NCBI GenBank assembly: GCA_027487075.1
Contig: JAIYEG010000010.1
Location: 47,270 to 111,269, forward strand
DNA from: a bacterium
Lineage (GTDB): Bacteria > Patescibacteriota > Minisyncoccia > Phycocordibacterales > CALRBL01
Length of the DNA: 64,000 nucleotides
Reading direction: 5' to 3'
Shown: piece by piece, positions 1 through 64,000 of the stretch
Position numbering within the stretch: the first letter of the stretch is position 1
How the letters are laid out: each line of letters opens with the position of its first letter
Program-made: the position numbers and the translations under genes
The notes under the pieces: model-generated
What the model was told of the DNA's origin: nothing
The model's database searches: none
Seen by the model: the letters and a program-made list of their open reading frames with translations, nothing else

Positions 1-176
1 CATCGGCGACGATCGACACCAAGACGTGCGAGACAATGCACTTCTTGCACACCTTCCTTGCACCAAAGAAACACTCATCACTAAGCTTGGTGAGCCCGCG
101 CACGTTGTACAATCGCGACTTTCACTCCTCGAAATCAATGGCATCATTCGCGAGCATGACGGCATACTATATATAG
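1..176 (+). CDS. 3' end of an unidentified upstream gene (partial, enters from the left edge)
   Basis: Open frame from the window edge to TAG at 174-176. No recognisable motif. Confidence 0.25.
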   Translation, partial: SATIDTKTCETMHFLHTFLAPKKHSSLSLVSPRTLYNRDFHSSKSMASFASMTAYYI

Positions 177-220
177 TGTAATTTTACTTTTTTAATCATA
201 CCGTGTAATACTGGCACTAT

Positions 221-2476
221 ATGAAGCTACTTATCGTTGAGTCACCCGCTAAAGCGAAGACTATATCCAAGTACCTCGACGGCGCTTACGAAGTGAAGGC
301 GTCGGTTGGTCACGTGCGTGATTTGCCTAAATCAAATAAGAAAGCCATCGATATCGAAGCGGGCTTTGTCCCCCACTACGAAGTATCTCCAGGAAAAGAA
401 AAAGTCATTTCTGAAATTAAGTCACTTGCCAAAAAAGCCGATGAGGTCATCCTTGCAACCGACCCCGACCGTGAAGGAGAAGCCATTGCATGGCACATTC
501 AGCAAGCGGTGGGACTCAAGAATCCAAAGCGCGTCGTCTTCCACGAGATCACCAAAGAGGCAGTGCAAGAAGCGATGAAGCATCCACGTCATATTGATGA
601 CCACCTTCGTCATGCACAAGAAGCACGACGTGTGCTCGACCGTCTCGTAGGATATGACCTCTCTGGCCTCATTTGGAAAAAGGTGCGCTACGGTCTTTCA
701 GCTGGTCGCGTACAATCACCTGCACTTCGCATCATTATGGAGCGCGAACGTGAAATCCGCGCATTCAAGCCTGAGCAATTTTTCGTGATCACTGCCGACC
801 TCAAGAAAGGCACCGCACTTACTTACACCTGCACCGAAGAACCAAAAGAACAAAAAGAAGCCGAGCGTATTGTTGCAGTGGGAACTGCATCAAAGACGTG
901 GGAAGTTGCTGATGTCTCAGCAACCGAAGTGAAGCGTGCGCCACGTGCCCCCTTCATCACCTCCACACTCCAGCAAGCCGCAAGCTCACGCCTTGGCTTT
1001 GCACCATCACGCACCATGTCGATTGCGCAGCGATTGTATGAGGCAGGTCTCATCACCTACATGCGTACCGATAGCACCACCCTTTCAAAACAGGCGCTTG
1101 GACAGATTGCGGGAGTTATCGAAAAAGAATTCGGAAAAGAGTACCTCCAGTTCCGCACCTACGCTACAAAAAGCAAAAATGCCCAAGAAGCTCACGAGGC
1201 GATTCGCCCTACCAATGTCGGCGTGCTAAAAGCAGGCATCAATGACGAACAACAAAAGCTCTACGCACTCATTTGGTCACGTACGGTGGCATCACAGATG
1301 GCTGATGCCAAAACTCTCCGCACCAAAATTCTTGCACGGCCACAAAGCGGCGAAACCATTCCCGACTTTGCAATCAATGGTTCACAAATTATTTTCCCCG
1401 GCTGGATCAAAGCTGATACTGGCGCTCGAGGTGAAGATGTAGAGCTTCCGCCACTCAAGAAAGGCGACACACTCGAACTCATCGATATCAAGAGCGAGCA
1501 AAAATTCACTGAACCACCATCACGCTACTCTGAAGCGGGTCTCATCAAAGAACTCGAAAAACGTGGTATTGGCCGCCCTTCGACCTATGCTTCAATCATT
1601 CGCACCATCGAAGAGCGAGGCTACGTGGATAAAGTTAATAAATCACTCGTCCCTACCGATACGGGAGATGTCGTATCGAGCTTCCTCGAACAAAACTTCA
1701 CCGACTACATTAGCGATTCATTTACTGCTGAAATGGAAGACAAGCTCGACCTCATCGCCGAAGGCAAAGCACAATACAAACAAACACTCACTGATTTTTA
1801 CTATCCTTTCCTCAAAGAAATCAAAGAAAAAGAAAAGAGTGACAAGATCACCAACCTTGGTGATGCCGATGTGAAGTATGTGTGTCCAAAATGTGGAAGT
1901 CACATGATAATCAAACTTTCACGCAATGGAAAATTTTTGAGCTGTGCTCGCTACCCTGATTGTGACGGCGCACTTACCATCGACGGAAAAGAAATTCAGA
2001 AAGACACCCCACTCGGTATTCATCCTGACACCGGTCTTCCTATATATGTAAAAATAGGAAAGTATGGACCATATGTACAGATGGATGCACCAGAAGCCTC
2101 ACCTGTCGAAGAAGTGCCAGCAGCTCCGGAATACACTAAGACCGGCAAACTCAAAAAACCTAAGAAGCCGAAAAAACCAAAGAAAGTAAAACCAAAGATG
2201 GCAAGCATTCCAAAAGGAGTTGACCCCGAGCACGTCACTCTCGAACAAGCGGTGCGCTTCCTCACTCTTCCTCGTGCACTTGGCACACATCCCGACACCG
2301 GAAAGACCATCACTGCAAGTATCGGCCGTTTCGGCCCCTACGTTGTACACGAAGCAGATTTTCGCTCACTCAAAGGCGAAGACAATCCCTACGACATCAC
2401 CCTCGAACGTGCCATCAAGATTTTCAGTGAACCAAAGAAAGTTGGTCGAGGTCGTTTTGCCAAAAAGAAAAAGTAA
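221..2476 (+). CDS. topA: DNA topoisomerase I
   Basis: 751 aa. N-terminal TOPRIM (MKLLIVESPAKAKTI...), catalytic Tyr region, C-terminal C4 zinc ribbon (CPKCGS...CARYPDCDG) and a Lys-rich tail. Confidence 0.92.
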   Translation: MKLLIVESPAKAKTISKYLDGAYEVKASVGHVRDLPKSNKKAIDIEAGFVPHYEVSPGKEKVISEIKSLAKKADEVILATDPDREGEAIAWHIQQAVGLKNPKRVVFHEITKEAVQEAMKHPRHIDDHLRHAQEARRVLDRLVGYDLSGLIWKKVRYGLSAGRVQSPALRIIMEREREIRAFKPEQFFVITADLKKGTALTYTCTEEPKEQKEAERIVAVGTASKTWEVADVSATEVKRAPRAPFITSTLQQAASSRLGFAPSRTMSIAQRLYEAGLITYMRTDSTTLSKQALGQIAGVIEKEFGKEYLQFRTYATKSKNAQEAHEAIRPTNVGVLKAGINDEQQKLYALIWSRTVASQMADAKTLRTKILARPQSGETIPDFAINGSQIIFPGWIKADTGARGEDVELPPLKKGDTLELIDIKSEQKFTEPPSRYSEAGLIKELEKRGIGRPSTYASIIRTIEERGYVDKVNKSLVPTDTGDVVSSFLEQNFTDYISDSFTAEMEDKLDLIAEGKAQYKQTLTDFYYPFLKEIKEKEKSDKITNLGDADVKYVCPKCGSHMIIKLSRNGKFLSCARYPDCDGALTIDGKEIQKDTPLGIHPDTGLPIYVKIGKYGPYVQMDAPEASPVEEVPAAPEYTKTGKLKKPKKPKKPKKVKPKMASIPKGVDPEHVTLEQAVRFLTLPRALGTHPDTGKTITASIGRFGPYVVHEADFRSLKGEDNPYDITLERAIKIFSEPKKVGRGRFAKKKK

Positions 2477-2487
2477 CAAGAAAAAAT

Positions 2488-2594
2488 AGTTTGCTCTCAT
2501 GCTTTTCAAGAGCACGGATATTTTCTTGCTAGAAAATTCCTCGTGTTCGCTCCGTCGAGCCTCACAAGGCTCTTTCCAAGCATAAGTGCAAACT
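2488..2594. repeat. Nested palindromic intergenic element, copy 1
   Basis: Outer imperfect IR agtttgctctcatgcttttcaagagc / gctctttccaagcataagtgcaaact encloses the core GAGCACGGATATTTTCTTGCTAGAAAATTCCTCGTGTTCGCTCCGTCGAGCCTCACAAGGCTC, which is shared with 5 other loci. Confidence 0.75.
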
Positions 2595-2621
2595 TCTTTT
2601 TTCTACGTTATGATATATCGC

Positions 2622-2960
2622 ATGAGTTATGAACTGCGACATGTAATTAAACGCAATCAAGAAGGCATTCCCACCGAAAAAGATTCTTCACTCAAGCGGT
2701 CACTTGATTCTATCGCCTACCCCGTCGCACTTATCGGTCCACTCTCAAGTCTCGATCAGGCGCTCCGTATTTGGAACGAGCAAAGCGCTGAGGGTGTGTC
2801 AGTCGTTGTGTGGGTAGTTCTCCTCTTCACTTCAAGCTTTTGGATTTTATACGGGATCGTACACCGTGAGCGTGTCATTCTCTTCGGTCATCTCGTGTGG
2901 TTTATTTTGAGCACTATTATTCTCTTTGAAATCATTTATTTCGCGTACTTGGTTGTCTAG
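2622..2960 (+). CDS. PQ-loop / SemiSWEET-like small membrane protein
   Basis: About 110 aa with 3 predicted TM helices. Motif ...DQALRIW...GVS...W...YG... resembles PQ-loop (MtN3) repeats. Start placed after the repeat element. Confidence 0.4.
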   Translation: MSYELRHVIKRNQEGIPTEKDSSLKRSLDSIAYPVALIGPLSSLDQALRIWNEQSAEGVSVVVWVVLLFTSSFWILYGIVHRERVILFGHLVWFILSTIILFEIIYFAYLVV

Positions 2961-2972
2961 CAATACTCCTAC

Positions 2973-3953
2973 TTAAAGCGAGAAATTCTTAAGTGAGTAG
3001 AGCTCCTCGGTATCATCTTTATCTTCAGAGAGCTTTGCATCTGGATCGCCTTCAAACGGTTTATGGTCTTCTGTCACTGGTGCAGCGAGCGCTTCTGCAA
3101 CTGCTGCCTCTTTATTTTTTTCGAGCATGTTCAAAATGGCACGCAAATCTTCGTTTGAGAAAAAGTCGATGGTGAGCTTACCTCCTGACTCTTTCTTTTC
3201 GATTGAGACGCGCGTTCCGAGTGTCTCAGAAAGCTTACCCTGCATATCGATGAGCTCCTGATCGACGATTTCCTTCTTGCGTGTTTTTTCTACCGCAATC
3301 TTGCGCGCAATGGTTTCCGCCTCGCGCACATTGAGCTTGCGGAATACAATTTCTTTGAAGAGCGTCTCCTGCTCTTCGGGACGATCGACAAGCATGAGGA
3401 GTGGTCGGGTGTGTCCTTCGGTGATTTTGCCATCAGATACCGCCTGAAGCATGTGTTCTGGAAGTGCAAGGATACGAATCGTGTTTGAAACATATTCACG
3501 ACTCTTTCCTACCTTGATACCGATTTCTGAATGCTTGAAGCCAAACTCCTTAGAAAGCTGATTGAATGCCTTGGCACGGTCGACAGGATTAAGATCTTCT
3601 CGCTGAATGTTCTCGATGATCGCAAGCTCGAGCTTCATGAGGTCGCTGTCCTCCTTTGCACGAATGAGCACTGGCACCTGCTGGAGCCCTGCGAGCTTCG
3701 AGGCGCGGAGGCGGCGTTCTCCAGCGACAAGCTCATACTCCACCGCCATACTGCCGTCATCACGGAAAATCTCTTTACGCGTCACCACGAGTGCTTGGAG
3801 CACGCCGTATTGGCGGATAGAGTCAGCGAGCGCCTGGAGCGCTGACTGATCGAATTCACGACGTGGTTGGAAGGGGTTCGGCTTGATCTTTTCTACTTCG
3901 ACCCAATAAATCGCATTGTTGTAAAAGGGAGATGATGGTTGTGGTTCGGTCAT
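2973..3953 (-). CDS. parB: ParB/Spo0J-family partition protein (orphan, no parA in window)
   Basis: ParB box (GERR), HTH and dimerisation region. Start trimmed to MTEPQP... because the longer ORF reads through the upstream palindromic element. Confidence 0.8.
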   Translation of the reverse strand: MTEPQPSSPFYNNAIYWVEVEKIKPNPFQPRREFDQSALQALADSIRQYGVLQALVVTRKEIFRDDGSMAVEYELVAGERRLRASKLAGLQQVPVLIRAKEDSDLMKLELAIIENIQREDLNPVDRAKAFNQLSKEFGFKHSEIGIKVGKSREYVSNTIRILALPEHMLQAVSDGKITEGHTRPLLMLVDRPEEQETLFKEIVFRKLNVREAETIARKIAVEKTRKKEIVDQELIDMQGKLSETLGTRVSIEKKESGGKLTIDFFSNEDLRAILNMLEKNKEAAVAEALAAPVTEDHKPFEGDPDAKLSEDKDDTEELYSLKNFSL

Positions 3954-3971
3954 GGGATTTATATTACCATG

Positions 3972-4086
3972 AAGATAAAAAGAAAATAGTTGAAAAAAGA
4001 GCACGGATATTTTCTTGTTAGAAAATTCCTCGTGCTCGCTCCGTCGAGCCTCGCAAGGCTCTTTTTTCAACTATTTTCTTTCCATC
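3972..4086. repeat. Nested palindromic intergenic element, copy 2
   Basis: Perfect outer IR gaaaatagttgaaaaaagagc / gctcttttttcaactattttc around the core GAGCACGGATATTTTCTTGTTAGAAAATTCCTCGTGCTCGCTCCGTCGAGCCTCGCAAGGCTC. Confidence 0.8.
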
Positions 4087-4116
4087 TTCACAGTTTTATA
4101 GTACCTTAATGAACAT

Positions 4117-4200
4117 GCCGGAGTGGCGGAATGGTAGACGCACACGACTCAAAATCGTGTATCGCAAGGTGTGAGAGTTCGAGTCTCTCCTCCGGCACCA
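4117..4200 (+). tRNA. tRNA-Leu(CAA), CCA encoded
   Basis: GCCGGAG acceptor, long variable arm, anticodon loop CTCAAAA, T-arm GGTTCGAGTCC, terminal CCA. Confidence 0.85.
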
Positions 4201-4312
4201 CATAATCCTTGATAAAAGAGAGGTCGCAAGTTCTTCCATCGCAACAATCACAAGCAACACCGAAGGTGGCGCCTTCAGCTGTTGTGGTTGAAGGAGACTG
4301 GGATCATGTTTT

Positions 4313-4345
4313 AACGCAACGCCGCCCCTGGCATAGGGGCGGCGT
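4313..4345 (+). terminator. Rho-independent terminator hairpin
   Basis: cgccgcccc-tggcata-ggggcggcg followed by TTTTGTG. Confidence 0.5.
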
Positions 4346-4376
4346 TTTGTGTATTGTCTAACATGCTTATATCCCC

Positions 4377-5231
4377 ATGAAAAAGCCAAAACCCTCAATC
4401 ATCGTCATCCTCGGTCCCACCGCCTCAGGCAAAAGCGATCTTGCCGTACAACTCGCCACAAAACTCAATGGTGAGGTGGTGTCTGCGGACTCGCGCCAAG
4501 TATACAAAGGCCTCGATCTTGGGAGTGGCAAAATCACTCCCACAGAAATGCAAGGTATTCCCCACCATCTTCTTGATGTGGTAGATCCTAACATCATATT
4601 TTCAGTAAAAGATTTTCAAGATCATGCGTACAAAGCTATCGACGACATCATCACCCGCGGCAAACTCCCCATCATATGTGGAGGTACCGGCTTTTATATT
4701 CAGGCAATCGTCGACGGTCTCATATTTCCTGAAGTGAATGCAGATGTAAAGCTGCGAAAAGAACTTGAACAGAAAAGCACCGAAGAGCTTTTTGCAGAGC
4801 TCACCGTTCTCGATCCCAAACGAGCACAATCAATCGATAGACACAACAAAGTTCGCATCATACGTGCTCTCGAACTCATTCATGCCACCGGAAGCACCCC
4901 CACCATTCGCAAAAAACCGCACTACAACGCACTTCAAATTGGTATCAAGTACCATGACGAACGACTCAAAGAACGCATCAAGGAGCGCATCGAAAAACGC
5001 ATCAAGCTCGGCATGATCGAAGAAGTCGAACGACTACGTAAGGAAGGCGTGTCGTGGAAACGCCTTGAGAGCTTCGGACTCGAGTATCGCTTTATCGCAC
5101 AGTATCTTCAGAACAAGTTCACCAAAGAAGAAATGATTACCCTTCTCGCAACAGCAATCTGGCATTTTGCAAAACGCCAAATGACATGGTTCAAGCGTGA
5201 TCCGCGGATATGGTGGATTGAGGTGAAGTAG
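4377..5231 (+). CDS. miaA: tRNA dimethylallyltransferase
   Basis: P-loop GPTASGKS and MiaA core motifs. Confidence 0.9.
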   Translation: MKKPKPSIIVILGPTASGKSDLAVQLATKLNGEVVSADSRQVYKGLDLGSGKITPTEMQGIPHHLLDVVDPNIIFSVKDFQDHAYKAIDDIITRGKLPIICGGTGFYIQAIVDGLIFPEVNADVKLRKELEQKSTEELFAELTVLDPKRAQSIDRHNKVRIIRALELIHATGSTPTIRKKPHYNALQIGIKYHDERLKERIKERIEKRIKLGMIEEVERLRKEGVSWKRLESFGLEYRFIAQYLQNKFTKEEMITLLATAIWHFAKRQMTWFKRDPRIWWIEVK

Positions 5232-5632
5232 CAAGGACACTCTTGCTCAGGATGACCATCAAGAACCATGACGTGATCTTCTGCGTAGAAACAGCCGCCC
5301 ATGCGTGTACCTGATCAGGATATTGCCACGCACCAAGGAACGTCGAAATATTCTCTGCGATCCAGATGAAGAACGCTACAAGTATAAGTCCGACATTGAG
5401 TGGCATCCATCGACGTCAGGTGGTAACCGTAAAATACACGCGCGTTCTCCAAAACAACGCAAATACGGCAACAATCAAAAAGAGTCGAATATCATAGACA
5501 TAAAAAGACCCTGCAAATATTGCGGATCGCGCTTGCTTGAGGCCGAAAGTGAGGAATTCGTATGCCATATTGTTTTATTACACCATATCAGATAGTATCA
5601 GCCACAAACAAACACCTTAACAAGGAGAACCA

Positions 5633-5995
5633 ATGCACATTAACCATTTATGGGAAGGGGAACAACCCCTGGCCAATGATACGATTCTCACCTCCGTCGC
5701 CATCGATACCATCGAGAGGGGTAGCCCCGCTGACCTCAAAGCAAAAGGAGAGCTCGCATTCACCGACTGCCATGAAGGATTCGGCAAGGAGTGCGCGTGG
5801 GAAGCGACCGCTACCCTCAATGGCACGTCATGGATATGGAGCGTAAAACGGCGAGTACGCGCCGAGGAAGCAACATTCCAAGACAGCTCGACAGGTGAAC
5901 CAGCCTTCACCCGAATCGAAGAGGTAAACACGGCGATCAGGGACTTCGTTTCCGCGCAGCTATCGGAACTCACCACACTCTTCTTTGAAGGATAG
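5633..5995 (+). CDS. Hypothetical protein in a GC-rich islet
   Basis: 120-aa ORF. Local GC is clearly higher than the flanks, and an antisense ORF competes, so the coding strand is uncertain. Confidence 0.3.
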   Translation: MHINHLWEGEQPLANDTILTSVAIDTIERGSPADLKAKGELAFTDCHEGFGKECAWEATATLNGTSWIWSVKRRVRAEEATFQDSSTGEPAFTRIEEVNTAIRDFVSAQLSELTTLFFEG

Positions 5996-6026
5996 TGCGC
6001 ACGCACGCTAGTCACCCACCACCAAC

Positions 6027-6058
6027 CGTGGCCTTTTGTTAAAAAGGCCACGGTTTTT
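6027..6058. terminator. Bidirectional terminator hairpin
   Basis: aaccgtggccttttt-gtt-aaaaaggccacggtt with flanking T/A runs, between convergent genes. Confidence 0.5.
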
Positions 6059-6061
6059 ATT

Positions 6062-6472
6062 TCATTGTAAATCGAGGAGATAATCCCCTGTTGGATTCGG
6101 TTCGGGTGCCTTTATAAAACCATTCTTTTCCCAAAAGCCCTTGCTTGCCGATGACACTTGCGATGCTCGAATATGCAGCATACCTTGTTCTTTTGCCCAC
6201 GACAGCATGTGCTCAAGTGCTTTAGAGCCATACCCGCTTCCTGTCATATCTTTAGAACCCGTCTTTAGAAGTACCGTCATATTGGTAATAACAAGATCAG
6301 AACCGCTCTCATCATTCAAAAGCACACGTATTGAGACCACTACATCATCAAAAGAAAACGAGAGTCGTCTAGCATTCTCATTGCGCTTTTCACTCTCAAC
6401 ACGCACATCACCAGCAAGTCGTAAAGAGTTGAAGATATCGTGCTCGGATGATGAAGCGCTTTCAAATTGCAT
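6062..6472 (-). CDS. GNAT-family N-acetyltransferase
   Basis: 136 aa. Acetyl-CoA-binding-like segment (...GSGYGSKALEHMLSWAKEQG...). Confidence 0.7.
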   Translation of the reverse strand: MQFESASSSEHDIFNSLRLAGDVRVESEKRNENARRLSFSFDDVVVSIRVLLNDESGSDLVITNMTVLLKTGSKDMTGSGYGSKALEHMLSWAKEQGMLHIRASQVSSASKGFWEKNGFIKAPEPNPTGDYLLDLQ

Positions 6473-6512
6473 AAAATAAGTATTCTAATAAGCTTAGTAT
6501 ACAATCAATAAC

Positions 6513-7313
6513 ATGGGCATACAAAAACGTGATGGGAAATGGAGTTTCCAGAATGCAAAAATTAGAAAATGCTTACCTGAAGACATAATTCAGCCAGCCA
6601 TCGATACTAAAGATAATGAGGATTTTAAGGAAATTATTCTTACTTTCTCACTTATGTTCAATGATCTAAAAAATATAACAATAGTAAATGATAGTATGAT
6701 GGAATTATATTCCATAGATAAGAAAGACTTGGTAAGCGGCAATAATGGTGAAATAACTGGTATTAGCTATTATATGGCTAGATTACTATTTGGCACACTT
6801 CACGAATCACTTCAGTATTTAAAAGAAAAAAGAAAAATATTAGAATCCTCAGAATTTACCAAATTAATTAAAGACCTATCTGCAGATGATAGTATGCGAT
6901 GGAAGTTGGTTTGTTGTATTGCTTTTGAAAATGAAATTACCACGGATGACTTCAGAAGTGATTTCATTTATCAAACTAAAGATATTATTGATTTACTTAA
7001 ATCCATAAGAAACAATGTTTCGTTTCATTACCAAACAAAAAAAAGATTGGCCGATGGCTACAGAAATTTCTTTTATAAAAAAGAAATAAACAAATCCAAT
7101 AAATTCGCATTGAGATCTTTGCAAAAAACCAGTTTTTTAGATACACGATATTACTTTGCTGATGGAGCAATAGAAGGATACTTTTCTGAAATTTTTCATG
7201 AAAAATATTCAATTAAGGAATTTACAAATAAAAGCTTAGAAATTTCCGCTTTGCTATGCTCTTCAATTAATTCAATTTTAAATATTTATTTTGAAAAATT
7301 ACCTAACAGATAA
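6513..7313 (+). CDS. Hypothetical protein, strongly AT-rich, possible Abi/HEPN-like defence protein
   Basis: 266 aa at about 28% GC, well below the neighbours. Carries an R-x5-H motif (IRNNVSFHYQ). Lies next to tRNA-Trp. Confidence 0.55.
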   Translation: MGIQKRDGKWSFQNAKIRKCLPEDIIQPAIDTKDNEDFKEIILTFSLMFNDLKNITIVNDSMMELYSIDKKDLVSGNNGEITGISYYMARLLFGTLHESLQYLKEKRKILESSEFTKLIKDLSADDSMRWKLVCCIAFENEITTDDFRSDFIYQTKDIIDLLKSIRNNVSFHYQTKKRLADGYRNFFYKKEINKSNKFALRSLQKTSFLDTRYYFADGAIEGYFSEIFHEKYSIKEFTNKSLEISALLCSSINSILNIYFEKLPNR

Positions 7314-7332
7314 AAACCAAACGACAACAAGG

Positions 7333-7404
7333 CGGGCCCACCAGGACTCGAACCTGGAACCTCGCTTTTGGAGAGCGATGTTTTACCATTGAAACTATAG
7401 GCCC
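7333..7404 (-). tRNA. tRNA-Trp(CCA)
   Basis: Cloverleaf on the minus strand: acceptor GGGCCTA, anticodon loop CTCCAAA, T-arm GGTTCGAGTCC. Confidence 0.8.
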
Positions 7405-7418
7405 GTACGCACCACCAT

Positions 7419-7452
7419 AACAAAAAATCGCTCCTTGTGGAAGCGATTTTTT
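7419..7452 (-). terminator. Terminator hairpin downstream of rpmG
   Basis: aaaatcgcttcc-acaa-ggagcgatttt. Confidence 0.45.
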
Positions 7453-7467
7453 GTGAGGGTCGGCTTG

Positions 7468-7632
7468 TTAGCCAGTAATCTTAGCCTCTTTGTGGGCAGT
7501 GCTCTTCTTGCAATTTGCGCAGAACTTCTTGAACTCGAGCTTCTTGGTGACAAGCTTCTTGTTCTTGCTGGTATAGTAATTAGCGTTCTTGCAGGTGGTG
7601 CATTTGAGACGCAATAATCGGTCTTGTGACAT
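7468..7632 (-). CDS. rpmG: 50S ribosomal protein L33 (zinc-ribbon type)
   Basis: 54 aa, C4 motif (CTTCKNANYYTSKNKK...CANCKK...HKEAKI). Confidence 0.8.
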   Translation of the reverse strand: MSQDRLLRLKCTTCKNANYYTSKNKKLVTKKLEFKKFCANCKKSTAHKEAKITG

Positions 7633-7655
7633 AGTTCCGACACTATATCGCAAAG

Positions 7656-8315
7656 TTGCAGAGTATGCAAATGCGATATACTAACGATATGTCCCACATC
7701 GCTAAAAGCCTTTTAGTGAGCATGATCGCCGTACTCCTTATAGGAGGTATCGGATATTATGCTTTTATACGCCCTCAACCTTCCAAAAATCCCCCTCTCA
7801 AAGAGGGTCCTATCATTGCCTTCGGTGACAGCCTTGTAAAAGGGTTTGGAGCAAACACGGGACATGATTTTGTATCGATCTTAGGCGATCTTGTCGGACA
7901 GCGCATCGAGAACCGCGGGGTAAACGGCGATACCACCGCTTCCGCCCTTGCACGCATCGACAATGTCCTCGCTGATGAACCTTCAGTGGTGATTGTCCTT
8001 CTTGGTGGCAACGATTTTCTTCGACGAGTTCCGCAAGATCAAACATTTGAAAACCTCGGCATTATCGTTGATCGTATTGAAGCGAGTGGTGCGCGCGTCG
8101 TGCTTCTTGGCGTACGCGGAGGCTTCATCACCGATACCTACGCCGAACGCTTCCAATCGTTCGCCGACAATCGACGCCTCTATTTTGTTCCCAACGTCCT
8201 CGAGGATGTGTTAGGTAACCGCAGTCTCATGTCGGACGAAATACATCCAAACGACGCTGGATATAAACTTATTGCAGAAAAAGTAGCACCCGCTCTTAAA
8301 GAAGCACTTAAATAA
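7656..8315 (+). CDS. SGNH/GDSL-family hydrolase (arylesterase-like), membrane-anchored
   Basis: N-terminal TM, GDSL block (FGDSLVKG), GGNDF, and catalytic DxxH (DEIHPN). Confidence 0.8.
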   Translation: MQSMQMRYTNDMSHIAKSLLVSMIAVLLIGGIGYYAFIRPQPSKNPPLKEGPIIAFGDSLVKGFGANTGHDFVSILGDLVGQRIENRGVNGDTTASALARIDNVLADEPSVVIVLLGGNDFLRRVPQDQTFENLGIIVDRIEASGARVVLLGVRGGFITDTYAERFQSFADNRRLYFVPNVLEDVLGNRSLMSDEIHPNDAGYKLIAEKVAPALKEALK

Positions 8316-8335
8316 CTCGTTTTAACTAACTTTGT

Positions 8336-8417
8336 GCGCCGGGAAGGATTCGAACCTTCGTAGCCCGAGGGCGCTTGATTTACAGTCAAGTGCGATTGAC
8401 CACTCCGCCACCGACGC
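8336..8417 (-). tRNA. tRNA-Tyr(GUA)
   Basis: Type II tRNA with long variable arm, anticodon loop CTGTAAA, T-arm GGTTCGAATCC. Confidence 0.75.
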
Positions 8418-8931
8418 ATGAGCTTACTTTATACACTTTATACTTCGGAATTTCAATAGCAATCTCGTTTCTACATGTTATTTCTTTCCACGGCAATACA
8501 TAGATTTCACCCATTTCTGTACACACAAAAAGGTCATCGAACGCTGTGTCGCTATACGTTTTTGCATGCATAAAAGACTGGTTACCGCCAGTTATTCTTA
8601 AAGCGACTACACATCTTTTCTTGGAAGAAGAGTAATAAGCAAATTTAACTTGCACACGTCTCACCTCTCCATTCTTTTCGATAATAAAATCATAGTCTCG
8701 CTTATCACCAATCGGAAGACAGACCTCATACTCCATAGAGATGTAATGGCTTATTGCTCTCCCTACCGCAATGTCACCTTTTTGTTTTGAATTCACCTCC
8801 ACAACACTACCATTTGAAACATCAAATTTTGTAAAAATTTTTATAAGATTGACATAATATTTATTTACGATTAAATGAACTTCTAGGAAGTACCAACACC
8901 GTGCGAGGGGATCACCTTCCTCAAGCGGCAA
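8386..8931 (-). CDS. Hypothetical protein
   Basis: 181-aa AT-rich ORF whose 3' end overlaps tRNA-Tyr by about 30 nt. No recognisable domain. Confidence 0.3.
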   Translation of the reverse strand: MPLEEGDPLARCWYFLEVHLIVNKYYVNLIKIFTKFDVSNGSVVEVNSKQKGDIAVGRAISHYISMEYEVCLPIGDKRDYDFIIEKNGEVRRVQVKFAYYSSSKKRCVVALRITGGNQSFMHAKTYSDTAFDDLFVCTEMGEIYVLPWKEITCRNEIAIEIPKYKVYKVSSCVGGGVVNRT

Positions 8932-9014
8932 CGCTTAGCCCCTTGCACAAAATGCAGTTAGTAGAAATAGTAGAAAGGAACCACCCTATGTGGGATGAAA
9001 AAAAGGCGATCGTC

Positions 9015-9359
9015 ATGAAGGCGATCGCAATCATGCTCCTCTGCCTCGGCGTATTGCCGGGTCAGCAATCGTCAACCGTCTGCCACGAGAAAGAAGTGGC
9101 TCCGGTCAAACACGGTGAGTACCTCGTGGAGACCTGCGCCAGGCAAGTGCCCAGCGCCGGATACCACGCGATCCTCGCCATCAATGCGAATGGAGGACAA
9201 TCCACCACCATCCTCGCATCCTCACTGTTCAACTCCGGCCCGAAAATCATGATCGCCGGAAAGCAGACGTTGCACACCTCGAACACCGTGAACCCTCAGG
9301 AGGCGGCGAACCCGAATTGCGTGCTCGAACGCATCGTTAGCGGTTGCCTGACGAGCTAA
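9015..9359 (+). CDS. Small secreted hypothetical protein in a GC-rich islet
   Basis: Signal-peptide-like MKAIAIMLLCLGVLPG. Local GC is well above the flanks. Strong terminator follows (9384-9416). Confidence 0.35.
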   Translation: MKAIAIMLLCLGVLPGQQSSTVCHEKEVAPVKHGEYLVETCARQVPSAGYHAILAINANGGQSTTILASSLFNSGPKIMIAGKQTLHTSNTVNPQEAANPNCVLERIVSGCLTS

Positions 9360-9446
9360 CACTCCCGGCACCCGCCACAACCAAAAGCCCCGCGCATCAC
9401 TGCGCGGGGCTTTCTTTTCCATATCTAAATCTAACGTAACTTTACT

Positions 9447-12122
9447 CTATTTCACCATCACTTCCTCTTTCTTCTTGCCACCTCCACGCTTTTCTTTTTT
9501 CACTTCAAAGTTGAGCTCACCACCCTTCACCGTTACCTTCACGGTTCCACCCTTCATCAAACCATCGCGCACAATGAGCGATGCAACAGGCGTAAGGATC
9601 TTGTTCTGAATGAGGCGCTTGAGCGGACGTGCACCGTACTCTGGATTGTATCCTTCCTTCGAAAGGTAGGCGCAGACATCGGGAGTAATATCGAGGGTAA
9701 TATCTTTTTGCTCGAGCCGCTTTGTCACCTTGGCAACTTCAATTGATACGATCTGCTGAATAGTTTCTGGAGAAAGCACATCGAAGACGATGATTTCGTC
9801 GAGGCGGTTCAAGAACTCCGGACGAAAATTATCCTTGAGCGCTTCCATCACCTTAGCTTTCATGTCGTCGTAGCGCGACTTCTCAGTGGTATCGGTAGTG
9901 AAACCGATCTTTTCCATACGATCGATGTATTGCGCGCCGATGTTCGACGTGAGAATGATGATGGTGTTTTTAAAGTTGATGACCTTGCCTTTCGAATCAG
10001 TGAGACGACCGTTGTCGAGTACCTGAAGCAAGATATTGAATACTTCAGGATGTGCCTTCTCAATTTCATCAAAGAGAATCACGCTGTAAGGACGATGTCG
10101 TACCATTTCGGTGAGCGTTCCTCCTTCTTCGTGGCCGACATATCCGGGAGGCGCACCGAGGATCTTCGACACAGAATGCTTCTCCATGTATTCAGACATG
10201 TCGACACGGATGAGCGCCTTCTCGTCGTCAAACATGAATTCAGCAAGCGCTTTGGTGAGCTCTGTCTTTCCCACACCCGTAGGTCCGAGGAAAATGAATG
10301 AACCGATAGGACGATGAGGATCGGCAATGCCGGCACGCGCGCGCTTGATGGTATCAGCAACCTTTTGCACCGCTTCAGCCTGTCCCACGATCTTCGCTTT
10401 GAGATACTCTTCCATACGATTAAGCTTTTCACGCTCTTCTTCGAGCATGCGTGACACAGGGATACCTGTCCATCGCGACACGATATCGGCGATATCAGCC
10501 TCAGTAATTTCTTCCTTCAGGATACGACGCGTTCCCTGAAGCTTCTTGAGTTTCTTAGACTTAATATCAAGCATCTTTTCCTGTTCAGGAATTTTGCTAT
10601 AGCGGATCTCGGCTGCCTTTGAAAGATCGGCTCGCGCTTCAGCACCCTCTGCTTCAAGACGAAGACTCTCAAGATTTTTCTTGATCTGCTTTATGTCACC
10701 ATACGTTTCCTTTTCATTTTTCCAACTGAGTTCGAGTTCGGCGGTTTTGTCTTGGAGCTCGGCTATTTCGTGTTCGATTTCTTTGATACGGACTTTTGCA
10801 TGCTTGTCAGTATCGGTTTCTTTCTTAAGTGCTTCTCGCTCGATTTCAAGACGCATCACCTTGCGATGAGTTTCTTCGAGCACAGGTGGCATGTTCTCAA
10901 GTGCAAGCTTGAGGTATGACGCCGACTCATCGATGAGGTCGACAGCTTTGTCAGGAAGGAAACGATCAGTGATATAGCGACTCGAAAGCTCTACTGCAGC
11001 AATGATAGCATTGTCTGTAATACGCACGCCATGGAAGAGTTCGTACTTTTCTTTGAGACCTCGAAGGATTGAGATCGCATCTTCGGTGCTTGGTTCGTTC
11101 ACATACACAGGCTGGAAGCGTCGGGTGAGCGCAGGATCTTTTTCGATATGCTTTTGATATTCACGAAGGGTGGTTGCACCAATAGCGCGGAGTTCTCCGC
11201 GAGAAAGTGCAGGCTTCAACATGTTTGATGCATCGAGTGAGCCTTCAGCAGCTCCTGCTCCTACGATGGTGTGAATTTCGTCGATGAAGAGAATCACTTT
11301 ATCCCCCGCTTTTTCAATATCTTTCAAAATATTCTTGAGACGCTCTTCGAATTCTCCACGATACTTGGTACCTGCAACAAGACTTCCCATGTCGAGTGAT
11401 ACGAGTTCTTTGTCTTTGAGTGATTCAGGCACATCACCTATTGCGATGCGATTTGCGAGACCTTCTGCAATTGCGGTCTTTCCCACACCCGCTTCACCGA
11501 TGAGGATAGGGTTGTTCTTGGTACGTCGTGAGAGAATCTGGAGCACGCGACTGATTTCGGTATCGCGACCTATCACGGGATCAAGCTTATTTTCTCGAGC
11601 AAGTGCCGTGAGATTGCGCGTATACTTGAGAAGTGATTTAAGCTTCTTTGATGAACCTCCTTCGGCATGACGATTTTCTTTTGCTTCACCAATTGCTTTA
11701 ACCACGTCTTTGCGGTTGATCTTGAAGCGAGTAAGCATTTCTTGAGAAGGTCCCGCTACTTCAAACATGGCGAGGAACAAGTGCTCAACGGACACAAACT
11801 CATCCTTCATTGAATGCGCGACCTTCTGGGATACTTCGATAATCTGTGCAAGCTCAGGAGTGAGGTAGAGCTGATATGACGGTGCGAGTGTTGATGCTGC
11901 CTCTGCTGGTTCGATAGCTTCAAGAAGATTGTCAGAAAGCAGGATGGTGTCAATTTCGAGACGTTCAAGAATAGACATCACAAAACTCTCCTCTTGGAGC
12001 ACGAGTGCCGTGAAGAGATGGAGTGGATTTACATGGTTCTGACCGCGCTCGATGGCATACTCATGCGCTCGACGGATCGCTTCCTTTGCTTTTGTGGTGA
12101 ATTTTTCAAATGGTGGCATCAT
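9447..12122 (-). CDS. clpB: ATP-dependent chaperone ClpB
   Basis: 891 aa. Two AAA+ modules ([16 protein letters not shown]) with the coiled-coil middle domain. Confidence 0.92.
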
Positions 12123-12141
12123 ATGTTTTGTGGTTATTATA

Positions 12142-13323
12142 CTACCTCTTTAATACAGTCAAGAGTGCTTCAACGAGGCCCTGTATTTCTTTTTCGGTGG
12201 TAAAGCGACCGAGCGTGATGCGGAGTGAGCTCTTTGAGCAACTCGCATCTTTATAGAGCTCCTCGATGACATACGATGATGAGTCTTCGCTCAGCGTGCG
12301 GCAACTGGTCACCGAAGAAAGTGCGTAGCCGAGTGCATCCATACGGAGCACAGCATACTCGGCATCAAGACCTACTAAACAAATATTCAAATTGTTAGGG
12401 AGACGCTGTTCCATGTCTCCATTTATTTTCAACTCTGGTACTTTAGACAATAGTTCATGAAGAATGCGTGAACGGAAATTCATAATACGGCGTGTTTCTT
12501 CTTTCTTTACACTCTGTGCAATGGTGAGTGCCTTTGCAAATCCCACAATCCCCGCAACATGCTCCGTACCTGATCGGAGCCCTGCTTCCTGCCCTCCTCC
12601 AAACACAATCGACTGAAGGGTGACACTGCGCTTTTTGAAAAGCACGCCTGTTCCCTTCGGACCATAGATCTTCGAAGCATCAAGGGTGAGGAGGTCGACA
12701 TACAGATCATTCACGAGCAAGGTAAGATACGAACCAGCTTGGCATGCATCAGAATGAAAGAGCGCATCTGGATTCTTTGCTTTTACTAATCGACCAATAT
12801 CTCGAATCGGTTGCACTGTGCCTATTTCATTATTGGCATACATCACCGACACAAGAACTGTCTCGGGTCGCACTGCCTCCTCGACTTTTTTTGCATCAAC
12901 GATGCCGTTTTCTTCGGGAGACACATACGTCACCTTCGCACCAAGCCCTCGAATATGTTCGAACGCTTCAAGTACCGATGAATGTTCAATCGATGTCGTC
13001 ACAAAATGAATACGCTCTTTCTTGAGCACATCTCGACAGTGCAGATACGTGCCGAGGATTGCCATATTGTTTGCTTCCGTACCGCCACTCGTAAAAATAA
13101 TTTCTTCTGGTTTTGACTGCAATCCATGTGCCACTGAACGACGCGCTTCTTCAATCGCTTTTCGCGCAACCACTCCTTCCTTATAAAGAGCCGAGGCATT
13201 TGCAAACTCAGTTTTGAGCCACGGCATCATTGCCTTGAGCACCCGTGGATCAAGCGGCGTCGCAGACGCATAATCGAAGTAGGCTCGTTTTTTTGCAGTG
13301 GTGCGTCGGAAATTCCAAAACAT
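12142..13323 (-). CDS. iscS: Cysteine desulfurase (IscS/NifS family)
   Basis: Class V aminotransferase fold. SGGTEANN, PLP-lysine region (HK.YGPKG) and active-site Cys near the C-terminus. Confidence 0.85.
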   Translation of the reverse strand: MFWNFRRTTAKKRAYFDYASATPLDPRVLKAMMPWLKTEFANASALYKEGVVARKAIEEARRSVAHGLQSKPEEIIFTSGGTEANNMAILGTYLHCRDVLKKERIHFVTTSIEHSSVLEAFEHIRGLGAKVTYVSPEENGIVDAKKVEEAVRPETVLVSVMYANNEIGTVQPIRDIGRLVKAKNPDALFHSDACQAGSYLTLLVNDLYVDLLTLDASKIYGPKGTGVLFKKRSVTLQSIVFGGGQEAGLRSGTEHVAGIVGFAKALTIAQSVKKEETRRIMNFRSRILHELLSKVPELKINGDMEQRLPNNLNICLVGLDAEYAVLRMDALGYALSSVTSCRTLSEDSSSYVIEELYKDASCSKSSLRITLGRFTTEKEIQGLVEALLTVLKR

Positions 13324-13378
13324 ACCGTGAATATAGCATAAAGCGGATTTTCATGGTATTTTAACATTCTCAACACTC

Positions 13379-14875
13379 ATGAAGAAAACCTCTGAACAAT
13401 CTCAAACCCTCATCAACCGCCCTCCGGTGGTTGCGGTGCTTGGCCACATCGACCACGGAAAGTCGACACTTTTGGACTATATCCGCAGCTCAAACATCGT
13501 TGAAAAAGAAGTTGGGGGCATCACTCAGAACATGTCAGCCTACGAAGTGATCGAAAAAGACAAGAAGATGACCTTCCTCGACACTCCAGGACACGAAGCC
13601 TTTCAAGAACTCCGTAGTCGTGGCGCACAAGTTGCTGATATTGGTATCTTGGTAGTATCAGCCGAAGACGGCGTGAAGCCACAAACCCTCGAAGCACTCC
13701 GCGCCATCACCGATGCAGAACTTCCCTACATTGTCGCTATCAACAAAATCGACAAAGAGGGTGCAAATATCGAACGTACCAAGCAATCGCTCGCCGAAAA
13801 CGGTATCTACATCGAAGGATACGGGGGAAGCATTCCCGCAGTGCCTATTTCTGCAAAAACGGGCGCTGGCATTCCTGAACTTCTCGATATGGTGAGCCTC
13901 CTTGCAGAGGTTGAAGACTTCAAAGCTGATGCATCACTTCCCGCAAGTGGCACCATTCTTGAAACGAATCGCGACAAACAAAAAGGAATTTCTGCAACAC
14001 TGGTCATCAAAGACGGAACCCTCAAAGCTGGTATGTATGTCGTATCAGGACAAGCCATTGCTCCCGTGCGTATCTTCCAGAACTTCCGTGGTGTTGCTAT
14101 CGAAGAAGCAACCTTCTCATCACCAGTGAAAGTCATTGGCTTCAGCGAAGTACCCAATGTTGGCGACACTTTCACTTCACACACCACTAAGAAAGAAGCT
14201 GAGGAAGCCGCACTTGCTAACAAAGAAAGTGAAATTGTGAAAGCAGCACCTCGCGTCGTACACACGCAGAGCTTCCTCATCCCTGTCATCATCAAAGCAA
14301 ACACCTCAGGAGTACTCGAAGCCATCGCTCACGAACTCAAGAAGTGCGAGACCGAAAAAGCGGGTATCAACATCGTACACCAAGGTATCGGTGACATTTC
14401 TGAAAGTGATATCAAACTCGCTGCGGCAAACCTCCAGACCCTCGTTGTCGGCTTCGACACTAAGATCGACAACTCAGCAAAAGCTCTTGCAGAAAAGCTC
14501 GGCATCAGCGTGCAGGTATTTAGTATTATCTACAAACTTTCTGAATGGGTAGCTACCGTGGTTGCAGAACGCACACCGAAAGTAGAAGTCGAAGAAGAAC
14601 GAGGTCGTATTAAGATTTTGAAGACGTTCAGCAAAGCAAAAGATAAGCAGGTGCTTGGTGGTCGTGTCGAGGTGGGGGCTATCGCAACAGGCGATGAAGT
14701 CATCATCTTCCGTCGTGAAGCCGAGATCGGCCGAGGACGCGTGCGCGAACTCCAGCAAGCCAAGAACAAAACCAGCGAAGTGAAGGAAGGACTCGAATTC
14801 GGCACCATGATCGAATCAAAGATCGAGATTGCTCCAGGTGACTACATTAAGCCTATCATGCGCGTGATCAAGTAA
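13379..14875 (+). CDS. infB: Translation initiation factor IF-2 (short form lacking the N-terminal extension)
   Basis: GTPase motifs GHIDHGKST, DTPGHE, NKID followed by beta-barrel domains. Confidence 0.85.
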   Translation: MKKTSEQSQTLINRPPVVAVLGHIDHGKSTLLDYIRSSNIVEKEVGGITQNMSAYEVIEKDKKMTFLDTPGHEAFQELRSRGAQVADIGILVVSAEDGVKPQTLEALRAITDAELPYIVAINKIDKEGANIERTKQSLAENGIYIEGYGGSIPAVPISAKTGAGIPELLDMVSLLAEVEDFKADASLPASGTILETNRDKQKGISATLVIKDGTLKAGMYVVSGQAIAPVRIFQNFRGVAIEEATFSSPVKVIGFSEVPNVGDTFTSHTTKKEAEEAALANKESEIVKAAPRVVHTQSFLIPVIIKANTSGVLEAIAHELKKCETEKAGINIVHQGIGDISESDIKLAAANLQTLVVGFDTKIDNSAKALAEKLGISVQVFSIIYKLSEWVATVVAERTPKVEVEEERGRIKILKTFSKAKDKQVLGGRVEVGAIATGDEVIIFRREAEIGRGRVRELQQAKNKTSEVKEGLEFGTMIESKIEIAPGDYIKPIMRVIK

Positions 14876-14912
14876 TAGATGGCGCCCTTCGAAGGGCGCC
14901 ATTCCAACACCT

Positions 14913-15227
14913 ATGACATTCCACAACGAAAAAGTAAAAGAAGAAATTCATCGCCTTGCAAGCGAGTATGTGTCACACGAATCAAACCGTGATGCGCTCA
15001 TCACCGTTACCCACACCCTCGTGAGCGACGATGCAAAATATGCCACCATCCTCTTCACCACCCTCCCTGAAAAAAAAGAAGATGCGGTGCTCGACTTCTT
15101 GAAGCGCAAGCGCAAAGAATTTAAGCAGTACGTGATGAAGCACTCAAAGATCGGTCGTGTTCCCTTCTTCGATTTTGAGATTGATAAAGGACAGAAGAGT
15201 GCGAATGAGATTTATACCGTATCCTAA
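14913..15227 (+). CDS. rbfA: Ribosome-binding factor A
   Basis: 104-aa KH-like protein directly downstream of infB (conserved synteny). Confidence 0.65.
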   Translation: MTFHNEKVKEEIHRLASEYVSHESNRDALITVTHTLVSDDAKYATILFTTLPEKKEDAVLDFLKRKRKEFKQYVMKHSKIGRVPFFDFEIDKGQKSANEIYTVS

Positions 15228-15499
15228 TTTTTAGCTAACCAGTAGATAATAAGGGAATTGAGAACTGCTCCAATTGAAATCAGCACTACTGCATCCATAG
15301 TTGAAGGACCTGATAGACCAAATATCAAAAAAACTAATGCTAAAATCATAGTCCAGGGCATTGTAACCATCAAAGAAAAAATATAAGAAAAAGAAGAATC
15401 AGACGCTTGAGAATCCGGAAGCCACGCAAAAAGAAGTGTGAGAAAAAAGATAAACAAATAAATACCTGCTGCTTTGCGACCTCTGCTTGATGGAAACAT
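15224..15499 (-). CDS. Small integral membrane protein
   Basis: Three hydrophobic helices. Start trimmed so it does not overlap tRNA-Leu. Confidence 0.35.
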   Translation of the reverse strand: MFPSSRGRKAAGIYLFIFFLTLLFAWLPDSQASDSSFSYIFSLMVTMPWTMILALVFLIFGLSGPSTMDAVVLISIGAVLNSLIIYWLAKN

Positions 15500-15565
15500 A
15501 ATATTTATTATCTCACGCACAAATTTTAATAGCAAAACAAAAATCCCTTTCGGGATTTTTTTTGT

Positions 15566-15650
15566 TGGTGCGCAGGAGAGGACTTGAACCTCCATGGGTT
15601 ACCCCGCTTGCTCCTAAGGCAAGTGCGTATACCAATTCCGCCACCTGCGC
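15566..15650 (-). tRNA. tRNA-Leu(UAG), CCA encoded
   Basis: Type II tRNA, anticodon loop CTTAGGA, T-arm GGTTCAAGTCC, terminal CCA. Confidence 0.8.
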
Positions 15651-15671
15651 ATCTGTAACCTTTGTTACGGG

Positions 15672-15744
15672 TGCACCCAGTAGGATTCGAACCTACGACC
15701 TTCTCCTTAAGAGGGAGCAGCTCTACCAACTGAGCTATGGGTGC
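15672..15744 (-). tRNA. tRNA-Lys(CUU)
   Basis: Acceptor GCACCCA, D-arm GCTCAGTTGGTAGAGC, anticodon loop CTCTTAA, T-arm GGTTCGAATCC. One non-WC pair at 27:43. Confidence 0.7.
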
Positions 15745-15851
15745 ATATCACCAACGATTATCTGACTTGAGCCGTATACCTACCAAAACAGCTATGGGTG
15801 CAGACATTTTTTATATCATCTTTTTTACCAACTTACAATCTTACTGACGTG

Positions 15852-15939
15852 TGCCCAGAGCCGGAGTCGAACCGGCACGAGAATGTAACTTCTCACGACA
15901 TTTTAAGTGTCGGGCGTCTACCAATTCCGCCATCCGGGC
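15852..15939 (-). tRNA. tRNA-Leu(UAA)
   Basis: Type II tRNA, anticodon loop CTTAAAA, T-arm GGTTCGACTCC. Confidence 0.8.
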
Positions 15940-15974
15940 ATTTGAAGTACTTACCTTACTCTACCATATTTTGA

Positions 15975-16046
15975 GGCGTAGGCCGGAATCGAACCGGCGC
16001 ATGACAGTTTTGCAAACTGCAGCGTTAACCACTTCGCCACTACGCC
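15975..16046 (-). tRNA. tRNA-Cys(GCA)
   Basis: Acceptor GGCGTAG, anticodon loop TTGCAAA, T-arm GGTTCGATTCC. Confidence 0.75.
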
Positions 16047-16199
16047 ATTCTTACTTTTTGACAAAGTACACCTCAAATACTACCTTATTTTGCGCCATTT
16101 CCCTATTGACTTTTGCTCAATAATATGATAATATTATGGCAAGATTGGGGTAGCACGACGCAACTCCTCTGAAACCTTCACAACTCAATCGACAGAATC

Positions 16200-17516
16200 A
16201 TGAACATCAACGACATCGTTGCCCCCTGGGTAACAAGCACGGTGATCACCTTCGTCCTCGCGGCGCTGGTGGTCATCATCGGGATCCGGCTCTACCTCAA
16301 AGCTGTGCCAGGCTGGATCAAACAGCTCAAACCGAAAACCGAATGGATCAAGAAGATCCTCAACCTCATCACACTGCTCGTGAAATGGGCGCTTATGGCA
16401 GCTATTGCGATTATTGCTATTGCTTTCATGCACTTCTTCATGAGCGGTGTACAGGTCGCATGTCTCCTCTTTGTCGCATGTGCAGCATTTGCTGCATTCG
16501 TGTGGTTCGCATACGAAGCGTCAAAGAAGAATACCCAAGCAACCACAGTTGCCTTAGATGAATTCAAATTCATCGTAGCAGGAGAGAGTCCTGTTAAAAT
16601 TCTGCACAACCTCAAAGACGCATGGCTGGATAAGAACGACGAAGTAACCACTGAAAAGTCCGAAGAGAAGGCCCAATACAACAACCCACTCCTCAACCTG
16701 TTGAAAGACTGGCTTGGAATTTACTGGGTAAGCTTTTTGTATCCTTTGCGAGAAGTGTTTTCTTTTAAAATCGACAAGAAGCGTCTTGTCGATGAGAGCA
16801 CACTCAAACCAGGCCATACAATGGCTGACTTAGTGAAGGTTGAAGTGGGTCAGGAAGTCAAATCGCTTAGGCGATTTTTCCCCAGACCATTCTATGCATC
16901 AAGCGTAGAATTGAAGGACGGCTTCCCCACCAATATCTTGGTGATGACGGAGTTTGAGGTTATAAGACCAAAAATTCCGGTAATGACCTACAAGGGTAAC
17001 TTCTTCCCACTTCTGGACACAGCAGTGGAATCAGCTATCAACGACATCGGCAACACATCTACCTTCATGGACCTCATTACAACCTCAACAAAAAAGGGGT
17101 CGCGGTTTTCACATAGTGTGATCGACGAGCTTTCAAAAGCGCTCCTCGACACTGTGGGAATTCGGATAAATGAGTTCTATATCGTTCAACTCGATCTTCC
17201 AGAAGACCAGGATCGTCTCCGGAGAGCGACCGTCGCAGAAGAAGAGGAACGCCTCCTTGGCGAAGGACGCATAGTAGCTGCAAAAGCAGACGCAGTCGCG
17301 ATCAAAACGCGCTCTGATGCATATGTTGCCGCTCAAGACGACGCTATCAAGAAACTGGTGGCGTTGAATGTGGATCCGAGCCTTGCCGCACAATTCGTGG
17401 CAGGGATGATGAACCACCGAGAAGTCGCGGGACCAGGATCAAAAATCAGCACGTACTACAGTGGTGTGCACCCCGTAGCAGCAGTAACTCCACAACCTCA
17501 ACCGACTCAAAACTAA
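16200..17516 (+). CDS. SPFH (band-7/stomatin/HflKC-like) domain membrane protein
   Basis: N-terminal TM helices, then an SPFH-like region with a Glu/Ala-rich coiled coil (ATVAEEEERLLGEGRIVAAKADAVAIK). GC is higher than the window average. Confidence 0.55.
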   Translation: MNINDIVAPWVTSTVITFVLAALVVIIGIRLYLKAVPGWIKQLKPKTEWIKKILNLITLLVKWALMAAIAIIAIAFMHFFMSGVQVACLLFVACAAFAAFVWFAYEASKKNTQATTVALDEFKFIVAGESPVKILHNLKDAWLDKNDEVTTEKSEEKAQYNNPLLNLLKDWLGIYWVSFLYPLREVFSFKIDKKRLVDESTLKPGHTMADLVKVEVGQEVKSLRRFFPRPFYASSVELKDGFPTNILVMTEFEVIRPKIPVMTYKGNFFPLLDTAVESAINDIGNTSTFMDLITTSTKKGSRFSHSVIDELSKALLDTVGIRINEFYIVQLDLPEDQDRLRRATVAEEEERLLGEGRIVAAKADAVAIKTRSDAYVAAQDDAIKKLVALNVDPSLAAQFVAGMMNHREVAGPGSKISTYYSGVHPVAAVTPQPQPTQN

Positions 17517-18665
17517 ATGAATACATTCGTCTGGACCCTTATCGGAGTACTCACCGTGCTCTGTCTGGGATTCGTAGCTTGGAGCCTCCACACTCGTGGA
17601 CGACTCAACTGGGATACACTGAAGTGGATCCTCATCGGCGTTATGGTGGCAGCTGCCACTGTAGCGGTAATCAACTTCCGAGAAGCGATTCCGTTCAAAT
17701 GGATCACTATCGGAATCGTCACCATGATCATTGTCGGGGTCGTGATCTGGCAATTGGAATCGGTAAAAAAACAAGACTCAAAATTCACGATGCGCTTCCT
17801 AGCTGGCCTCTGCGGGGTATTCTACCTCGCATGGCTGATTGGACAGCATAACGAGCTAGGGGCGGTAGCATTCGCTGCCTACCTCTACTCGATCGAGAAC
17901 ATCGCCATCGGCGCAAGCGCTCTTGGTGTCGGTCTGTTCTTGTGGCTGATCAGTGATGGCACGAGAAAGGTTCCCGTCAACAAGATCCTTGCTGGACTCG
18001 TCGCGGCGGCAGTGGGGTACATGCTGTACCTTCACTTTTGCCCCGGCTTGATCAGCAAGCTCTCGAAAATGACGCCGGAACAACTCGGTACTGCCATCGA
18101 CACGAGGATCCACAATCATCCCCTCATCTTCAGCGTACTTGCGCTGGCGGTGGTTGGGTGGCTCTTGTGGAAGCTCATCAAGGTGGAGTCCTTTCGAAAG
18201 TTTGTCATGTTCACCGCACAAATCGGAGCTATCATTGCCTTATTCTTCTTCCTGAAGAGCTGGCTCGGTAGCAACCATAGTGTGGGGAGCACAACAGCAT
18301 TCGTCGACACCGAGGTGATTCGTCCGGTCCCCGTCAATCCGACGGATCGGAACATCGTGACCGACATTGTCCTCGTCGCAGGCATCACCTACGACGTGTA
18401 TTACCCTCTTAAACCAGGGTACGGCTGGGACATGGTGTTTGCGACTGATGAGCACAACGAGTTCGTCCCGGTTCCGCTGGACATCAGCGCCAACGACCGG
18501 ACACGAACCATCACTCCCGGCATGACGTGGCAACAACAAAAAGAAGTCATCGACGAGCTGGGAAATATCGGAAAGGCATGCATCAAAACCCGTATCCAAC
18601 CGGGTAGCTGCAAGCCGAACTCGGTGTTCAAGATGGTCATTCTGTCGAAGAACACTGAACTGTGA
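17517..18665 (+). CDS. Polytopic integral membrane protein (function unknown)
   Basis: 382 aa with at least 7 TM segments. Translationally coupled to the SPFH gene. GC-rich relative to flanks. Confidence 0.5.
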   Translation: MNTFVWTLIGVLTVLCLGFVAWSLHTRGRLNWDTLKWILIGVMVAAATVAVINFREAIPFKWITIGIVTMIIVGVVIWQLESVKKQDSKFTMRFLAGLCGVFYLAWLIGQHNELGAVAFAAYLYSIENIAIGASALGVGLFLWLISDGTRKVPVNKILAGLVAAAVGYMLYLHFCPGLISKLSKMTPEQLGTAIDTRIHNHPLIFSVLALAVVGWLLWKLIKVESFRKFVMFTAQIGAIIALFFFLKSWLGSNHSVGSTTAFVDTEVIRPVPVNPTDRNIVTDIVLVAGITYDVYYPLKPGYGWDMVFATDEHNEFVPVPLDISANDRTRTITPGMTWQQQKEVIDELGNIGKACIKTRIQPGSCKPNSVFKMVILSKNTEL

Positions 18666-18725
18666 AGCTCGTTCCTTAACCTCAATCGCCGGACTCCCTT
18701 TGTGGGTGTCCGGCGATTTTTCTTT

Positions 18726-19001
18726 TTATTTCTCTATGGTATCGAGGTTTTTGGAGGTATCAATCCCGAGTGTTCCTGTCACCAGGCGTATGAGAGCAAA
18801 CGCCGAGAACATGATGAACATACCAAACAATCCGTAAAGAATATGTCGCTTAGCGGTCGAACGCACATCTTCGTCTCCTCCTTGTGCGATAAAGCGAATG
18901 AGGCCGTACACAAAGTAGAGCATCGCTAGTGCAAACAAAAGAAGAATGAGCGGATTGAGAATTTCGCTACTAAGCTTTGAGATGAATTGTTCGATCTTCA
19001 C
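18726..19001 (-). CDS. VirB2/TrbC-like small pilin-like protein (paralog 1 of 5)
   Basis: Two-TM hairpin with the motif AQGGDEDVRSTAKRHILYGLFGMFIMFSAFALIRLV, shared with the four genes downstream. Confidence 0.6.
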   Translation of the reverse strand: MKIEQFISKLSSEILNPLILLLFALAMLYFVYGLIRFIAQGGDEDVRSTAKRHILYGLFGMFIMFSAFALIRLVTGTLGIDTSKNLDTIEK

Positions 19002-19020
19002 GAGCGTGAATTAAGCCGTA

Positions 19021-19365
19021 TTAGAAGTTAATGACCGGAGCATTGCTTGAATCAAGCTGGTTGTCGAGCTGGAAAGTGTTGTTTACAAGGTTTACCAAAC
19101 CTACCGCTGAGAACATCACGAAGATGATGATAAGTCCCCAGATGATGGTCTGACGAGCCGCCTTGATTTTGTCTTCATCTCCTCCGGCATTAACATAGCG
19201 AAGAAGACCTACGATAAAGATGAATACAGCGATACCGATAATGAACGGGATAAGCTGGTTGATCACATTCTCGATACTGTCGAATGTATTACCGAGATCA
19301 AAGACTGCACCATAGGTAACAAATGGTGTTGCCAAGAGTGCGACGAGTGCTAAAAATTTTTTCAT
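19021..19365 (-). CDS. VirB2/TrbC-like small pilin-like protein (paralog 2)
   Basis: Signal peptide plus NAGGDEDKIKAARQTIIWGLIIIFVMFSAVGLVNLV. Confidence 0.65.
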   Translation of the reverse strand: MKKFLALVALLATPFVTYGAVFDLGNTFDSIENVINQLIPFIIGIAVFIFIVGLLRYVNAGGDEDKIKAARQTIIWGLIIIFVMFSAVGLVNLVNNTFQLDNQLDSSNAPVINF

Positions 19366-19416
19366 AATGATATTAAAACTTGATAAACGTTAATAATTGA
19401 ACGCCCTTTCATTATA

Positions 19417-19788
19417 CTATTTTAATTGAGGAATGAGCAAGGCACCACCAGGAAAAATACTAAGAAGGATATTTACCAACCCCCACATCGACATAATGAC
19501 AAAGAATGCAATGAGTCCAAATACAATAAACTGCTTTGCTTCTTTAATCTTTGCTTCATCCCCTGCTGCAGAAATATACTTCACCAATCCCCAAATAAAC
19601 ACCACCATACCAATACCGATAAGGATAAGCACGATCTGATTGATCGCATCAGCAGCAAATCCTACGACACATCTAAAATTATACTGACGGATACCCGTCC
19701 TTGTGTTGCAAGCTACTTGTGCAAAGGCATGATCTGCCGTTAGAAGCGATGCTGATACGATGCTGGCGTATGCGATATATTTTTTCAT
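19417..19788 (-). CDS. VirB2/TrbC-like small pilin-like protein (paralog 3)
   Basis: Signal peptide plus SAAGDEAKIKEAKQFIVFGLIAFFVIMSMWGLVNIL. Confidence 0.65.
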   Translation of the reverse strand: MKKYIAYASIVSASLLTADHAFAQVACNTRTGIRQYNFRCVVGFAADAINQIVLILIGIGMVVFIWGLVKYISAAGDEAKIKEAKQFIVFGLIAFFVIMSMWGLVNILLSIFPGGALLIPQLK

Positions 19789-19800
19789 AAGTATAAATGA

Positions 19801-20154
19801 TTAAGGTGCAACACTTTTTACGGTATTAATAACAACATCGGTGAGCACTCTCGCTCCCAACAGAATAGCAACTCCAATGAGAGTATAAATGAGAGTTCTC
19901 TTTGCATCGGTAATTTTCTTTTCTTCACCTTGCGCTGTTACAAAAAGAAAACCTGCGTATATAACAGCGATAACAGCGATAACAGCTCCCAGCTGAATTG
20001 CTGCATCTATGATACTTTGAATGAATTGAAAAATGTTTGAGTTATTCTTAAGAGGATTCTCAATACCTCCTGACCCTCCCTGTTTTGCTAATGTTGCAAA
20101 TGGTAATGAGAATAGGATGACTGATATACCAACATGTCGTATAAGTGATTTCAT
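19801..20154 (-). CDS. VirB2/TrbC-like small pilin-like protein (paralog 4)
   Basis: Signal peptide plus TAQGEEKKITDAKRTLIYTLIGVAILLGARVL. Confidence 0.6.
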   Translation of the reverse strand: MKSLIRHVGISVILFSLPFATLAKQGGSGGIENPLKNNSNIFQFIQSIIDAAIQLGAVIAVIAVIYAGFLFVTAQGEEKKITDAKRTLIYTLIGVAILLGARVLTDVVINTVKSVAP

Positions 20155-20155
20155 A

Positions 20156-20605
20156 CTATGATTTTAACAGGCTATATCCTGGATTAGCAATCCCAACGGT
20201 CTCAAGAATAAAGTTCACGATAATCCAAGCGCCATATGCCAATGCGAGGCCAATCACTACATTAGTAAAAATATACTTGGCATGCTTGACCGACTCTTCA
20301 TTCCCTGCAGAGGTAATCATCTTGAATCCTGCATAAATAAACGAGATGACAGCAAGCACCACTCCGACATATAGTAATAACGATACAATTTTGTTTATTT
20401 GTGCAATAAAATCATCGACTGTACACTTTCTTTCATTTTTAACCCCTGCTGGAGCATTTTTAATGAGCGGGTCACCTTTGCAATCAACAGCAATTTTATA
20501 TCCATCTCGAGCTTGTTCCGGTTCAGCCTGCGCCATAATTACCATAGGAACGGCGAACACCGTCACCATAGCAATACTCAAGAATGTGGTCCGTAGTACA
20601 TTCAT
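20156..20605 (-). CDS. VirB2/TrbC-like small pilin-like protein (paralog 5, longer N-terminus)
   Basis: Signal peptide plus TSAGNEESVKHAKYIFTNVVIGLALAYGAWIIVNFI. Confidence 0.55.
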   Translation of the reverse strand: MNVLRTTFLSIAMVTVFAVPMVIMAQAEPEQARDGYKIAVDCKGDPLIKNAPAGVKNERKCTVDDFIAQINKIVSLLLYVGVVLAVISFIYAGFKMITSAGNEESVKHAKYIFTNVVIGLALAYGAWIIVNFILETVGIANPGYSLLKS

Positions 20606-20606
20606 A

Positions 20607-21968
20607 CTATTGTTTCAAATTAAATTCATTAACAAGAAGCTGGAACTGACTATCTGCTTCCTGTAATGCCGAGCTAGCCACCGATTTTCCTGACAAAATT
20701 GACTCAATCATATCTCTAAAGATGTCATTAGTTTTTTCAGCATCGGGATCGAGATATCCACGTGCATATAAGGCACTACGATAAAGCACCGCTGAGTAAG
20801 CATCGCCAGGTGGTGTCGCAAGAAGATCACGACGCACTGGTGGAAGCCCTGTCTTCTTGGTATACGACTCAATAAATGGTCGCGAGGTGAGCGCTCTCAT
20901 CGTTGCGAGTGAGCCACTACGATTCTTTGAAGCGGATAAAATAATAAATGCTTTCATTCTTCCATAGGTCACCGGCGCGCCATTTGATGCCTGCTGTGGA
21001 AACAGCGTCATATCAAAATCAAGATTAGGGTTTTTTGCCTTAAGAAGTGGTGCTTCACTTCCAAAGCCGAGATATATTGCAAGATCATCGGAAGTAAACA
21101 TGTTTTGTGAGCTTGGAAGTGACCGATTCCATGTGTACACTTTTGAAAGTGGGTCTGCAAACTGTGTGTAGAAGCTAAGCACCTCGCTATTTGAATTCAG
21201 CGTTTCTTCCTGTGCAGACTTTTGATTCAACCTGCTCGAAAGCTTATATTTTTCTTCGGTCGCATCATAATCCAGTTTGGTAATTGGTGAACCACCTTGG
21301 AGCATGAGTGCTGCAAGAATGGATTTGGCATTGGTGATATTGCGATAATCTCCAAGAGAAATTGCAGACTTGAAGACTGAGAGGTTTACATCGACATCAC
21401 GAAGCTCAGGAACCAATGACAGCACTTGGCTCCATGTCGAAGGTGGAACTGGTTTGTCGCGTGCAGTAAAGATATCTCGATTCCAATACATCACCAATGG
21501 ATCTACAGAGAATGGCAATGCAATGTAGCCTTGCGCAGTAGTAAATAACTCACCAAGGGGGATAAACGTATCCTTAAATGTTCGCTCAGGGTATGCACTA
21601 AAAGGAATGGTGACGAGCTTATTTTGATATGAAAGCACGTCCTCCGCATCGAGAAGTACCACATCTGGCCCCTTACCAGAGGCAAGCGCCTCAAGAAGAT
21701 CTTGATTGAAGGTTGCAGGATCTTTTTGTTCGTAGCGTGCATTAATATTGACGACACTACTATCTGACTCAGAGAGCGCATTAACTTCATTAATAGTGTC
21801 AGTAAATGGCCTTTCGGGATCCGTCCCCCAAATCACCACCGTCGGCCCGTTGTTACGCGAAGGATCTGGCTTTGCACCACCAAATGAAAAGATAAAAACA
21901 CCCACAACAGTCAACGCGACACAAATGCCAACAAAGATAAGCTGAAATGACTTAGTGTCTCGCATCAT
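20607..21968 (-). CDS. Extracellular solute-binding protein (ABC-transporter SBP family 1-like), membrane-anchored
   Basis: 453 aa, N-terminal TM anchor, periplasmic-binding-protein-like length and composition. No matching permease in the window. Confidence 0.5.
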   Translation of the reverse strand: MMRDTKSFQLIFVGICVALTVVGVFIFSFGGAKPDPSRNNGPTVVIWGTDPERPFTDTINEVNALSESDSSVVNINARYEQKDPATFNQDLLEALASGKGPDVVLLDAEDVLSYQNKLVTIPFSAYPERTFKDTFIPLGELFTTAQGYIALPFSVDPLVMYWNRDIFTARDKPVPPSTWSQVLSLVPELRDVDVNLSVFKSAISLGDYRNITNAKSILAALMLQGGSPITKLDYDATEEKYKLSSRLNQKSAQEETLNSNSEVLSFYTQFADPLSKVYTWNRSLPSSQNMFTSDDLAIYLGFGSEAPLLKAKNPNLDFDMTLFPQQASNGAPVTYGRMKAFIILSASKNRSGSLATMRALTSRPFIESYTKKTGLPPVRRDLLATPPGDAYSAVLYRSALYARGYLDPDAEKTNDIFRDMIESILSGKSVASSALQEADSQFQLLVNEFNLKQ

Positions 21969-21990
21969 ATATATAGAAAGTATCTCATAC

Positions 21991-22407
21991 TCATATCTTT
22001 TTGAAAATAAGACCTATGTGCACATCACTGGGGTGAAAACTTTTTTCTTTGTGAAAACCAGCAAGACCAGCGATATGTGTAGCGTACGCATGTGAGTGAT
22101 CATCAATCTTTGCATCAATAAATACCAACTTTCCGTGAGGTTTGAGTGTGCTGTATGCTTTTGAAAACAGCGTGTAGAGGTTGGCGACACCTGCTACATT
22201 GATAGCGATTGCACGATCTACTTTTTCAGGAAGATGAATGCGATGTTCATCTTCCTCGTGTTGGAGTGAATGCACGATGCCGTATAGCCCTACATGTTTT
22301 TTGAGGTGAGGAGTAAAGTGACCGTTTCCCGCATGAAGCTCTACCACCGTCATTCCTGGTTGAATGTCGAAGTGAAGTGATGCACCATGCGGATCGAGCA
22401 ATTTCAT
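21991..22407 (-). CDS. Small class I SAM-dependent methyltransferase-like protein
   Basis: Motif I-like VVELHAGNGHFT and acidic post-I residues, 138 aa. Confidence 0.45.
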   Translation of the reverse strand: MKLLDPHGASLHFDIQPGMTVVELHAGNGHFTPHLKKHVGLYGIVHSLQHEEDEHRIHLPEKVDRAIAINVAGVANLYTLFSKAYSTLKPHGKLVFIDAKIDDHSHAYATHIAGLAGFHKEKSFHPSDVHIGLIFKKI

Positions 22408-22439
22408 TTGTAATGAATTATAGCATCGTTTGAGTGTTT

Positions 22440-22558
22440 GTAAAAAAACAGAAAACTCATCATTGAGTAAGATGTTGCGGAGCGCTCGGCGCGAGCATAG
22501 GAATTTTCTAGTAAGAAAATATCCGCGTCTTACGAAAGATGAGTTTTCTGTTTTTTAC
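22440..22558. repeat. Nested palindromic intergenic element, copy 3 (inverted core orientation)
   Basis: Perfect outer IR gtaaaaaaacagaaaactcatc / gatgagttttctgttttttac around the core ...GCGAGCATAGGAATTTTCTAGTAAGAAAATATCCGCGTC. Abuts the gyrA stop. Confidence 0.8.
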
Positions 22559-25032
22559 AAACAAATCAACGATGCAATAGAATCCCCTTCACGTAGCTTC
22601 ATGATGCGCACACCTTGTGTATCACGTCCAAGCGCAGGGATTTCTTTAAGATCACAACGGATCACCTGAGCTTTCTTTGAGATCGCCACCGCTTCTTCAA
22701 ATTCTTCGGTGATAATCTTCGCGGAGATGAGATCGCCCGTCTTTGGTGTCACCTTCACGGTCTTGATGCCTGATCCGCCGCGGCCTTGGATCTTGTATTC
22801 ATTGAGAGAAGTCTTCTTTCCGTACCCATTCGATGACATCACGAGCACATAGCCGTCTTTTGCCGCTGCTTTCTTTGCAGTGTCAGCACCAACCACCGTC
22901 ACCCCCTTATCAAGCTTCATAACACGCACTCCTCCTGCAGCGCGGCCCATCTCGCGGACTTCATCTTCAGAGAAACGAATTGACTGGCCATCAGACGCTA
23001 CCACCATCACACTGTCACCCTTTTCTACAAATGACGCAGACACAAGCTCATCGTTTGGTTCGAGACGAATTGCAATGATGCCACTACGACGCACATCATG
23101 GAAACTTTCTGCAGATACACGCTTTCCGGTACCAAACTTGGTGACAAGCATGAGTGAAAGCTCACTTCCCTTTTTCACTTCACTTGGCATAGGAAGAATA
23201 GAGGTCACACGCTCATTTTGTGCGATTGAGAGGAAGTTCATGATCGACTTTCCGCGAGTCGCTCGTTTTCCTTCAGGAATTTCATAGGTCTTGATCTGAT
23301 ATGCCTTACCCTTGTCGGTGAAGAACAGAAGATCTGCATGAGTATTAGTGGTGATGAAGTGGGTGATAAAATCCTCCTCTTTAGTATTGATATCCACCAC
23401 CCCCACTCCTCCGCGCTTCTGCTTTCGGTATTCATCGGGATCGGTGCGTTTGATGTAGCCACCTGAAGTGAGCACGATCACGGTCTCTGCATCAGGAATG
23501 ACATCTTCGATAGAGAAGTTCTTGGCGTCGTGCTTCACAATCTTAGTACGTCGCTCGTCACCATATTTTTCTTTGATTTCAGCAAGCTCCGTCTTGATGA
23601 TACCAATCACTTTCTTTGCAGATGCGAGAATTGCTTTGAGTTCACCGATGAGCTTCTGCACTGCAGCAAGCTCGTCTTCCACCTTCTTTCGCTCGAGGTT
23701 TGCAAGGCGCTGGAGTCGCATTTCAAGAATCGCTACTGCCTGGCGGTCGGTGAACTTAAACTTCTTCATCAAGTTTGCTTTTGCTTCATCGACATCTTTC
23801 GAAGCACGAATAATCTTAATCACTTCATCGATGTGATCGAGTGCAATCTTAAGACCAAGGAGAATATGTTCACGCTCCTCTGCTTTACGAAGATCAAACT
23901 CCGTACGTCGGCGGATCACCACTTTGCGATGAGCAACAAACTCTTCAAGAAATGCCTTGAGTGAAAGTGTCTGAGGCACACCATCGACGAGTGCCACAGC
24001 GTTGACGTGGAAAGATTCCTGAAGGCGGGTGTGTTTATACAAATAGTTAAGAATCTGTTCTGGGTATGCACCACTCTTAAGCTCTACCACGACGCGCACG
24101 TCATCCGTAGATTCGTCGCGAAGGTCTTTAATGCCTTCGATTTTCTTGTCTCGGTGAAGATCGGCGATAGAGGTGATGAGGTCTGCTTTGTTTACGCGAT
24201 ACGGAATAGACGTGATGATGATCGATGCTTTGCCGGCTTTGTCTTCGACAATCTCGGCTTCACCTCGTACCACAATACCTCCCTTTCCTGTTGCATAGGC
24301 ATGAGCAATGTCTTTTGCACCATAGGCAATACCTCCGGTTGGGAAATCGGGCCCTTTGATGAACTGAAGGAGGTCTTCGGTGGTTGCTTCTGGGTTTTCG
24401 AGAAGGTGTGTGGTTGCATCTACCACTTCACCAAGATTATGAGGAGCAATAGATGATGCCATACCCACGGCGATACCGAGGGTTCCGTTTAAAAGAAGAT
24501 TAGGAACAGCGGTAGGAAGCACGCTCGGCTCTTTTTTGGTACCGTCGTAGTTTGGACGGAAGTCGACAGTCTCTTTGTCGATATCACGAAGAAGCTCATC
24601 GGCAAGACGAGACATTTTTGCTTCGGTATAACGCTGAGCAGCAGCCCCGTCACCGTCAATCGAACCGAAGTTTCCCTGTCCGAGCGCGAGCGGATAGCGC
24701 ATCGAGAAAGGCTGCACCATACCTACGAGCGTCTGGTACACTGCGGCATCACCGTGTGGGTGATAATTACCGAGCACTTCTCCGACCACAGCAGCTGACT
24801 TACGATTCTTGGCACCAGCGGTAAGACCGAGCTCTTTCATCGCAAACAAAATACGACGGTGCACCGGCTTGAGTCCATCACGCACATCAGGAAGCGCACG
24901 ATCAGTGATCACTGACATCGCATAGTCGATGAATGACTCGCGCATTTCAGCGACGATTCCACGAGGGATTACCGACAGACGTTCAGCAGAAATAGGAGTC
25001 TCTTCGTTTTTCGGGGTTTCTTTTTTTGCCAT
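22555..25032 (-). CDS. gyrA: DNA gyrase subunit A
   Basis: 825 aa. Active-site region (AAMRYTE-like YTEAKMS), QRDR-like segment and C-terminal beta-pinwheel repeats. Confidence 0.95.
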
Positions 25033-25037
25033 AAGGA

Positions 25038-25349
25038 TTAATTACTGGTGGTCGGAATATACTCAAGCTCTGCTTCTTGTTGCGGAGGATCCTGATCCTT
25101 CACAAACTGTACACGAGTACCGGTGAGTGATTCATATGCTCCGGCGATATTGCGACGAATCACATTGAGTGGACTGTTTTCTGAATTTTTGCGTGCAATC
25201 TCGGCAGTTGAACCCGTAGGATTAAAATACGAGAACGAGGTCGCCCACACGAGTGCGATAATAGCAGTAATACTTGCACTCACCACAAATGCAAAGCGCT
25301 TCTTGTGTTTATCTTCTTTTGAACGAAGGTGATGTAGATAGCGTCTCAT
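25038..25349 (-). CDS. Small membrane protein, co-oriented immediately upstream of gyrA
   Basis: 103 aa with one TM. Confidence 0.35.
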
Positions 25350-25366
25350 GCTTTAAGTATACCAAA

Positions 25367-25990
25367 TTATGATTGCTTTACCACTATGATCTCGCCCTCT
25401 TTTGCCTCAATATCCTTTCGCTTGATAGTGAGCTTTTCTACCATATCAGCAGCCTGCTGACTTCCCTCTTTGAGGAAGGTTTCAAGCGCTTTTTTGTCGT
25501 AGTGCATAGGGATAATGATTTTTGGCTCAAGGGACACCGCAAGCTGATAGGCAGAAGCAGGATCAAGCACACCCTCACCACCAATTGGCACAAAGAGTAC
25601 ATCTACTTCACCAATCGCCTCTTTAGTATCTGCAAGCAAAGTTTTTGAGCTTTGCGCACCAAGGAAACACACGCGCATATTGTCGAGCCCAATGGTATAT
25701 ATAGTATTGATACGAGATTCACCATCATACTCAGAAGCACCCTGCACTCCGCGAATAAAGATTCCTTTGATCTCATATTCTCCGGGACCCTTTATTACAA
25801 ATGGCTTTTTGTCACCGAAGAAAAAATCTTCACCTCCATTCATATCTTCATGAAGAAGTGATGAGAGGGTGATGTCTGCACCAAACTTAGAGACTTTATG
25901 AGAAGAATCTTTTGACGGTGGGTTAAGAGCGATAGTAAGGTCGCCTACTTGTAATTTGAAGGTTTCAAGTCCTGAATACGTGATAATCAT
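25367..25990 (-). CDS. MBL-fold metallo-hydrolase
   Basis: 207 aa with beta-lactamase-fold His/Asp-containing segments. Confidence 0.6.
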   Translation of the reverse strand: MIITYSGLETFKLQVGDLTIALNPPSKDSSHKVSKFGADITLSSLLHEDMNGGEDFFFGDKKPFVIKGPGEYEIKGIFIRGVQGASEYDGESRINTIYTIGLDNMRVCFLGAQSSKTLLADTKEAIGEVDVLFVPIGGEGVLDPASAYQLAVSLEPKIIIPMHYDKKALETFLKEGSQQAADMVEKLTIKRKDIEAKEGEIIVVKQS

Positions 25991-26057
25991 GCCGAAACTT
26001 TATCACACCCTCACCAAATCTTCCAATAAACAGGTAGGCTTATGATATAATTAAAAC

Positions 26058-26318
26058 ATGACAGATCTAAGTTTTGATGAAGGAACACACCCAAATTTTA
26101 CCACATCTTCGACCACCCCTCCTTCTTCGTCGCTTGTTAATTTTCTCATTAAAAAAGACCTTGTACGTGATGAAGGTCAAGCAATGATACTACTCATTAT
26201 TTCAAGTATCATCATTATTGGGATCTCAATTACACTTTTTATATATTCCATTCGTTCAAATCGTATTCCAGAGGAGGTGCCAAGCAATTCTGGCATTGTA
26301 AACCCGGCTATTATCTAG
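26058..26318 (+). CDS. Small membrane protein
   Basis: 86 aa, one TM, Ser/Thr/Pro-rich N-terminus. Confidence 0.3.
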   Translation: MTDLSFDEGTHPNFTTSSTTPPSSSLVNFLIKKDLVRDEGQAMILLIISSIIIIGISITLFIYSIRSNRIPEEVPSNSGIVNPAII

Positions 26319-26463
26319 CAGCAAATCCTTTACAAAACCTCTTTTTTAGGCTATTTTTCATAGGCCATTTCGGTGGCTTTATTAATTCAGCAGCCTTTCG
26401 GTAACCCCGCCTGTTCCATCAGTTACGTCCATACAAGCGGATCCGGGAGCTCATATAGTTTAT

Positions 26464-27585
26464 ATGACCACATTAACGACAGAAGAAGAGCAGATTGCAG
26501 CGGATGTTGCATCTGAAAACAAGAAGAACAGCGTGATGAACAAATACCTCACCGATAGCGTTACTCCTCCAGGAGAAGGCGACATCGTTGAAGGTCCTGT
26601 CATCGAAGTCATCAAAGACAAGGTATACATCGACCTTGCACCCTACGGAACTGGTATCATCTACGGCCGCGAATTCATCAACGCCCGCGACATCATCCGA
26701 AAGGTAAACATCGGCGACAATATCGCCGCAAAGGTGGTATCAGTCGAAAATCCAGACGGCTACATCGAACTTTCTCTCAAGGAAGCGAAGCAGGCCATCA
26801 TCTGGAGCGACGCAGAACGCGCAATCCAGGACAAGACCACCTTCGAAATTCCTGTGGTTGAAGCAAACAAGGGAGGTCTCATTCTTTCATGGCAAGGCAT
26901 TCAGGGATTCCTCCCTGCTTCACAGCTGAAGCCCGAGCACTACCCTCGCGTCAACGACGGTGACAAGGATCGTATCCTCGAAGAGCTTCGAAAGCTCGTA
27001 GGAACAAAGATCTCAGTCATGATTATTTCTGCTCTTCCTAAAGAAGGAAAACTTATCTTCACCGAAAAAGATCCTGAAGCAAAGGAAAAGAAGGAAATTG
27101 TTGGTAAGTACAATGTAGGCGACACCCTCGAAGGAACCGTCACTGGTATCGTAGACTTCGGAGTCTTCGTAAAAGTTGAAGATGGCCTTGAAGGCCTCGT
27201 CCACATCTCTGAGATCGACTGGGCACTCGTTGAGGACCCCCGCGCATTGTTCAAGGTGGGAGACAAGGTCAAGGTAAAGGTTATCGAAATCAAAGAAAAC
27301 AAGATCTCACTTTCGATCAAAGCACTCAAGGAAAATCCTTGGAAAGGTGCCGAGAAGAAATACAAGAAGGATGACGTGGTGCAGGGTGTAATCATCAAGT
27401 TCAACCGACATGGAGCACTCGCTTCTATCGAGGAAGGAATTGCTGGACTCGTACACGTATCTGAATTCGGTGGTGAAGAAAAACTCCGCGCAAAGCTCGA
27501 GCTTGGTAAGAACTATACGTTCAAGATTACGTTGTTTGAACCGAAGGATCACAAGATGACACTTTCGTTTGTTGAAGGTAAGTAA
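26464..27585 (+). CDS. rpsA: 30S ribosomal protein S1 (short, four S1 domains)
   Basis: Repeated S1 OB-fold units (GxV.G.V..i..fGvFV.l..g.eGLvHiSE). Confidence 0.85.
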   Translation: MTTLTTEEEQIAADVASENKKNSVMNKYLTDSVTPPGEGDIVEGPVIEVIKDKVYIDLAPYGTGIIYGREFINARDIIRKVNIGDNIAAKVVSVENPDGYIELSLKEAKQAIIWSDAERAIQDKTTFEIPVVEANKGGLILSWQGIQGFLPASQLKPEHYPRVNDGDKDRILEELRKLVGTKISVMIISALPKEGKLIFTEKDPEAKEKKEIVGKYNVGDTLEGTVTGIVDFGVFVKVEDGLEGLVHISEIDWALVEDPRALFKVGDKVKVKVIEIKENKISLSIKALKENPWKGAEKKYKKDDVVQGVIIKFNRHGALASIEEGIAGLVHVSEFGGEEKLRAKLELGKNYTFKITLFEPKDHKMTLSFVEGK

Positions 27586-27595
27586 TCAGACTAAA

Positions 27596-27657
27596 CAAAA
27601 CACCATAAAAAAAGCGAGCGGGGAGGATACTCAATGCTCGCTTTTTTTATGGTGTTT
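27596..27657. terminator. Long perfect-IR bidirectional terminator (an 'empty' counterpart of the nested palindromic elements)
   Basis: aaacaccataaaaaaagcgagc / gctcgctttttttatggtgttt (22-bp perfect IR) around a 16-nt loop, between convergent rpsA and a minus-strand gene. Confidence 0.6.
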
Positions 27658-27661
27658 TGTT

Positions 27662-27958
27662 TTATTTAACTATGAAAACATAAAGGGAAATTAATAGCGA
27701 CACTATGACCAAAAGTGCGAGTAGGTACGATTGGTAACTGCTCCTTTGGGAAAAAGCAATTTTATTTGCCTCGTTATACTCTTTGGAATATTTTTGACTA
27801 ACTCTAGGCATCATGAATCCACCTACACCAATGAGAATCAGAATGAGCAACCAAAACAATATCGAATATTTACCTTGAGCCAAAAATAAATAGCCATAAA
27901 CAGCGAGTGTGACAAGAACAATGTAAATTAAAATACTGTATACAATTCCTTTTTTCAC
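27662..27958 (-). CDS. Small membrane protein
   Basis: 98 aa, three TM helices. Confidence 0.35.
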   Translation of the reverse strand: MKKGIVYSILIYIVLVTLAVYGYLFLAQGKYSILFWLLILILIGVGGFMMPRVSQKYSKEYNEANKIAFSQRSSYQSYLLALLVIVSLLISLYVFIVK

Positions 27959-27967
27959 TTTTCTTTA

Positions 27968-28573
27968 TTATTTACAACTATAAGTAGAGGCATCAATTCG
28001 CAAGTTTTCAATTTTACTGCCAGTCTCATAAGAGTTAGCGGTACCCGATACGCAATACGAAGTGACACCACGATTAACAATGGCTGGATTTGGTATAATC
28101 TCAATTGCATATGAATCTTTTGAGGCAACACATTTGATTTTTGCTTCTGCTTGGGTTGCTGCATCTTGAACGCTAAGTAGGTTCTTTATAGAAGTGGGAT
28201 TAACAATTTCCGCATTAATTTCTCCATTTTTACAAAGACTTTTATATCCGCCTTCTCTATCAAAACCACGCTCATCAGTCCTTGCAAGATCGGCTTCAGC
28301 TCTAAAAGAATTCATAACTGAATTTATGACTGCATTTGCTGCAATTTTTTGTGTCTGAGTTTTTGGTGGAACCGTGACAGGTTTGCTTACTATTTCTTCA
28401 GATTTAGCATCTATACTTACCTTACTATCATCAATAGCTGTTGAAGAATTTGTCGTATCTACTCTAACATCTCCGTTATTTTGAGTATAAAGGTAAATTC
28501 CTCCCCCAATAATTCCCAATGCAATAATTATCAAAGCGAGAATACCGATAAAACCCCTTTGTATATTTTTCAT
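27968..28573 (-). CDS. Secreted/anchored hypothetical protein
   Basis: 201 aa with N-terminal signal anchor. Confidence 0.4.
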   Translation of the reverse strand: MKNIQRGFIGILALIIIALGIIGGGIYLYTQNNGDVRVDTTNSSTAIDDSKVSIDAKSEEIVSKPVTVPPKTQTQKIAANAVINSVMNSFRAEADLARTDERGFDREGGYKSLCKNGEINAEIVNPTSIKNLLSVQDAATQAEAKIKCVASKDSYAIEIIPNPAIVNRGVTSYCVSGTANSYETGSKIENLRIDASTYSCK

Positions 28574-28689
28574 GTGGATTTAATCTTATCAGAATTTACT
28601 TATTTTATATAGCTAGTTTCCAACTTCTCGACACAACTCGTACTTGCTCATATTGGCAGTTGAAACAAGAATCAAACAACAGCATCCTT

Positions 28690-29283
28690 CTAACTATTAA
28701 ACTCCGTCATCGCATCACCTCTTCCCTTTTCGAACAACACAGGAAGTATCTCTACAATTTTCTTCGCATGTTTCTTCAAGATATCTTGCTCAGGCTTTTT
28801 GAATTCACCGAGGATATGTTTTTCGACAGCAGCTTCGCCAGATGGTTTTTTGGTTTTTCCCGTTGGAGTGGTTGGCGCAATGCCGATACGGATACGTATG
28901 TATGCGTCGGTCTTGATCGCTTTGCTTATTGACTCAAGTCCCTTGTGTCCACCGCTGCCGCGATTGAACGACATCTTCATGGTTCCTATCGGGAGATCGA
29001 GATCATCGTAGATAACGACGAGCTTCTCTGCTTTCTTTTCAGAAGTCACGAGTGGAGCAACTGCTTTTCCTGAACGATTCATGAATGTTTCAGGTGCTAT
29101 GAGTGTTACTTTCTCATTCACAATATCGCCTTTTGAAATAAGCGCGGTGAGCATCTTATCTGACTTCCAATCAGGGAATTCGAATGCGGTTTTTATGCGC
29201 TCAAGAATGATTCTTCCGGCATTATGGCGCGTTTCTTTGTATTCTTCTCCAGGGTTTCCGAGACCAACAATGATATATGGCAT
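28690..29283 (-). CDS. pth: Peptidyl-tRNA hydrolase
   Basis: IVGLGNPG...RHNAG N-terminal signature. Confidence 0.85.
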   Translation of the reverse strand: MPYIIVGLGNPGEEYKETRHNAGRIILERIKTAFEFPDWKSDKMLTALISKGDIVNEKVTLIAPETFMNRSGKAVAPLVTSEKKAEKLVVIYDDLDLPIGTMKMSFNRGSGGHKGLESISKAIKTDAYIRIRIGIAPTTPTGKTKKPSGEAAVEKHILGEFKKPEQDILKKHAKKIVEILPVLFEKGRGDAMTEFNS

Positions 29284-29343
29284 GACGAAAGTATACACAA
29301 ACTTGCATCGTATAGCACCTCCATACTACAATGTGCGCACCAT

Positions 29344-29967
29344 ATGCACATCGATATCGATCCTACTGATATTCCGCTTCAGCCTCTTCCCAAAAAAGGC
29401 ACTTCATTTCTCAAAGAGCTCATTCAGTTTGCACTCATCGTCATCTTCGTTGTACTTCCCATTCGTTTTTTTGTTGCACAACCTTTTGTCGTGGTAGGTA
29501 GCTCGATGGAACCAACCTTTCTCAATAAAGATTATCTTATCGTTGATGAGCTCACCTATCGCATCAAGGACCCAGAGCGTGGTGATGTTGTCGTTTTCGA
29601 ATACCAACACCCTACTGAAGGAGAAGCACAAAAGTACTTCATCAAGCGTATCATTGGTCTCCCGGGAGAAACCATTGATATTCGCGATGGCAACGTAAAA
29701 GTGATAAACAACAAAAACCCTGAAGGTTTTGTACTCAATGAGACGTACATTGCACGCCCACCGGTAAACACGCAGACCACCACCCTCCAACCAGGTCAGT
29801 ACTTTGTGATGGGAGATAACCGCGCAGTGAGCTTCGACTCACGTTCATGGGGACCTCTTGATGAACAGGCAATCGTTGGTCGCGCACTTATTCGTGTCCT
29901 TCCTTTCAACAAAGCAGCATTCCTTCCTGGTAGCAACGCAGGACATTACGACAATGAAACCAAGTAA
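29344..29967 (+). CDS. lepB: Signal peptidase I
   Basis: TM anchor, catalytic Ser box (VVGSSMEPTF), GDVVVF and GDNRAVSFDSR boxes. Confidence 0.85.
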   Translation: MHIDIDPTDIPLQPLPKKGTSFLKELIQFALIVIFVVLPIRFFVAQPFVVVGSSMEPTFLNKDYLIVDELTYRIKDPERGDVVVFEYQHPTEGEAQKYFIKRIIGLPGETIDIRDGNVKVINNKNPEGFVLNETYIARPPVNTQTTTLQPGQYFVMGDNRAVSFDSRSWGPLDEQAIVGRALIRVLPFNKAAFLPGSNAGHYDNETK

Positions 29968-31069
29968 GACCGCCACGTTCTACGGATTTTCTTCAGCAAC
30001 CGAACACATCAAAGACTTCGCGACTATTGAAAGTGACTTCAAAAAAGCTCGCTCTATTATTGCTATATGCCCGAAATGCGCCATCCCCGAGAAGATTGCA
30101 CTCATTCGCATGTACCACGACAAAAAAATGTCGGCACTCAGCCAGCCTGCGATGATCTTCTACAAAAGCTTGATGCCTGAGTCTGAAACCTTCAATCTCG
30201 AAATTATTGGCAACCCAAAAAGCATTGCGGACGCACTCATCATCGAGACCTCATTCGTCATCGCAAAAGAAGAGTACGGCGAACAGCATGTCAGCCTCGA
30301 ACTCAACACCCTTGGCGATAAAGAATCAATGGCTCGCCTTCAACGAGAACTCACCGCGTTCTACCGCAAAAACTGGAGTAAAGTTCCCAAAGACCTCAAG
30401 CCGATCTATAAAAAAGATATATTTGCCTCGTTTAAAGCAACTGACCCCGAAGCACTTGAGCTTCGCATGCAAGGACCCGATCCGATTCGCTGTCTTTCAG
30501 AACACAGCCGCCAACACTTTAAAGAAGTGCTCGACTATGTAGAGAATGCAAAAATCCCCTACGCCATCAACCACTCACTATTAGGTGACACCTGTTTTGG
30601 ATGCGAAACCGTCTTTGAAATTGTCCTCCGCACCAAGTCTGGCGAAAAGAAACGTATTGCAAGCGGTCAGCGCTACAATGCCATCGCACGTAAATTCCTC
30701 GGCAAGAAAGATGTTGCGGCCATCGGTGCAACCATGTGGCTCAAAAAAGAAAGCATGAACTGTGACACCAAAGGCAAAGAAGCAAAACCAAAATTCTTTT
30801 TTATCCAACTCGGCTTCGAAGCAAAACTACAAAGCCTCCACCTTCTCGAATTACTCCGCAAAGCCAACATGAATGTCTACCAATCACTCTCAAAAGACCG
30901 CATGACCACCCAGCTCACACAAGCAGAAAAGATGGAAATCCCCTACGTTATCATCATGGGCAAAAAAGAAGCCATGGAAAACAGCGTCCTCGTCCGCAAC
31001 ATGACCACCCGCAAACAAGACACCGTCGCACTCGCCGACCTCGTTGAGTATGCGAAGGGGTTGAAATAA
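29954..31069 (+). CDS. Histidyl-tRNA synthetase-like paralog with degenerate catalytic motifs (HisZ-like or pseudo-HisRS)
   Basis: HisRS-like core (SLELNTLGD..., LGDTCFGCETVFE instead of RGLDYYTGTVFE, SGQRYNAI instead of GGRYDGL) and a class IIa anticodon-binding-like C-terminus. N-terminal motif-1 region is absent. Confidence 0.55.
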   Translation: MKPSKTATFYGFSSATEHIKDFATIESDFKKARSIIAICPKCAIPEKIALIRMYHDKKMSALSQPAMIFYKSLMPESETFNLEIIGNPKSIADALIIETSFVIAKEEYGEQHVSLELNTLGDKESMARLQRELTAFYRKNWSKVPKDLKPIYKKDIFASFKATDPEALELRMQGPDPIRCLSEHSRQHFKEVLDYVENAKIPYAINHSLLGDTCFGCETVFEIVLRTKSGEKKRIASGQRYNAIARKFLGKKDVAAIGATMWLKKESMNCDTKGKEAKPKFFFIQLGFEAKLQSLHLLELLRKANMNVYQSLSKDRMTTQLTQAEKMEIPYVIIMGKKEAMENSVLVRNMTTRKQDTVALADLVEYAKGLK

Positions 31070-31156
31070 CTCCCTTATTATTTGAGATTTTCTTAAAGCA
31101 AACTTTTGACCCTAATATTTAAAATAGCTACAGACTTAGGCTGATAACTTAGGTCG

Positions 31157-31234
31157 TGGGCATGTGCTGGCGTAGTATTTCACCTTCATCAAGTGAAATA
31201 TGCGGGTTCGATCCCCGTCATGTCCACCAAAACA
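31157..31234 (+). other. Aberrant tRNA-like element (acceptor stem + T-arm + CCA, D-arm missing)
   Basis: GGGCATG...CATGTCC-A-CCA acceptor pairing, T-arm GCGGG-TTCGATC-CCCGT, anticodon-like hairpin TTTCAC-CTTCATCAA-GTGAAA. Only 12 nt lie where the D-arm should be. Confidence 0.35.
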
Positions 31235-31248
31235 AACTATTACCAGAT

Positions 31249-31278
31249 ATAAAAAAGCTGCACTTCAGCAGCTTTTTT
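31249..31278. terminator. Bidirectional intrinsic terminator
   Basis: aaaaaagctgc-acttca-gcagctttttt. Confidence 0.6.
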
Positions 31279-31478
31279 CATCTAGTTTGTCGTGTCCACC
31301 AGCTGCAATGCAGCACACATAGTAAAAACCACGGAAGACACAAAGTCAATCAATAAGTAAAGTTAGTTTCAAGACTTGCTATATTTTATTTCCTGGAAAA
31401 AACATCGCGCAGTGCACGAGTATAGCAATTCTCACCAGAAAACATGCATGTTTTTGGAAGACAAGTAAGAGCGGCTTA

Positions 31479-31614
31479 CAAGGGGGCAGGTACCTTTTCA
31501 CTATATCTTGGAAGGAGGCTCGCGGAGTGCGACGGCACGAGCGTGAGGAATTTTTTAGTAAAAAAATATCCGTACTCCTGGAAAGATATAGTGAAAAGGT
31601 ACCTGCCCCCCTTG
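31479..31614. repeat. Nested palindromic intergenic element, copy 4
   Basis: 31-bp perfect outer IR caagggggcaggtaccttttcactatatctt / aagatatagtgaaaaggtacctgccccccttg around the core ...GGCACGAGCGTGAGGAATTTTTTAGTAAAAAAATATCCGTACTC. Lies upstream of rpsU. Confidence 0.8.
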
Positions 31615-31649
31615 CAAAGCACCTCACCTCGTGTTATTCTCTACAACCT

Positions 31650-31883
31650 ATGGCAACAAACGTCCAAATCGAACGAGGAGCAACCGAAAATAACGCCGTT
31701 GTTATTCGTAAATTCACCAAAAAGGTCCAGGAAGCTGGTATTTTGAACCGTGTTCGCGGTATTCGCTACCACGAGCGATCAGCTTCAAAATACGTTCAAA
31801 AGAAGAAGGCACTCAAGGTCCTCGGCCGCCGCAAGGAAATGGAACTCCAGATCAAGCTCGGCAAAGTTCGCGCTCGCGCCTAA
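31650..31883 (+). CDS. rpsU: 30S ribosomal protein S21
   Basis: 77-aa basic protein with S21-like pattern (VVIRKFTKKVQEAGIL...RYHERSASKYVQKKKA). The longer upstream ORF is a read-through of the repeat element. Confidence 0.75.
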   Translation: MATNVQIERGATENNAVVIRKFTKKVQEAGILNRVRGIRYHERSASKYVQKKKALKVLGRRKEMELQIKLGKVRARA

Positions 31884-31891
31884 CCTGACCA

Positions 31892-32272
31892 ATGCTCGTC
31901 ATCTCTTCAACCGTAAAAAACAATGCGCCGAAAGACGCATTGTTTTTTCGTAAGGCACTCGAACACGTGCTCGGCAAAGACTACGAGCTCTCACTTGTCT
32001 TCATCGGCAACAAGCGATCCCGCGCCCTCAATCGGACTCACCGCAACATCGACAAACCAACAGACATTCTTTCATTCACACTCGACAAGCACACGGGAGA
32101 AATATACATCAATATTCCCTATTCGATGAAAAAATGTAAACAATTCGACCGGCTTTTCCCCAACTATGTGAAATTTATCTACATTCACGGCCTTTTTCAT
32201 TTGAAAGGATACGACCATGGTAGTACAATGGAAGCTAAAGAAGCGGTCGTAAGAAAAATTTTTAATGTCTAA
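31892..32272 (+). CDS. ybeY: rRNA maturation RNase YbeY
   Basis: HGLFHLKGYDH zinc-binding motif. Confidence 0.85.
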   Translation: MLVISSTVKNNAPKDALFFRKALEHVLGKDYELSLVFIGNKRSRALNRTHRNIDKPTDILSFTLDKHTGEIYINIPYSMKKCKQFDRLFPNYVKFIYIHGLFHLKGYDHGSTMEAKEAVVRKIFNV

Positions 32273-33449
32273 ACACGTATCCATCGGCATCGATATAGGA
32301 ACACACTTCACACGAGCCGTATGCCTGCAAGACAACGGGACGAATATTCGTATCGCTGGTGTCGGACTCGCCGAATCTAAAGGGGTGCGTCATGGCTATA
32401 TCACCAATATCCCTGAAGCAGCAAAAAGTATTCGTGCCGCACTCAAACACATCGAAAAGTCGATGGCAGGCATCAAGCTTCCTCCTATCTGTATCTCTAT
32501 TGGTGGTGTCGGACTCTCTGGAAATATTTTCCAATCAAGTGTACCTATTTCTCGTACCGAGCTTGAGGTAAGCGACAAAGATGTAGCCAAAGTATCTGAC
32601 CATGCACGAAGCGACATGCCACAAGCTTTTGCCGTCAACCGCCGTGTCCTTCACAGCTTCCCTCTTCAATACAAAGTTGATGGACGTGTGATACCTGGCA
32701 AACCCCATGGTCTTCGTGGAAGCAAGCTCGAAAGTCGCACCCTTTTCATCACATGTCTTGCTCATCATGTCAATGATGCTATCGAGGCCATCGAAACTGC
32801 TGGTTACGAAGTAGACGATATCACTTCATCACCTATTGCCCGCGGCAACCTCCTTCTCACTAAAGCTGAAAAGATTGCGGGAGTTGCCCTCATCGATATC
32901 GGTTCAGAAACCACCTCACTCGTGGTATACGAAAATGGCCTCCCCATTTCACTCGAAGTCTTCAACACAGGCTCGAACGACATCACCAATGACATTGCAC
33001 TTGGACTCAAGATCAGCCTTCCTGAAGCAGAAGAAATCAAGCGTGGTATCGGCATCGGCCGCAGTGATCACCCACAAAAGAAATTAAATGATGTAATCGC
33101 AAAGCGTCTCTCTTCAATCTTTGAACTTATTGAGGGACACCTTAAGAAAATCGGCAAGTCAGGTTTGCTTCCTGCTGGTGTCGTATTATCAGGAGGAGGA
33201 GCAGAAATCACCACCATCGAATCTGCTGCAAAGGCACATCTTCGCCTCCCTGCTCGCCGGATCGAAGAACGCGTCGACAATGGTTCACGAGGACAAATGA
33301 AGACCAGCGAATGGGCGGGCGCCTATGGCGCTGCCATGTTCAGTATGTCGAACGATGATGAAGAGTCATTTGGTCTCAAGCGCACCCTCGCACTCGGAAA
33401 GCAGACAGGAAAGAATTTTTTGGAGTGGATTAAGCAATTCCTACCATAG
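32265..33449 (+). CDS. ftsA: Cell division protein FtsA
   Basis: Actin-like ATPase (IGIDIGT..., LIDIGSETT, GVVLSGGGA). Directly upstream of ftsZ. Confidence 0.85.
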   Translation: MSKHVSIGIDIGTHFTRAVCLQDNGTNIRIAGVGLAESKGVRHGYITNIPEAAKSIRAALKHIEKSMAGIKLPPICISIGGVGLSGNIFQSSVPISRTELEVSDKDVAKVSDHARSDMPQAFAVNRRVLHSFPLQYKVDGRVIPGKPHGLRGSKLESRTLFITCLAHHVNDAIEAIETAGYEVDDITSSPIARGNLLLTKAEKIAGVALIDIGSETTSLVVYENGLPISLEVFNTGSNDITNDIALGLKISLPEAEEIKRGIGIGRSDHPQKKLNDVIAKRLSSIFELIEGHLKKIGKSGLLPAGVVLSGGGAEITTIESAAKAHLRLPARRIEERVDNGSRGQMKTSEWAGAYGAAMFSMSNDDEESFGLKRTLALGKQTGKNFLEWIKQFLP

Positions 33450-33488
33450 AAGTCAATAGCTTTCTTTTATATACTCATCTGATATTAT

Positions 33489-34775
33489 ATGCCCAGCAAC
33501 ATAACACGGAAACATAACCACAAAGATATGCCTCAAATCAAACCAGAAGTAGAAACATTCGCACGCATCAAGGTAGTTGGCGTGGGTGGATCAGGAAAGA
33601 ACGCAGTTAATCACATGGTGAACGCCAAGGTGAAAGGTATTGATTTCATCTCTATCAACACTGATGCCCAAGACCTGCATCACTCTCTCGCAAAGAAAAA
33701 AATTCACGTTGGAAAAAACCTCACACGTGGCCTCGGAGCTGGCATGAACCCAGAAATCGGAAAGCGCGCAGCTGAAGAGACTCGCGAAGAGATCCAGGAA
33801 GCTCTCAAAGGAGCAGACATGGTATTCGTGACTGGAGGTATGGGAGGAGGTACCGGAACCGGTGCATCACCTGTTGTTGCACGTATTGCACGTGATATGG
33901 GAGCCCTCACTATCGGCGTCGTCACCAAGCCATTCGGTTTTGAAGGAGCACTCCGCACCAAACTTGCTGAACAAGGTATTGCCGAACTTCGTGATGCCGT
34001 AGACGCCATCGTCATCATTCCTAATGATCGCCTCATGATGGTGATCTCAAAAGAGACCACCGCACGTCAAGCATTCCAAATGTCAGACGAAGTATTGAAA
34101 CAAGCTGTTGAAGGTATTTCAGACCTCATCACTACTCCAGGAACCATTGCAAACATCGACTTCGCCGATATCCGCGCTGTTCTCGACAATGCTGGATCAG
34201 CACTCATGGGAGTGGGAACTGCAAGTGGCGAAAAGCGTGCTGAAGATGCTGCAAAAGCTGCTATCAACTCACCTCTTATCGATCTTTCGATCGCTGGCGC
34301 GCGCGGAGTCCTCTTCTCTATCGCTGGAGGTACCGACCTTACTATGTTTGAAATCCAGGATGCAGCCAAGATCATCACCGAGTCTATCGACCCTGAAGCA
34401 AAAGTTATCTTCGGTACCGTGCACGACGAGAAACTCAAGAAGGGCGAAGTTAAGATCACGGTTATTGCGTCTGGTTTTGCTGAGGGAGGTAACCAGCGAC
34501 GCTCATCATCATTCGATCGTCCTATGCCAATGTCACCTTCTGCACTCGACCGCGACGAAGATCAGCCTCGTGGAAAGATCTACAATACCCTTCAATCACT
34601 CACACGTGATGTGAAGCCTATCTCAGAAAAGTATGAACCTCGTGTTGAAAAAGTAGAAATGAAGCCTGATGTGATCGTAAAGAAAGAAGAGGAGAAGATC
34701 GAACCCACCGCAGCCACCAATGACGACAACGATGACTGGGGCGCTGTACCAGCATTTCTCCGACGAAAAAAATAG
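33489..34775 (+). CDS. ftsZ: Cell division protein FtsZ
   Basis: Tubulin signature GGGTGTG, T7 loop, disordered C-terminal linker. Confidence 0.95.
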
Positions 34776-34793
34776 ATAATTTAAAAGGTTACT

Positions 34794-35330
34794 TTACCAC
34801 CCTGCTGTTGCAACACTATCGCTTGTTAATGTAAAAGCATGTGTTGGTCGTAGTGGATCGTAAAACACATCAGAGGAACTTATCGGTCCTTCAGGTGAGC
34901 AGTGTGCGATTAGCTTGTAATTTCGACCATCAGATCTATATATATATGATCGACTCCATGCATCTGGAGTACAAACAGCCAAAGGCGATGCCGTGGGATT
35001 AGGATCAGCGGGCAATGCACCTATTGCTCCGCTGGCAACCAACCCAGGTATCCATGCTCCACCATTATGACTTGTGCCGAACGGTTGCCCGCTCACATGA
35101 GATGTGAAATATGCTCCACCTGTCGACGGATAGCTTCCATTGGCAGCGAAATAAATTTCAAGCGAATTTCGTAGTTGAATCATTTGCTGCTTTCTAGTAG
35201 CATCTCTCCCCTTGGCGCGCGCTGTATTAAGTGAAGCTAGCACCACGCTCGATAAGACACCGATAATAGATATCACCACAAGAAGTTCGATGAGGGTAAA
35301 ACCTTTGGGGGCATGCTTAGCGCTGTTCAT
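34794..35330 (-). CDS. Type IV pilin/pseudopilin (prepilin-type N-terminal cleavage/methylation domain)
   Basis: KGFTLIELLVVISIIGVLSSVVLASL class III signal. Confidence 0.8.
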   Translation of the reverse strand: MNSAKHAPKGFTLIELLVVISIIGVLSSVVLASLNTARAKGRDATRKQQMIQLRNSLEIYFAANGSYPSTGGAYFTSHVSGQPFGTSHNGGAWIPGLVASGAIGALPADPNPTASPLAVCTPDAWSRSYIYRSDGRNYKLIAHCSPEGPISSSDVFYDPLRPTHAFTLTSDSVATAGW

Positions 35331-35337
35331 AGTGTGA

Positions 35338-35631
35338 TTATTGTGAATTTAATGGCATTAAGACAGGCAAACCTTGCTCATTTCGCTCAACCTTATATCC
35401 ATCAGGAATAGATTGACCTTCTCTTATAAAGCCAAAATATATAACACACAACGTGAGTACGGTACAAATACCAATAACCCAATACATAAGCAATGTAACA
35501 GAATATTCATCATCAACCACTCCCTTTTTTAGTAACCAACCGATAATACCCTTTCGAGATAAGCTCTGTGTTTGTTCTACGTGTGTGAGTGCATCATTTT
35601 TGAATTCATCTGGAAATTCTAGCGATGACAT
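35338..35631 (-). CDS. Small membrane protein paired with the pilin gene
   Basis: 97 aa, one TM. Paralog of 36206-36484 (LLKKGVVDDE / LIKKGIAKDGQ). Confidence 0.4.
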   Translation of the reverse strand: MSSLEFPDEFKNDALTHVEQTQSLSRKGIIGWLLKKGVVDDEYSVTLLMYWVIGICTVLTLCVIYFGFIREGQSIPDGYKVERNEQGLPVLMPLNSQ

Positions 35632-35645
35632 TGTTGTAATAATTA

Positions 35646-36209
35646 TTAGTTATTTGCTCCAAGATAAATATAGCACGCGTACTTACTTGCACAGTTCTCC
35701 CCACCTGATGGAAAATTGGGTGCAGCTCGTAGCATCCCTGGTCCACACATTGGATTATCACCTTCATGATACCATAATAGGTAAGCGCCAGCAGGTGCTG
35801 GGGGATTTGGATATTGAATGTTGCTATTGTATAAATACGCATCACCATAGCATGTTGTGATATTTGCAGGATCATCTGGTATTTTGCTCATGTAAGACTG
35901 CAAAGAGGTATCCAAAGCTGTCGATCCCGTAAAATTAAGGCCTGCCCAACATGAGCCCGTATCACCATGTCCTAAGCATCTCCAAGAGCCAGACGATGAG
36001 GGGAATTGGCCGTTATTATCACTCATATATAAAGACATAGCGTTCACAATCTGTCGAACTTGCTGAAGACGAAGTGCATTTCGTCCTCTTACTCGTGCTG
36101 AATTAAGCGATGCAAGCACCACACTCGACAAGACACCAATAATTGAAATTACTACCAAAAGCTCGATGAGGGTAAAACCTTTAGAATTACTTGTAATAAA
36201 AATCCTCAT
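35646..36209 (-). CDS. Type IV pilin/pseudopilin
   Basis: KGFTLIELLVVISIIGVLSSVVLASL class III signal. Paralog of 34794-35330. Confidence 0.8.
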   Translation of the reverse strand: MRIFITSNSKGFTLIELLVVISIIGVLSSVVLASLNSARVRGRNALRLQQVRQIVNAMSLYMSDNNGQFPSSSGSWRCLGHGDTGSCWAGLNFTGSTALDTSLQSYMSKIPDDPANITTCYGDAYLYNSNIQYPNPPAPAGAYLLWYHEGDNPMCGPGMLRAAPNFPSGGENCASKYACYIYLGANN

Positions 36210-36484
36210 ACACCTTTCATGCTATTAATGTAGGCTTCATTCTCTCTTTGCTGTTCTTCTGGTGAAAGTGGGCTTTGTGGAATATTTTGTCTTGAAGAAT
36301 ACATAAAAATTATTACGATCGTGACAAACGAAACAACAATAATGCCGTACAGCACAAATGAAGCGACTTGCCCATCTTTTGCAATTCCCTTCTTAATGAG
36401 CCAACGCTCCATCGCCGAACCAGATTGCGCATCAATCAGAGGTGATACTGGAGTGTAAGATTGATTTTCAAGTTCAAATGTCAT
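36206..36484 (-). CDS. Small membrane protein paired with the pilin gene
   Basis: 92 aa, one TM. Paralog of 35338-35631. Confidence 0.4.
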   Translation of the reverse strand: MTFELENQSYTPVSPLIDAQSGSAMERWLIKKGIAKDGQVASFVLYGIIVVSFVTIVIIFMYSSRQNIPQSPLSPEEQQRENEAYINSMKGV

Positions 36485-36535
36485 GATCTAATTATATCTT
36501 GCTTGCGCACAAATACAAACGTATACTATCAACCT

Positions 36536-37462
36536 ATGATATATGACTTAGCCATCATCGGAGGAGGACCAGCGGGAGTATCAGCGGGAGTGTATGCATC
36601 ACGCAAACGATTGAAGACGGTGTTTATCACTGATCACTTCGAAGGACAAAGCGCCGTGTCGGAAGGTATTGAAAACTGGATTGGTGAAATCAAGATTAGC
36701 GGTGCTGACCTTGTCAAAAAAATGCACGCTCACCTTCTTGCCTACTCTGAAGGCATCGTTGATATCAAAGAGGGTGCACGCTGTGATGCAATCATCAAAA
36801 AAGAGGATGGCACTTTCGATGTAAAAGCAGGTGCTACTACCTACACGACGCGAGCCATCCTCATCTCTACGGGAAGCCATCGTCGCAAGCTCGAAGCCAA
36901 GGGTGCCTACGAATTCGAGAATAAAGGCGTTGTATACTGCGCCTCATGCGACGGCCCACTCTTTGCCGATCAAGATGTGGTGGTTGCGGGAGGTGGTAAT
37001 GCCGCATTTGAGACCGTCGCCCAGCTCCTTGCGTACTGCAAGAGTGTCACCCTCATCAACCGCAGCAACAATTTCCGCGCCGACCCTGTCACCATCGAAA
37101 AGCTCTCTAACAATCCGAAGCTCACCATCATCAAAAATGCCGTGATAGAAGAAGTAAAAGGAGGAAAATTTGTAAACGGTGTGACCTACAAAGATACTGC
37201 TACCGGAACACTTCACAACCTCTCCGTCACGGGTGTCTTTGTCGAAATTGGTCTTATCCCGAATACCGACTTCTTGAAGGGCGTCGTCGATATCAATAGC
37301 TACGGACACGTAGTCGTCGATCCTCGCACTCAAATGACATCAGTGCCAGGAATCTGGGCAGCAGGTGACTGCACCGACGGTCTCTACCATCAAAACAACA
37401 TCGCCGCAGGTGAAGGTGTCAAAGCACTCGAAGATATTTACACACATCTTCACACGAAGTAA
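36536..37462 (+). CDS. trxB: Thioredoxin-disulfide reductase
   Basis: FAD site GGGPAG, redox CASCDG, NADPH site GGGNAAFE. Confidence 0.85.
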   Translation: MIYDLAIIGGGPAGVSAGVYASRKRLKTVFITDHFEGQSAVSEGIENWIGEIKISGADLVKKMHAHLLAYSEGIVDIKEGARCDAIIKKEDGTFDVKAGATTYTTRAILISTGSHRRKLEAKGAYEFENKGVVYCASCDGPLFADQDVVVAGGGNAAFETVAQLLAYCKSVTLINRSNNFRADPVTIEKLSNNPKLTIIKNAVIEEVKGGKFVNGVTYKDTATGTLHNLSVTGVFVEIGLIPNTDFLKGVVDINSYGHVVVDPRTQMTSVPGIWAAGDCTDGLYHQNNIAAGEGVKALEDIYTHLHTK

Positions 37463-37472
37463 ACTATAGAAT

Positions 37473-37688
37473 ATGGAATTGCTCGTTTCAGGAACTACCA
37501 TCGTCACTATTGTTGTAGCGTGTGTGATGGCGCTCTATTGGCTCAATATTTTTATCATTCTCTATCACCTTATTCGTTTTGGTGTCGGCACACGACCAAA
37601 GCAATCAGCGTTCATCTTTTTTGCGGGATCGTTTGTGCTCTTTCTGTTTTTGATGTTGTCGACGTTGCCAATTATTTACTATAACTAA
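37473..37688 (+). CDS. Small membrane protein
   Basis: 71 aa, two TM. Confidence 0.3.
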   Translation: MELLVSGTTIVTIVVACVMALYWLNIFIILYHLIRFGVGTRPKQSAFIFFAGSFVLFLFLMLSTLPIIYYN

Positions 37689-37692
37689 ACAT

Positions 37693-38247
37693 ATGGCATT
37701 CAACGTATCGATATTTTCACATTCAAAGTACAGTTTCGAAGGCAAGCGTGAACACGAGGAAGTAGAAATCTTCTTGTACAGCCACTGGATTATCATGGCA
37801 CTCAAAGTGCTATTCTATGCCATCCTCGCATTCCTCCCTCTTATTCCCCTTCTCATTTTTGCGCAGACACTCATCAACTTCGAAGTGATTATCTATGTGC
37901 CATTCTTTCTCCTTTTCTACTACATGATGCTATGGTCACTCTTCTTTTATGAGGTCATGATCTATCTTCTCGACACGTGGATTGTCACCAATGAGCGCAT
38001 TCTCGACATCGTTCAAAAAAATTTCTTCTATCGCACCGTATCAGAGCTTGATCTCACCCGCGTCCAAGATATCACCGTCAATACGGGAGGCTTCATTCAG
38101 ACCATATTTGATTTTGGAGATGTGGAGATTCAGTCAGCTGGAGCACAGAATAAGTTTCGTTTTCGCCAAGTTCCTCATCCTAACATGGTCAAAGACCGCA
38201 TCATGAAGCTCGTCACTGAGGCAAAGAAAGATATTGTTCAGCCTTAG
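37693..38247 (+). CDS. Bacterial PH-domain (YdbS/YdbT-like) membrane protein
   Basis: Two TM helices followed by a bPH_2-like segment (TWIVTNERILDIV...DFGDVEIQSAG). Confidence 0.55.
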   Translation: MAFNVSIFSHSKYSFEGKREHEEVEIFLYSHWIIMALKVLFYAILAFLPLIPLLIFAQTLINFEVIIYVPFFLLFYYMMLWSLFFYEVMIYLLDTWIVTNERILDIVQKNFFYRTVSELDLTRVQDITVNTGGFIQTIFDFGDVEIQSAGAQNKFRFRQVPHPNMVKDRIMKLVTEAKKDIVQP

Positions 38248-38254
38248 ATCAAAC

Positions 38255-39193
38255 CTACACTTTTCCTTTCACTGCATTCTGAATAAGTTCAGGAGTAAAT
38301 CCCTGAGGCACTTTGCCTGTTGAGGCATATTCGTAAAGGGCAAGCTTCACAATCGAGTCGAGTGTTGAGGAAATAATGACCACGGCAATCATGTAGATGA
38401 CAAAAAGGATGGCAAGAAGAATCCATACTTCTGGTAGTTGCACGATGATACCAACACCGACAAAGAGGGCCATGACAATGAAGGTAAGCACCATAAAGAA
38501 AAGACTGAGGCCAAAGTTTACGATGATGGCTTCACCCCACGTCTTGCGAATAAGCGCAGCCGACTCTTTGAATGAATCTTGTACTGAACGATTACCTATC
38601 ACGAGTGAAGGAAGACTAAAGTAGGTAAGGATTGCCCATGCGGCACCGAAAAGCCCTGCCACAATCTTGCCAATAAGTTGTGACTTATCTGAGATGACAC
38701 GAAGCACCACCCCAACTGTTGCTGAGATGAATGACCATGCAAAGATTTTGCCGATATTGCGATTGGCTGCATCAATACCATCACCAAACGAAAGATTGCC
38801 TCCATTGAATCGCGCATGCACGATCGCATACACACCTGCTAAGAAATAGTTTGCGATAAAGAACGTCATAAGGTAGTACACGAACAACACAGCGTAGCCA
38901 AGCAGATCAAGCTGAGCGTTTGGTTGAGCTTTGTCGACAGAGTCAAAATAGTGCGGATTTGCACCCATAATGACGAAGAAAAAGACTGAGGCGAGGATGA
39001 TGAGCCCAATGAGCTGAACGATACCGGTCACCACCGGAAACCACGCAAGCTCTTTGTCTTGCTTGAGGACATTAAATGACTCTTTGACGAGCAACTTACT
39101 TGCTGCAAACTTCCCCATTTTAAAGGGAGTTGCGGGAGGGGTTGGTAATGGGTTTGATAATGATGATGTGTCTTGTGGATTCATGACTGTCAT
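38255..39193 (-). CDS. Polytopic membrane protein (function unknown)
   Basis: 312 aa with 6-7 TM helices. Confidence 0.4.
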   Translation of the reverse strand: MTVMNPQDTSSLSNPLPTPPATPFKMGKFAASKLLVKESFNVLKQDKELAWFPVVTGIVQLIGLIILASVFFFVIMGANPHYFDSVDKAQPNAQLDLLGYAVLFVYYLMTFFIANYFLAGVYAIVHARFNGGNLSFGDGIDAANRNIGKIFAWSFISATVGVVLRVISDKSQLIGKIVAGLFGAAWAILTYFSLPSLVIGNRSVQDSFKESAALIRKTWGEAIIVNFGLSLFFMVLTFIVMALFVGVGIIVQLPEVWILLAILFVIYMIAVVIISSTLDSIVKLALYEYASTGKVPQGFTPELIQNAVKGKV

Positions 39194-39211
39194 TATAGCA
39201 AATAAAGCCTT

Positions 39212-40022
39212 TTAAGACTTGCTAATATCGAAATATTTTGGGATTTCCTGTATAAGCCACTTCCCCATCAAATCCACCACCTTTTTAATAACAGCCCTAT
39301 CAGACACTGGATTGAGAGCAAGGTAAAGCACCTCCCTCATGTCTGGTTCTTTTTCTGGATAGTATTTTGAAAACGTTTCGTAACATCGATAGAGATCACG
39401 GGTATACACACGCTCGCGTTCCATAGTAATTTCAAAACCAACACGCAAGAACCCCTTCATGAGCCAGACACATCCTTTTTTAATCTCTTCTTCAGGCTCA
39501 TCTTTTGCAAGAAACTGTTCAAACCATGTCATTCGATTATGAAAACCCCGTGCATGAATTGCCATTTCTTTACCGGGCTTTAATCGAGGAACAGAAACAG
39601 GGGTACCATATATACACAATGACTGATTGAGGATAATGTAATCGTTTTCAATATCAGAAAGTGGAAATGCCCCCCATCTCAATCCCTGCAACAAAATCAT
39701 ATTTCTTTTCTAAAGAGATCCTCATTTTCTTTTCGATTTCACTTTCTGTGAGATGTTCTGCTGACATATCAACATAGGCGAAAGTATCAATATCAGAAAC
39801 ATCTTTTACCGCTTCCCCTTTTGCAACAGAACCGCGGATATATACATTCTTAAGATGCTCTCCATACAATGTTTTATACATCTCAACCACATCGTGAATT
39901 ACCGGCCTCCATTCTTCTTGAACTTTTTCAAATGATGTCGGATTTATAACATATCCATCAGCATCAATAGCGAAGTATGAACCGGTGGGTTTGATAGCAG
40001 TGTTGTGTTGGGAGGTTTTCAT
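39212..40022 (-). pseudogene. Aminoglycoside-nucleotidyltransferase-like (AadA/LinF-type NTase + helical C-domain) gene split by a frameshift
   Basis: N-terminal ORF 39654-40022 carries the NTase motif RGSVAKGEAVKDVSDIDTF. C-terminal ORF 39212-39700 continues in another frame. The two overlap at a C6 homopolymer (39670-39675). Confidence 0.5.
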
Positions 40023-40177
40023 AGCTCTATTTTACAACACATTTATTATGGGAATACAGTAATAGATATACGTATAAAAATCTGATACCATCCACAATTG
40101 AAACCATCAACCAGAAAGGAATTACATGCAAGAAACTGAATCAACCGGATACATTCGGATACATTCGGATCACAAGC

Positions 40178-40519
40178 GTGCCGAGTGGCGAAGCACCTTT
40201 GAACATTCGAGAAGCGTGGGTGGGGCTCGTTCTACCTTGCGACCCCTATCTCGGCTACTCCGACGGAGGGTTCGAGCGTGGCGTCTTGAGCAAAGCTGCA
40301 ACCCGCAACCGTAGTGGCTTTAGCGTTCCTCAAGACCAAGCTATCGCTATTCTTGAAAAAGAAAAGCCGGAAGCGGCAGCATGGTGGAAAGATCAAGGAT
40401 ACCCGCAAGATGGAGACTACTTTGCCTTTTCTGACACAGAAGCAAAAATCATAAGTGGCGTCACCCATCAGCACATCATCGAAGTCACCGACGAGATGCG
40501 GGGCTATCCATGTCGGTGA
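40178..40519 (+). CDS. Hypothetical protein in a GC-rich islet
   Basis: 113-aa ORF. A tandem 10-bp duplication (ggatacattc x2) sits just upstream, and an antisense ORF competes. Confidence 0.3.
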   Translation: MPSGEAPLNIREAWVGLVLPCDPYLGYSDGGFERGVLSKAATRNRSGFSVPQDQAIAILEKEKPEAAAWWKDQGYPQDGDYFAFSDTEAKIISGVTHQHIIEVTDEMRGYPCR

Positions 40520-40585
40520 ACTTCTCACTCACCCGAGCCACTCTCTATCTAGGGAGTGGCTCTTTTTATGTGCAAAATTCGTTTG

Positions 40586-40673
40586 CGGAAAGGGAGGGAT
40601 TCGAACCCTCGATGAGGTTTCCCCCATGCCGCTTTTCGAGAACGGTACTTTCAACCACTCAGTCACCTTTCCG
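40586..40673 (-). tRNA. tRNA-Ser(CGA)
   Basis: Type II tRNA, D-arm GTGACTGAGTGGTTGAAAG, anticodon loop CTCGAAA, T-arm GGTTCGAATCC. Confidence 0.75.
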
Positions 40674-40741
40674 TGTTATAAAGCCCTTTAACCCTATCAT
40701 TTTTTACTTTTTTGACCAAAAGTGCTATATTTCCCTGACAT

Positions 40742-40816
40742 GGCCCTATCGTCTATCGGTTAGGACACAAGCTTTTCAAGCTTGGAAGCCGGGTTCGACT
40801 CCCGGTAGGGTCACCA
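40742..40816 (+). tRNA. tRNA-Glu(UUC), CCA encoded
   Basis: Acceptor GGCCCTA, anticodon loop TTTTCAA, T-arm GGTTCGACTCC, terminal CCA. Confidence 0.8.
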
Positions 40817-40861
40817 TCATTGACGTTTTTAAATAATAATGATAATATATAAAACGTAATT

Positions 40862-41242
40862 TTGTTAAAAACCAACGAAAGGAACTTTTTGAAAATCAAA
40901 CTGCGAATCGAAATCCGCGGAGCATATCCGCAAAGCAAGGACAACAAAAAACGCCATTACTTCTTGGCAAATGGACTGCTCGAAATCCCCGCCGAGGCGT
41001 TGATGGCAACCCACCTCAATCTCCCGCTGAATGCCAGGGATATCCTCATTCCTCTGAAGAAAGTCATCTATGACGTGAGGAGTGGGTGCCACGACGTTGG
41101 CATAGCAATTGAGTTTCTCGATTACGAAGGAGGCAAATGCGTCTTCGAAGGGCTTAAAGCTTGTCCAGACTTTAATCAGGTGGACAAGTGGGATAAGCCT
41201 GAAACGTGGTTCGTCGTGAAGTGGAAAGAAAACCGCGACTAG
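40862..41242 (+). CDS. Hypothetical protein
   Basis: 126-aa ORF with no recognisable motif. Confidence 0.3.
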   Translation: MLKTNERNFLKIKLRIEIRGAYPQSKDNKKRHYFLANGLLEIPAEALMATHLNLPLNARDILIPLKKVIYDVRSGCHDVGIAIEFLDYEGGKCVFEGLKACPDFNQVDKWDKPETWFVVKWKENRD

Positions 41243-41326
41243 TCAAAGAAGTCGGGGTTAACTAAGCGCTGTTCCGAAAGGGATAGCGCTTTTTTATTTA
41301 CCTACTATAATGAGAGGTAATAATAT

Positions 41327-41503
41327 ATGACCCAAGAAAACCCCAACATCTTTGATGTCGAAGGACAGAAAAAAGTGATCGAATACGCTGCCAAAGTACA
41401 GATGCGTCAGGCGATCAAAACACTCCTTATCATCTTTCCCCTTATATTGCTTTTTGTTGCGGGCATTTTGTATATCGTCTTCAAGTTTGTAAATGTCCTC
41501 TAG
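41327..41503 (+). CDS. Small membrane protein (58 aa, below ORF-track cutoff)
   Basis: ATG at 41327; MTQENPNIFDVEGQKKVIEYAAKVQMRQAIKTLLIIFPLILLFVAGILYIVFKFVNVL with a C-terminal TM. Confidence 0.3.
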   Translation: MTQENPNIFDVEGQKKVIEYAAKVQMRQAIKTLLIIFPLILLFVAGILYIVFKFVNVL

Positions 41504-41588
41504 TTTGACATTTTTTATTTTTGTTTTATTATATATACAAATACGCACCCATGGTGGGTACGTAAGCAACCCTTAAAACAACTCAACC

Positions 41589-41972
41589 TTGAACGAAAAA
41601 CATATACTGGTGATTCAAACGCCAGTTGCCCTACAATTCCTCTTCCCTTCTGCATCGGGACTAAAAGAAGGTGAGTACACCGTCGCGAATACAAGAAACG
41701 TATTCGATCACCTTCTTCCTGATCAACCACAACTTCTCATCATTGGCACTGACGGTGACAGTGGTGTACGGAATGTGGTGGAGGTGACGGAGGCACTCAA
41801 AAAGAAGAAACCTCATCTTGTGGTCGTGGTGTACTCAGTGTGGGAATTCACACGCCCGCTCTTTGATATCATCATCAACAAAGGTGATCTCGGGGCGTCA
41901 GATGCTCTGAAAAAAGCCATCGCGAACTTCTGCGATGGATCACTCCGTGCCAAACTCCCTAACGTTGACTGA
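41589..41972 (+). CDS. Hypothetical protein (possibly a degenerate receiver-like domain)
   Basis: 127 aa. Followed by a strong terminator (gcccgcccacc-ttcat-tggtgggcgg + T-run, 41991-42025). Confidence 0.35.
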   Translation: MNEKHILVIQTPVALQFLFPSASGLKEGEYTVANTRNVFDHLLPDQPQLLIIGTDGDSGVRNVVEVTEALKKKKPHLVVVVYSVWEFTRPLFDIIINKGDLGASDALKKAIANFCDGSLRAKLPNVD

Positions 41973-42033
41973 AACCACACGGCTTCCTGGCCCGCCCACC
42001 TTCATTGGTGGGCGGTTCTTTTTTATTGCTCAT

Positions 42034-42345
42034 TTATTCCCTCACACAAACACAACGATCGTCGAGACGATATCCCGGATTACAAGCGCCAGCATTTTCA
42101 CACGTACGCTTTGTGGTGGTAGTTGCTCCAACCGAGATGTTACGCACTGACTGCGGAGTTGAAGTGCTCGATGTTGCTTGTGTAGTCGTAGTTGTCACTG
42201 TTGTGGTAGACATGATGACACCACCATCTTGTGGATATTGATTTTGATAGCGAGCCGAATTCGGAGAAGAAAGCGTGGTAACAGTAACAGCAAGTATTCC
42301 CAACACTGCGACCGCACCAATGATATATATGTATGATGTTTTCAT
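42034..42345 (-). CDS. Thr-rich secreted small protein
   Basis: Signal peptide and a TTTVTTTTTQATSSTST low-complexity tract. Confidence 0.4.
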   Translation of the reverse strand: MKTSYIYIIGAVAVLGILAVTVTTLSSPNSARYQNQYPQDGGVIMSTTTVTTTTTQATSSTSTPQSVRNISVGATTTTKRTCENAGACNPGYRLDDRCVCVRE

Positions 42346-42393
42346 GTAAATTAGTTATGGACACATTTAATACTTCCTTGTTACACTATACCT

Positions 42394-43041
42394 ATGAACA
42401 TCACCATCACCAAGCTCGGTCATTGCTGCCTCAAAATAAAGATTGACGGCGTCACCTTTCTCACCGACCCTGGCAATTACACCATCGAAGCACAGGAGCA
42501 AGTGACTGACATCGATGCGGTCGTCATCACTCACGAACACACCGACCACTTTCACATTGATTCACTCAAGAAAATTCTTCTTCGCAATCCGAAAGCTCAG
42601 GTGATCACCAACAAGTCAGCAGGAAGCTTTCTTGATGATGAAGGTATTTCATACATTTGTATCGAAGACGCTGACAGCATGCTCTTGAATGGAGTCGAGA
42701 TCTACGGCCATGGCAGCAAACACGCTCCAATATACAAAGACTACGAGCAGGTACAAAACGTTGGCTACATGTTTGGACGCAAGGTCTTCTACCCTGGCGA
42801 CGAGCTCCACGTTCCTCGCAAAGCACCTGTTGATATCTTGGCCTTCCCTGTTGGCGCACCATGGTGCACCATCGGCGATTCAGTGCAGTATGTACTCGAT
42901 GTGAAGCCTCGTGTTGCGTTCCCTGTGCACGATGGCAACCTCATCCGCCACGGTATCACCAACCGTCTCCCTGCCCTTGAATTTCCAAAAGCAGGCATCG
43001 AGTTCCGCGTTCTCGAACTTGGAAAAGAGACTGAATTCTGA
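42394..43041 (+). CDS. MBL-fold metallo-hydrolase
   Basis: HxHxDH motif (THEHTDHFH) and a downstream His. Confidence 0.7.
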   Translation: MNITITKLGHCCLKIKIDGVTFLTDPGNYTIEAQEQVTDIDAVVITHEHTDHFHIDSLKKILLRNPKAQVITNKSAGSFLDDEGISYICIEDADSMLLNGVEIYGHGSKHAPIYKDYEQVQNVGYMFGRKVFYPGDELHVPRKAPVDILAFPVGAPWCTIGDSVQYVLDVKPRVAFPVHDGNLIRHGITNRLPALEFPKAGIEFRVLELGKETEF

Positions 43042-43056
43042 TAGATTTCGCGGTAT

Positions 43057-43128
43057 GCGCGATTAGCTCAGTGGTAGAGCATCGTCTTGACGTGACGAGG
43101 GCCGAAAGTTCGATCCTTTCATCGCGCA
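43057..43128 (+). tRNA. tRNA-Val(GAC)
   Basis: Acceptor GCGCGAT, D-arm GCTCAGTGGTAGAGC, anticodon loop TTGACGT, T-arm GTTCGATCC. Confidence 0.8.
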
Positions 43129-43129
43129 C

Positions 43130-44287
43130 ATGAATATCCTCTCCATCGAAACATCGTGTGATGAGACTGCTGTTGCATTGCTTGCGTGCAAGGGTGATCC
43201 GCGCGACCACACTTTCTCATTCGACATTATCGGCAACGCACTTCATTCGCAGATTGCGTCGCATGAGCAATTTGGGGGCGTGGTGCCCATGCTTGCAAAG
43301 CGCGAACATGCCAAGAATTTGATTCCGCTTTTTCTGAAAGCGATCAAACAACTCGATACCAAAGAAGAAGGAAGGGCTGAGCATGTTGATCTTGCTCACA
43401 TCTTCGGACGCGAGACCGACTTCCTGAATGAATTCATAGAAAAAATAGCGACACTCCCTCGTCCGAACATTGATGCAATCGCCGTCACCGAAGGCCCTGG
43501 TCTTGAACCCGCACTTTGGATGGGAATTATCTTTGCCAAAGCACTTTCAGCAACATTCGACATCCCACTCATCCCCGTCAACCACATGGAAGGACACATT
43601 CTCTCGGTACTTCCTCGTCCCATCGTATTTCCTGCGCTTGCTCTTCTTATTTCCGGAGGTCACACCGAACTTGTCCTCATGAATGAATGGAATGCATACA
43701 AGGTCATCGGTCAGACACGGGACGACGCAGTCGGCGAAGCCTTCGACAAAGTGGCGCGCATGCTCGACCTTCCCTACCCAGGAGGTCCACAGATTTCAAA
43801 ACTTGCCGACATTGCGCGTACCACACAAACCTCAACACCTGAATATATTCTTCCACGCCCCATGATTCACTCGAAGGATTTTGATTTTTCGTTTTCGGGC
43901 ATCAAGACGGCGGTATTGTACGGAATCAAAGAACAGCGCGAAGCAGGAACCGAAACCGCAAAAGAAGTAGTGGCACGTGAATTTGAAGATGCGGTGACCG
44001 AAGTGCTGATATCGAAAACATTCCGAGCAATCGACGAGCACAATATCAAGACACTCATCATCGGTGGTGGAGTGATTTCAAACACACACATTCAGCAAGA
44101 ATTCACCAAAATGGCAGCGTCATACCCCGGACTCACCCTCCTTCTCCCCGACCCCGACCTCCGCACCGACAATGCACTCATGATTGGTATTGCAGGGTAT
44201 GTAAAATACCTCATTTCTCCCCAAAGCTCAGTAGATGAAACGCCAGATCTCAAAGCTCGAGGCAATCTCCGCGTTGGCTCAAAATAA
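43130..44287 (+). CDS. tsaD: tRNA N6-adenosine threonylcarbamoyltransferase
   Basis: Kae1/TsaD N-terminus MNILSIETSCDETAVAL and metal-binding His pair. Confidence 0.88.
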   Translation: MNILSIETSCDETAVALLACKGDPRDHTFSFDIIGNALHSQIASHEQFGGVVPMLAKREHAKNLIPLFLKAIKQLDTKEEGRAEHVDLAHIFGRETDFLNEFIEKIATLPRPNIDAIAVTEGPGLEPALWMGIIFAKALSATFDIPLIPVNHMEGHILSVLPRPIVFPALALLISGGHTELVLMNEWNAYKVIGQTRDDAVGEAFDKVARMLDLPYPGGPQISKLADIARTTQTSTPEYILPRPMIHSKDFDFSFSGIKTAVLYGIKEQREAGTETAKEVVAREFEDAVTEVLISKTFRAIDEHNIKTLIIGGGVISNTHIQQEFTKMAASYPGLTLLLPDPDLRTDNALMIGIAGYVKYLISPQSSVDETPDLKARGNLRVGSK

Positions 44288-44333
44288 GCCTCAAAAATGG
44301 TGCCTGTCCCCTTTTTCTGCTAGAATTGCCGGC

Positions 44334-46478
44334 ATGAACGACACATCTATCGACGACAAATTCCTCAAGCCATACGACCCGGTAGCGACCGAGGCGCCAA
44401 TATACGAAATGTGGGAGAAAAGCGGCTTTTTCAACCCGGATGTGTGTATTAAGGAAGGTATTACCGCACCCGATGCGGAGCCATTTTCAATGGTGCTTCC
44501 TCCTCCGAACGCCACTGGTATTCTCCACCTTGGATCATCTTTGATGTGCACTATCCAGGATATTTATGTCCGCAAAAACCGCATGGCCGGCAAACGTACC
44601 CTCTGGATCCCCGGAACCGACCATGCCGCTATCGCGACACAATCAGTGGTAGAAAAAAAGCTCGACAAAGAAGAAGGACTTCGTCGTCATGATCTTGGTC
44701 GCGAGAAATTACTCGCACGTATTCACGAGTACGTCGAAGGAAGTCGTGCAACTATTCAAAAGCAGATGCGCGCAATCGGCTGTTCACTCGACTGGTCACG
44801 TGAAGCATACACCCTTGATGAAAAGCGTAACAAAGCAGTGAACAAAGTATTCAAGAGCATGTATGATGACGGACTCATCATCCGCAAGCATCGCGTGATC
44901 AACTGGGATCCAAAAGGTCAGACCACCATCTCAGATGATGAAATCGTGCACGAAGAGCGTGATGCGGTGATGTACACGTTCAAATATTCAAAAGAATTCC
45001 CTCTTTCTATTTCAACCACACGACCTGAAACAAAATTCGGAGATGCCGCCGTTGCTGTGCATCCTGATGATGATCGCTACCAGCAGTACGTCGGACAGAC
45101 CTTCAACATCACCTTCCTCGGTGAACCACTCACCATCACCGTCATTGCTGATAAAGAAGTCGATAAAGAGTTTGGAACCGGCGTACTCGGGGTGACACCG
45201 TGCCACAGTGCAACCGACTACGAAATCGCAGAGCGTCACAAGCTCATCGGCGTACAAGTGATCGACGAATACGGAAAGATGATGGTAGGACCGGAGGGTG
45301 TGAAAGGGGTGAAGACCGCAGAAGCTCGCACAAAAGTTGCAGAACTTCTCAAAGATGCAGGTCTTATCGAAAAAGAAGAAACCATCAAACAACATGTAAG
45401 TACCGCAGAACGTTCAGGCGGTATCATCGAACCACTTCCGAAATTGCAGTGGTTTATCGACGTAGACGTGAAGATTCCTTCACGCGGCAACAAAACACTC
45501 AAAGAGCTGATGCTTGAAGCGCCCGTTACGTTCATTCCCGACCGCTTCCGCACTATCTACGAACACTGGATCAATAATCTTCGCCCGTGGTGTATCTCAC
45601 GCCAAATCTGGTTCGGGCATCGCATTCCGGTGTGGTATAGCGAGGATGGCGCCCACCTACATGTTGGGGCTGAAGCACCGACGTCAGAGATGGGCGCCAT
45701 CGAAGGGCGCCATTGGACTCAAGACCCCGACACGCTCGACACGTGGTTCTCATCGGGTCTCTGGACCTTCTCAACGCTCGGCTGGCCAGATCAGACCGAC
45801 GATCTCACAACCTATCACCCCACCACCCTCCTCGAAACGGGAAGCGATCTCGTCTTCTTCTGGGTAGCACGCATGATTCTCATGAGTCAATATGTGATGG
45901 GCGAGATTCCATTCAAAGCTGCATACTTCCATGGTCTCGTACGCGACGAAAAGGGTCGCAAGATTTCAAAATCACTCGGCAACAACATCGATCCTATCGA
46001 CATGGGAAAGAAATACGGCACCGATGCACTTCGCATGTCGCAGATCATCGGCACTCAACCTGGCGCAGACAGCAAAATGTCTGAAGAAAAGATTCGTGCA
46101 TATCAGAAGTTTGCAAACAAGCTCTGGAACATTAGTCGCTATGTATTGAGCGCAGAAAAACCCGCAAGCAGTGAACAAAAAGAAAACGATGCAGCACTTC
46201 TCGAAGAACTCAACTCACTCGCAGCCGACATTACTGCTGACATCGATGCATTTCGACTTCACCTTGCAGGAGAAAAGCTGTATCATTATGTATGGCATCG
46301 TTTTGCTGACATCATCATCGAAGATCACAAGAAAGGTGTGGTGAGCACACAAACACTCACCCACATTCTTGAGAAAAGCCTTACCCTTCTTCATCCCTTC
46401 ATGCCATTTATCACCGAAGAAATCTGGCAATCGATGCATAAGAAGCAGTTGTTGATGGTTGAAAAGTGGCCAGTATAA
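44334..46478 (+). CDS. valS: Valyl-tRNA synthetase (compact form)
   Basis: PPPNATGILHLGSS (HIGH-like), WIPGTDHAAIATQ, and KMSKS (KISKSLGN). Confidence 0.88.
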   Translation: MNDTSIDDKFLKPYDPVATEAPIYEMWEKSGFFNPDVCIKEGITAPDAEPFSMVLPPPNATGILHLGSSLMCTIQDIYVRKNRMAGKRTLWIPGTDHAAIATQSVVEKKLDKEEGLRRHDLGREKLLARIHEYVEGSRATIQKQMRAIGCSLDWSREAYTLDEKRNKAVNKVFKSMYDDGLIIRKHRVINWDPKGQTTISDDEIVHEERDAVMYTFKYSKEFPLSISTTRPETKFGDAAVAVHPDDDRYQQYVGQTFNITFLGEPLTITVIADKEVDKEFGTGVLGVTPCHSATDYEIAERHKLIGVQVIDEYGKMMVGPEGVKGVKTAEARTKVAELLKDAGLIEKEETIKQHVSTAERSGGIIEPLPKLQWFIDVDVKIPSRGNKTLKELMLEAPVTFIPDRFRTIYEHWINNLRPWCISRQIWFGHRIPVWYSEDGAHLHVGAEAPTSEMGAIEGRHWTQDPDTLDTWFSSGLWTFSTLGWPDQTDDLTTYHPTTLLETGSDLVFFWVARMILMSQYVMGEIPFKAAYFHGLVRDEKGRKISKSLGNNIDPIDMGKKYGTDALRMSQIIGTQPGADSKMSEEKIRAYQKFANKLWNISRYVLSAEKPASSEQKENDAALLEELNSLAADITADIDAFRLHLAGEKLYHYVWHRFADIIIEDHKKGVVSTQTLTHILEKSLTLLHPFMPFITEEIWQSMHKKQLLMVEKWPV

Positions 46479-46493
46479 CATCGAACCTTTATC

Positions 46494-47207
46494 ATGGATT
46501 TTTTACACTTACTTTTGTACGCCTCAATCGGCGGCATCATCCCCTGCCTGTTTTGGTTGGTATTTTGGCTACGCGAAACACGTGAACATCCCGAACCACC
46601 TCGCACTGTTCTTGCATGCTTTGTTGCTGGTATGCTTACCACTGTTTTAGTTATCCCTCTCCAGTACCTCGTCACACATGTGTTTGAAAGCTATAGTACC
46701 GAAGCGCTCACTGTATGGGCATTTCTTGAAGAAATCATTAAATTTGCTGCATGCTGGTTTGTTGTCCTCCGCAGACACAAAGATCATGCTCCTATCGATA
46801 TCGTGATCTACATGATTACGATTGCGCTCGGCTTTGCTGCACTCGAAAACACTCTCTATCTCCTTACCCCCCTCTATGATGGCAATATCATAGATACCTT
46901 AATGACCGGAAATATTCGTTTTATTGGATCAACCCTTCTTCACACCGTAGCCTCATCAGTCATCGGAGTCTTTCTTGCATTTGCATACTACAAGCAACCT
47001 CATCTCAAAGAAGAATACGGATTTATCGGTATTTTCATTGCAGGTGTATTGCATACCCTCTTTAATTTTCTTATACTTAGTGAAAGTGGTGCACAGGCTT
47101 TCCTTGCATTCGTGAGCGTATGGTTGTTAGTGATAGTGCTCATTGTTACACTTGAGAAAGTAAAGACCATTACCAATCCTATTAACATCAATACCTCATC
47201 AAACTAA
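46494..47207 (+). CDS. PrsW-family intramembrane protease-like protein
   Basis: Polytopic, with EEIIKF and FAALEN motifs typical of PrsW/CPBP-type proteases. Confidence 0.6.
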   Translation: MDFLHLLLYASIGGIIPCLFWLVFWLRETREHPEPPRTVLACFVAGMLTTVLVIPLQYLVTHVFESYSTEALTVWAFLEEIIKFAACWFVVLRRHKDHAPIDIVIYMITIALGFAALENTLYLLTPLYDGNIIDTLMTGNIRFIGSTLLHTVASSVIGVFLAFAYYKQPHLKEEYGFIGIFIAGVLHTLFNFLILSESGAQAFLAFVSVWLLVIVLIVTLEKVKTITNPININTSSN

Positions 47208-47208
47208 T

Positions 47209-47718
47209 ATGAAAAAGAAATCATTTTTTGAAAGACTGACCGGCGGCGTCGATCTCGATGATGAGTACGAAATCGAAGAAGAGGAAGTCGAGCACACCAA
47301 GCGCATGCAGCCAACCTCTCACCTCAAAGTGAAGGAGGCTTCAAGCTCAAATATGACCGATTGGAGCATCGATGAGGCACATGAAGGCCAACTCACCGTC
47401 GATGTCTACCAAACTCCAAGCCACATCATCATCAAAACGCTCGTTGCTGGCGTGAAGCGCGACGATCTTGATATCTCTATCTCTCGCGACATGGTGACCA
47501 TCAAAGGAAAACGTGAAGAAGAGCGCGGTGTCCAAGACGAAGACTATTTCCACAAGGAATTATACTGGGGTGCATTCTCTCGCACTATCATGCTACCAAG
47601 CGAAATCGATATCGATGGCGCCGAAGCCACCGAAAATCTCGGTATGCTCATCATCAAGCTTCCAAAGATTGATAAAGGAAAGCAGACGAAACTCCGTGTG
47701 ATGAAGTCGTTGAATTAA
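47209..47718 (+). CDS. Hsp20/alpha-crystallin small heat-shock protein
   Basis: Alpha-crystallin domain (VDVYQTPSHIIIKT...KREEER) with an I-x-I-like tail. Confidence 0.85.
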   Translation: MKKKSFFERLTGGVDLDDEYEIEEEEVEHTKRMQPTSHLKVKEASSSNMTDWSIDEAHEGQLTVDVYQTPSHIIIKTLVAGVKRDDLDISISRDMVTIKGKREEERGVQDEDYFHKELYWGAFSRTIMLPSEIDIDGAEATENLGMLIIKLPKIDKGKQTKLRVMKSLN

Positions 47719-47721
47719 CTC

Positions 47722-47814
47722 CAAAAATACCTTTCGAAGACGCGGATATTTTCTTACTAGAAAATTCCTATGCTCGCTCCAAGAGCTCCGCAACATCTTC
47801 TCAAGGTATTTTTG
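47722..47814. repeat. Nested palindromic intergenic element, copy 5
   Basis: Outer IR ccaaaaatacctt / aaggtatttttg around the core GACGCGGATATTTTCTTACTAGAAAATTCCTATGCTCGCTCC.... Starts 3 nt after the hsp20 stop. Confidence 0.75.
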
Positions 47815-47828
47815 TATTTAATTCTCCT

Positions 47829-47875
47829 AACCAAAAATTCTCTAAGGTCACAATTTGTGACCTTAGAGAATTTTT
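47829..47875. terminator. Long perfect palindrome / bidirectional terminator
   Basis: aaaaattctctaaggtcacaa | ttgtgaccttagagaattttt (perfect about-21-bp arms), between the copy-5 element and tRNA-Phe. Confidence 0.55.
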
Positions 47876-47886
47876 GATTTTCGTAG

Positions 47887-47959
47887 TGCCGAGGACCAGA
47901 TTTGAACTGGTGACCCCACGCTCTTCAGGCGTATGCTCTACCAACTGAGCTACCTCGGC
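47887..47959 (-). tRNA. tRNA-Phe(GAA)
   Basis: Acceptor GCCGAGG, D-arm AGCTCAGTTGGTAGAGC, anticodon loop CTGAAGA, T-arm GTTCAAATC. Confidence 0.8.
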
Positions 47960-47964
47960 ATATA

Positions 47965-48258
47965 TTATTGTGGCAAAAACTTATTGAACTTTTCGTTGAT
48001 CTTGGTCTGAGTCGTGATTACTGACTCATAGGTATCGCGCACCCCTTCGTAATACGGCAAGAGGTAGTTATACGCCACCGCCGCACCTCCGAGGAAGATA
48101 CCGATGTAGATAACTCTCCAGATAAACGCCAGTCTATTGGTACGTCGTAGACCCCGTAAAAGCCGGTTATTTTCCTCATTAAGCGCCACATTTCGTTCGA
48201 GCAACTCTTTGATTTCAGGGTCCATACGTAAGGTCAAATATAGCAAAATACTACTCAT
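47965..48258 (-). CDS. Small membrane protein (start uncertain)
   Basis: One TM (LAFIWRVIYIGIFLGGAAVAY). The longer ORF would overlap tRNA-Phe. Confidence 0.3.
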   Translation of the reverse strand: MSSILLYLTLRMDPEIKELLERNVALNEENNRLLRGLRRTNRLAFIWRVIYIGIFLGGAAVAYNYLLPYYEGVRDTYESVITTQTKINEKFNKFLPQ

Positions 48259-49105
48259 TACGCCAGCGGGCGAAGATACCTGCTGGAAGTGAGCGTACAC
48301 CGTCTTTTTCGGGAATAAGAAGCTCGCCGACTTCCACTTTCCCACCTTTCTTTTCGAGTGAAAGAAGGTTATTTCCGTATGCCACAGGCGAATACCCAGC
48401 AGAATATCCATTCACTTGAAAAAAGAGTGCGTCTGATGCAAGAAGGAGTTTTGCGTCTTCAATGAGAGGTAAAAGATGCTCTTCAATGTTCCAGATTTCT
48501 TTTTTAGGGCCATGTCCGTATGCTGGCGGATCCATGATGATTCCCTGATACTTGTTGCCGCGCTTAAGCTCGCGTGCGACAAACTTTTTTACGTCATCGA
48601 CGATCCAACGCACCGGCTTTTCGCGAAGACCCGAAAGCTCTGAGTTCTTGACGGCAACATCGACGATTCCTTGTGATGAATCGACATGTGTCACTTCAGC
48701 ACCTACGGCAAGACATGCGAGCGTAGCGCCGCCAGTGTAAGCAAACAAGTTAAGTACCGACACTTTTTTCCCTTCTCCAACGCGCTTTTCAACAGTTTCG
48801 CGCAGCCATTTCCAGTTTGAAAGGTGTTCAGGAAATACCCCCACATGCTTGAATGAACCGAGCGTGGTTGAAAAGGAAATATCGCCAAATGTGGTCACCC
48901 ACGATTCGGGCATATCCGCATGTTCAATTCGCCATTTTCCTTTACCTGATGATGAGTCAAAACCCGCATCATACTTGTTCCACGCGCCATCTGGAAGCCG
49001 TTTTGGATACAGCGCTTGCGGATCCGGTCGGCGCAACACGAAAGGACCGAAGCGTTCAAGCTTCTCATTTCCCCCTGAATCGATGAGTTCATAGTCGTTT
49101 TTCAT
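48251..49105 (-). CDS. Class I SAM-dependent rRNA methyltransferase (RlmI/RlmK-like)
   Basis: VLNLFAYTGGATLA (motif I) and IIMDPPAYG (motif IV, DPPxY-type). Confidence 0.7.
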   Translation of the reverse strand: MKNDYELIDSGGNEKLERFGPFVLRRPDPQALYPKRLPDGAWNKYDAGFDSSSGKGKWRIEHADMPESWVTTFGDISFSTTLGSFKHVGVFPEHLSNWKWLRETVEKRVGEGKKVSVLNLFAYTGGATLACLAVGAEVTHVDSSQGIVDVAVKNSELSGLREKPVRWIVDDVKKFVARELKRGNKYQGIIMDPPAYGHGPKKEIWNIEEHLLPLIEDAKLLLASDALFFQVNGYSAGYSPVAYGNNLLSLEKKGGKVEVGELLIPEKDGVRSLPAGIFARWRNE

Positions 49106-49228
49106 GTGCCTTCCAGAGTACCATAAAATGTGGTATTGTCACAATCAAATCTCTGCTCTTTCACATAGAGCTAACGTCCCGTCAGACGACCCAAAGACCA
49201 TGCGGGGTAACCATGCCTGCTTTTTGTT

Positions 49229-50143
49229 ATGCAAACATTACTCAATGCTACCAAGATCATCGTTTGCGGCGCAGTGGGTGCGATGAGCGCCACCCTGCTT
49301 GCTCGGTATCTCGGAGTCAATCTGTCTCTCCATTTCTTGTGGGGATGTGCAGGTTTCATCATCGCAACATTCCTGACCAACCCGAAGGAGTTCAACTCTT
49401 TATTCCGAAAGGAATTTCGGAAGTTCACAAAGAATGTTCGCGAGGTACTTAAGGACACCACCCCTCCGTGGATGATTTCCTTGGAGGCCAATTCCATCAC
49501 TATCGAATTCGACAGGCTCATCTCTATCCACAATCGGTGGCTTACCGTCAACTTTCTTAACTGCGTGCTATGGCTTACCATCATAGTTACCAGTCTGAAA
49601 ATGTGGATCCCCGGGGTATTTACCACTAAAGAACCCTACGTGATGATTGAATACACCGTCCTCATCTTCATCACTCTCCTCATTTGCTGGGGAGCACGTC
49701 ATTCGTCGACTAAAATGCGCGTGGATGGGATGGGGTGGAGGATACACATGAACGATCGCGAACCTATCGAAAGCTATCGCGAGTGGCTCCATGCGTCGAT
49801 CAGGAAGCAAAAAGCCACCATACCAAAAACAGGATTAGGACCCTTCTGGGTAGTCTGGAGCGTTGGGAAGTGGTTGCATCAGCACTACCTTTTCTTCCTA
49901 ACCAGCTTTCTCCTGGCACTGGCTCACACATGCGTCTTCATCAAAGAACTCAACACTTACTGCGCTAGAGTGGGAGCCTTAATCGGGTACGGAGTTGGAG
50001 CATTTTTCGACTTCGACCTCTTTATCGCTGGCACAGCTGGAGGGGCGAGCGGACTCGTGCTTTATGCTGGGTCGCTTATGCTCACCCGAGTCCTGCCAAG
50101 TATCAACACGCCGTGGCCGCAATGGAATGCGTCCCACACTTAA
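49229..50143 (+). CDS. Membrane protein, GC-rich relative to flanks (hypothetical)
   Basis: 304 aa with several TM helices. Followed by a strong terminator at 50177-50212. Confidence 0.4.
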   Translation: MQTLLNATKIIVCGAVGAMSATLLARYLGVNLSLHFLWGCAGFIIATFLTNPKEFNSLFRKEFRKFTKNVREVLKDTTPPWMISLEANSITIEFDRLISIHNRWLTVNFLNCVLWLTIIVTSLKMWIPGVFTTKEPYVMIEYTVLIFITLLICWGARHSSTKMRVDGMGWRIHMNDREPIESYREWLHASIRKQKATIPKTGLGPFWVVWSVGKWLHQHYLFFLTSFLLALAHTCVFIKELNTYCARVGALIGYGVGAFFDFDLFIAGTAGGASGLVLYAGSLMLTRVLPSINTPWPQWNASHT

Positions 50144-50314
50144 TCAGCGGTGACGATAACGACGACTGCTCAATCAAAACGCCGGCGAGAAATCTCGCCG
50201 GCGTTTTTTATTCGGTCATGGTGCCCTTGCTCGGTCTCGGATAATGTGAGGTGAGACCCCGTAAGAGTTGTTTGAAACGTTTTTAAACATCAGATTGGGG
50301 CATCTCGGTCGGGG

Positions 50315-51058
50315 TCAAATTAACTGTTTAGCGAAGATTGTAGTAGGTTTAAATGATTTAATGATATCGATTTTTTTATTCGTTTTAAAGATAGTAACTG
50401 TCTTTATAACCATATTCGGTATGAGTTTTGGATGATAGAGAATATCCTTGTGAACAGCATTTTGCTTATTTTTAAACTTTTTTGGAGAATTATCACCACC
50501 AAGAAAATCGTTTCTTCCCAAAGCCAAGTGTATAGTCCCGGCAATCTTCTTATCCTGTACATCAACACCCACGTAGGGGAAGTTTTCTGTACCAATACCT
50601 AATTCAACAATCTTAGCCATACTTGGTTCCTTTTTAATTTTAGTGGTAAAACTTTGCACTTCTTTTTTGTTCCCAAAATATTCTAGAAGAGTGTCGATTT
50701 TACAATTTTTTAAAGAAAATAAAGCAGTAGTATCTTTGCTAATCTGAATTGGTAAAATACCCTTAGCATTTTTAGGAACGTAGAAGACTTCCCCGGTAGG
50801 GAGATTACCCACTTCGCCAACCTTATGGTAAAGACCACCATCTTTTCCTAATCCTTTATCACTAATTTCTATTTCAAAGGAATATGGATTTTTATTGAAG
50901 GTATAATCTACTTTTACCAAGTGAGTTCCTTCCAAGAATCTCAAGACTTTCTCGGTCCTTTTATCGACTTTATTATAGTCAGATGAAAGTCCCGTCGTAA
51001 GAACCTGTTTGGTAATCCCTGCCATGGTTGCAGCTCTAAATTTCAATTCCTTTGCCAT
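50315..51058 (-). CDS. M29 (aminopeptidase T/PepS)-like peptidase, C-terminal catalytic half only (probably truncated)
   Basis: ELGIGTENF...GTIHLALGRNDFLGGDN...HKD matches the M29 metal-binding C-domain. About 150 N-terminal residues are missing. Very AT-rich. Confidence 0.45.
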   Translation of the reverse strand: MAKELKFRAATMAGITKQVLTTGLSSDYNKVDKRTEKVLRFLEGTHLVKVDYTFNKNPYSFEIEISDKGLGKDGGLYHKVGEVGNLPTGEVFYVPKNAKGILPIQISKDTTALFSLKNCKIDTLLEYFGNKKEVQSFTTKIKKEPSMAKIVELGIGTENFPYVGVDVQDKKIAGTIHLALGRNDFLGGDNSPKKFKNKQNAVHKDILYHPKLIPNMVIKTVTIFKTNKKIDIIKSFKPTTIFAKQLI

Positions 51059-51132
51059 ATTCTTTAATGGCCCTGTCGCGGAATGGATTGTTATGGCTAG
51101 AATAATATCAAACCCCTTAAGGGTAGATTTGA

Positions 51133-51705
51133 TATTACGCTTCTTTCCAGAAAGATTGTAGACAAAAGTACCAAGGAAAGCATGAGCCGCTCATAACCAG
51201 AGAACTGTTCGACAAGGTGCAGGAGACTCTGATGGTATATACCGAGAGAAGCGAGCATAAGGAGTTTGCCTTCACCAAGCTCATGACTTGCGGACTCTGC
51301 GGATCAGGGATAACAGCTGATGACAAATTCAAAAAGCAAAAGGATGGCACTACTCACCGACACGTCTATTACGGATGCTGTCGCTTCTATGAGAAGAACT
51401 GCAAATGCGGATGGATCAACGAGGACGAACTGATCGAGCAACTTGCGACACTCATGGACAAGATAGACTTGGACGAGATCGGGATGAAGGAGAAGATAAA
51501 GGCGAAGGTCGAGGAACACAAGAAGTTAAACTCGAACCTGCTTGGCATAAAGGAGAAAGCGATCAGAGTAGCGGAAATCGATATACGAAACTATGCCAAA
51601 TATATTCTGCGAGAGTGCAGTATATGGGAGAAGCGAGAATTACTCTCATGCCTCAAGAGCAAGCTGAAGATGAACAATAAGGCGGTGAGGGTTGTGGAGA
51701 ACTAA
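51133..51705 (+). pseudogene. Remnant of a large serine recombinase (recombinase-domain tail + zinc ribbon + coiled coil; catalytic domain missing)
   Basis: ...RELFDKVQETL..., then Zn-ribbon CGLCGSGI...YYGCCRF and a coiled-coil tail. The open frame begins right after a stop at 51130-51132, with no resolvase catalytic domain upstream. Confidence 0.55.
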
Positions 51706-51718
51706 GTAAAGTAAGTAT

Positions 51719-52009
51719 TTATCGTGCTTCAGAAAGTTTCTCCGTAGGAGACAAACCTCCAAGTGCCTTGTGCGGAAAATAATTCCAGGCGTCGGTGACC
51801 GTTTCAATGGCATTACTCAAATTCACAGGATCGCCGTCATCGAACATGGCGACGATTTCCTGCATATCGTCATTGTCCTCCTCTTCGTAAATCGCCATCT
51901 TCACGTCATCAAGGGTAAAATCGCTCCCCGTTGCTTCGAGAAGCTCAGTGATTTCCTCCTCGATCTCCTTTCGACGTTCAATGATTTGTTGTTTTGATTC
52001 GGTATTCAT
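51719..52009 (-). CDS. Small acidic hypothetical protein downstream of the DGR target gene
   Basis: 96 aa, highly acidic (EEEDNDDMQE). Confidence 0.35.
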   Translation of the reverse strand: MNTESKQQIIERRKEIEEEITELLEATGSDFTLDDVKMAIYEEEDNDDMQEIVAMFDDGDPVNLSNAIETVTDAWNYFPHKALGGLSPTEKLSEAR

Positions 52010-52142
52010 ATATTTTTAAATATTTACAAAAATTTGGCGCGAGCTTGCTTCGCAAGCAAAGACAAAGTATCTAAGTATCCAAGATTCAAAGGGTCAAAGA
52101 TGCAAAGCAGAAGAATAAAGCGGAGAAAAAGGATACAAAGGA

Positions 52143-53981
52143 CTAAGCCTCAACCTTGCGGAGACGGAACGCGAACTTGCGGTCCGGACGCCACCCGCCG
52201 CCGGGCCCCGCCCAAGCGCCGTCGAGCCACAAACCGTCGACGTAGCGTACGAGCTTGAAGACGTCCGGGTCGCCGTCGGAGTCGGTAATCTGCTTCATAC
52301 CGATATAGAAATACTCTCCTAAGGGTTGATTCTTGTACTTGAGGCGGTAATTCGGTCCCGTATCTGCGGGGCATAATTCCAAACCCAGTTCTTCTGCTCG
52401 TTTATAAATCTGATCGGTGGTGGCATTTGACTTGAATCCCAAATCGGCGACAGTGAGACGGATGAGGGTAGCTTGTTCCGGTTTACCGGTAACGAAGTCT
52501 GGATTTTCTATCATGCTTTTTGCATAGTCAGAAATATTGATGCCAGCCGTTTCCATTTCAGAAATAAGTTGCTCTTTTGATTTTCCTCCGATCTCAACCT
52601 CTTCCCTTCGAATCTTCTTGTCGGGAAATGAGGTGTAAACATGCTCTAAAGTTTCAGGAAGCTTTTGGAAGATGCCTGGTTCGAGCTGGCCTACATACGC
52701 TTTCGTATGCTCATTAATTTGACTCGGCACATGAGCAATCTCTTCTTTGGTACAGTCAAAGATGACGAGCATGTCTTCTTCAGTGTTTCGATCTTGACGC
52801 AACTCAGCTACTCGGGGATCTTTCTGGTAGCCGAAGCCTTCGATCGACGAATTGATCTCATACAAGAATATGAGATCGTCTTTGGTGAACGATTCCTCAT
52901 TTTCATGTTTTTTCTCAAGAGAGGTTAAGACGCGCATGTCCTCGCTCTTCTTGCGGTAGGCATCGGCCTCGGTGCCGAATTCGGAAAGCTTGCCATCAAG
53001 AGCTTCCTGCATGACAGGCTCAACTCCCTGATGCGGGAGTATGCCTCGAACTTCCCCGATCCTGTTGTCCCCGTCCATGCGGATGGCGAGGCGCGGCTGG
53101 GTCGGTTCGCCATTTGAATCGTTGGTATAGAAGACATAAAAATCACCGCTCTCAATTTGTGCCTCAGCGGTCGAAGATCCTGCCGTACACCAACCGGTGC
53201 CCTTGCCTTCGAGCGACTTGAAGAGTTTCGCTGCATCGCCAATTCTTCCTTGCTCGTACTTGACCCACTCTCCCTTGATCTCTTCGCGGTTCTCCATCGA
53301 AGCCGCGAGGGATTTCTGGATGAGTTCTGCATAGAGGGTGGGAAACTTCTTGGAAAAGGCTTCCTTAATTTCAGGCTCCTTGAGGTTCTTGTTGTCTTCC
53401 TTTACTTTAAGGTATATGTCGGCAATCTGGGCCAGAGGCTCGCGGTAGATGTCAGGAAATGGAGCGACGGTCGAGTCGGTGCGCTTCTTGAACTCGCCAC
53501 GCTCCTTGTCGAATTGCGACAACTTGATGATGTTCTTCCAGGCAAAATATTTGAACCATGCGGGATAGACGGCGTCATCCGAGGTGAGATAGTCCATCCA
53601 AGCATCAAGGGAGTGTCTTTGGTCTTCAATAGCTACATCCATCATCTGCTCGCGTATATTTGCAGGAATTTCCTCGACAGCTTGACCACGCTCACGGGCG
53701 ATGCGTTGCTGGAGCTCGAAGTAGCTTTCAGGGAAATTCTCTTTCTTAATGAGAAGCGCGTCATATATCTTGTCCCGAAACATCTCGAGATTGCGCTCCC
53801 GCACCCTCTCGTCTGGATTGAGGAAGATATTTTCTAACCTATCCATGTACGCTTCAATACGCTCGGCCGGATCATTGGGCACTTTTTCTCCTTCAAGGCG
53901 TTCCTGCTTTTCCACCGCAGCCTGCACCTCTTCGGAGGTCTGAAGCTCGGGATTTTTGATGTGGAGAGGGTGTTTTTCCAT
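52143..53981 (-). CDS. DGR target (variable) protein, with variable repeat at its C-terminus
   Basis: 612 aa. The C-terminal 43 aa (...SDGDPDVFKLVRYVDGLWLDGAWAGPGGGWRPDRKFAFRLRKVEA) are encoded by the VR. The ...FRL ending is typical of DGR C-type-lectin-fold variable regions. Confidence 0.8.
   Translation of the reverse strand: MEKHPLHIKNPELQTSEEVQAAVEKQERLEGEKVPNDPAERIEAYMDRLENIFLNPDERVRERNLEMFRDKIYDALLIKKENFPESYFELQQRIARERGQAVEEIPANIREQMMDVAIEDQRHSLDAWMDYLTSDDAVYPAWFKYFAWKNIIKLSQFDKERGEFKKRTDSTVAPFPDIYREPLAQIADIYLKVKEDNKNLKEPEIKEAFSKKFPTLYAELIQKSLAASMENREEIKGEWVKYEQGRIGDAAKLFKSLEGKGTGWCTAGSSTAEAQIESGDFYVFYTNDSNGEPTQPRLAIRMDGDNRIGEVRGILPHQGVEPVMQEALDGKLSEFGTEADAYRKKSEDMRVLTSLEKKHENEESFTKDDLIFLYEINSSIEGFGYQKDPRVAELRQDRNTEEDMLVIFDCTKEEIAHVPSQINEHTKAYVGQLEPGIFQKLPETLEHVYTSFPDKKIRREEVEIGGKSKEQLISEMETAGINISDYAKSMIENPDFVTGKPEQATLIRLTVADLGFKSNATTDQIYKRAEELGLELCPADTGPNYRLKYKNQPLGEYFYIGMKQITDSDGDPDVFKLVRYVDGLWLDGAWAGPGGGWRPDRKFAFRLRKVEA
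52158..52285 (-). repeat. DGR variable repeat (VR)
   Basis: 128 bp. 109/128 identical to the TR, and all 19 differences lie where the TR has adenine. Confidence 0.88.
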
Positions 53982-54251
53982 AGGGGCATTTTAGCAGGAA
54001 ACAGCCGTTTTTGGTATATTGATAGAAGATCGGTTGCATTGAACGGTTACGGCTTTTCAAGACCGATTCGGCTCATATGCATTGAGAGCGTGGACGGCTA
54101 CGGTTTTCCACGGAGGATGCATGTGCCAGTCCATAAAAAAGAAAATACTTGGTGCGATGCGCTTGGTGGGTCTTGCTCACAAATTATATACAGTCCGGCC
54201 TCTCATGCTTGCATGTTAGGTGGACAGTGGCATTGATGGCGCCTCGCACGA

Positions 54252-54379
54252 ACCGACTCCGACGGCAACCCGAACGTCTTCAAGCTCGAACGCAACGACG
54301 ACGGTTTGTGGCTCAACGACAATTGGGCGAAGCCCGACAACGAGTGGAATCCGGACAACAAGTTCGCGTTCCGTCTCCG
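54252..54379 (+). repeat. DGR template repeat (TR)
   Basis: Intergenic, AAC-codon-rich (NDNWAKPDNEWNPDNK). 33 adenines, 19 of which are substituted in the VR. Followed by hairpin ccgcaac-ctcagac-gttgcgg. Confidence 0.88.
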
Positions 54380-54402
54380 AAACTGCTTTCTTTTCCGCAA
54401 CC

Positions 54403-54717
54403 TCAGACGTTGCGGTTTTTCTTTTCAGGATTTTCAAGACTCTTCTTCCAGCCGCCAAACATCTTTCCGACCTCCTCAAGCTTTAGAGCGACATCCTCGC
54501 ACTGCTTGTTGGAGATGAGCTTACCTTCCCATGCGACTGATACCAGAAATTTTAGGGTGTCTAATACAAGAATACATTCACTGACCTTTTCCAGTTTCTT
54601 CTCCTTTTCAGTAAAATAGGCGGTGTATGACAATTCAAGTAGATCTAAGAAAGTGTTCTCGATTCGAGAACCAATCGTATACCTCGAACCTTTAGCAATA
54701 TGAGGAACGATATTCAC
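54403..54717 (-). CDS. avd: Avd-like four-helix-bundle accessory protein (DGR accessory variability determinant)
   Basis: IAKGSRY...FLDLLELSY...EVGKMFGGWKKSL matches the 'four helix bundle / 23S rRNA IVS protein' family (IAEG...F.RFL.IA.GS...EV.KML.GLIKKL). GTG start; the frame stays open upstream into the (GA)n tract. Confidence 0.7.
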   Translation of the reverse strand: MNIVPHIAKGSRYTIGSRIENTFLDLLELSYTAYFTEKEKKLEKVSECILVLDTLKFLVSVAWEGKLISNKQCEDVALKLEEVGKMFGGWKKSLENPEKKNRNV

Positions 54718-54762
54718 CCAGATCAGATATCCCTCTTTGACTCGATTCAGAATCGAGGCGGA

Positions 54763-54798
<36 letters not shown>

Positions 54799-54800
54799 GA

Positions 54801-55814
54801 ATGCGGCCTGTTCATATCTACGATGATATCATTTCCGTCGAGAATTTGCTTAAGGCATGGCGAGAATTCCAGAAAGATAAAAGAAAACGCAAGGACGTGG
54901 AACGGTTCTCGGTTCACTTAACTGACAACATATTTGCCCTTCATAGGGAGTTAATGGACAAAACGTACCGACACGGCCCTTACAAAGCGTTCAAGATCAA
55001 TGACCCGAAGCCAAGAGATATTCATAAAGCTACGGTGCGAGATCGCTTGCTCCACCATGCGATCTATAGAATTCTTTACCCATACTTCGATCCGAAATTC
55101 ATCTTCGATTCTTTCTCATGCCGCCGTTCCAAAGGCACGCACCGAGCGATCAACCGCTTCCGTGATTATGCAAGAAAAGTTTCGCAAAATCACACTCGCA
55201 CTGTATGGGTGTTGAAGTGCGATATACGGAAATTCTTTGCCAATATCGACCATGCGATTTTAGAAGATATTTTAAGAAAGCGGATCGGCAATGAAGATGT
55301 CGTAATGCTTTTAAGCAGGGTCATCGAGAGCTTCAACACAAAAGGTAAGCTAGGCGTCGGACTTCCTTTGGGCAATCTGACCTCACAACTTTTGGTCAAT
55401 ATTTACATGAACGAATTTGACCATTTCTTGAAACGAAATTTGAAAATACAGTATTGCGTCAGATATGCCGATGATTTCGTCATCTTGCATGAAAACAAGA
55501 AATATCTGGAAAATATTCTGCCTCGGATATCAGAGTTTCTAGAGAGTAAATTGAGACTATCCTTGCATCCTGACAAAGTGTTCATGCGAACGATCGCCTC
55601 GGGAGTGGATTTTCTGGGATGGGTGCATTTTCCGCATCATCGGGTACCGAGGACATCGACCAGAAGGAGAATGTTAAAGAACCTGGCCAACAATCCGAAG
55701 GCGGGATCTCTGGCTTCGTATCAGGGGCTTTTGTCGCATGGAAATACGCACAAGCTACAAAAAGAGGTCGTTGATCGGAGCAAAACCGATCCCGCTAGGA
55801 ATAGGGGTTTATAA
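54801..55814 (+). CDS. DGR-type reverse transcriptase
   Basis: RT motifs 1-7: PKPRDIHKATVRDRLL, SFSCRRSKGTHRA, VLKCDIRKFFANIDH, LPLGNLTSQLLVNIYMNEFD (DGR hallmark LGxxxSQ), RYADDFVIL, SGVDFLGW. Confidence 0.9.
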   Translation: MRPVHIYDDIISVENLLKAWREFQKDKRKRKDVERFSVHLTDNIFALHRELMDKTYRHGPYKAFKINDPKPRDIHKATVRDRLLHHAIYRILYPYFDPKFIFDSFSCRRSKGTHRAINRFRDYARKVSQNHTRTVWVLKCDIRKFFANIDHAILEDILRKRIGNEDVVMLLSRVIESFNTKGKLGVGLPLGNLTSQLLVNIYMNEFDHFLKRNLKIQYCVRYADDFVILHENKKYLENILPRISEFLESKLRLSLHPDKVFMRTIASGVDFLGWVHFPHHRVPRTSTRRRMLKNLANNPKAGSLASYQGLLSHGNTHKLQKEVVDRSKTDPARNRGL

Positions 55815-55871
55815 CTTGACGATCTACGATAAGTGCTCTGTTGAGCCCTCTCGGTAGGTCTCACTAGCGTG

Positions 55872-55943
55872 TGCCCCCGGCAGGAATCGAACCTGCATCG
55901 ACTCGTTAGGAGTGAGCCGTTTTATCCATTAAACTACGGCGGC
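55872..55943 (-). tRNA. tRNA-Arg(CCU)
   Basis: T-arm GGTTCGATTCC, D-arm GTTTAATGGATAAAAC, anticodon loop CTCCTAA. One G-G mismatch in the acceptor stem and one A-C at 31:39. Confidence 0.6.
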
Positions 55944-55971
55944 GGAAATCACTATGTCTCTACTTAGGAGG

Positions 55972-56211
55972 TTAGGCAGCGATTTCGAGAAGCTCAGTAA
56001 GCGCGTCTTTATCAAAACCTATGATCACACTATCATCGATCACGGTCACTGGTACGCCCATCTGTTCGCTCCTCTCGATCATTTCTGCCCTCTTGGCTGC
56101 ATCAGCCGCTACGTTGTGTTCAGTGTACTGAATATTATGTTCTGCAAAAAAATCTTTGGTCATCTTGCAATACGTACAGTTCGGGGTGCTATAAATGGTT
56201 ACGTTTTTCAT
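55972..56211 (-). CDS. Glutaredoxin/NrdH-like small redox protein
   Basis: CTYC active site within a thioredoxin fold (KNVTIYSTPNCTYCKMTKDFF). Confidence 0.65.
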   Translation of the reverse strand: MKNVTIYSTPNCTYCKMTKDFFAEHNIQYTEHNVAADAAKRAEMIERSEQMGVPVTVIDDSVIIGFDKDALTELLEIAA

Positions 56212-56238
56212 ATGTGCTGGAGAGTATATCACATTCCC

Positions 56239-56784
56239 TTACCACGTACATGCTACCGTTCCAGTACATACTTGGTAGGTATGATCGGGGTGATACGGGT
56301 CATAAAATTGATCATTGGGTTGTACCGAACTATCGGGTGCACAGTGAGAAAAGAGCTTATACCCCACCCCATCCGAGCGATAGGTATATGCTTTCAAGTA
56401 TCCCAAACTACTACATGATATATACTTTGAAACTCCGCCTACCGGATCTCGAGGTAAAGCACTTATATACCCACCACTTACCAAACCTGGAATCCAGTTG
56501 CCATCATTATTATATCCATTTATATTTGTACTTCCTGGTTCAGAATCAAAATTTTGCGAGTTACCGTTAACGTCTACGGTTGAAGGGTATGAACCATGGT
56601 CAGCATAATACATTTCGAGAGCACTTCGAAGCGATACGAGTGTTTGTTTACGAATTGCATCACGCGCTCTCCCCCGTGCGGTATTGAGCGAACTCAACAC
56701 CACCGATGAAAGCACTCCAATAATAGCGATGACGATCAAGAGTTCAATAAGAGTAAACCCCCTAACGCTCCGGTACTTCTTCAT
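56239..56784 (-). CDS. Type IV pilin/pseudopilin
   Basis: RGFTLIELLIVIAIIGVLSSVVLSSL class III signal. Third pilin paralog in the window. Confidence 0.8.
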   Translation of the reverse strand: MKKYRSVRGFTLIELLIVIAIIGVLSSVVLSSLNTARGRARDAIRKQTLVSLRSALEMYYADHGSYPSTVDVNGNSQNFDSEPGSTNINGYNNDGNWIPGLVSGGYISALPRDPVGGVSKYISCSSLGYLKAYTYRSDGVGYKLFSHCAPDSSVQPNDQFYDPYHPDHTYQVCTGTVACTW

Positions 56785-57154
56785 CAGATTTAAAAATACT
56801 ACTTACATTGTTCCACATTTTTGAGAAGAAATCGGGTTGCTCAGGTGGCGGAGGTGGAGGTAATGGCTTATCCACCACGACGAGCACACTTTCACCCTCT
56901 TTTGACACCTGATACTTTTCTCGAAGCGCCGCCTCAATTCCTTCTTCGGTCGCAAGCTTTTCAGTTTCTTTTTTCAAAAGATCACGACGCTCCATAAGCG
57001 CATCATATTCCCTTTTAACCATCGCAACATTTTTTCGACTCTCTTTCTCTTTTTGATACACCTCAAAGGTGCCTCGCGCCAAAAGACCAATCATAATGAT
57101 GAGGCCAATAAGTACGGGCTTCGAATAGAGTCGTTGATTCTTAGAGCTTCCCAT
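56762..57154 (-). CDS. FtsB/DivIC-like septum-formation membrane protein
   Basis: N-terminal TM, then coiled coil (KESRKNVAMVKREYDALMERRDLLKKETEKL), and a poly-Pro tract. Confidence 0.4.
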   Translation of the reverse strand: MGSSKNQRLYSKPVLIGLIIMIGLLARGTFEVYQKEKESRKNVAMVKREYDALMERRDLLKKETEKLATEEGIEAALREKYQVSKEGESVLVVVDKPLPPPPPPEQPDFFSKMWNNVSSIFKSDEEVPER

Positions 57155-57327
57155 GATATATAGTATACATCATGTTATTCCATCCAAAACACAAAAAGCT
57201 ATTCAATGCGGTCTGGGCCGTTATCTGCGTTCTTGTCGCTCTCTCGATGATTCTCTTCTTCATCCCCGGCCTCCACTAAAAGACACTTAAAAACACTTCT
57301 CAGCAAGCGCGCATAAAATTCTGTTGA

Positions 57328-57444
57328 AACATTTCCTCTTATACTATTTGGAATAAACCTTGCGAGGCTCGACGGAGCGAGCACGAGGAATTTCCTAGTA
57401 AGAAAATATCCGTGTTTATGGAAAATAGTATAAGAGGAAATGTT
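57328..57444. repeat. Nested palindromic intergenic element, copy 6
   Basis: About 32-bp outer IR aacatttcctcttatactatttggaataaacc / ggtttatggaaaatagtataagaggaaatgtt around the core ...GCGAGGCTCGACGGAGCGAGCACGAGGAATTTCCTAGTAAGAAAATATCCGTG. Ends 1 nt before the lepA stop. Confidence 0.8.
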
Positions 57445-57445
57445 G

Positions 57446-59254
57446 CTAATTCCCTTTCATCATCTTGAGAAACGTCTCATGCGGAATATTCACCTTTCCG
57501 CGTCCACGTGCTTCCATTTTTTTCTTTCCTTTCTTTTGCTTTTCACGGAGCTTCATTTTTCGGGTGATGTCTCCTCCATACATATGCTGCGTCACATCTT
57601 TGCGAAATGCTGAGAGTGTTTCTGATGACATGATGCGTCCAAGGCATTTTGCTTGAATCTTAGTGGTAAACATCTGTCGAGGCAAAATGCTATGAAGCCG
57701 CGTCACCGCTTTTTCGGCTTCATCTTGCGCACGACGCACGGCAACCACACGACAAAATGCTTCTACAGGTTCTTCGGCAACGAGAATATCCATACGAGCA
57801 ACATCTGCCACACGCATACCATCAAATTCATATGAAAGTGAGGCGAACCCCGATGACACACTCTTTAGTTCGTCAAAGAAGTTACGCATGAGTTCGCGGA
57901 GTGGCATGCGGATAGCGAGTGTAGTGCGTCCATCACCGAAGGTTTCTGAATCACCAATTTCACCTTCATGCTCATATAAGAGCTGGAGAATACCTCCCAC
58001 ATACTCGGCGGGGCTCATAATCTTGAGCTTCACCCATGGCTCAAGTACTTTCTCGAAGTTCCCCGCATCAGGAAACAGTGAGGGTGAGTAGACCATTTCG
58101 CTTTTGCCATTCTTGTAATGCACTTCGTAAGTGATCGACGGCGTTGCAATCACAAGCTCCAAGCGAAATTCTCGCTTCAAGCGTTCAGTAATGATTTCAA
58201 GATGAAGAAGTCCGAGGAATCCACAACGAAATCCTCGCCCTAGTGACCCTGATGATTCCTCTTCATAGGTAAATGAAGAATCTGAAAGACGAAGCTTGCC
58301 GAGTGCCTGACGCAAGAGATCAAAATCCCCTGCATCTTCAGGATAAATAGATGCCCATACCACGGGGCTTGGTGACATATATCCCGCAAGTGCGGGAAGC
58401 GGATTCTTAAGCGTGGTCACCGTATCTCCCACCGATGCAATACCTGGCTTTTTGATACCTGTCACAATATAGCCGATCTCTCCCGCCACGATGCTGTCCC
58501 GTGGTTCTTCGTCAGGAGTAAACACTCCCACTTCAAGTGCAGTGAATTTTTCATCGGCAACTGAGAACAGAAGCAAATCATGTTTTGAAATAGATCCATC
58601 GAGCACACGCACATACACGATCACTCCCTTGTGGTTTGAATATTGAAAGTCGAAGATGAGTGAGCGGGTACTCGTCGTGTTTGCATATTCAGCGACAGGT
58701 GGAGGAATGCGCGTAATGAGTGCATCGAGAAGCTCTTTCACCCCAGCTCCCGTCTTTCCCGATGTTTCAAAAATATCGTCTTCAGCACACCCGAGCAGGG
58801 TCATCACTTCTTGCTTGATTTCTTTGATACGAGCCAGCGGTGAATCAACTTTAGAGAGCACAGGGATAATAACAAGCCCTGCATCACGTGCCATTTGGAG
58901 TGTGGTAAGTGTCTGCGCCTGCACACCCTGTGTGGAATCAACAAGAAGAATAGAACCTTCTACCGCCTTGAGTGCACGTGATACTTCGTAGAAAAAGTCG
59001 ATATGCCCTGGGGTGTCGATGAGGTTGAGGATGAACTTCTCGCCGTTCAGGGAGTGCTCCATGCGTACGGGGCGCATCTTGATGGTAATTCCCTTCTCAC
59101 GCTCGAGCTCCATACTATCGAGGACCTGCTCCTGCATCTTGCGAGCGGGGATGGTATTAGTGATTTCGAGCATACGGTCAGCCAACGTCGACTTTCCGTG
59201 GTCGATGTGAGCAATGATGCTGAAATTACGTATATGAGCCAAATTTTGAGCCAT
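57446..59254 (-). CDS. lepA: Elongation factor 4
   Basis: GTPase motifs IAHIDHGKST, DTPGH, plus the LepA-specific C-terminal domain. Confidence 0.95.
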   Translation of the reverse strand: MAQNLAHIRNFSIIAHIDHGKSTLADRMLEITNTIPARKMQEQVLDSMELEREKGITIKMRPVRMEHSLNGEKFILNLIDTPGHIDFFYEVSRALKAVEGSILLVDSTQGVQAQTLTTLQMARDAGLVIIPVLSKVDSPLARIKEIKQEVMTLLGCAEDDIFETSGKTGAGVKELLDALITRIPPPVAEYANTTSTRSLIFDFQYSNHKGVIVYVRVLDGSISKHDLLLFSVADEKFTALEVGVFTPDEEPRDSIVAGEIGYIVTGIKKPGIASVGDTVTTLKNPLPALAGYMSPSPVVWASIYPEDAGDFDLLRQALGKLRLSDSSFTYEEESSGSLGRGFRCGFLGLLHLEIITERLKREFRLELVIATPSITYEVHYKNGKSEMVYSPSLFPDAGNFEKVLEPWVKLKIMSPAEYVGGILQLLYEHEGEIGDSETFGDGRTTLAIRMPLRELMRNFFDELKSVSSGFASLSYEFDGMRVADVARMDILVAEEPVEAFCRVVAVRRAQDEAEKAVTRLHSILPRQMFTTKIQAKCLGRIMSSETLSAFRKDVTQHMYGGDITRKMKLREKQKKGKKKMEARGRGKVNIPHETFLKMMKGN

Positions 59255-59290
59255 AGAGCCTATCCTAGCAGATTTATGCCCCTGATTCCA

Positions 59291-60967
59291 TTACTCCGAA
59301 ATAACGTTCTTTTCCTTGAAAATACGGCGTGGGATGATAGCCATAATTTCCCTGAGTTCAGGATTGCGAAGAAGCGACAGCACCCCTACAGCGGCAAGTA
59401 TACCGACGATACCCGCAACAAAGCCCTGTGTAAAGATACCTACTGTCGTCTCGGTATCAACGAAACGGAGCATGGCACCAAGCGTGAGATATGCCACGAA
59501 TCCTGCCACCACCGCCCCACTGAATGCTTGGAAGAGTGTCTTTACCGCATTATCAAGCGCCCCCTTGAACGATCGGCGAAATGCCAACCAAAGCACCACA
59601 GCATTGCATACGGTACCAATCGAAAAACCAAGTGGTAGCGCCAGTACCACCGCACCAGGAATATCTTGTACCTTAAACAATACTTCAATAAAATATCCAA
59701 ACGTTGGTAGTGCTTTCCAAAGCACAATAAAAATACCTGGGAGTACGATGGTGAGAACTGAAAAGATAACATTAATAATCAAAGGTTTTTTGGTGTTCCC
59801 CGCTGCATAGTATGCGCGCACAAACAAAAGCTCAAGACTTTGGGCGATGAGTGAAATAGTAAAGAGAGCAAGACACGCCGCTGTAAGACGGGTATCGTCC
59901 CAATTAAACGACCCCGATCCAAGAATTACACGCACAATCTGCGCACGAAGCACAATAAAGAGCGCGGTGATAGGAAGCGCCCAGAAGATAATATGTCGTG
60001 CAGCCACCTCCACATGCTCCAAGAATTTTTCTTTATCACCACTTGAGAATAATTTGCTCAGTGTCGGGAACGCAGCAAGCGAATAACTCACCCCGATAAT
60101 AGCAAATGGTACCGACTGAAGATTAAGGGCGAGATTAAAAATCGCAATCGAACCTTCTTGCATGTAGGATGCATATAAGGTAATAAAAATAAGTTCTAAA
60201 CTAAAAAGTGAGAGCGTGAGTGTGCGTGGTAACGAAAGAGTGATAACCTCAATAAACTCTTTCCAGCGAATATGCAGAGTAAATGCAGGGAGCAAGTTGA
60301 TTGAGCTGATATAAGGAAGCTGAATCGCAAAGTGAAGTACCGCACCAATAACCACCCCCCAGATAATACCCACAAGACCAAGTGACGGCGCAAGATACAT
60401 AATACCTGCAATAATTGCCGCATTATAAAATAGCGGGCTCAGTGCATACAAAAAGAAACGACGAGTAACTTGTGTAAGTGAGCCAAGCAAACTTGAAATA
60501 CCAAGAGCGATGGGTTGCAAGAGAAGAATACGAGACAGCTTGATAAATTCATCATACACAGACCCCTCAAGTCCTGGCATAACAAACTTCGAAAGATACG
60601 GCATGAACAAGAATGCACACATAGATACAATGATCATCAAAAGCATGTACCCACTAAACAATGTATCAATGAGTTGTTTGGTATGTGCCTCCCCCTTCTC
60701 AGCATCCTTTTCAAAAGCTTTTGCCAAAAAAGGAATTAAGACCGATATTGAAACCAAAGAAGCAACAGTAGCGAATATAAGATCAGGGATTCGAAACGAG
60801 GCATAATAAATATCGAGTGTTTGTCCTGCTCCGAACTGATGCGCCAACAATTTATCACGGACAAGCGCAAGGCATTGAGACAAGAACGCAAAGATACCAA
60901 GAAGATACGCAGCGTTATGTACTCCGCTTATTTCCCTACTAAAAATTGAAACGAGTCTACGAACCAT
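59291..60967 (-). CDS. murJ: Lipid II flippase MurJ
   Basis: 558 aa with 14 TM helices and a MviN/MurJ-type N-terminus (AAYLLGIFAFLSQCLALVRDKLLAHQFGAG). Confidence 0.85.
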   Translation of the reverse strand: MVRRLVSIFSREISGVHNAAYLLGIFAFLSQCLALVRDKLLAHQFGAGQTLDIYYASFRIPDLIFATVASLVSISVLIPFLAKAFEKDAEKGEAHTKQLIDTLFSGYMLLMIIVSMCAFLFMPYLSKFVMPGLEGSVYDEFIKLSRILLLQPIALGISSLLGSLTQVTRRFFLYALSPLFYNAAIIAGIMYLAPSLGLVGIIWGVVIGAVLHFAIQLPYISSINLLPAFTLHIRWKEFIEVITLSLPRTLTLSLFSLELIFITLYASYMQEGSIAIFNLALNLQSVPFAIIGVSYSLAAFPTLSKLFSSGDKEKFLEHVEVAARHIIFWALPITALFIVLRAQIVRVILGSGSFNWDDTRLTAACLALFTISLIAQSLELLFVRAYYAAGNTKKPLIINVIFSVLTIVLPGIFIVLWKALPTFGYFIEVLFKVQDIPGAVVLALPLGFSIGTVCNAVVLWLAFRRSFKGALDNAVKTLFQAFSGAVVAGFVAYLTLGAMLRFVDTETTVGIFTQGFVAGIVGILAAVGVLSLLRNPELREIMAIIPRRIFKEKNVISE

Positions 60968-63126
60968 TAGTTCCTCTTAGTTGAAGTCGCGGTAGAAGTC
61001 GCGACAGGTGCTTGGTTGGTAATGTTTTCAAATGGTGAGCTCTGAAGCGACGATACAAGCGAGCCAATTTCGGCATTTGTGGGTGCAAGACTTGATGCAA
61101 TCTTGAATGCAGCAAGCGCATCCTGCTTATTACCTTCTGCAGCCAAAATACTACCAAGAAGAACAATCGCCTCTACATAATCGGATTTCAACTGAAGTGC
61201 TTCCCCCAACTTTTTCTTTGCTTCATCTTTATTTTGACGAGAAGCTTCAAGCTTTGCTTCAAGATATGGAACAATGGGCGAGTTAGGATTGAGCTCAGAT
61301 GCGCGTCCATACGTCTTTAAAGCCTCATCATAGTACCCTGGTGCACCGAGTGATGCTCCAACCACCAAAATATTTCCCTTGGTAGTTTGATTTTCGAATG
61401 AATAAGGATTGAATTGTACTGCAGCCTCAGCATACCGTAATGCCTCTGGATACAAGTTTTCAAGACGAGCAACGAGCTGTTCTTTTGAGTTTTGATTATC
61501 AGCAAGCACAGAATTAATTTGTGCGAGCGTAATGTTCGCTAAAATACGTGCATAGTCATCTCTCCCTGATAAACTCGCAGCTGTTCGAAGATAGCCCTTA
61601 ACAGTTTCGATGTCTGCGTCTGATTGTGCGTTACCAAACATCTCACTTGCATATCCAGCATATCCACTTGCTACCGCACGCTCACCAAGAGAAAATGCCC
61701 AAAAGATCACAAATAACAACACAAGCATAAGGCCTGTAATCCAACGAAAACTCTTACTCTTTGAATTATCGAAGACAAACTCTTTTTCAACAAGAATACG
61801 CTCACGTACCATCAATGCTAAAAATAGCCCTGAGAAAAAGAAAGTGAGAATAAACACACCGATACTTGGAGTATAAAGGGTGGAAACAATCCACAAATAC
61901 AATGAGACAACAAAAGTGGTAACGGTCACATAATTAGAAAAATGATCTTTTGGCTTTGAAAGAATCCAGCGAATACCGGTATACACAAAGAAACCAATAA
62001 ACGACATCCACGCGAGTGTTCCAATAAGCCCCATCGTAACAGGTATCGATGGTAAGAAACCACTACCAAAATCAAAGTTACTATTCCAACCATTACCTTG
62101 GTTGGCCTCAACTGGCTTTTGACGAAGCCAGTGATAATTAAACTGCTGTGGACCATATCCTACCAATGTTGCTTTTGGTGCATCTTTAAAGGTAGCGACA
62201 CTGAGTTGTGAGGTCATATTCCACAACATGCGATTTTCAATACTTGGCTCAACCTTGAATAAGGTTGCAGTCACTTCTTGAAGTGGTGCAGCTCCAAAGG
62301 TAAAGAGTGCAGATACTACCAACACAATCAAAGATGTGATAGGGACTCGCCTTTTAGTCTCACTACGATACGTAAGTGAGATAAAATATACAAAAAACGA
62401 AAGTGCAAAAAAACCAATAATTGCAAACAAGCTCAACGAACTTGAGAGCGAATTACCCCATACAAAAATAGGAAAATTCGTCACGGCAAGCATGGCAAGA
62501 GAGAGGGTGAGCACAACGTAGCTCACCATTTTTATCAAGCGACTTGGATGAAGAAGCTCGATTGACACAAGAGAGATCAAAGCTGCAATACCCGAAACAA
62601 TACCAAGATCAGCGAATCGCCCAACGGTATTTGAAATAACTGAATTAAAAATACCAAATGAAAGAAAATCTGGACCGAAGAAGAAGCGCAATAAATGAAA
62701 GACTGCGAGTATACTAAACGCACCCACAAATGCTGCACAGGCATTAAATATATTTTGACGTGACCGCATAAACATTGAAACGATCACCATCAAAAGAAAA
62801 AGGCCTCCCATAAAACTAGCGGTGCCTATATCAGCTCCTCCACCAATAAATGAACCACGGGGATCTATCGAAAAGAATGACGTGAGCACGTACGCCACCA
62901 TAACCGCAATCACCGAGTAAAACACTCCGCCCACAGGTAAGACCGCTTTACCCTTATTAAAAAACGTAATAATTACAAGAACAATACTCACAAACACAGT
63001 AAGAAACAAAGGAATCACCTTCGCCATAGAAAATGAAACGACTGAAGATGTAGAGAAGAGTAATGGTGTTATAAATACCAACCCTGTCAAAAGATATGCG
63101 ATGTACGTATGTATTTTTGTATCCAT
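60967..63126 (-). CDS. O-antigen ligase/polymerase-like polytopic membrane protein with C-terminal TPR repeats
   Basis: More than 10 TM helices in a Wzy_C-like arrangement, then TPR-like repeats (ALKTYGRASELNPNS..., ALQLKSDYVEAIVLLGSIL). Confidence 0.5.
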   Translation of the reverse strand: MDTKIHTYIAYLLTGLVFITPLLFSTSSVVSFSMAKVIPLFLTVFVSIVLVIITFFNKGKAVLPVGGVFYSVIAVMVAYVLTSFFSIDPRGSFIGGGADIGTASFMGGLFLLMVIVSMFMRSRQNIFNACAAFVGAFSILAVFHLLRFFFGPDFLSFGIFNSVISNTVGRFADLGIVSGIAALISLVSIELLHPSRLIKMVSYVVLTLSLAMLAVTNFPIFVWGNSLSSSLSLFAIIGFFALSFFVYFISLTYRSETKRRVPITSLIVLVVSALFTFGAAPLQEVTATLFKVEPSIENRMLWNMTSQLSVATFKDAPKATLVGYGPQQFNYHWLRQKPVEANQGNGWNSNFDFGSGFLPSIPVTMGLIGTLAWMSFIGFFVYTGIRWILSKPKDHFSNYVTVTTFVVSLYLWIVSTLYTPSIGVFILTFFFSGLFLALMVRERILVEKEFVFDNSKSKSFRWITGLMLVLLFVIFWAFSLGERAVASGYAGYASEMFGNAQSDADIETVKGYLRTAASLSGRDDYARILANITLAQINSVLADNQNSKEQLVARLENLYPEALRYAEAAVQFNPYSFENQTTKGNILVVGASLGAPGYYDEALKTYGRASELNPNSPIVPYLEAKLEASRQNKDEAKKKLGEALQLKSDYVEAIVLLGSILAAEGNKQDALAAFKIASSLAPTNAEIGSLVSSLQSSPFENITNQAPVATSTATSTKRN

Positions 63127-63153
63127 TGTGTAATGCTCTGTAAATTTTATAAA

Positions 63154-63711
63154 TTATTTTTCTGCCGCTCTCACCATATCACCAATCATAATTCCATACT
63201 TATCAACAAAACCAGCATTTACTTCAAGAACATATTTTGAAAGTGTATCAGGCTCAAATGAGCGAGGATACGTATTCGGTGATACGTTTTTTTCAATATC
63301 AACCACTTGGAAATCTTTATCTATCCAGATAATATCGATAGGAAAAGACATTCCTTTCATCCATATCGCAGGATATCCAGGTTCTTCAAACACAAAAAGC
63401 ATTCCCCTTTTTTCTTCAAGATTTCGCGTCATACTAAGCCCCATCTCTCGAGCGGAATCGTTTAAGGCAAGGTCAACAGTGAGAGTGGTGGTTCCTACTT
63501 CAATATCAATCGGCTCCATCGCATCTGAGAGTAATTGAATTTCGATACGCTTACCCAACGTCTCTCGAGAAAGGCTTTTTACATAGGGAATGACAAGATA
63601 AAACGAAACGAGTCCAATCGAAATAAGAACAAGAGCAATAAAAGTCTTTTTGAATATTGATCCCATAAGAGATATTGTAGCATGAATAGAGGGGCGACTA
63701 AAAGTGAGCAA
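63154..63711 (-). CDS. DUF192-like secreted protein
   Basis: Signal anchor followed by the GM.F...ID..W.D...V segment typical of COG1430/DUF192. Confidence 0.45.
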   Translation of the reverse strand: MLTFSRPSIHATISLMGSIFKKTFIALVLISIGLVSFYLVIPYVKSLSRETLGKRIEIQLLSDAMEPIDIEVGTTTLTVDLALNDSAREMGLSMTRNLEEKRGMLFVFEEPGYPAIWMKGMSFPIDIIWIDKDFQVVDIEKNVSPNTYPRSFEPDTLSKYVLEVNAGFVDKYGIMIGDMVRAAEK

Positions 63712-64000
63712 TTACTTTACCTAGTACATCCTTCATGGGCACTAGACCATGTATCGAACTTGGACTATCTCCCTTTTGGTACAACATACCCTCCGGAACA
63801 ACTAGACTCATGTCTTCTGACTCGATTTCAGGATAGCTCACAGGCACACCGTTTACTGAAATAATGTTATTTGTAATATCAACCCTATCTCCAGGTAATG
63901 CAACAACACGATGCACCCAATCTCTATACGGGAATATTTCCGATGGCGCAAACATCACAACATCGTTCTGATGGATGTTGAAAATATAATAGTGATATGT
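63698..64000 (-). CDS. Signal peptidase I paralog, C-terminal part (partial, 5' end beyond the window)
   Basis: VALPGDRVDI...VNG and C-terminal boxes of LepB. The frame stays open to the window edge. Confidence 0.45.
   Translation of the reverse strand, partial: TYHYYIFNIHQNDVVMFAPSEIFPYRDWVHRVVALPGDRVDITNNIISVNGVPVSYPEIESEDMSLVVPEGMLYQKGDSPSSIHGLVPMKDVLGKVIAHF

Follow-up and report, generated by a model that had tools for sequence, protein, structure and literature searches.

Rickettsia palindromic elements (RPE-1 and relatives) were reportedly described by Ogata et al. in 2000. ERIC/IRU and Correia (CREE) elements are imperfect palindromes of ~100-155 bp that lie in either orientation and are transcribed with their neighbours. 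They influence mRNA ends and show conservation between genera, their hosts being only Enterobacteria/Vibrio or Neisseria. REP sequences and REPINs are mobilised by RAYT, a Y1 HUH transposase, and the PATEs of IS200/IS605 are small non-autonomous elements with imperfect hairpins that carry an extrahelical T and are read as single-stranded DNA. REP units measure 20-40 bp and have one end marked by an unpaired tag, GTAG or CGTC, REP hairpins that contain unpaired bases are believed to be recognised in single-stranded DNA form, and RPE and REP copies occur within genes, including R. conorii uvrB (PMC3733652). Here, we report a palindromic repeat, apparently undescribed so far, whose closest analogues, judged by architecture, appear to be the Rickettsia RPEs and the REP/ERIC-type repeats.

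The 64-kb stretch of DNA that was analysed (hereafter the window) contains exactly six copies of this repeat, at the very loci where an earlier note had claimed a shared core. The 25-nt core hairpin GGATATTTTCTTACTAGAAAATTCC, searched with up to two mismatches, matched the window six times (2516+, 4005+, 22500-, 31547-, 47744+ and 57387-) versus zero times in 100 shuffles. A covariance model built from 110 family members retrieved the same six loci only, with scores of 60.6-97 bits, the next-best match being a plain hairpin at 17 bits. Each copy consists of a core of 55-57 nt between inverted arms of 29-43 nt that are 79-92% complementary (for copy 3, the longest pairing reported leaves 70 nt between the arms). 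The enclosing inverted repeat described previously is real, with arms somewhat longer and less perfect than the "12-32 bp, often perfect" first given. Arm sequence differs at every locus of the window, and the two subfamilies proposed earlier are visible in the alignment, copies 1, 2, 4 and 6 standing against copies 3 and 5 (subfamily B).

Covariation across ~150 copies supports a three-way junction as the fold of the core in single-stranded form, in which a variable basal stem is followed by a CAC junction, then by P1 and P2/P3. P1 has two helical segments of 3 bp and 7 bp, separated by a bulged T, and is capped by a TGCT-type loop, and P2 and P3 are coaxial across a small UC/UC internal loop, with C(A)GTC as terminal loop; the conserved centre of each copy spans ~55-60 nt. 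This fold replaces the three sub-hairpins drawn at first reading, of which the GAGCAC...GTGCTC hairpin finds no support in the covariation of the family. Pair 45-69 is U-A in 81 sequences, A-U in 28 and broken in none, whereas the rival pair 15-45 of an earlier drawing is broken in 29 sequences. With divergent copies added, double changes are seen at 31/31 pairs, including 10/10 of P1, many stem positions show four pair types with pairing kept, and paired cells amount to 92% in the family versus 64% in shuffles. The fold is also very stable (z ~ -11). In the core helices, 1190 cells are Watson-Crick, 13 are G.T and 15 are A.C; with G.T no more frequent than A.C, these counts speak against selection acting on a single RNA strand. 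Since there is no G.U excess, we infer that the core acts more likely as single-stranded DNA than as RNA, although self-templated correction could also yield this pattern. The G.U:A.C ratio is 10:13 in sense-oriented copies versus 6:30 in the others.

Copy 1 (2481-2601, plus strand; arms 2481-2513 and 2569-2601; covariance-model match 2500-2593; P1 2516-2540) begins 5 nt after the topA stop codon (2474-2476), with a SWEET-like gene (2622-2960) downstream. Copy 2 (3960-4100, plus strand; arms 3960-4002 and 4058-4100, 43 nt and 86% complementary; match 3989-4082; P1 4005-4029) is bordered on one side by parB (start 3953, minus strand) and on the other by the divergently oriented tRNA-Leu (4117), its outer left arm containing the native parB -10-like region. 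In copy 3, of subfamily B (22425-22573, minus strand; match 22448-22540; P1 22500-22524), the outer arm 22551-22573 is native sequence made of the last gyrA codons and the stop codon, which the arm 22425-22447 duplicates in inverted form with 83% complementarity. Copy 4 (31476-31617, minus strand; arms 31482-31517 and 31575-31610, 36 nt and 92% complementary; match 31494-31587; P1 31547-31571, with a compensatory change from C-G to T-A) is antisense to its flanking genes and lies upstream of rpsU (31650-31883). Copy 5, also of subfamily B (47712-47824, plus strand; 29-nt arms, 86% complementary; match 47728-47819; P1 47744-47768), has the hsp20 stop codon (47716-47718) inside its left arm; a separate, plain terminator hairpin is found 3' of it at 47829-47875. 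Finally, copy 6 (57328-57444, minus strand; 31-nt arms, 90% complementary; match 57334-57427; P1 57387-57411) stops 1 nt short of the stop codon of lepA (57446-57448, on the minus strand). These gene contexts agree with those given in the earlier note, except that the gene before copy 1 is topA and not gyrA, which precedes copy 3.

The long stem around the centre has two layers, an inner one of subfamily-specific arms and an outer one that is locus-specific. The inner arms are rich in T on the 5' side (63%) and in A on the 3' side (59%), and within a subfamily they remain conserved from genome to genome (CAAAACTC...GAGTTTTG; AAATAG...CTATTT). Outermost in the arms are segments that duplicate one native flank in inverted form. 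One case is a pair of loci with near-identical flanks, L129, which is filled by the repeat, versus L125, which has no core and shows an imperfect palindrome at the corresponding site. In L129, the outer arm on the far side consists of new DNA, the inverted duplicate of the flank and not a partner that existed beforehand, and no direct duplication was seen in this filled/empty pair. More generally, no clear direct target-site duplication was seen at the copies, whose flanks continue as inverted, not direct, repeats. Long-form copies have TA on both sides in ~5/14 cases (by inspection), and no conserved termini are common to all copies.

The core was found in at least 119 loci of reference genomes, nearly all of them Patescibacteria/CPR, often several per genome (up to at least five copies per MAG among the matches listed). 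It is thus widespread and always comes with a basal stem, in keeping with the earlier claim of a core held within an enclosing inverted repeat. Genomes carry their own subfamilies or variants, and entire hairpins are repeated at three or more loci of one MAG. Distribution among relatives is uneven: 63 ParB-related contigs (398 kb) yielded only 3 weak matches, versus six in the 64-kb window, and in some relatives short hairpins occupy the site downstream of topA. In L022, copies flank a 16S rRNA gene. Metagenome contigs end in the repeat, where assemblies break. An identical 55-nt core occurs in at least six differently named MAGs, and an element directly follows gyrA also in a genome with just 67% identity in GyrA; identical cores and a shared post-gyrA site could instead reflect long-term purifying selection for a host function.

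At least eight copies lie in frame within intact genes, those for UvrB, TsaD, SecA, MnmA, Dus and cysteine desulfurase among them, and every one of these copies has an open reading frame and a length that is a multiple of three. UvrB contains a 51-aa insert between residues aligning to positions 232 and 241 of solved UvrB, and TsaD an insert of ~35 aa matching a 98-nt palindrome; both inserts correspond to the whole palindrome, arms included, and SecA is intact on either side of its copy. The core has four open frames, all four of which are used by intragenic copies, and these copies occur in both orientations. Those in essential genes must be translated through. The 15 tandem neighbour pairs that were checked around copies all proved to be complete, separate genes, none of them split.

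Where copies abut gene ends, 40 are in sense and 18 in antisense orientation, and tandem contexts show 39 and 20, respectively, antisense copies representing about one third of the gene-flanking ones. This sense bias of 2:1 to 2.5:1 points to some RNA-level or transcription-linked effect. Intrinsic (rho-independent) termination was rejected as the nature of the repeat, because a U-tract (at least 8 T in 12 nt at the 3' arm end) is present in only 10/102 copies, and copies are also found in promoter regions and ORFs. Terminator-type A/T runs, which had been described as often flanking the arms, are thus restricted to about ten of 102 family members.

The comparison with RPEs is close in several respects, as both repeats are palindromes of 100-150 bp without coding capacity or known transposase, and both occur in intergenic regions as well as in frame within conserved genes, including uvrB, where they leave the ORF undisrupted and the extra peptide is tolerated. 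Unlike RPEs, the present repeat has a conserved central three-way junction with covarying helices and hypervariable arms that are partly built from the flank. Because its hosts are Patescibacteria, we regard it as an analogue of the RPEs rather than a member, likened by architecture and not by sequence. With REP sequences and REPINs it shares multi-copy palindromic hairpins located mostly 3' of genes, unevenly distributed among relatives and now and then intragenic, in repair genes; however, REPIN doublets have conserved arms and a variable spacer, which is the opposite arrangement, and a unit of 100-150 nt, with CGTC only as the P3 loop and no end tag, does not fit the REP/REPIN definition. 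ERIC and Correia elements differ by their conserved terminal inverted repeats, their TA target duplication and their lack of a three-way-junction core. PATEs likewise have no classical terminal inverted repeats and carry an extrahelical T, but an enclosing long palindrome is not among their features, and this class was rejected since the copies show no replication-strand bias (3 plus and 3 minus in the window, where GC skew is monotonic) and neither a conserved 5' target tetranucleotide nor a common 5' flank. The repeat is short, non-coding, multi-copy and interspersed like a MITE (6 copies in 64 kb; at least 119 CPR loci), yet not a classical one derived from an IS by deletion, as the copies do not share terminal inverted repeats and have only subfamily-level end motifs. 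Integron attC sites were discarded as well, the copies being dispersed singly with ends that, by inspection, do not fit RYYYAAC/GTTRRRY.

The genes neighbouring the copies are housekeeping genes only, with no transposase or other partner protein found among them. A tblastn search over 1.33 Mb with an IS200 TnpA as query, which is a weak test, returned no Y1-like match, and neither a RAYT nor an IS carrying the core was seen in these 1.33 Mb. Against Rfam 15, only tRNAs reached the gathering threshold and no family matched the repeat, below-threshold matches being generic (miRNA-precursor) hairpins only. The repeat matched no ribozyme family, and we found no published description of it.

On balance, the loci are probably copies of a palindromic, interspersed repeat that is non-autonomous, resembles MITEs and RPEs and is specific to Patescibacteria (CPR). 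It behaves like a small selfish mobile element: it occurs in multiple copies, genomes have subfamilies of their own, close relatives differ by gain or loss of the element, and what is inserted is the entire palindrome with its arms. The earlier interpretation is supported in part: of its three options, a MITE-like family whose arms have diverged with pairing kept fits best, in view of the copy number, the genome-specific subfamilies, the presence/absence among close relatives and the covarying arms. The folded core would serve as the recognition module for a putative trans-acting protein that mobilises or maintains the repeat, and the arms may owe both their extension and their strictly Watson-Crick pairing to hairpin-templated strand switching in the course of replication, which would also account for their being locus-specific and often perfect. 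Because most copies directly follow stop codons, preferentially in sense, they would give mRNAs a highly stable hairpin at the 3' end, and selection on these hairpins probably shapes which insertions survive.

It seems rather unlikely that the repeat is instead a host-functional structured RNA, namely a protein-binding or processing signal in mRNA 3' ends and leaders, kept by purifying selection and repeatedly recruited. The strong covariation, the conserved loops, bulge and junction, the very stable fold, the identical cores across differently named MAGs, the sense bias after stop codons and the relatively commoner G.U of sense copies would all suit such a module. Its core helices, however, show no G.U excess (13 vs 15), about a third of gene-flanking copies are antisense, ORF copies run in both orientations, the element comes and goes between near-identical relatives and is nearly absent from the 63 related contigs, Rfam holds no match and few copies (~10%) have a U-tract. 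The operator or structured RNA envisaged in the earlier note is weakened by the same lack of G.U excess, the use of both orientations, the intragenic copies and the patchy distribution. Also put forward at that stage, the transposition of a ~60-nt core with specificity for the loops of terminators or palindromic hairpins already in place, the arms then being host DNA, is quite unlikely. It would account for outer arm segments that are demonstrably local sequence on one side, for the imperfect palindrome of the core-less L125 and for the short hairpins downstream of topA in some relatives; but loop insertion finds no support as the rule, the UvrB and TsaD inserts being entire palindromes; each subfamily keeps its inner arms from one genome to the next, the outer arm on the far side consists of newly made, inversely duplicated DNA, copy 2 occupies a promoter region between divergent genes and only ~10% of copies have a U-tract.

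We consider it very unlikely that the repeat is a signal in double-stranded DNA, for instance a site for a nucleoid or partition protein, a sequence for DNA uptake by these naturally competent hosts or a recombinase site, and neither a mobile nor an RNA element. Symmetrical, Watson-Crick-only pairing, both orientations, occasional intragenic copies and occurrence common to CPR are consistent with such a signal. Stems that vary freely in sequence with pairing kept are not expected for a protein reading double-stranded sequence, and a density of only ~1 copy per 10 kb, with close relatives lacking the element, also speaks against it. An intron-like intervening sequence, removed from transcripts (for example by a cut in the long stem and subsequent ligation) so that intragenic copies never reach the protein, is extremely unlikely: a long near-perfect stem would bring the flanks together, and copies flank a 16S rRNA gene in L022, but all of the intragenic copies are open in frame with lengths in multiples of three, no ribozyme family matches, and no gene is split by an out-of-frame copy among the 15 neighbour pairs, an outcome which selection on translation predicts and splicing would not require. 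More speculatively, it is possible that the three-way junction is the handle of a new CPR-wide system. This could be mobile DNA that moves via a folded single-stranded intermediate, without terminal repeats or direct duplications, acquires long arms by inverted duplication of the target flank and is mobilised by a conserved host or domesticated enzyme; or it could be a domesticated, phylum-spanning nucleic-acid signal read by a CPR-specific protein at gene ends. Both would account for the finding of identical cores in distant lineages alongside a rapid turnover at the local level.

The repeat interrupts metagenome assemblies and, in annotation, gives rise to spurious ORFs and to false extensions of N-termini; its covariance model could serve as a marker of CPR and help to mask repeats in MAG pipelines. 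With a conserved folded centre and flank-built arms, its architecture is the reverse of that of classical MITEs and REPINs, making it a tractable case for palindrome growth and for finding a structure-specific enzyme. CPR/Patescibacteria genomes measure ~1 Mb and are thought to hold little repetitive or selfish DNA. Present at ~1 copy per 10 kb and enlarging the essential proteins UvrB, SecA, TsaD and MnmA, the repeat represents a hitherto unreported force on the evolution of CPR genomes and proteomes.

The six copies in the window share the architecture described in the earlier note, a conserved centre between long flanking inverted repeats, which was borne out on reading all six loci, as was the presence of the core in both orientations: copies 1 (2481-2601), 2 (3960-4100) and 5 (47712-47824) lie on the plus strand, and copies 3 (22425-22573), 4 (31476-31617) and 6 (57328-57444) on the minus strand. 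The 25-nt hairpin GGATATTTTCTTACTAGAAAATTCC occurs six times in the window at up to two mismatches, three times per strand, where shuffled sequences lead one to expect none. Arms measure 29-43 nt, are 79-92% complementary and are separated by 55-57 nt (70 nt for the longest pairing reported, in copy 3). A covariance model trained on 110 family members recovers exactly these six copies in the window at 60.6-97 bits, the next-best match being a plain hairpin at 17 bits.

Pfam analysis confirmed the gene contexts assigned earlier, except that copy 1 follows not gyrA but a topoisomerase I gene (221-2476; Topoisom_bac, Toprim and zinc ribbon); the true gyrA (22555-25032, minus strand) precedes copy 3. 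Copy 2 sits between divergent parB and tRNA-Leu, copy 4 upstream of rpsU in antisense, copy 5 after hsp20 and copy 6 after lepA. An exact look-up of the hsp20 protein returned a single 2.5-kb contig terminating at the element, and contigs often end within the element, as expected of a repeat that breaks assemblies. As pointed out previously, the element creates spurious reading frames, with false ORFs or N-terminal extensions at 2973-4070 (minus), 31527-31883 (plus) and 31444-31746 (plus). ParB gains a false 40-residue extension through copy 2 and S21 one of 41 residues through copy 4, the latter probably explaining why the assembly index has no entry for the exact S21 (rpsU) protein. Between a HisRS-like gene and copy 4, positions 31158-31226 gave a weak tRNA match at the Rfam threshold (29.2 bits for a cutoff of 29) and no ARAGORN call.

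Pair counts and our alignment A2 support a core folded as a three-way junction, in the order basal stem, junction CAC, P1, one U, then P2 (CGUGC/GCAAG) stacked on P3 (GCGC-CGUC-GCGC) across a UC/UC internal loop. The basal stem is variable, at least 13 bp long and 87% paired, with double changes at every pair. The decisive pair, 45-69, is U-A in 81 sequences, A-U in 28, C-G in one and broken in none; the GAGCAC...GUGCUC helix proposed in the earlier note loses to this fold, its pair 15-45 being broken in 29 sequences. When divergent copies were added (alignment A4), all ten P1 pairs covaried and 99% of cells were paired, with examples such as GCAUAAUUUCC...GGAAAUUUGC and the GC-rich GCAUAUCCGCC...GGCGGAUUGC; the bulged T, a TGCT-type loop, the junction CAC and the P3 loop C(A)GTC are conserved despite these changes. 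Individual copies form very stable folds, whether RNA or DNA (z of about -11). A pseudoknot pairing the P1 loop CUUGC with GCAAG was rejected, as inspection of alignment A2 revealed no covariation. In certain copies P1 is doubled, or extra hairpins or 80-nt insertions separate P1 from P2/P3; expanded cores are found, in DNA stretches from other genomes and metagenome contigs (designated by L numbers), at L021:549-723, L053:6825-6962, L057:2905-3070, L078:1039-1159, L031:7657-7762 and L100:3931-4034, which makes the region between P1 and P2/P3 a hotspot of nested insertion or expansion.

A search of one genome per species with a degenerate P1 pattern matched at least 119 stretches. Among the matches listed, all but two outliers come from Patescibacteria/CPR metagenome-assembled genomes (MAGs) or from uncultured MAGs without a phylum label, the named hosts being Saccharibacteria, Paceibacterota/Parcubacteria, Minisyncoccia and Nomura-, Taylor-, Morani-, Zambryski-, Yonath-, Vogel- and Wildermuthbacteria, and several of these MAGs supply 4-6 loci each. 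The outliers are an AT-rich chance palindrome in Fulvivirga and a short contig labelled Flavobacterium. The covariance model adds about 22 copies in the same 8-kb blocks, outside the exact pattern. GyrA of the window is 67-70% identical to that of Paceibacterota MAGs, from which the window probably belongs to a CPR genome. The 55-nt core is identical in at least six MAGs of different names, which could reflect either horizontal spread or strong selection. Several distantly related genomes carry the element at shared intergenic sites, in some cases inverted relative to one another: after an M23-peptidase-like gene (L006, L010, L031, L037, L086 and L090), downstream of gyrA (L057, 2884-2990, and copy 3) and in the FtsQ-Dus spacer (L077 and L113); such sites could be old retained copies or indicate a target preference. 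In L022, members at 4195-4287 and 7022-7115 bracket a 16S rRNA gene, one antisense and some 400 nt upstream, the other sense and downstream, and rRNA probes found no element within an rRNA gene, only copies flanking 16S. A scan of viral contigs gave two matches to the 25-nt P1 pattern, neither upheld by the covariance model; no phage link emerged.

The element behaves as a mobile, selfish repeat. Some variants are diagnostic of a genome, all copies being GTAC/CGTAC in Moraniibacteriota STB_169, CGAGC/GCTAG in ELA554 and CTCCCAAG in bin-744, and a Saccharibacteria-labelled MAG repeats the complete 150-nt hairpin with its arms at no fewer than three loci. Arm subfamilies with conserved ends span lineages, namely CAAAACTC-TTTCTC...TTCGAC-GAGTTTTG, AAATAG-CTCTTCTCAGAGG... 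and GCGAC..GGG-ATTCR-GRAGC. The shared flank CTCTTTCTCGGCAT, considered as an opposite-strand gene start, was rejected as such and is the conserved arm of a long-form subfamily. In 63 metagenome contigs (398 kb) with ParB 50-83% identical and a common tRNA-Leu/parB/topA synteny, the covariance model found three weak matches only, and the sites orthologous to copies 1 and 2 in relatives are short and devoid of the element. The contigs L129 and L125 have near-identical flanks, between which L129 harbors a 150-nt member and L125 an unrelated 32 nt. As for a transposase or recurrent partner, clustering of neighbouring ORFs yielded housekeeping genes only, and a tblastn search of 1.33 Mb with an IS200 TnpA query, a weak test, gave no match.

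At least eight copies lie in frame within long conserved ORFs of essential genes, in both orientations and with no stop codon, the hosts being SecA, UvrB, MnmA, a cysteine desulfurase, two TsaD and two Dus, with two different positions in TsaD and again in Dus. These ORFs are L094:4426-6645, L073:3872-5089, L002:4925-7666, L044:4939-6114, L076:5227-6549, L014:206-1429, L116:2793-3914 and L114:3159-4433. Between them the copies use each of the core's four open frames and add about 33-51 residues. The two halves of UvrB align to one solved chain and are separated, between its positions 232 and 241, by 51 additional residues (153 nt), and the roughly 35 extra residues in TsaD match the extent of a 98-nt palindrome; the inserts being whole palindromes, the element brings its arms with it. 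SecA is intact to either side of the insertion, and the MnmA copy is common to three MAGs. Judging from these reading frames, the inserts are evidently read through in translation. None of 15 tandem neighbour pairs checked was a gene split at an out-of-frame copy, all being complete, unrelated genes, which is what selection on translation predicts. A protein-database search with four joined element-encoded peptides returned 12 candidates, all short hypothetical ORFs and uninformative on the frequency of in-frame copies.

One outer arm is native sequence in three cases. The copy 3 arm at 22551-22573 covers the C-terminal GyrA codons (..SLICL) and the stop codon, both conserved in the GyrA of L057 and L064, and its far-side partner (22425-22447) is 83% complementary; the outer left arm of copy 2 holds a parB -10-like region conserved in relatives; and in L129 the outermost 20 nt on the right-arm side are homologous to the native L125 flank, the left-arm partner being extra DNA. 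It follows that the palindromes extend outward as one flank is duplicated in inverted form. Part of the nested arrangement of the earlier note is thereby rescued, and the causality in its suggested insertion into pre-existing terminators is reversed. Hairpin-templated strand switching is known for quasi-palindrome correction; acting in replication, it may account for arm growth and would also hold stems strictly Watson-Crick. The arm motif AAATAGT lies in the arm 5' of the core in copies 1 and 2 but 3' of it in copies 4 and 6, as though the core could flip within its inverted arms, or the arms had been gained independently. A core-free palindrome at 27596-27657 (27-bp perfect arms, 16-nt centre GGGGAGGATACTCAAT, 13 bits only with the covariance model), whose centre links a P1-like start (GGATA) with the CTCAAT motif found in arms of subfamily B (copies 3 and 5), could be what is left of an element after loss of its core, and not a plain bidirectional terminator. 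The perfect 22-bp hairpin at 47829-47875, between copy 5 and tRNA-Phe with A and T runs alongside, looks like the real bidirectional terminator, making copy 5 dispensable for this purpose.

Selection on one RNA strand normally leaves a helix tolerant of G.U but not of A.C. In the three core helices we counted 1190 Watson-Crick, 13 G.T and 15 A.C cells (17 G.T and 38 A.C in the basal stem); wobble pairs, at about 1% of the core helices, are not favoured, which fits a strand-symmetrical constraint and not one-strand RNA. Such symmetry, as read from pair counts, would fit single-stranded DNA in folded form, a cruciform, or a DNA palindrome undergoing self-templated correction. Against a purely DNA-level view stand the excess of sense copies, both at gene ends abutting the element (40 sense, 18 antisense) and in tandem contexts (39 and 20), and the relatively commoner G.U in sense copies. 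An RNA role beneficial to the host appears unlikely. A terminator-like U-tract is present in only about 10% of copies, and the T-rich 5' side (63%) and A-rich 3' side (59% A) of the inner arms are a family feature.

Rfam searches at gathering and E-value thresholds returned tRNAs and generic hairpin matches only, with no family for the element, and no description of it was found in the literature, including by literal sequence. The nearest analogues are RPEs, REP/REPIN, ERIC, Correia elements and IS200/IS605-derived hairpin elements. In-frame copies within genes, uvrB among them, have been described for Rickettsia RPEs and intragenic REPs (PMC3733652), and the CPR element behaves alike. It nonetheless departs from these families in defining features, having neither termini conserved in all copies, nor a clear direct duplication, a GTAG or CGTC end tag, a replication-strand bias or, in most copies, a U-tract. 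With a conserved folded centre and variable, self-built arms, it is the inverse of MITEs and REPINs, and we class it among the bacterial interspersed palindromic repeats.

Follow-up and report, generated by a model that had tools for sequence, protein, structure and literature searches.

The 64-kb window, the whole stretch of Paceibacteria DNA analysed here and part of a 187,626-bp contig, carries five consecutive minus-strand open reading frames (ORFs) of 91–149 amino acids (aa) at 18726–20605, exactly where an earlier note on this sequence had placed them. In the direction of transcription these are copy 1 (20156–20605, 149 aa), copy 2 (19801–20154, 117 aa), copy 3 (19417–19788, 123 aa), copy 4 (19021–19365, 114 aa) and copy 5 (18726–19001, 91 aa, with a GTG start). 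Gaps between neighbouring ORFs measure 1–51 nt, and pairwise identity of the other copies to copy 1 is 21–38%. A hidden Markov model (HMM) built from the five copies found no further member in the window (next best match, E = 0.23).

All five genes belong to the T4SS_pilin family PF18895 (gathering cutoff 26.6 bits), with scores of 43.2, 36.9, 30.5, 28.2 and 32.0 bits for copies 1 to 5; precomputed PF18895 matches are on record for the same proteins (P0001, P0002, P0003, P0005 and P0015). Against PF04956 (TrbC/VirB2, cutoff 27.9 bits), copy 2 scored 33.8 bits and is thus the most TrbC-like copy, copy 1 stayed below the cutoff at 25.0, one other copy matched weakly at 15.8 and two had no match. 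The profile search that the earlier note had proposed as a check therefore placed five of five copies in PF18895 and one of five in PF04956. The top NCBIfam match of every copy was NF045849 (Mbov_0395 ICE pilin-like; E = 1e-7 to 3e-5), at scores of 24–32 bits that all lie under the family cutoff of 40 bits. Names given to homologs in their source records include ‘TrbC/VirB2 family protein’ and ‘VirB2 component (pilin)’. The pilin profile reached nothing relevant among PDB sequences, and no solved pilin. Because all five copies pass the PF18895 cutoff and the five-copy HMM recovers no other ORF of the window, the assignment is not a matter of chance. The description of tandem VirB2/TrbC-like pilin paralogs in a CPR genome is thus supported by profiles, homolog annotations and the structural model described below.

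By hydropathy, four of the copies have a signal-peptide-like N terminus followed by two hydrophobic helices; copies 2 and 4 are among them. A scan detected the N-terminal hydrophobic 17-mer in three of the five copies. Copy 3 was judged signal-like by eye, and the same simple scan breaks its helices into four stretches. A small-x-small site was recognized by eye in all four leader-bearing copies, and in copy 1 cleavage is likely after AQA, at about residue 27 (also by eye). Between signal peptide and hairpin, copy 1 carries an N-terminal segment of about 40 aa with Cys42 and Cys61, and copy 3 carries the pair Cys27/Cys40. Copy 5 has the two helices only; its stop-to-stop frame allows just three more codons upstream, and it is the equivalent of the mature form of the other copies. 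An AF2 model of copy 1 shows helices at residues 3–23, 63–98 and 103–137, and the two-helix hairpin that the earlier note had anticipated was modelled in this longest copy with a pLDDT of 83–92. The hairpin carries a conserved G-x-E...A-K loop. The sequence motif given in the earlier note is a loose consensus, with its literal ‘GG[DE]E’ present in two of five copies. Invariant among the five are only a G, an E and an A of the inter-helix loop, and across 77 family members only loop residues G101 and A109 are near-invariant. Differences between copies are greatest in the N- and C-terminal segments that flank the hairpin, and two copies carry Cys-pair loops.

The fold was also considered as a discriminating test and rejected: it is too simple to be diagnostic, and the PDB returned only generic helical hairpins (Foldseek best E = 0.87, with no conjugative pilin among the 50 matches listed). 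Topology bears on one other reading of these genes, namely that they encode Sec-secreted effectors acting on the host, as the equivalent genes of TM7x were first annotated. Those were described as ‘six putative effector genes’ (preprint 10.1101/2022.03.25.485537), and signal-peptide-like N termini in four of five copies would suit such a role. Against it, one copy lacks a signal peptide, and two long hydrophobic helices dominate the mature proteins, so that these should be membrane-integral and not soluble; the ‘Sec secreted array’ of TM7x was recognized in a later survey as encoding VirB2-like pilins (PMC12102498). On the strength of the two transmembrane (TM) helices we reject this reading, to which we assign scarcely any probability.

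The genes preceding the array lie on the same strand. A 453-aa membrane-anchored homolog of family-1 solute-binding proteins (SBPs) is encoded at 20607–21968 (minus strand), and its stop is 1 nt from the start of copy 1. It scores 63.3 bits against PF13416 (SBP_bac_8, cutoff 27), and among PDB entries matches the sugar SBP 4qrz best (E = 2.4e-8). Before it, at 21991–22407 (minus strand), lies a 138-aa methyltransferase-like ORF with a degenerate SAM motif, the first gene of a putative cassette, which matches Methyltransf_23 weakly (E = 0.0074). We compared this arrangement with about 60 other Paceibacteria genomes whose GyrA proteins are 67–83% identical, in which an array of 5–7 copies occupies the same chromosomal place, 2–4 kb downstream of gyrA. 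Of 80 loci, 71 have an SBP homolog, which immediately precedes the array in every case in which the contig includes the array; iterated HMM searches found methyltransferase-like homologs in 61 of 64 loci, on the same strand and no more than 2.5 kb ahead of the array. We note that tblastn greatly under-reported such neighbours, returning methyltransferase-like homologs in 3 loci and homologs of an SPFH gene beyond the array in 9, compared with 72 and 22 by iterated profiles. The SBP gene also stands upstream of the array in loci L083–L085. The order of methyltransferase-like gene, membrane-anchored SBP and pilins is conserved even in L085, the one fetched locus without gyrA, where the counterpart of the 138-aa ORF matches Methyltransf_25/11/31.

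The array is co-oriented with the SBP gene and probably co-transcribed with it. Between the gyrA stop and the methyltransferase-like gene, at 22417–22444 (minus strand), a sigma-70-like element (TTTACA-16-TATAAT with a TG) agrees with the consensus at 11 of 12 positions and is the best in the region, where the number of such sites is not above shuffled expectation; from this consensus match we regard it as a candidate promoter of the cassette. At the other end, a GC-rich candidate terminator hairpin lies at 18684–18718, between the convergent stops of copy 5 and of a polytopic membrane protein gene. RNAfold gives it −27.0 kcal/mol on the plus strand, where a T-run follows, and −25.9 on the minus strand. 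It is a probable terminator bounding both transcription units, the array and the convergent gene pair.

That pair comprises a divergent SPFH/stomatin-family membrane protein of 438 aa (SPFH438; 16200–17516, plus strand) and, starting directly after it, a near-orphan polytopic membrane protein of 382 aa (TM382; 17517–18665, plus strand). The earlier note was right to call the former an SPFH protein, at the level of a profile built from homologs. Alone, SPFH438 scores 17.4 bits against Band_7 (cutoff 23.6); Band_7 is matched by 8 of 16 positional homologs (best E = 7.6e-10), and their joint profile matches PH stomatin (5.6e-11), HflK, QmcA and prohibitin. Homologs lie 0.6–1.6 kb past the array end in the 22 loci mentioned above, which makes SPFH a patchy neighbour, and by the evidence gathered here SPFH438 is not part of a type IV secretion system (T4SS). 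TM382 has about eight TM helices and a beta-rich C-terminal domain of about 130 aa. A word-indexed search of 5.8 billion proteins returned only TM382 itself, an exhaustive HMMER search of 1.84 billion representatives returned six remote relatives, and TM382 has no Pfam or NCBIfam family. Its AF2 model from six sequences has a pLDDT of 51.7, so only the secondary structure is usable. In locus L087, an SPFH-like gene and a convergent pilin lie on either side of a remote relative.

The suggestion that TM382 is a VirB6/TrbL-like channel component found no support. No VirB6/TrbL or PrgH profile matched it in Pfam or NCBIfam at E ≤ 1, nor its remote relatives; its roughly eight TM helices are not a specific feature, and its gene is associated with the SPFH gene instead of T4SS genes. 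The two genes are a separate, convergent and variable unit, of which the polytopic gene is the hypervariable partner. The pair recalls stomatin–NfeD operons, in which an SPFH gene is likewise followed by one whose product has several TM helices and a soluble, beta-rich C-terminal domain. It differs from them in that TM382 has no match to NfeD (PF01957) at E ≤ 1 and its C-terminal domain bears no more than a remote resemblance to Big_5 Ig-like repeats.

The earlier note had remarked that the window holds no VirB4 or VirD4 ATPase, and we likewise found none. No gene for VirB4, VirD4, VirB6, PrgI or any other T4SS component was detected in the 64 kb, which flank the array by 18.7 kb on one side and 43 kb on the other. 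The 10-kb surroundings of gyrA in the relatives likewise yielded none, and in the window no virB4 was found within about 18–20 genes of the array on either side. Ten ORFs of the window have at least 450 aa, and five of these were scanned against Pfam and/or NCBIfam. GyrA, IF2 and ClpB match Pfam-annotated genes of relatives, TopA and LepA were identified from their N-terminal sequence only, and an unannotated 612-aa ORF has no Walker A motif. TopA and a 719-aa TPR protein lie at the window edges; exact-sequence look-ups of these two and of P0002 returned no record, and P0001 returned only two short Logan contigs. The window also contains a reverse transcriptase, with no DGR-type repeats and no Rfam intron or riboswitch. 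Because no T4SS gene was found nearby, the dependence of the pilins on a T4SS is argued from family membership and analogy.

This setting invites the reading that the cassette is a VirB4-independent envelope system, in which a hairpin oligomer or short surface structure would act together with the anchored SBP, for example in the capture of host sugars. Several observations point this way: the SBP gene is tightly and widely linked to the first pilin and stays linked where synteny with gyrA is lost; it is flanked by the methyltransferase-like gene and the pilins; and the annotated neighbourhoods of L083–L085 contain no ABC permease, ABC_tran or other ATPase, or T4SS gene, as the window contains no nearby virB4. 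To our knowledge, known T4SS loci do not show such a conserved link to an SBP gene. Nevertheless, a single clade, in which synteny is generally strong, supplied all the loci examined; adjacency of SBP and pilins is therefore, by itself, weak evidence of function. In addition, the same Pfam family is found inside a Saccharimonadia T4SS cluster that has no SBP, and VirB4 is encoded somewhere in most Patescibacteria genomes (2,417 of 3,035; PMC12102498). We consider a VirB4-independent system quite unlikely. Further reaching, and a long shot in our judgement, is the idea that pilin-fold genes have here become uncoupled from the T4SS and form a surface apparatus of five to six subunits, with the SBP fold as its ligand- or host-binding module and perhaps the methyltransferase-like protein as a further part. 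If true, such a heteromeric filament or pore of hairpins, unlike a conjugation-type pilus, would be a new envelope machine by which an episymbiont captures nutrients.

The relatives also reveal an order within the array. Their arrays, with a modal copy number of six in this Paceibacteria clade, follow a slot grammar of a type 1 copy, a type 2 copy, two to four middle copies and a short leaderless last copy. Arrays open with types 1 and 2 in 55 of 61 cases and close with the terminal type (type 6) in 58 of 61, and 44 of 61 show the whole pattern. The five copies of the window fall into this scheme. Copy 1 best-matches slot 1 in 40 of 58 relatives, copy 2 slot 2 in 54 of 58, and copy 5 the last slot in all 58, the most consistent placement of the five; many homologs of copy 5 have 86–96 aa and are 43–74% identical to it. 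Copies 3 and 4 are of the middle type, whose number varies among relatives, and best match slots 3 and 5 of locus L001, the latter at 55% identity. Orthologs in L001 are 44–55% identical, compared with the 21–38% between paralogs. Sequence comparison thus strongly supports reading the copies as old positional orthologs, and not as recent duplicates.

Conserved synteny also decides against an origin of the genes as the leftover of an integrated conjugative element (ICE) or plasmid at a tRNA cluster. Four tRNA genes do lie 2.7 kb from the array, and the best NCBIfam match is the pilin-like family of a Mycoplasma ICE. The GC content of the array (0.404) and of SPFH438 and TM382 (0.485 and 0.533) departs from the window mean of 0.455; the earlier note had correctly called the latter two a GC-richer pair, and other parts of the window also reach about 0.51–0.52. 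The low GC of the array may mirror its Ile/Phe/Lys-rich membrane helices. Against a mobile origin, about 60 genomes with GyrA identity down to 67% keep the array at the same chromosomal position, its surroundings yielded no relaxase, integrase, VirB4 or T4CP, and tblastn of copy 2 gave no match among 72,556 plasmids. We reject this origin as highly improbable.

The earlier note had seen in the divergence of the copies a repertoire and not recent duplicates. The second part stands, by the positional orthology across about 60 genomes; a repertoire in the sense of interchangeable variants is disfavoured because the slots are fixed and distinct. A variation repertoire has been proposed for the VirB2 paralogs of Bartonella and Anaplasma. 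Applied here, the copies would be alternative major pilins, used singly or in changing mixtures, for adaptation to host strains or evasion of recognition. This would fit their strong divergence, the concentration of differences and of Cys-pair loops outside the hairpin, and the variation of middle-type copies from 2 to 4 among relatives. The idea has been raised in PMC12102498, and of the six TM7x array genes only half show an increase in stable symbiosis (preprint 10.1101/2022.03.25.485537). However, slots 1, 2 and last are kept as distinct orthologs nearly everywhere, which is unexpected under birth-and-death turnover, and paralogs are less alike than orthologs, with no sign of recent duplication or gene conversion. 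Moreover, the array sequence is 100% identical in two independent sequencing runs, SRR16126832 and SRR30952591, the short intergenic gaps leave little room for separate promoters, and each of the Southlakia epibionticum array genes among the Tn-seq rows examined was scored essential (PMC10633639), which argues against redundancy. We regard interchangeable pilins as unlikely.

The explanation that we favour, and hold to be probable, is that the five genes encode PF18895 VirB2-like pilins with non-redundant roles in a monoderm-type (MPF-FATA-derived) T4SS whose VirB4 is encoded elsewhere in the genome. PF18895 is the pilin family associated with the chromosomal T4SS of this type in Patescibacteria. 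Four copies would be inserted by Sec and trimmed by signal peptidase, the leaderless fifth would insert directly, and all five would then reside in the membrane, each a hairpin whose two termini face outward. A VirB4-powered T4SS encoded elsewhere would draw the pilins from this pool and polymerise them into a surface filament or conduit that may serve contact with the host cell; in the literature examined, there is no organism in which a pilus of PF18895 proteins has been visualised. The earlier note had offered host-cell contact or DNA uptake as what such arrays may do in episymbiotic CPR. Since each slot is kept as a distinct ortholog, the copies are most likely structurally non-redundant, and one might, for example, serve as base or initiator and another as major subunit, while others, with variable exposed termini, might be tip or accessory subunits.

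Few envelope features specific to Patescibacteria have been shown to be essential for epibiotic growth; pilin arrays of the T4SS type belong to these, and such arrays are unexpected in a monoderm-type T4SS. The present locus adds constraints and leaves the overall picture of these arrays unchanged. Its paralogs are old, ordered and individually conserved at both ends of the array, which favours distinct structural roles over redundancy in the style of antigenic variation. In one large clade of Paceibacteria, the array is passed on together with an SBP as a chromosomal cassette of housekeeping-like character, away from any secretion ATPase found. The fixed slot grammar, the positional orthology and the methyltransferase-like/SBP/pilin cassette of this clade are what our analysis adds. 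A term search of the main text of the survey PMC12102498 found neither a fixed slot order nor the SBP/methyltransferase cassette (‘solute-binding’ and ‘gyrA’, 0 occurrences), and matching by contig prefix found the relatives’ loci 0 times in its supplement.

Arrays of this kind have already been published in Patescibacteria, and the one at 18726–20605 fits the published description. The survey reported 441 VirB2-like arrays of 2–11 genes whose members are on average about 25% and at most 54% identical, an array being defined as at least two VirB2-like genes in tandem or one gene apart with low mutual identity (Quinonero-Coronel 2025, PMC12102498). Five genes at 21–38% identity fall within this definition. 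VirB2-like genes were found in 1,948 VirB4-positive assemblies and near virB4, that is, within 20 coding sequences on either side, in only 1,135 (PMC12102498); the present array is likewise not near virB4 in the window. The closest studied counterpart is that of S. epibionticum ML1 (SEML1_0014–0019), where six PF18895 pilins lie within a T4SS cluster and the array was reported essential by Tn-seq (Wang 2023, PMC10633639). Both arrays are tandem and same-strand, with strongly divergent copies of the same family and similar sizes (about 125–140 aa in ML1, where some copies also match PF04956), and their copy numbers are similar, six compared with five, six being also the modal number in the Paceibacteria clade. 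The ML1 array stands divergently beside genes for a VirB6-like protein, PrgI and a DUF87 P-loop ATPase (presumably VirB4), none of which was found in the 64 kb studied here. ML1 belongs to the Saccharimonadia and has no SBP in its T4SS cluster, whereas the Paceibacteria array follows methyltransferase-like and SBP genes near gyrA.

Canonical conjugative pilins are small proteins with a signal peptide, two hydrophobic helices and a short charged loop, and systems such as those of Agrobacterium VirB2, RP4 TrbC and the analogous F-plasmid TraA use one major pilin. The likeness extends to one copy here that passes PF04956; the differences are that the present locus has five ordered paralogs, that these show no similarity to plasmid-borne genes (tblastn, copy 2) or to solved pilins, and that the organism is reported to be monoderm. 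Among named families, the Mycoplasma ICE pilin-like protein Mbov_0395 (NF045849), at about 80 aa, leaderless and with two helices, resembles the 91-aa copy 5; that family sits with VirB4 in a mobile ICE, whereas the array described here is a fixed chromosomal locus.

The five tandem minus-strand ORFs that the earlier note had called as pilins are all present: copy 1 at 20156-20605 (149 aa), copy 2 at 19801-20154 (117 aa), copy 3 at 19417-19788 (123 aa), copy 4 at 19021-19365 (114 aa) and copy 5 at 18726-19001 (91 aa, GTG start). Successive ORFs are separated by 1, 12, 51 and 19 nt, and copy 1 starts 1 nt past the stop of an upstream 453-aa gene. In four copies a signal-peptide-like hydrophobic N terminus precedes two hydrophobic helices; the 91-aa copy consists of the two helices only and is truly leaderless, as its reading frame is closed three codons upstream. 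Identity to copy 1 is 21-38%, and only a G, an E and an A in the inter-helix loop are invariant across the five, so the motif proposed earlier stands as a loose consensus but not as a strict signature. An HMM of these five detected no sixth in the 64-kb window. One cysteine pair each is visible in the exposed N-terminal segments of copy 1 (C42/C61) and copy 3 (C27/C40), and the first three pilin copies of a homologous locus (L001, 14380-15534) each carry at least one such pair in the N-terminal exposed segment; these pairs suggest disulfide-stapled surface loops on particular slots, that is, array positions.

All five copies exceeded the gathering cutoff of PF18895 (T4SS_pilin; 28.2-43.2 bits against 26.6), and the 117-aa copy also exceeded that of PF04956 (TrbC/VirB2; 33.8 against 27.9 bits), a positive outcome of the profile search that the earlier note had proposed as a check. 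The top NCBIfam match of every copy was NF045849 (Mycoplasma ICE pilin-like), below the family cutoff. When we searched 5.8 billion proteins with the pilin profile, 266 matched; among the 120 matches listed, PF18895 is present in nearly all, and the source names of a few read 'TrbC/VirB2 family protein' or 'VirB2 component (pilin)'. The AlphaFold2 model of the 149-aa copy (77 aligned sequences, mean pLDDT 78.7) has a signal-peptide helix at residues 3-23, a low-confidence loop at 24-62 and the expected two-helix hairpin, formed by helices 63-98 and 103-137 (pLDDT 83-92); such a predicted fold is too simple to be diagnostic. The Foldseek PDB matches shown were generic hairpins (best E 0.87) with no conjugative pilin among them, the family profile reached no solved pilin among PDB sequences, and tblastn with the most TrbC-like copy gave no hit in 72,556 plasmids; the link to canonical VirB2/TrbC therefore lies at the profile level only. 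Judged by profile scores, membership of PF18895 is firm, and these scores and the hairpin model support the headline reading of a tandem array of divergent VirB2/TrbC-like pilins. We consider it very improbable that these pilin-like proteins are secreted effectors.

We fetched 80 loci from species-representative genomes through the adjacent GyrA (22555-25032). The closest GyrA, from a Ca. Nomurabacteria MAG, is 83% identical, and many other loci are labelled Paceibacteria, Parcubacteria, Taylorbacteria or Yonathbacteria; many with the GyrA-array synteny are labelled 'uncultured Candidatus Saccharibacteria', alongside those labelled Paceibacteria or Parcubacteria. In essentially every locus with enough contig sequence past gyrA, the pilin HMM found an array of 5-7 copies (mode 6) at a distance of 2-4 kb downstream of that gene. 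Given this constant gyrA-linked place, the array is an old chromosomal locus and no mobile insert, and its being an ICE remnant is scarcely credible. One contig labelled as a Nitrospira sp. MAG (L061, JBEBJM010000007.1) has a gyrA of Paceibacteria type (69% identical) with four PF18895-like pilins after it, and this label probably reflects a binning contaminant.

The order of copies is also conserved. Window copy 5 best matched the last array copy in 58 of 58 relatives, copy 2 matched slot 2 in 54 and copy 1 matched slot 1 in 40. Typing of 61 arrays against the six L001 copies (types 1-6) placed types 1-2 at the array start in 55 and type 6 at the end in 58; the full pattern 1-2-(middle type x 2-4)-6 was seen in 44, and the window array reads 1,2,3,5,6. 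L001 orthologs are 44-55% identical, compared with 21-38% for the window paralogs (GyrA, 83%), so the duplications predate the clade and the copies are, as had been claimed, not recent duplicates. These alignments indicate that the end slots are individually conserved, that copy number varies in the middle type only and that the pilins evolve fast, a grammar that speaks for separate roles of the individual copies and against their being an interchangeable pool. A repertoire of interchangeable pilins is unlikely: the conserved slots weaken it, as do the essentiality of single genes in S. epibionticum and the absence of room for separate promoters.

Directly upstream, the 453-aa gene encodes a family-1 solute-binding protein (SBP) with an N-terminal membrane anchor (63 bits on PF13416; top PDB match, the sugar-binding protein 4qrz), and 71 of the 80 loci have a homologue. 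Ahead of it lies a small methyltransferase-like ORF (21991-22407, minus strand), and in 61 of 64 loci a homologue of this ORF lies no more than 2.5 kb upstream of the array and on the same strand. The annotated order at two loci (L083 and L084) is gyrA, small ORF, SBP, pilins; at a third (L085), mreB, mreC and a PBP gene take the place of gyrA, and the methyltransferase, the SBP and four pilins are still together. The top promoter-like site of the region (11 of 12 matches, with TG; a consensus match only) is just upstream of the methyltransferase-like gene. Between the convergent stops of a 382-aa gene and the last pilin, a GC-rich hairpin (18684-18718, -27 kcal/mol), with a T-run next on the plus strand, is likely a terminator, possibly bidirectional. 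We infer that the methyltransferase-like gene, the SBP gene and the pilins form one transcription unit.

In agreement with the earlier note, no VirB4 was identified among the ten ORFs of at least 450 aa in the window. Pfam and/or NCBIfam scans covered five (the SBP, a class-I tRNA synthetase, MurJ, a TPR membrane protein and an unannotated 612-aa ORF), GyrA, IF2 and ClpB were identified through Pfam-annotated genes matched in relatives, and TopA and LepA from N-terminal sequence only. The 612-aa ORF (52143-53981) has no family match and no Walker A motif. Among the 80 relatives we found no consistent VirB4-sized ORF within 10 kb of gyrA, with isolated large unannotated ORFs near gyrA in a few, and no VirB4 in the three annotated contexts (L083-L085). 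Any virB4 is thus separated from the array by at least 18.7 kb on one side and at least 43 kb on the other, about 18-20 genes in either direction. A system centred on the SBP and independent of VirB4, for which adjacency within one syntenic clade is the sole support, seems improbable to us. With TopA and ParB at the left edge of the window (221-4070) and virB4 reported to be often near dnaA in Paceibacteria (PMC12102498), a T4SS just beyond that edge is plausible. Over the full length of the window the cumulative GC skew declines monotonically; together with the TopA/ParB edge, this fits a single replichore with an origin a short way to the left.

The earlier note placed an SPFH protein and a polytopic 382-aa protein, perhaps VirB6/TrbL-like, beside the array (16200-18665). 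Alone, the 438-aa SPFH candidate scores 17.4 bits on Band_7, under the cutoff of 23.6, but the call holds at family level: iterated profiles found convergent homologs at 22 loci, 0.6-1.6 kb past the array end, 8 of 16 homologs matched Band_7, and their joint profile matched PH stomatin (5.6e-11), HflK, QmcA and prohibitin. Most of the 22 loci have a polytopic membrane ORF (160-440 aa) between the SPFH gene and the array; these ORFs are highly variable, most without a match to one another, and none matches the 382-aa protein. A search with the latter against 5.8 billion proteins recovered the query alone, and a search of 1.84 billion representatives recovered six remote relatives, one of these with Big_5 Ig-like repeats aligned to residues 250-341. 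Its AF2 model (pLDDT 51.7, low confidence) supports only about eight TM helices and a beta-rich C-terminal domain, and with no Pfam or NCBIfam family and no link to VirB6 the channel assignment was not borne out. In L087, a metagenome contig of independent origin, a remote relative is flanked upstream by an SPFH-like gene (E = 3.5e-26) and downstream by a pilin in convergent orientation (E = 7e-33). From the 22 loci, the variable ORFs and this arrangement, the pair is a recurrent, patchy and very fast-evolving convergent neighbour of the array.

Just beyond the last pilin, almost every relative (L001-L087) has one or two unannotated membrane-protein genes on the convergent strand (for example, L005 17896-19455, L012 17718-19154, L052 18440-21429 and L085 11781-13607). 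They have no detectable similarity to the window and mostly none to each other, and the interval resembles a hotspot where envelope proteins evolve very fast. A minus-strand cluster of four tRNA genes (Leu-tag, Lys-ctt, Leu-taa and Cys-gca; 15566-16046) lies between a DUF7942 gene, beside rbfA/infB, and the variable pair, and the content of the array-to-rbfA interval differs among relatives.

Elsewhere in the window, three prepilin-type pilins (34794-35330, 35646-36209 and 56239-56784; GFTLIELL N terminus, TIGR02532 above cutoff, GspG/ComG-like), each preceded by a small ORF (35338-35631, 36206-36484 and 56762-57154), represent a type IV pilus or T2SS-like system separate from the VirB2-like array. 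The stretch from tRNA-Phe to tRNA-Arg (47886-55943) holds three ORFs without family match (49229-50143, 50315-51058 and the 612-aa ORF), a CcrB/XisF-like serine recombinase C-terminal fragment (51217-51705) and a 337-aa reverse transcriptase (RT; 54801-55814) nearest to group II intron RTs, under that family's cutoff; no DGR-type repeats or Rfam intron RNA were found for it, and the stretch may be a mobile element in decay or a defence-type RT island. Rfam also gave a borderline tRNA match (31158-31226; 29.2 bits against a cutoff of 29) with no ARAGORN call.

The earlier note had also proposed looking for variation in population data. Contigs assembled from two unrelated public sequencing runs (L081, SRR16126832; L082, SRR30952591) match the window at 100% identity throughout their overlap with the array; one reaches from the last part of copy 1 to copy 5 and on to the terminator, and the other stops within copy 4. 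No variation is visible in these overlaps, and this identity places the same strain in both samples.

Building on the family, topology, operon layout and orthology established here, we propose that the pilins would be inserted in the membrane via Sec with cleavage of the leader, the leaderless copy inserting directly, to give a pool of hairpins whose variable termini would lie outside, with the conserved G-x-E...A-K loop on the inner side. A VirB4-type T4SS encoded elsewhere would extract and polymerise them into a heteromeric surface filament or conduit. We hold this whole chain to be reasonably probable. On the basis of family membership, the S. epibionticum locus and what is generally known of VirB2/TraA pili, we infer that the copies may depend on a T4SS, polymerise and divide labour among slots.

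The study of Wang et al. (2023; PMC10633639) describes six tandem S. epibionticum genes (SEML1_0014-0019), at least five with PF18895 and at least four scored essential by Tn-seq; they adjoin a VirB6-like gene, PrgI and a P-loop ATPase with DUF87 that is presumably VirB4. A survey of 3,035 genomes with PF18895 and PF04956 (Quinonero-Coronel et al. 2025; PMC12102498) reported VirB2-like pilins in 1,948 VirB4-positive assemblies, 1,135 of them with pilins near virB4, and its Fig. S9 legend mentions a ring marking 'a VirB2 array near virB4'. The function of such arrays has explicitly been termed unknown (PMC11665869). Given these two studies, the window array is a Paceibacteria instance of a patescibacterial VirB2-like pilin array, a kind already known, and the new details are its fixed slot grammar, the methyltransferase-SBP-pilin cassette and its separation from virB4.
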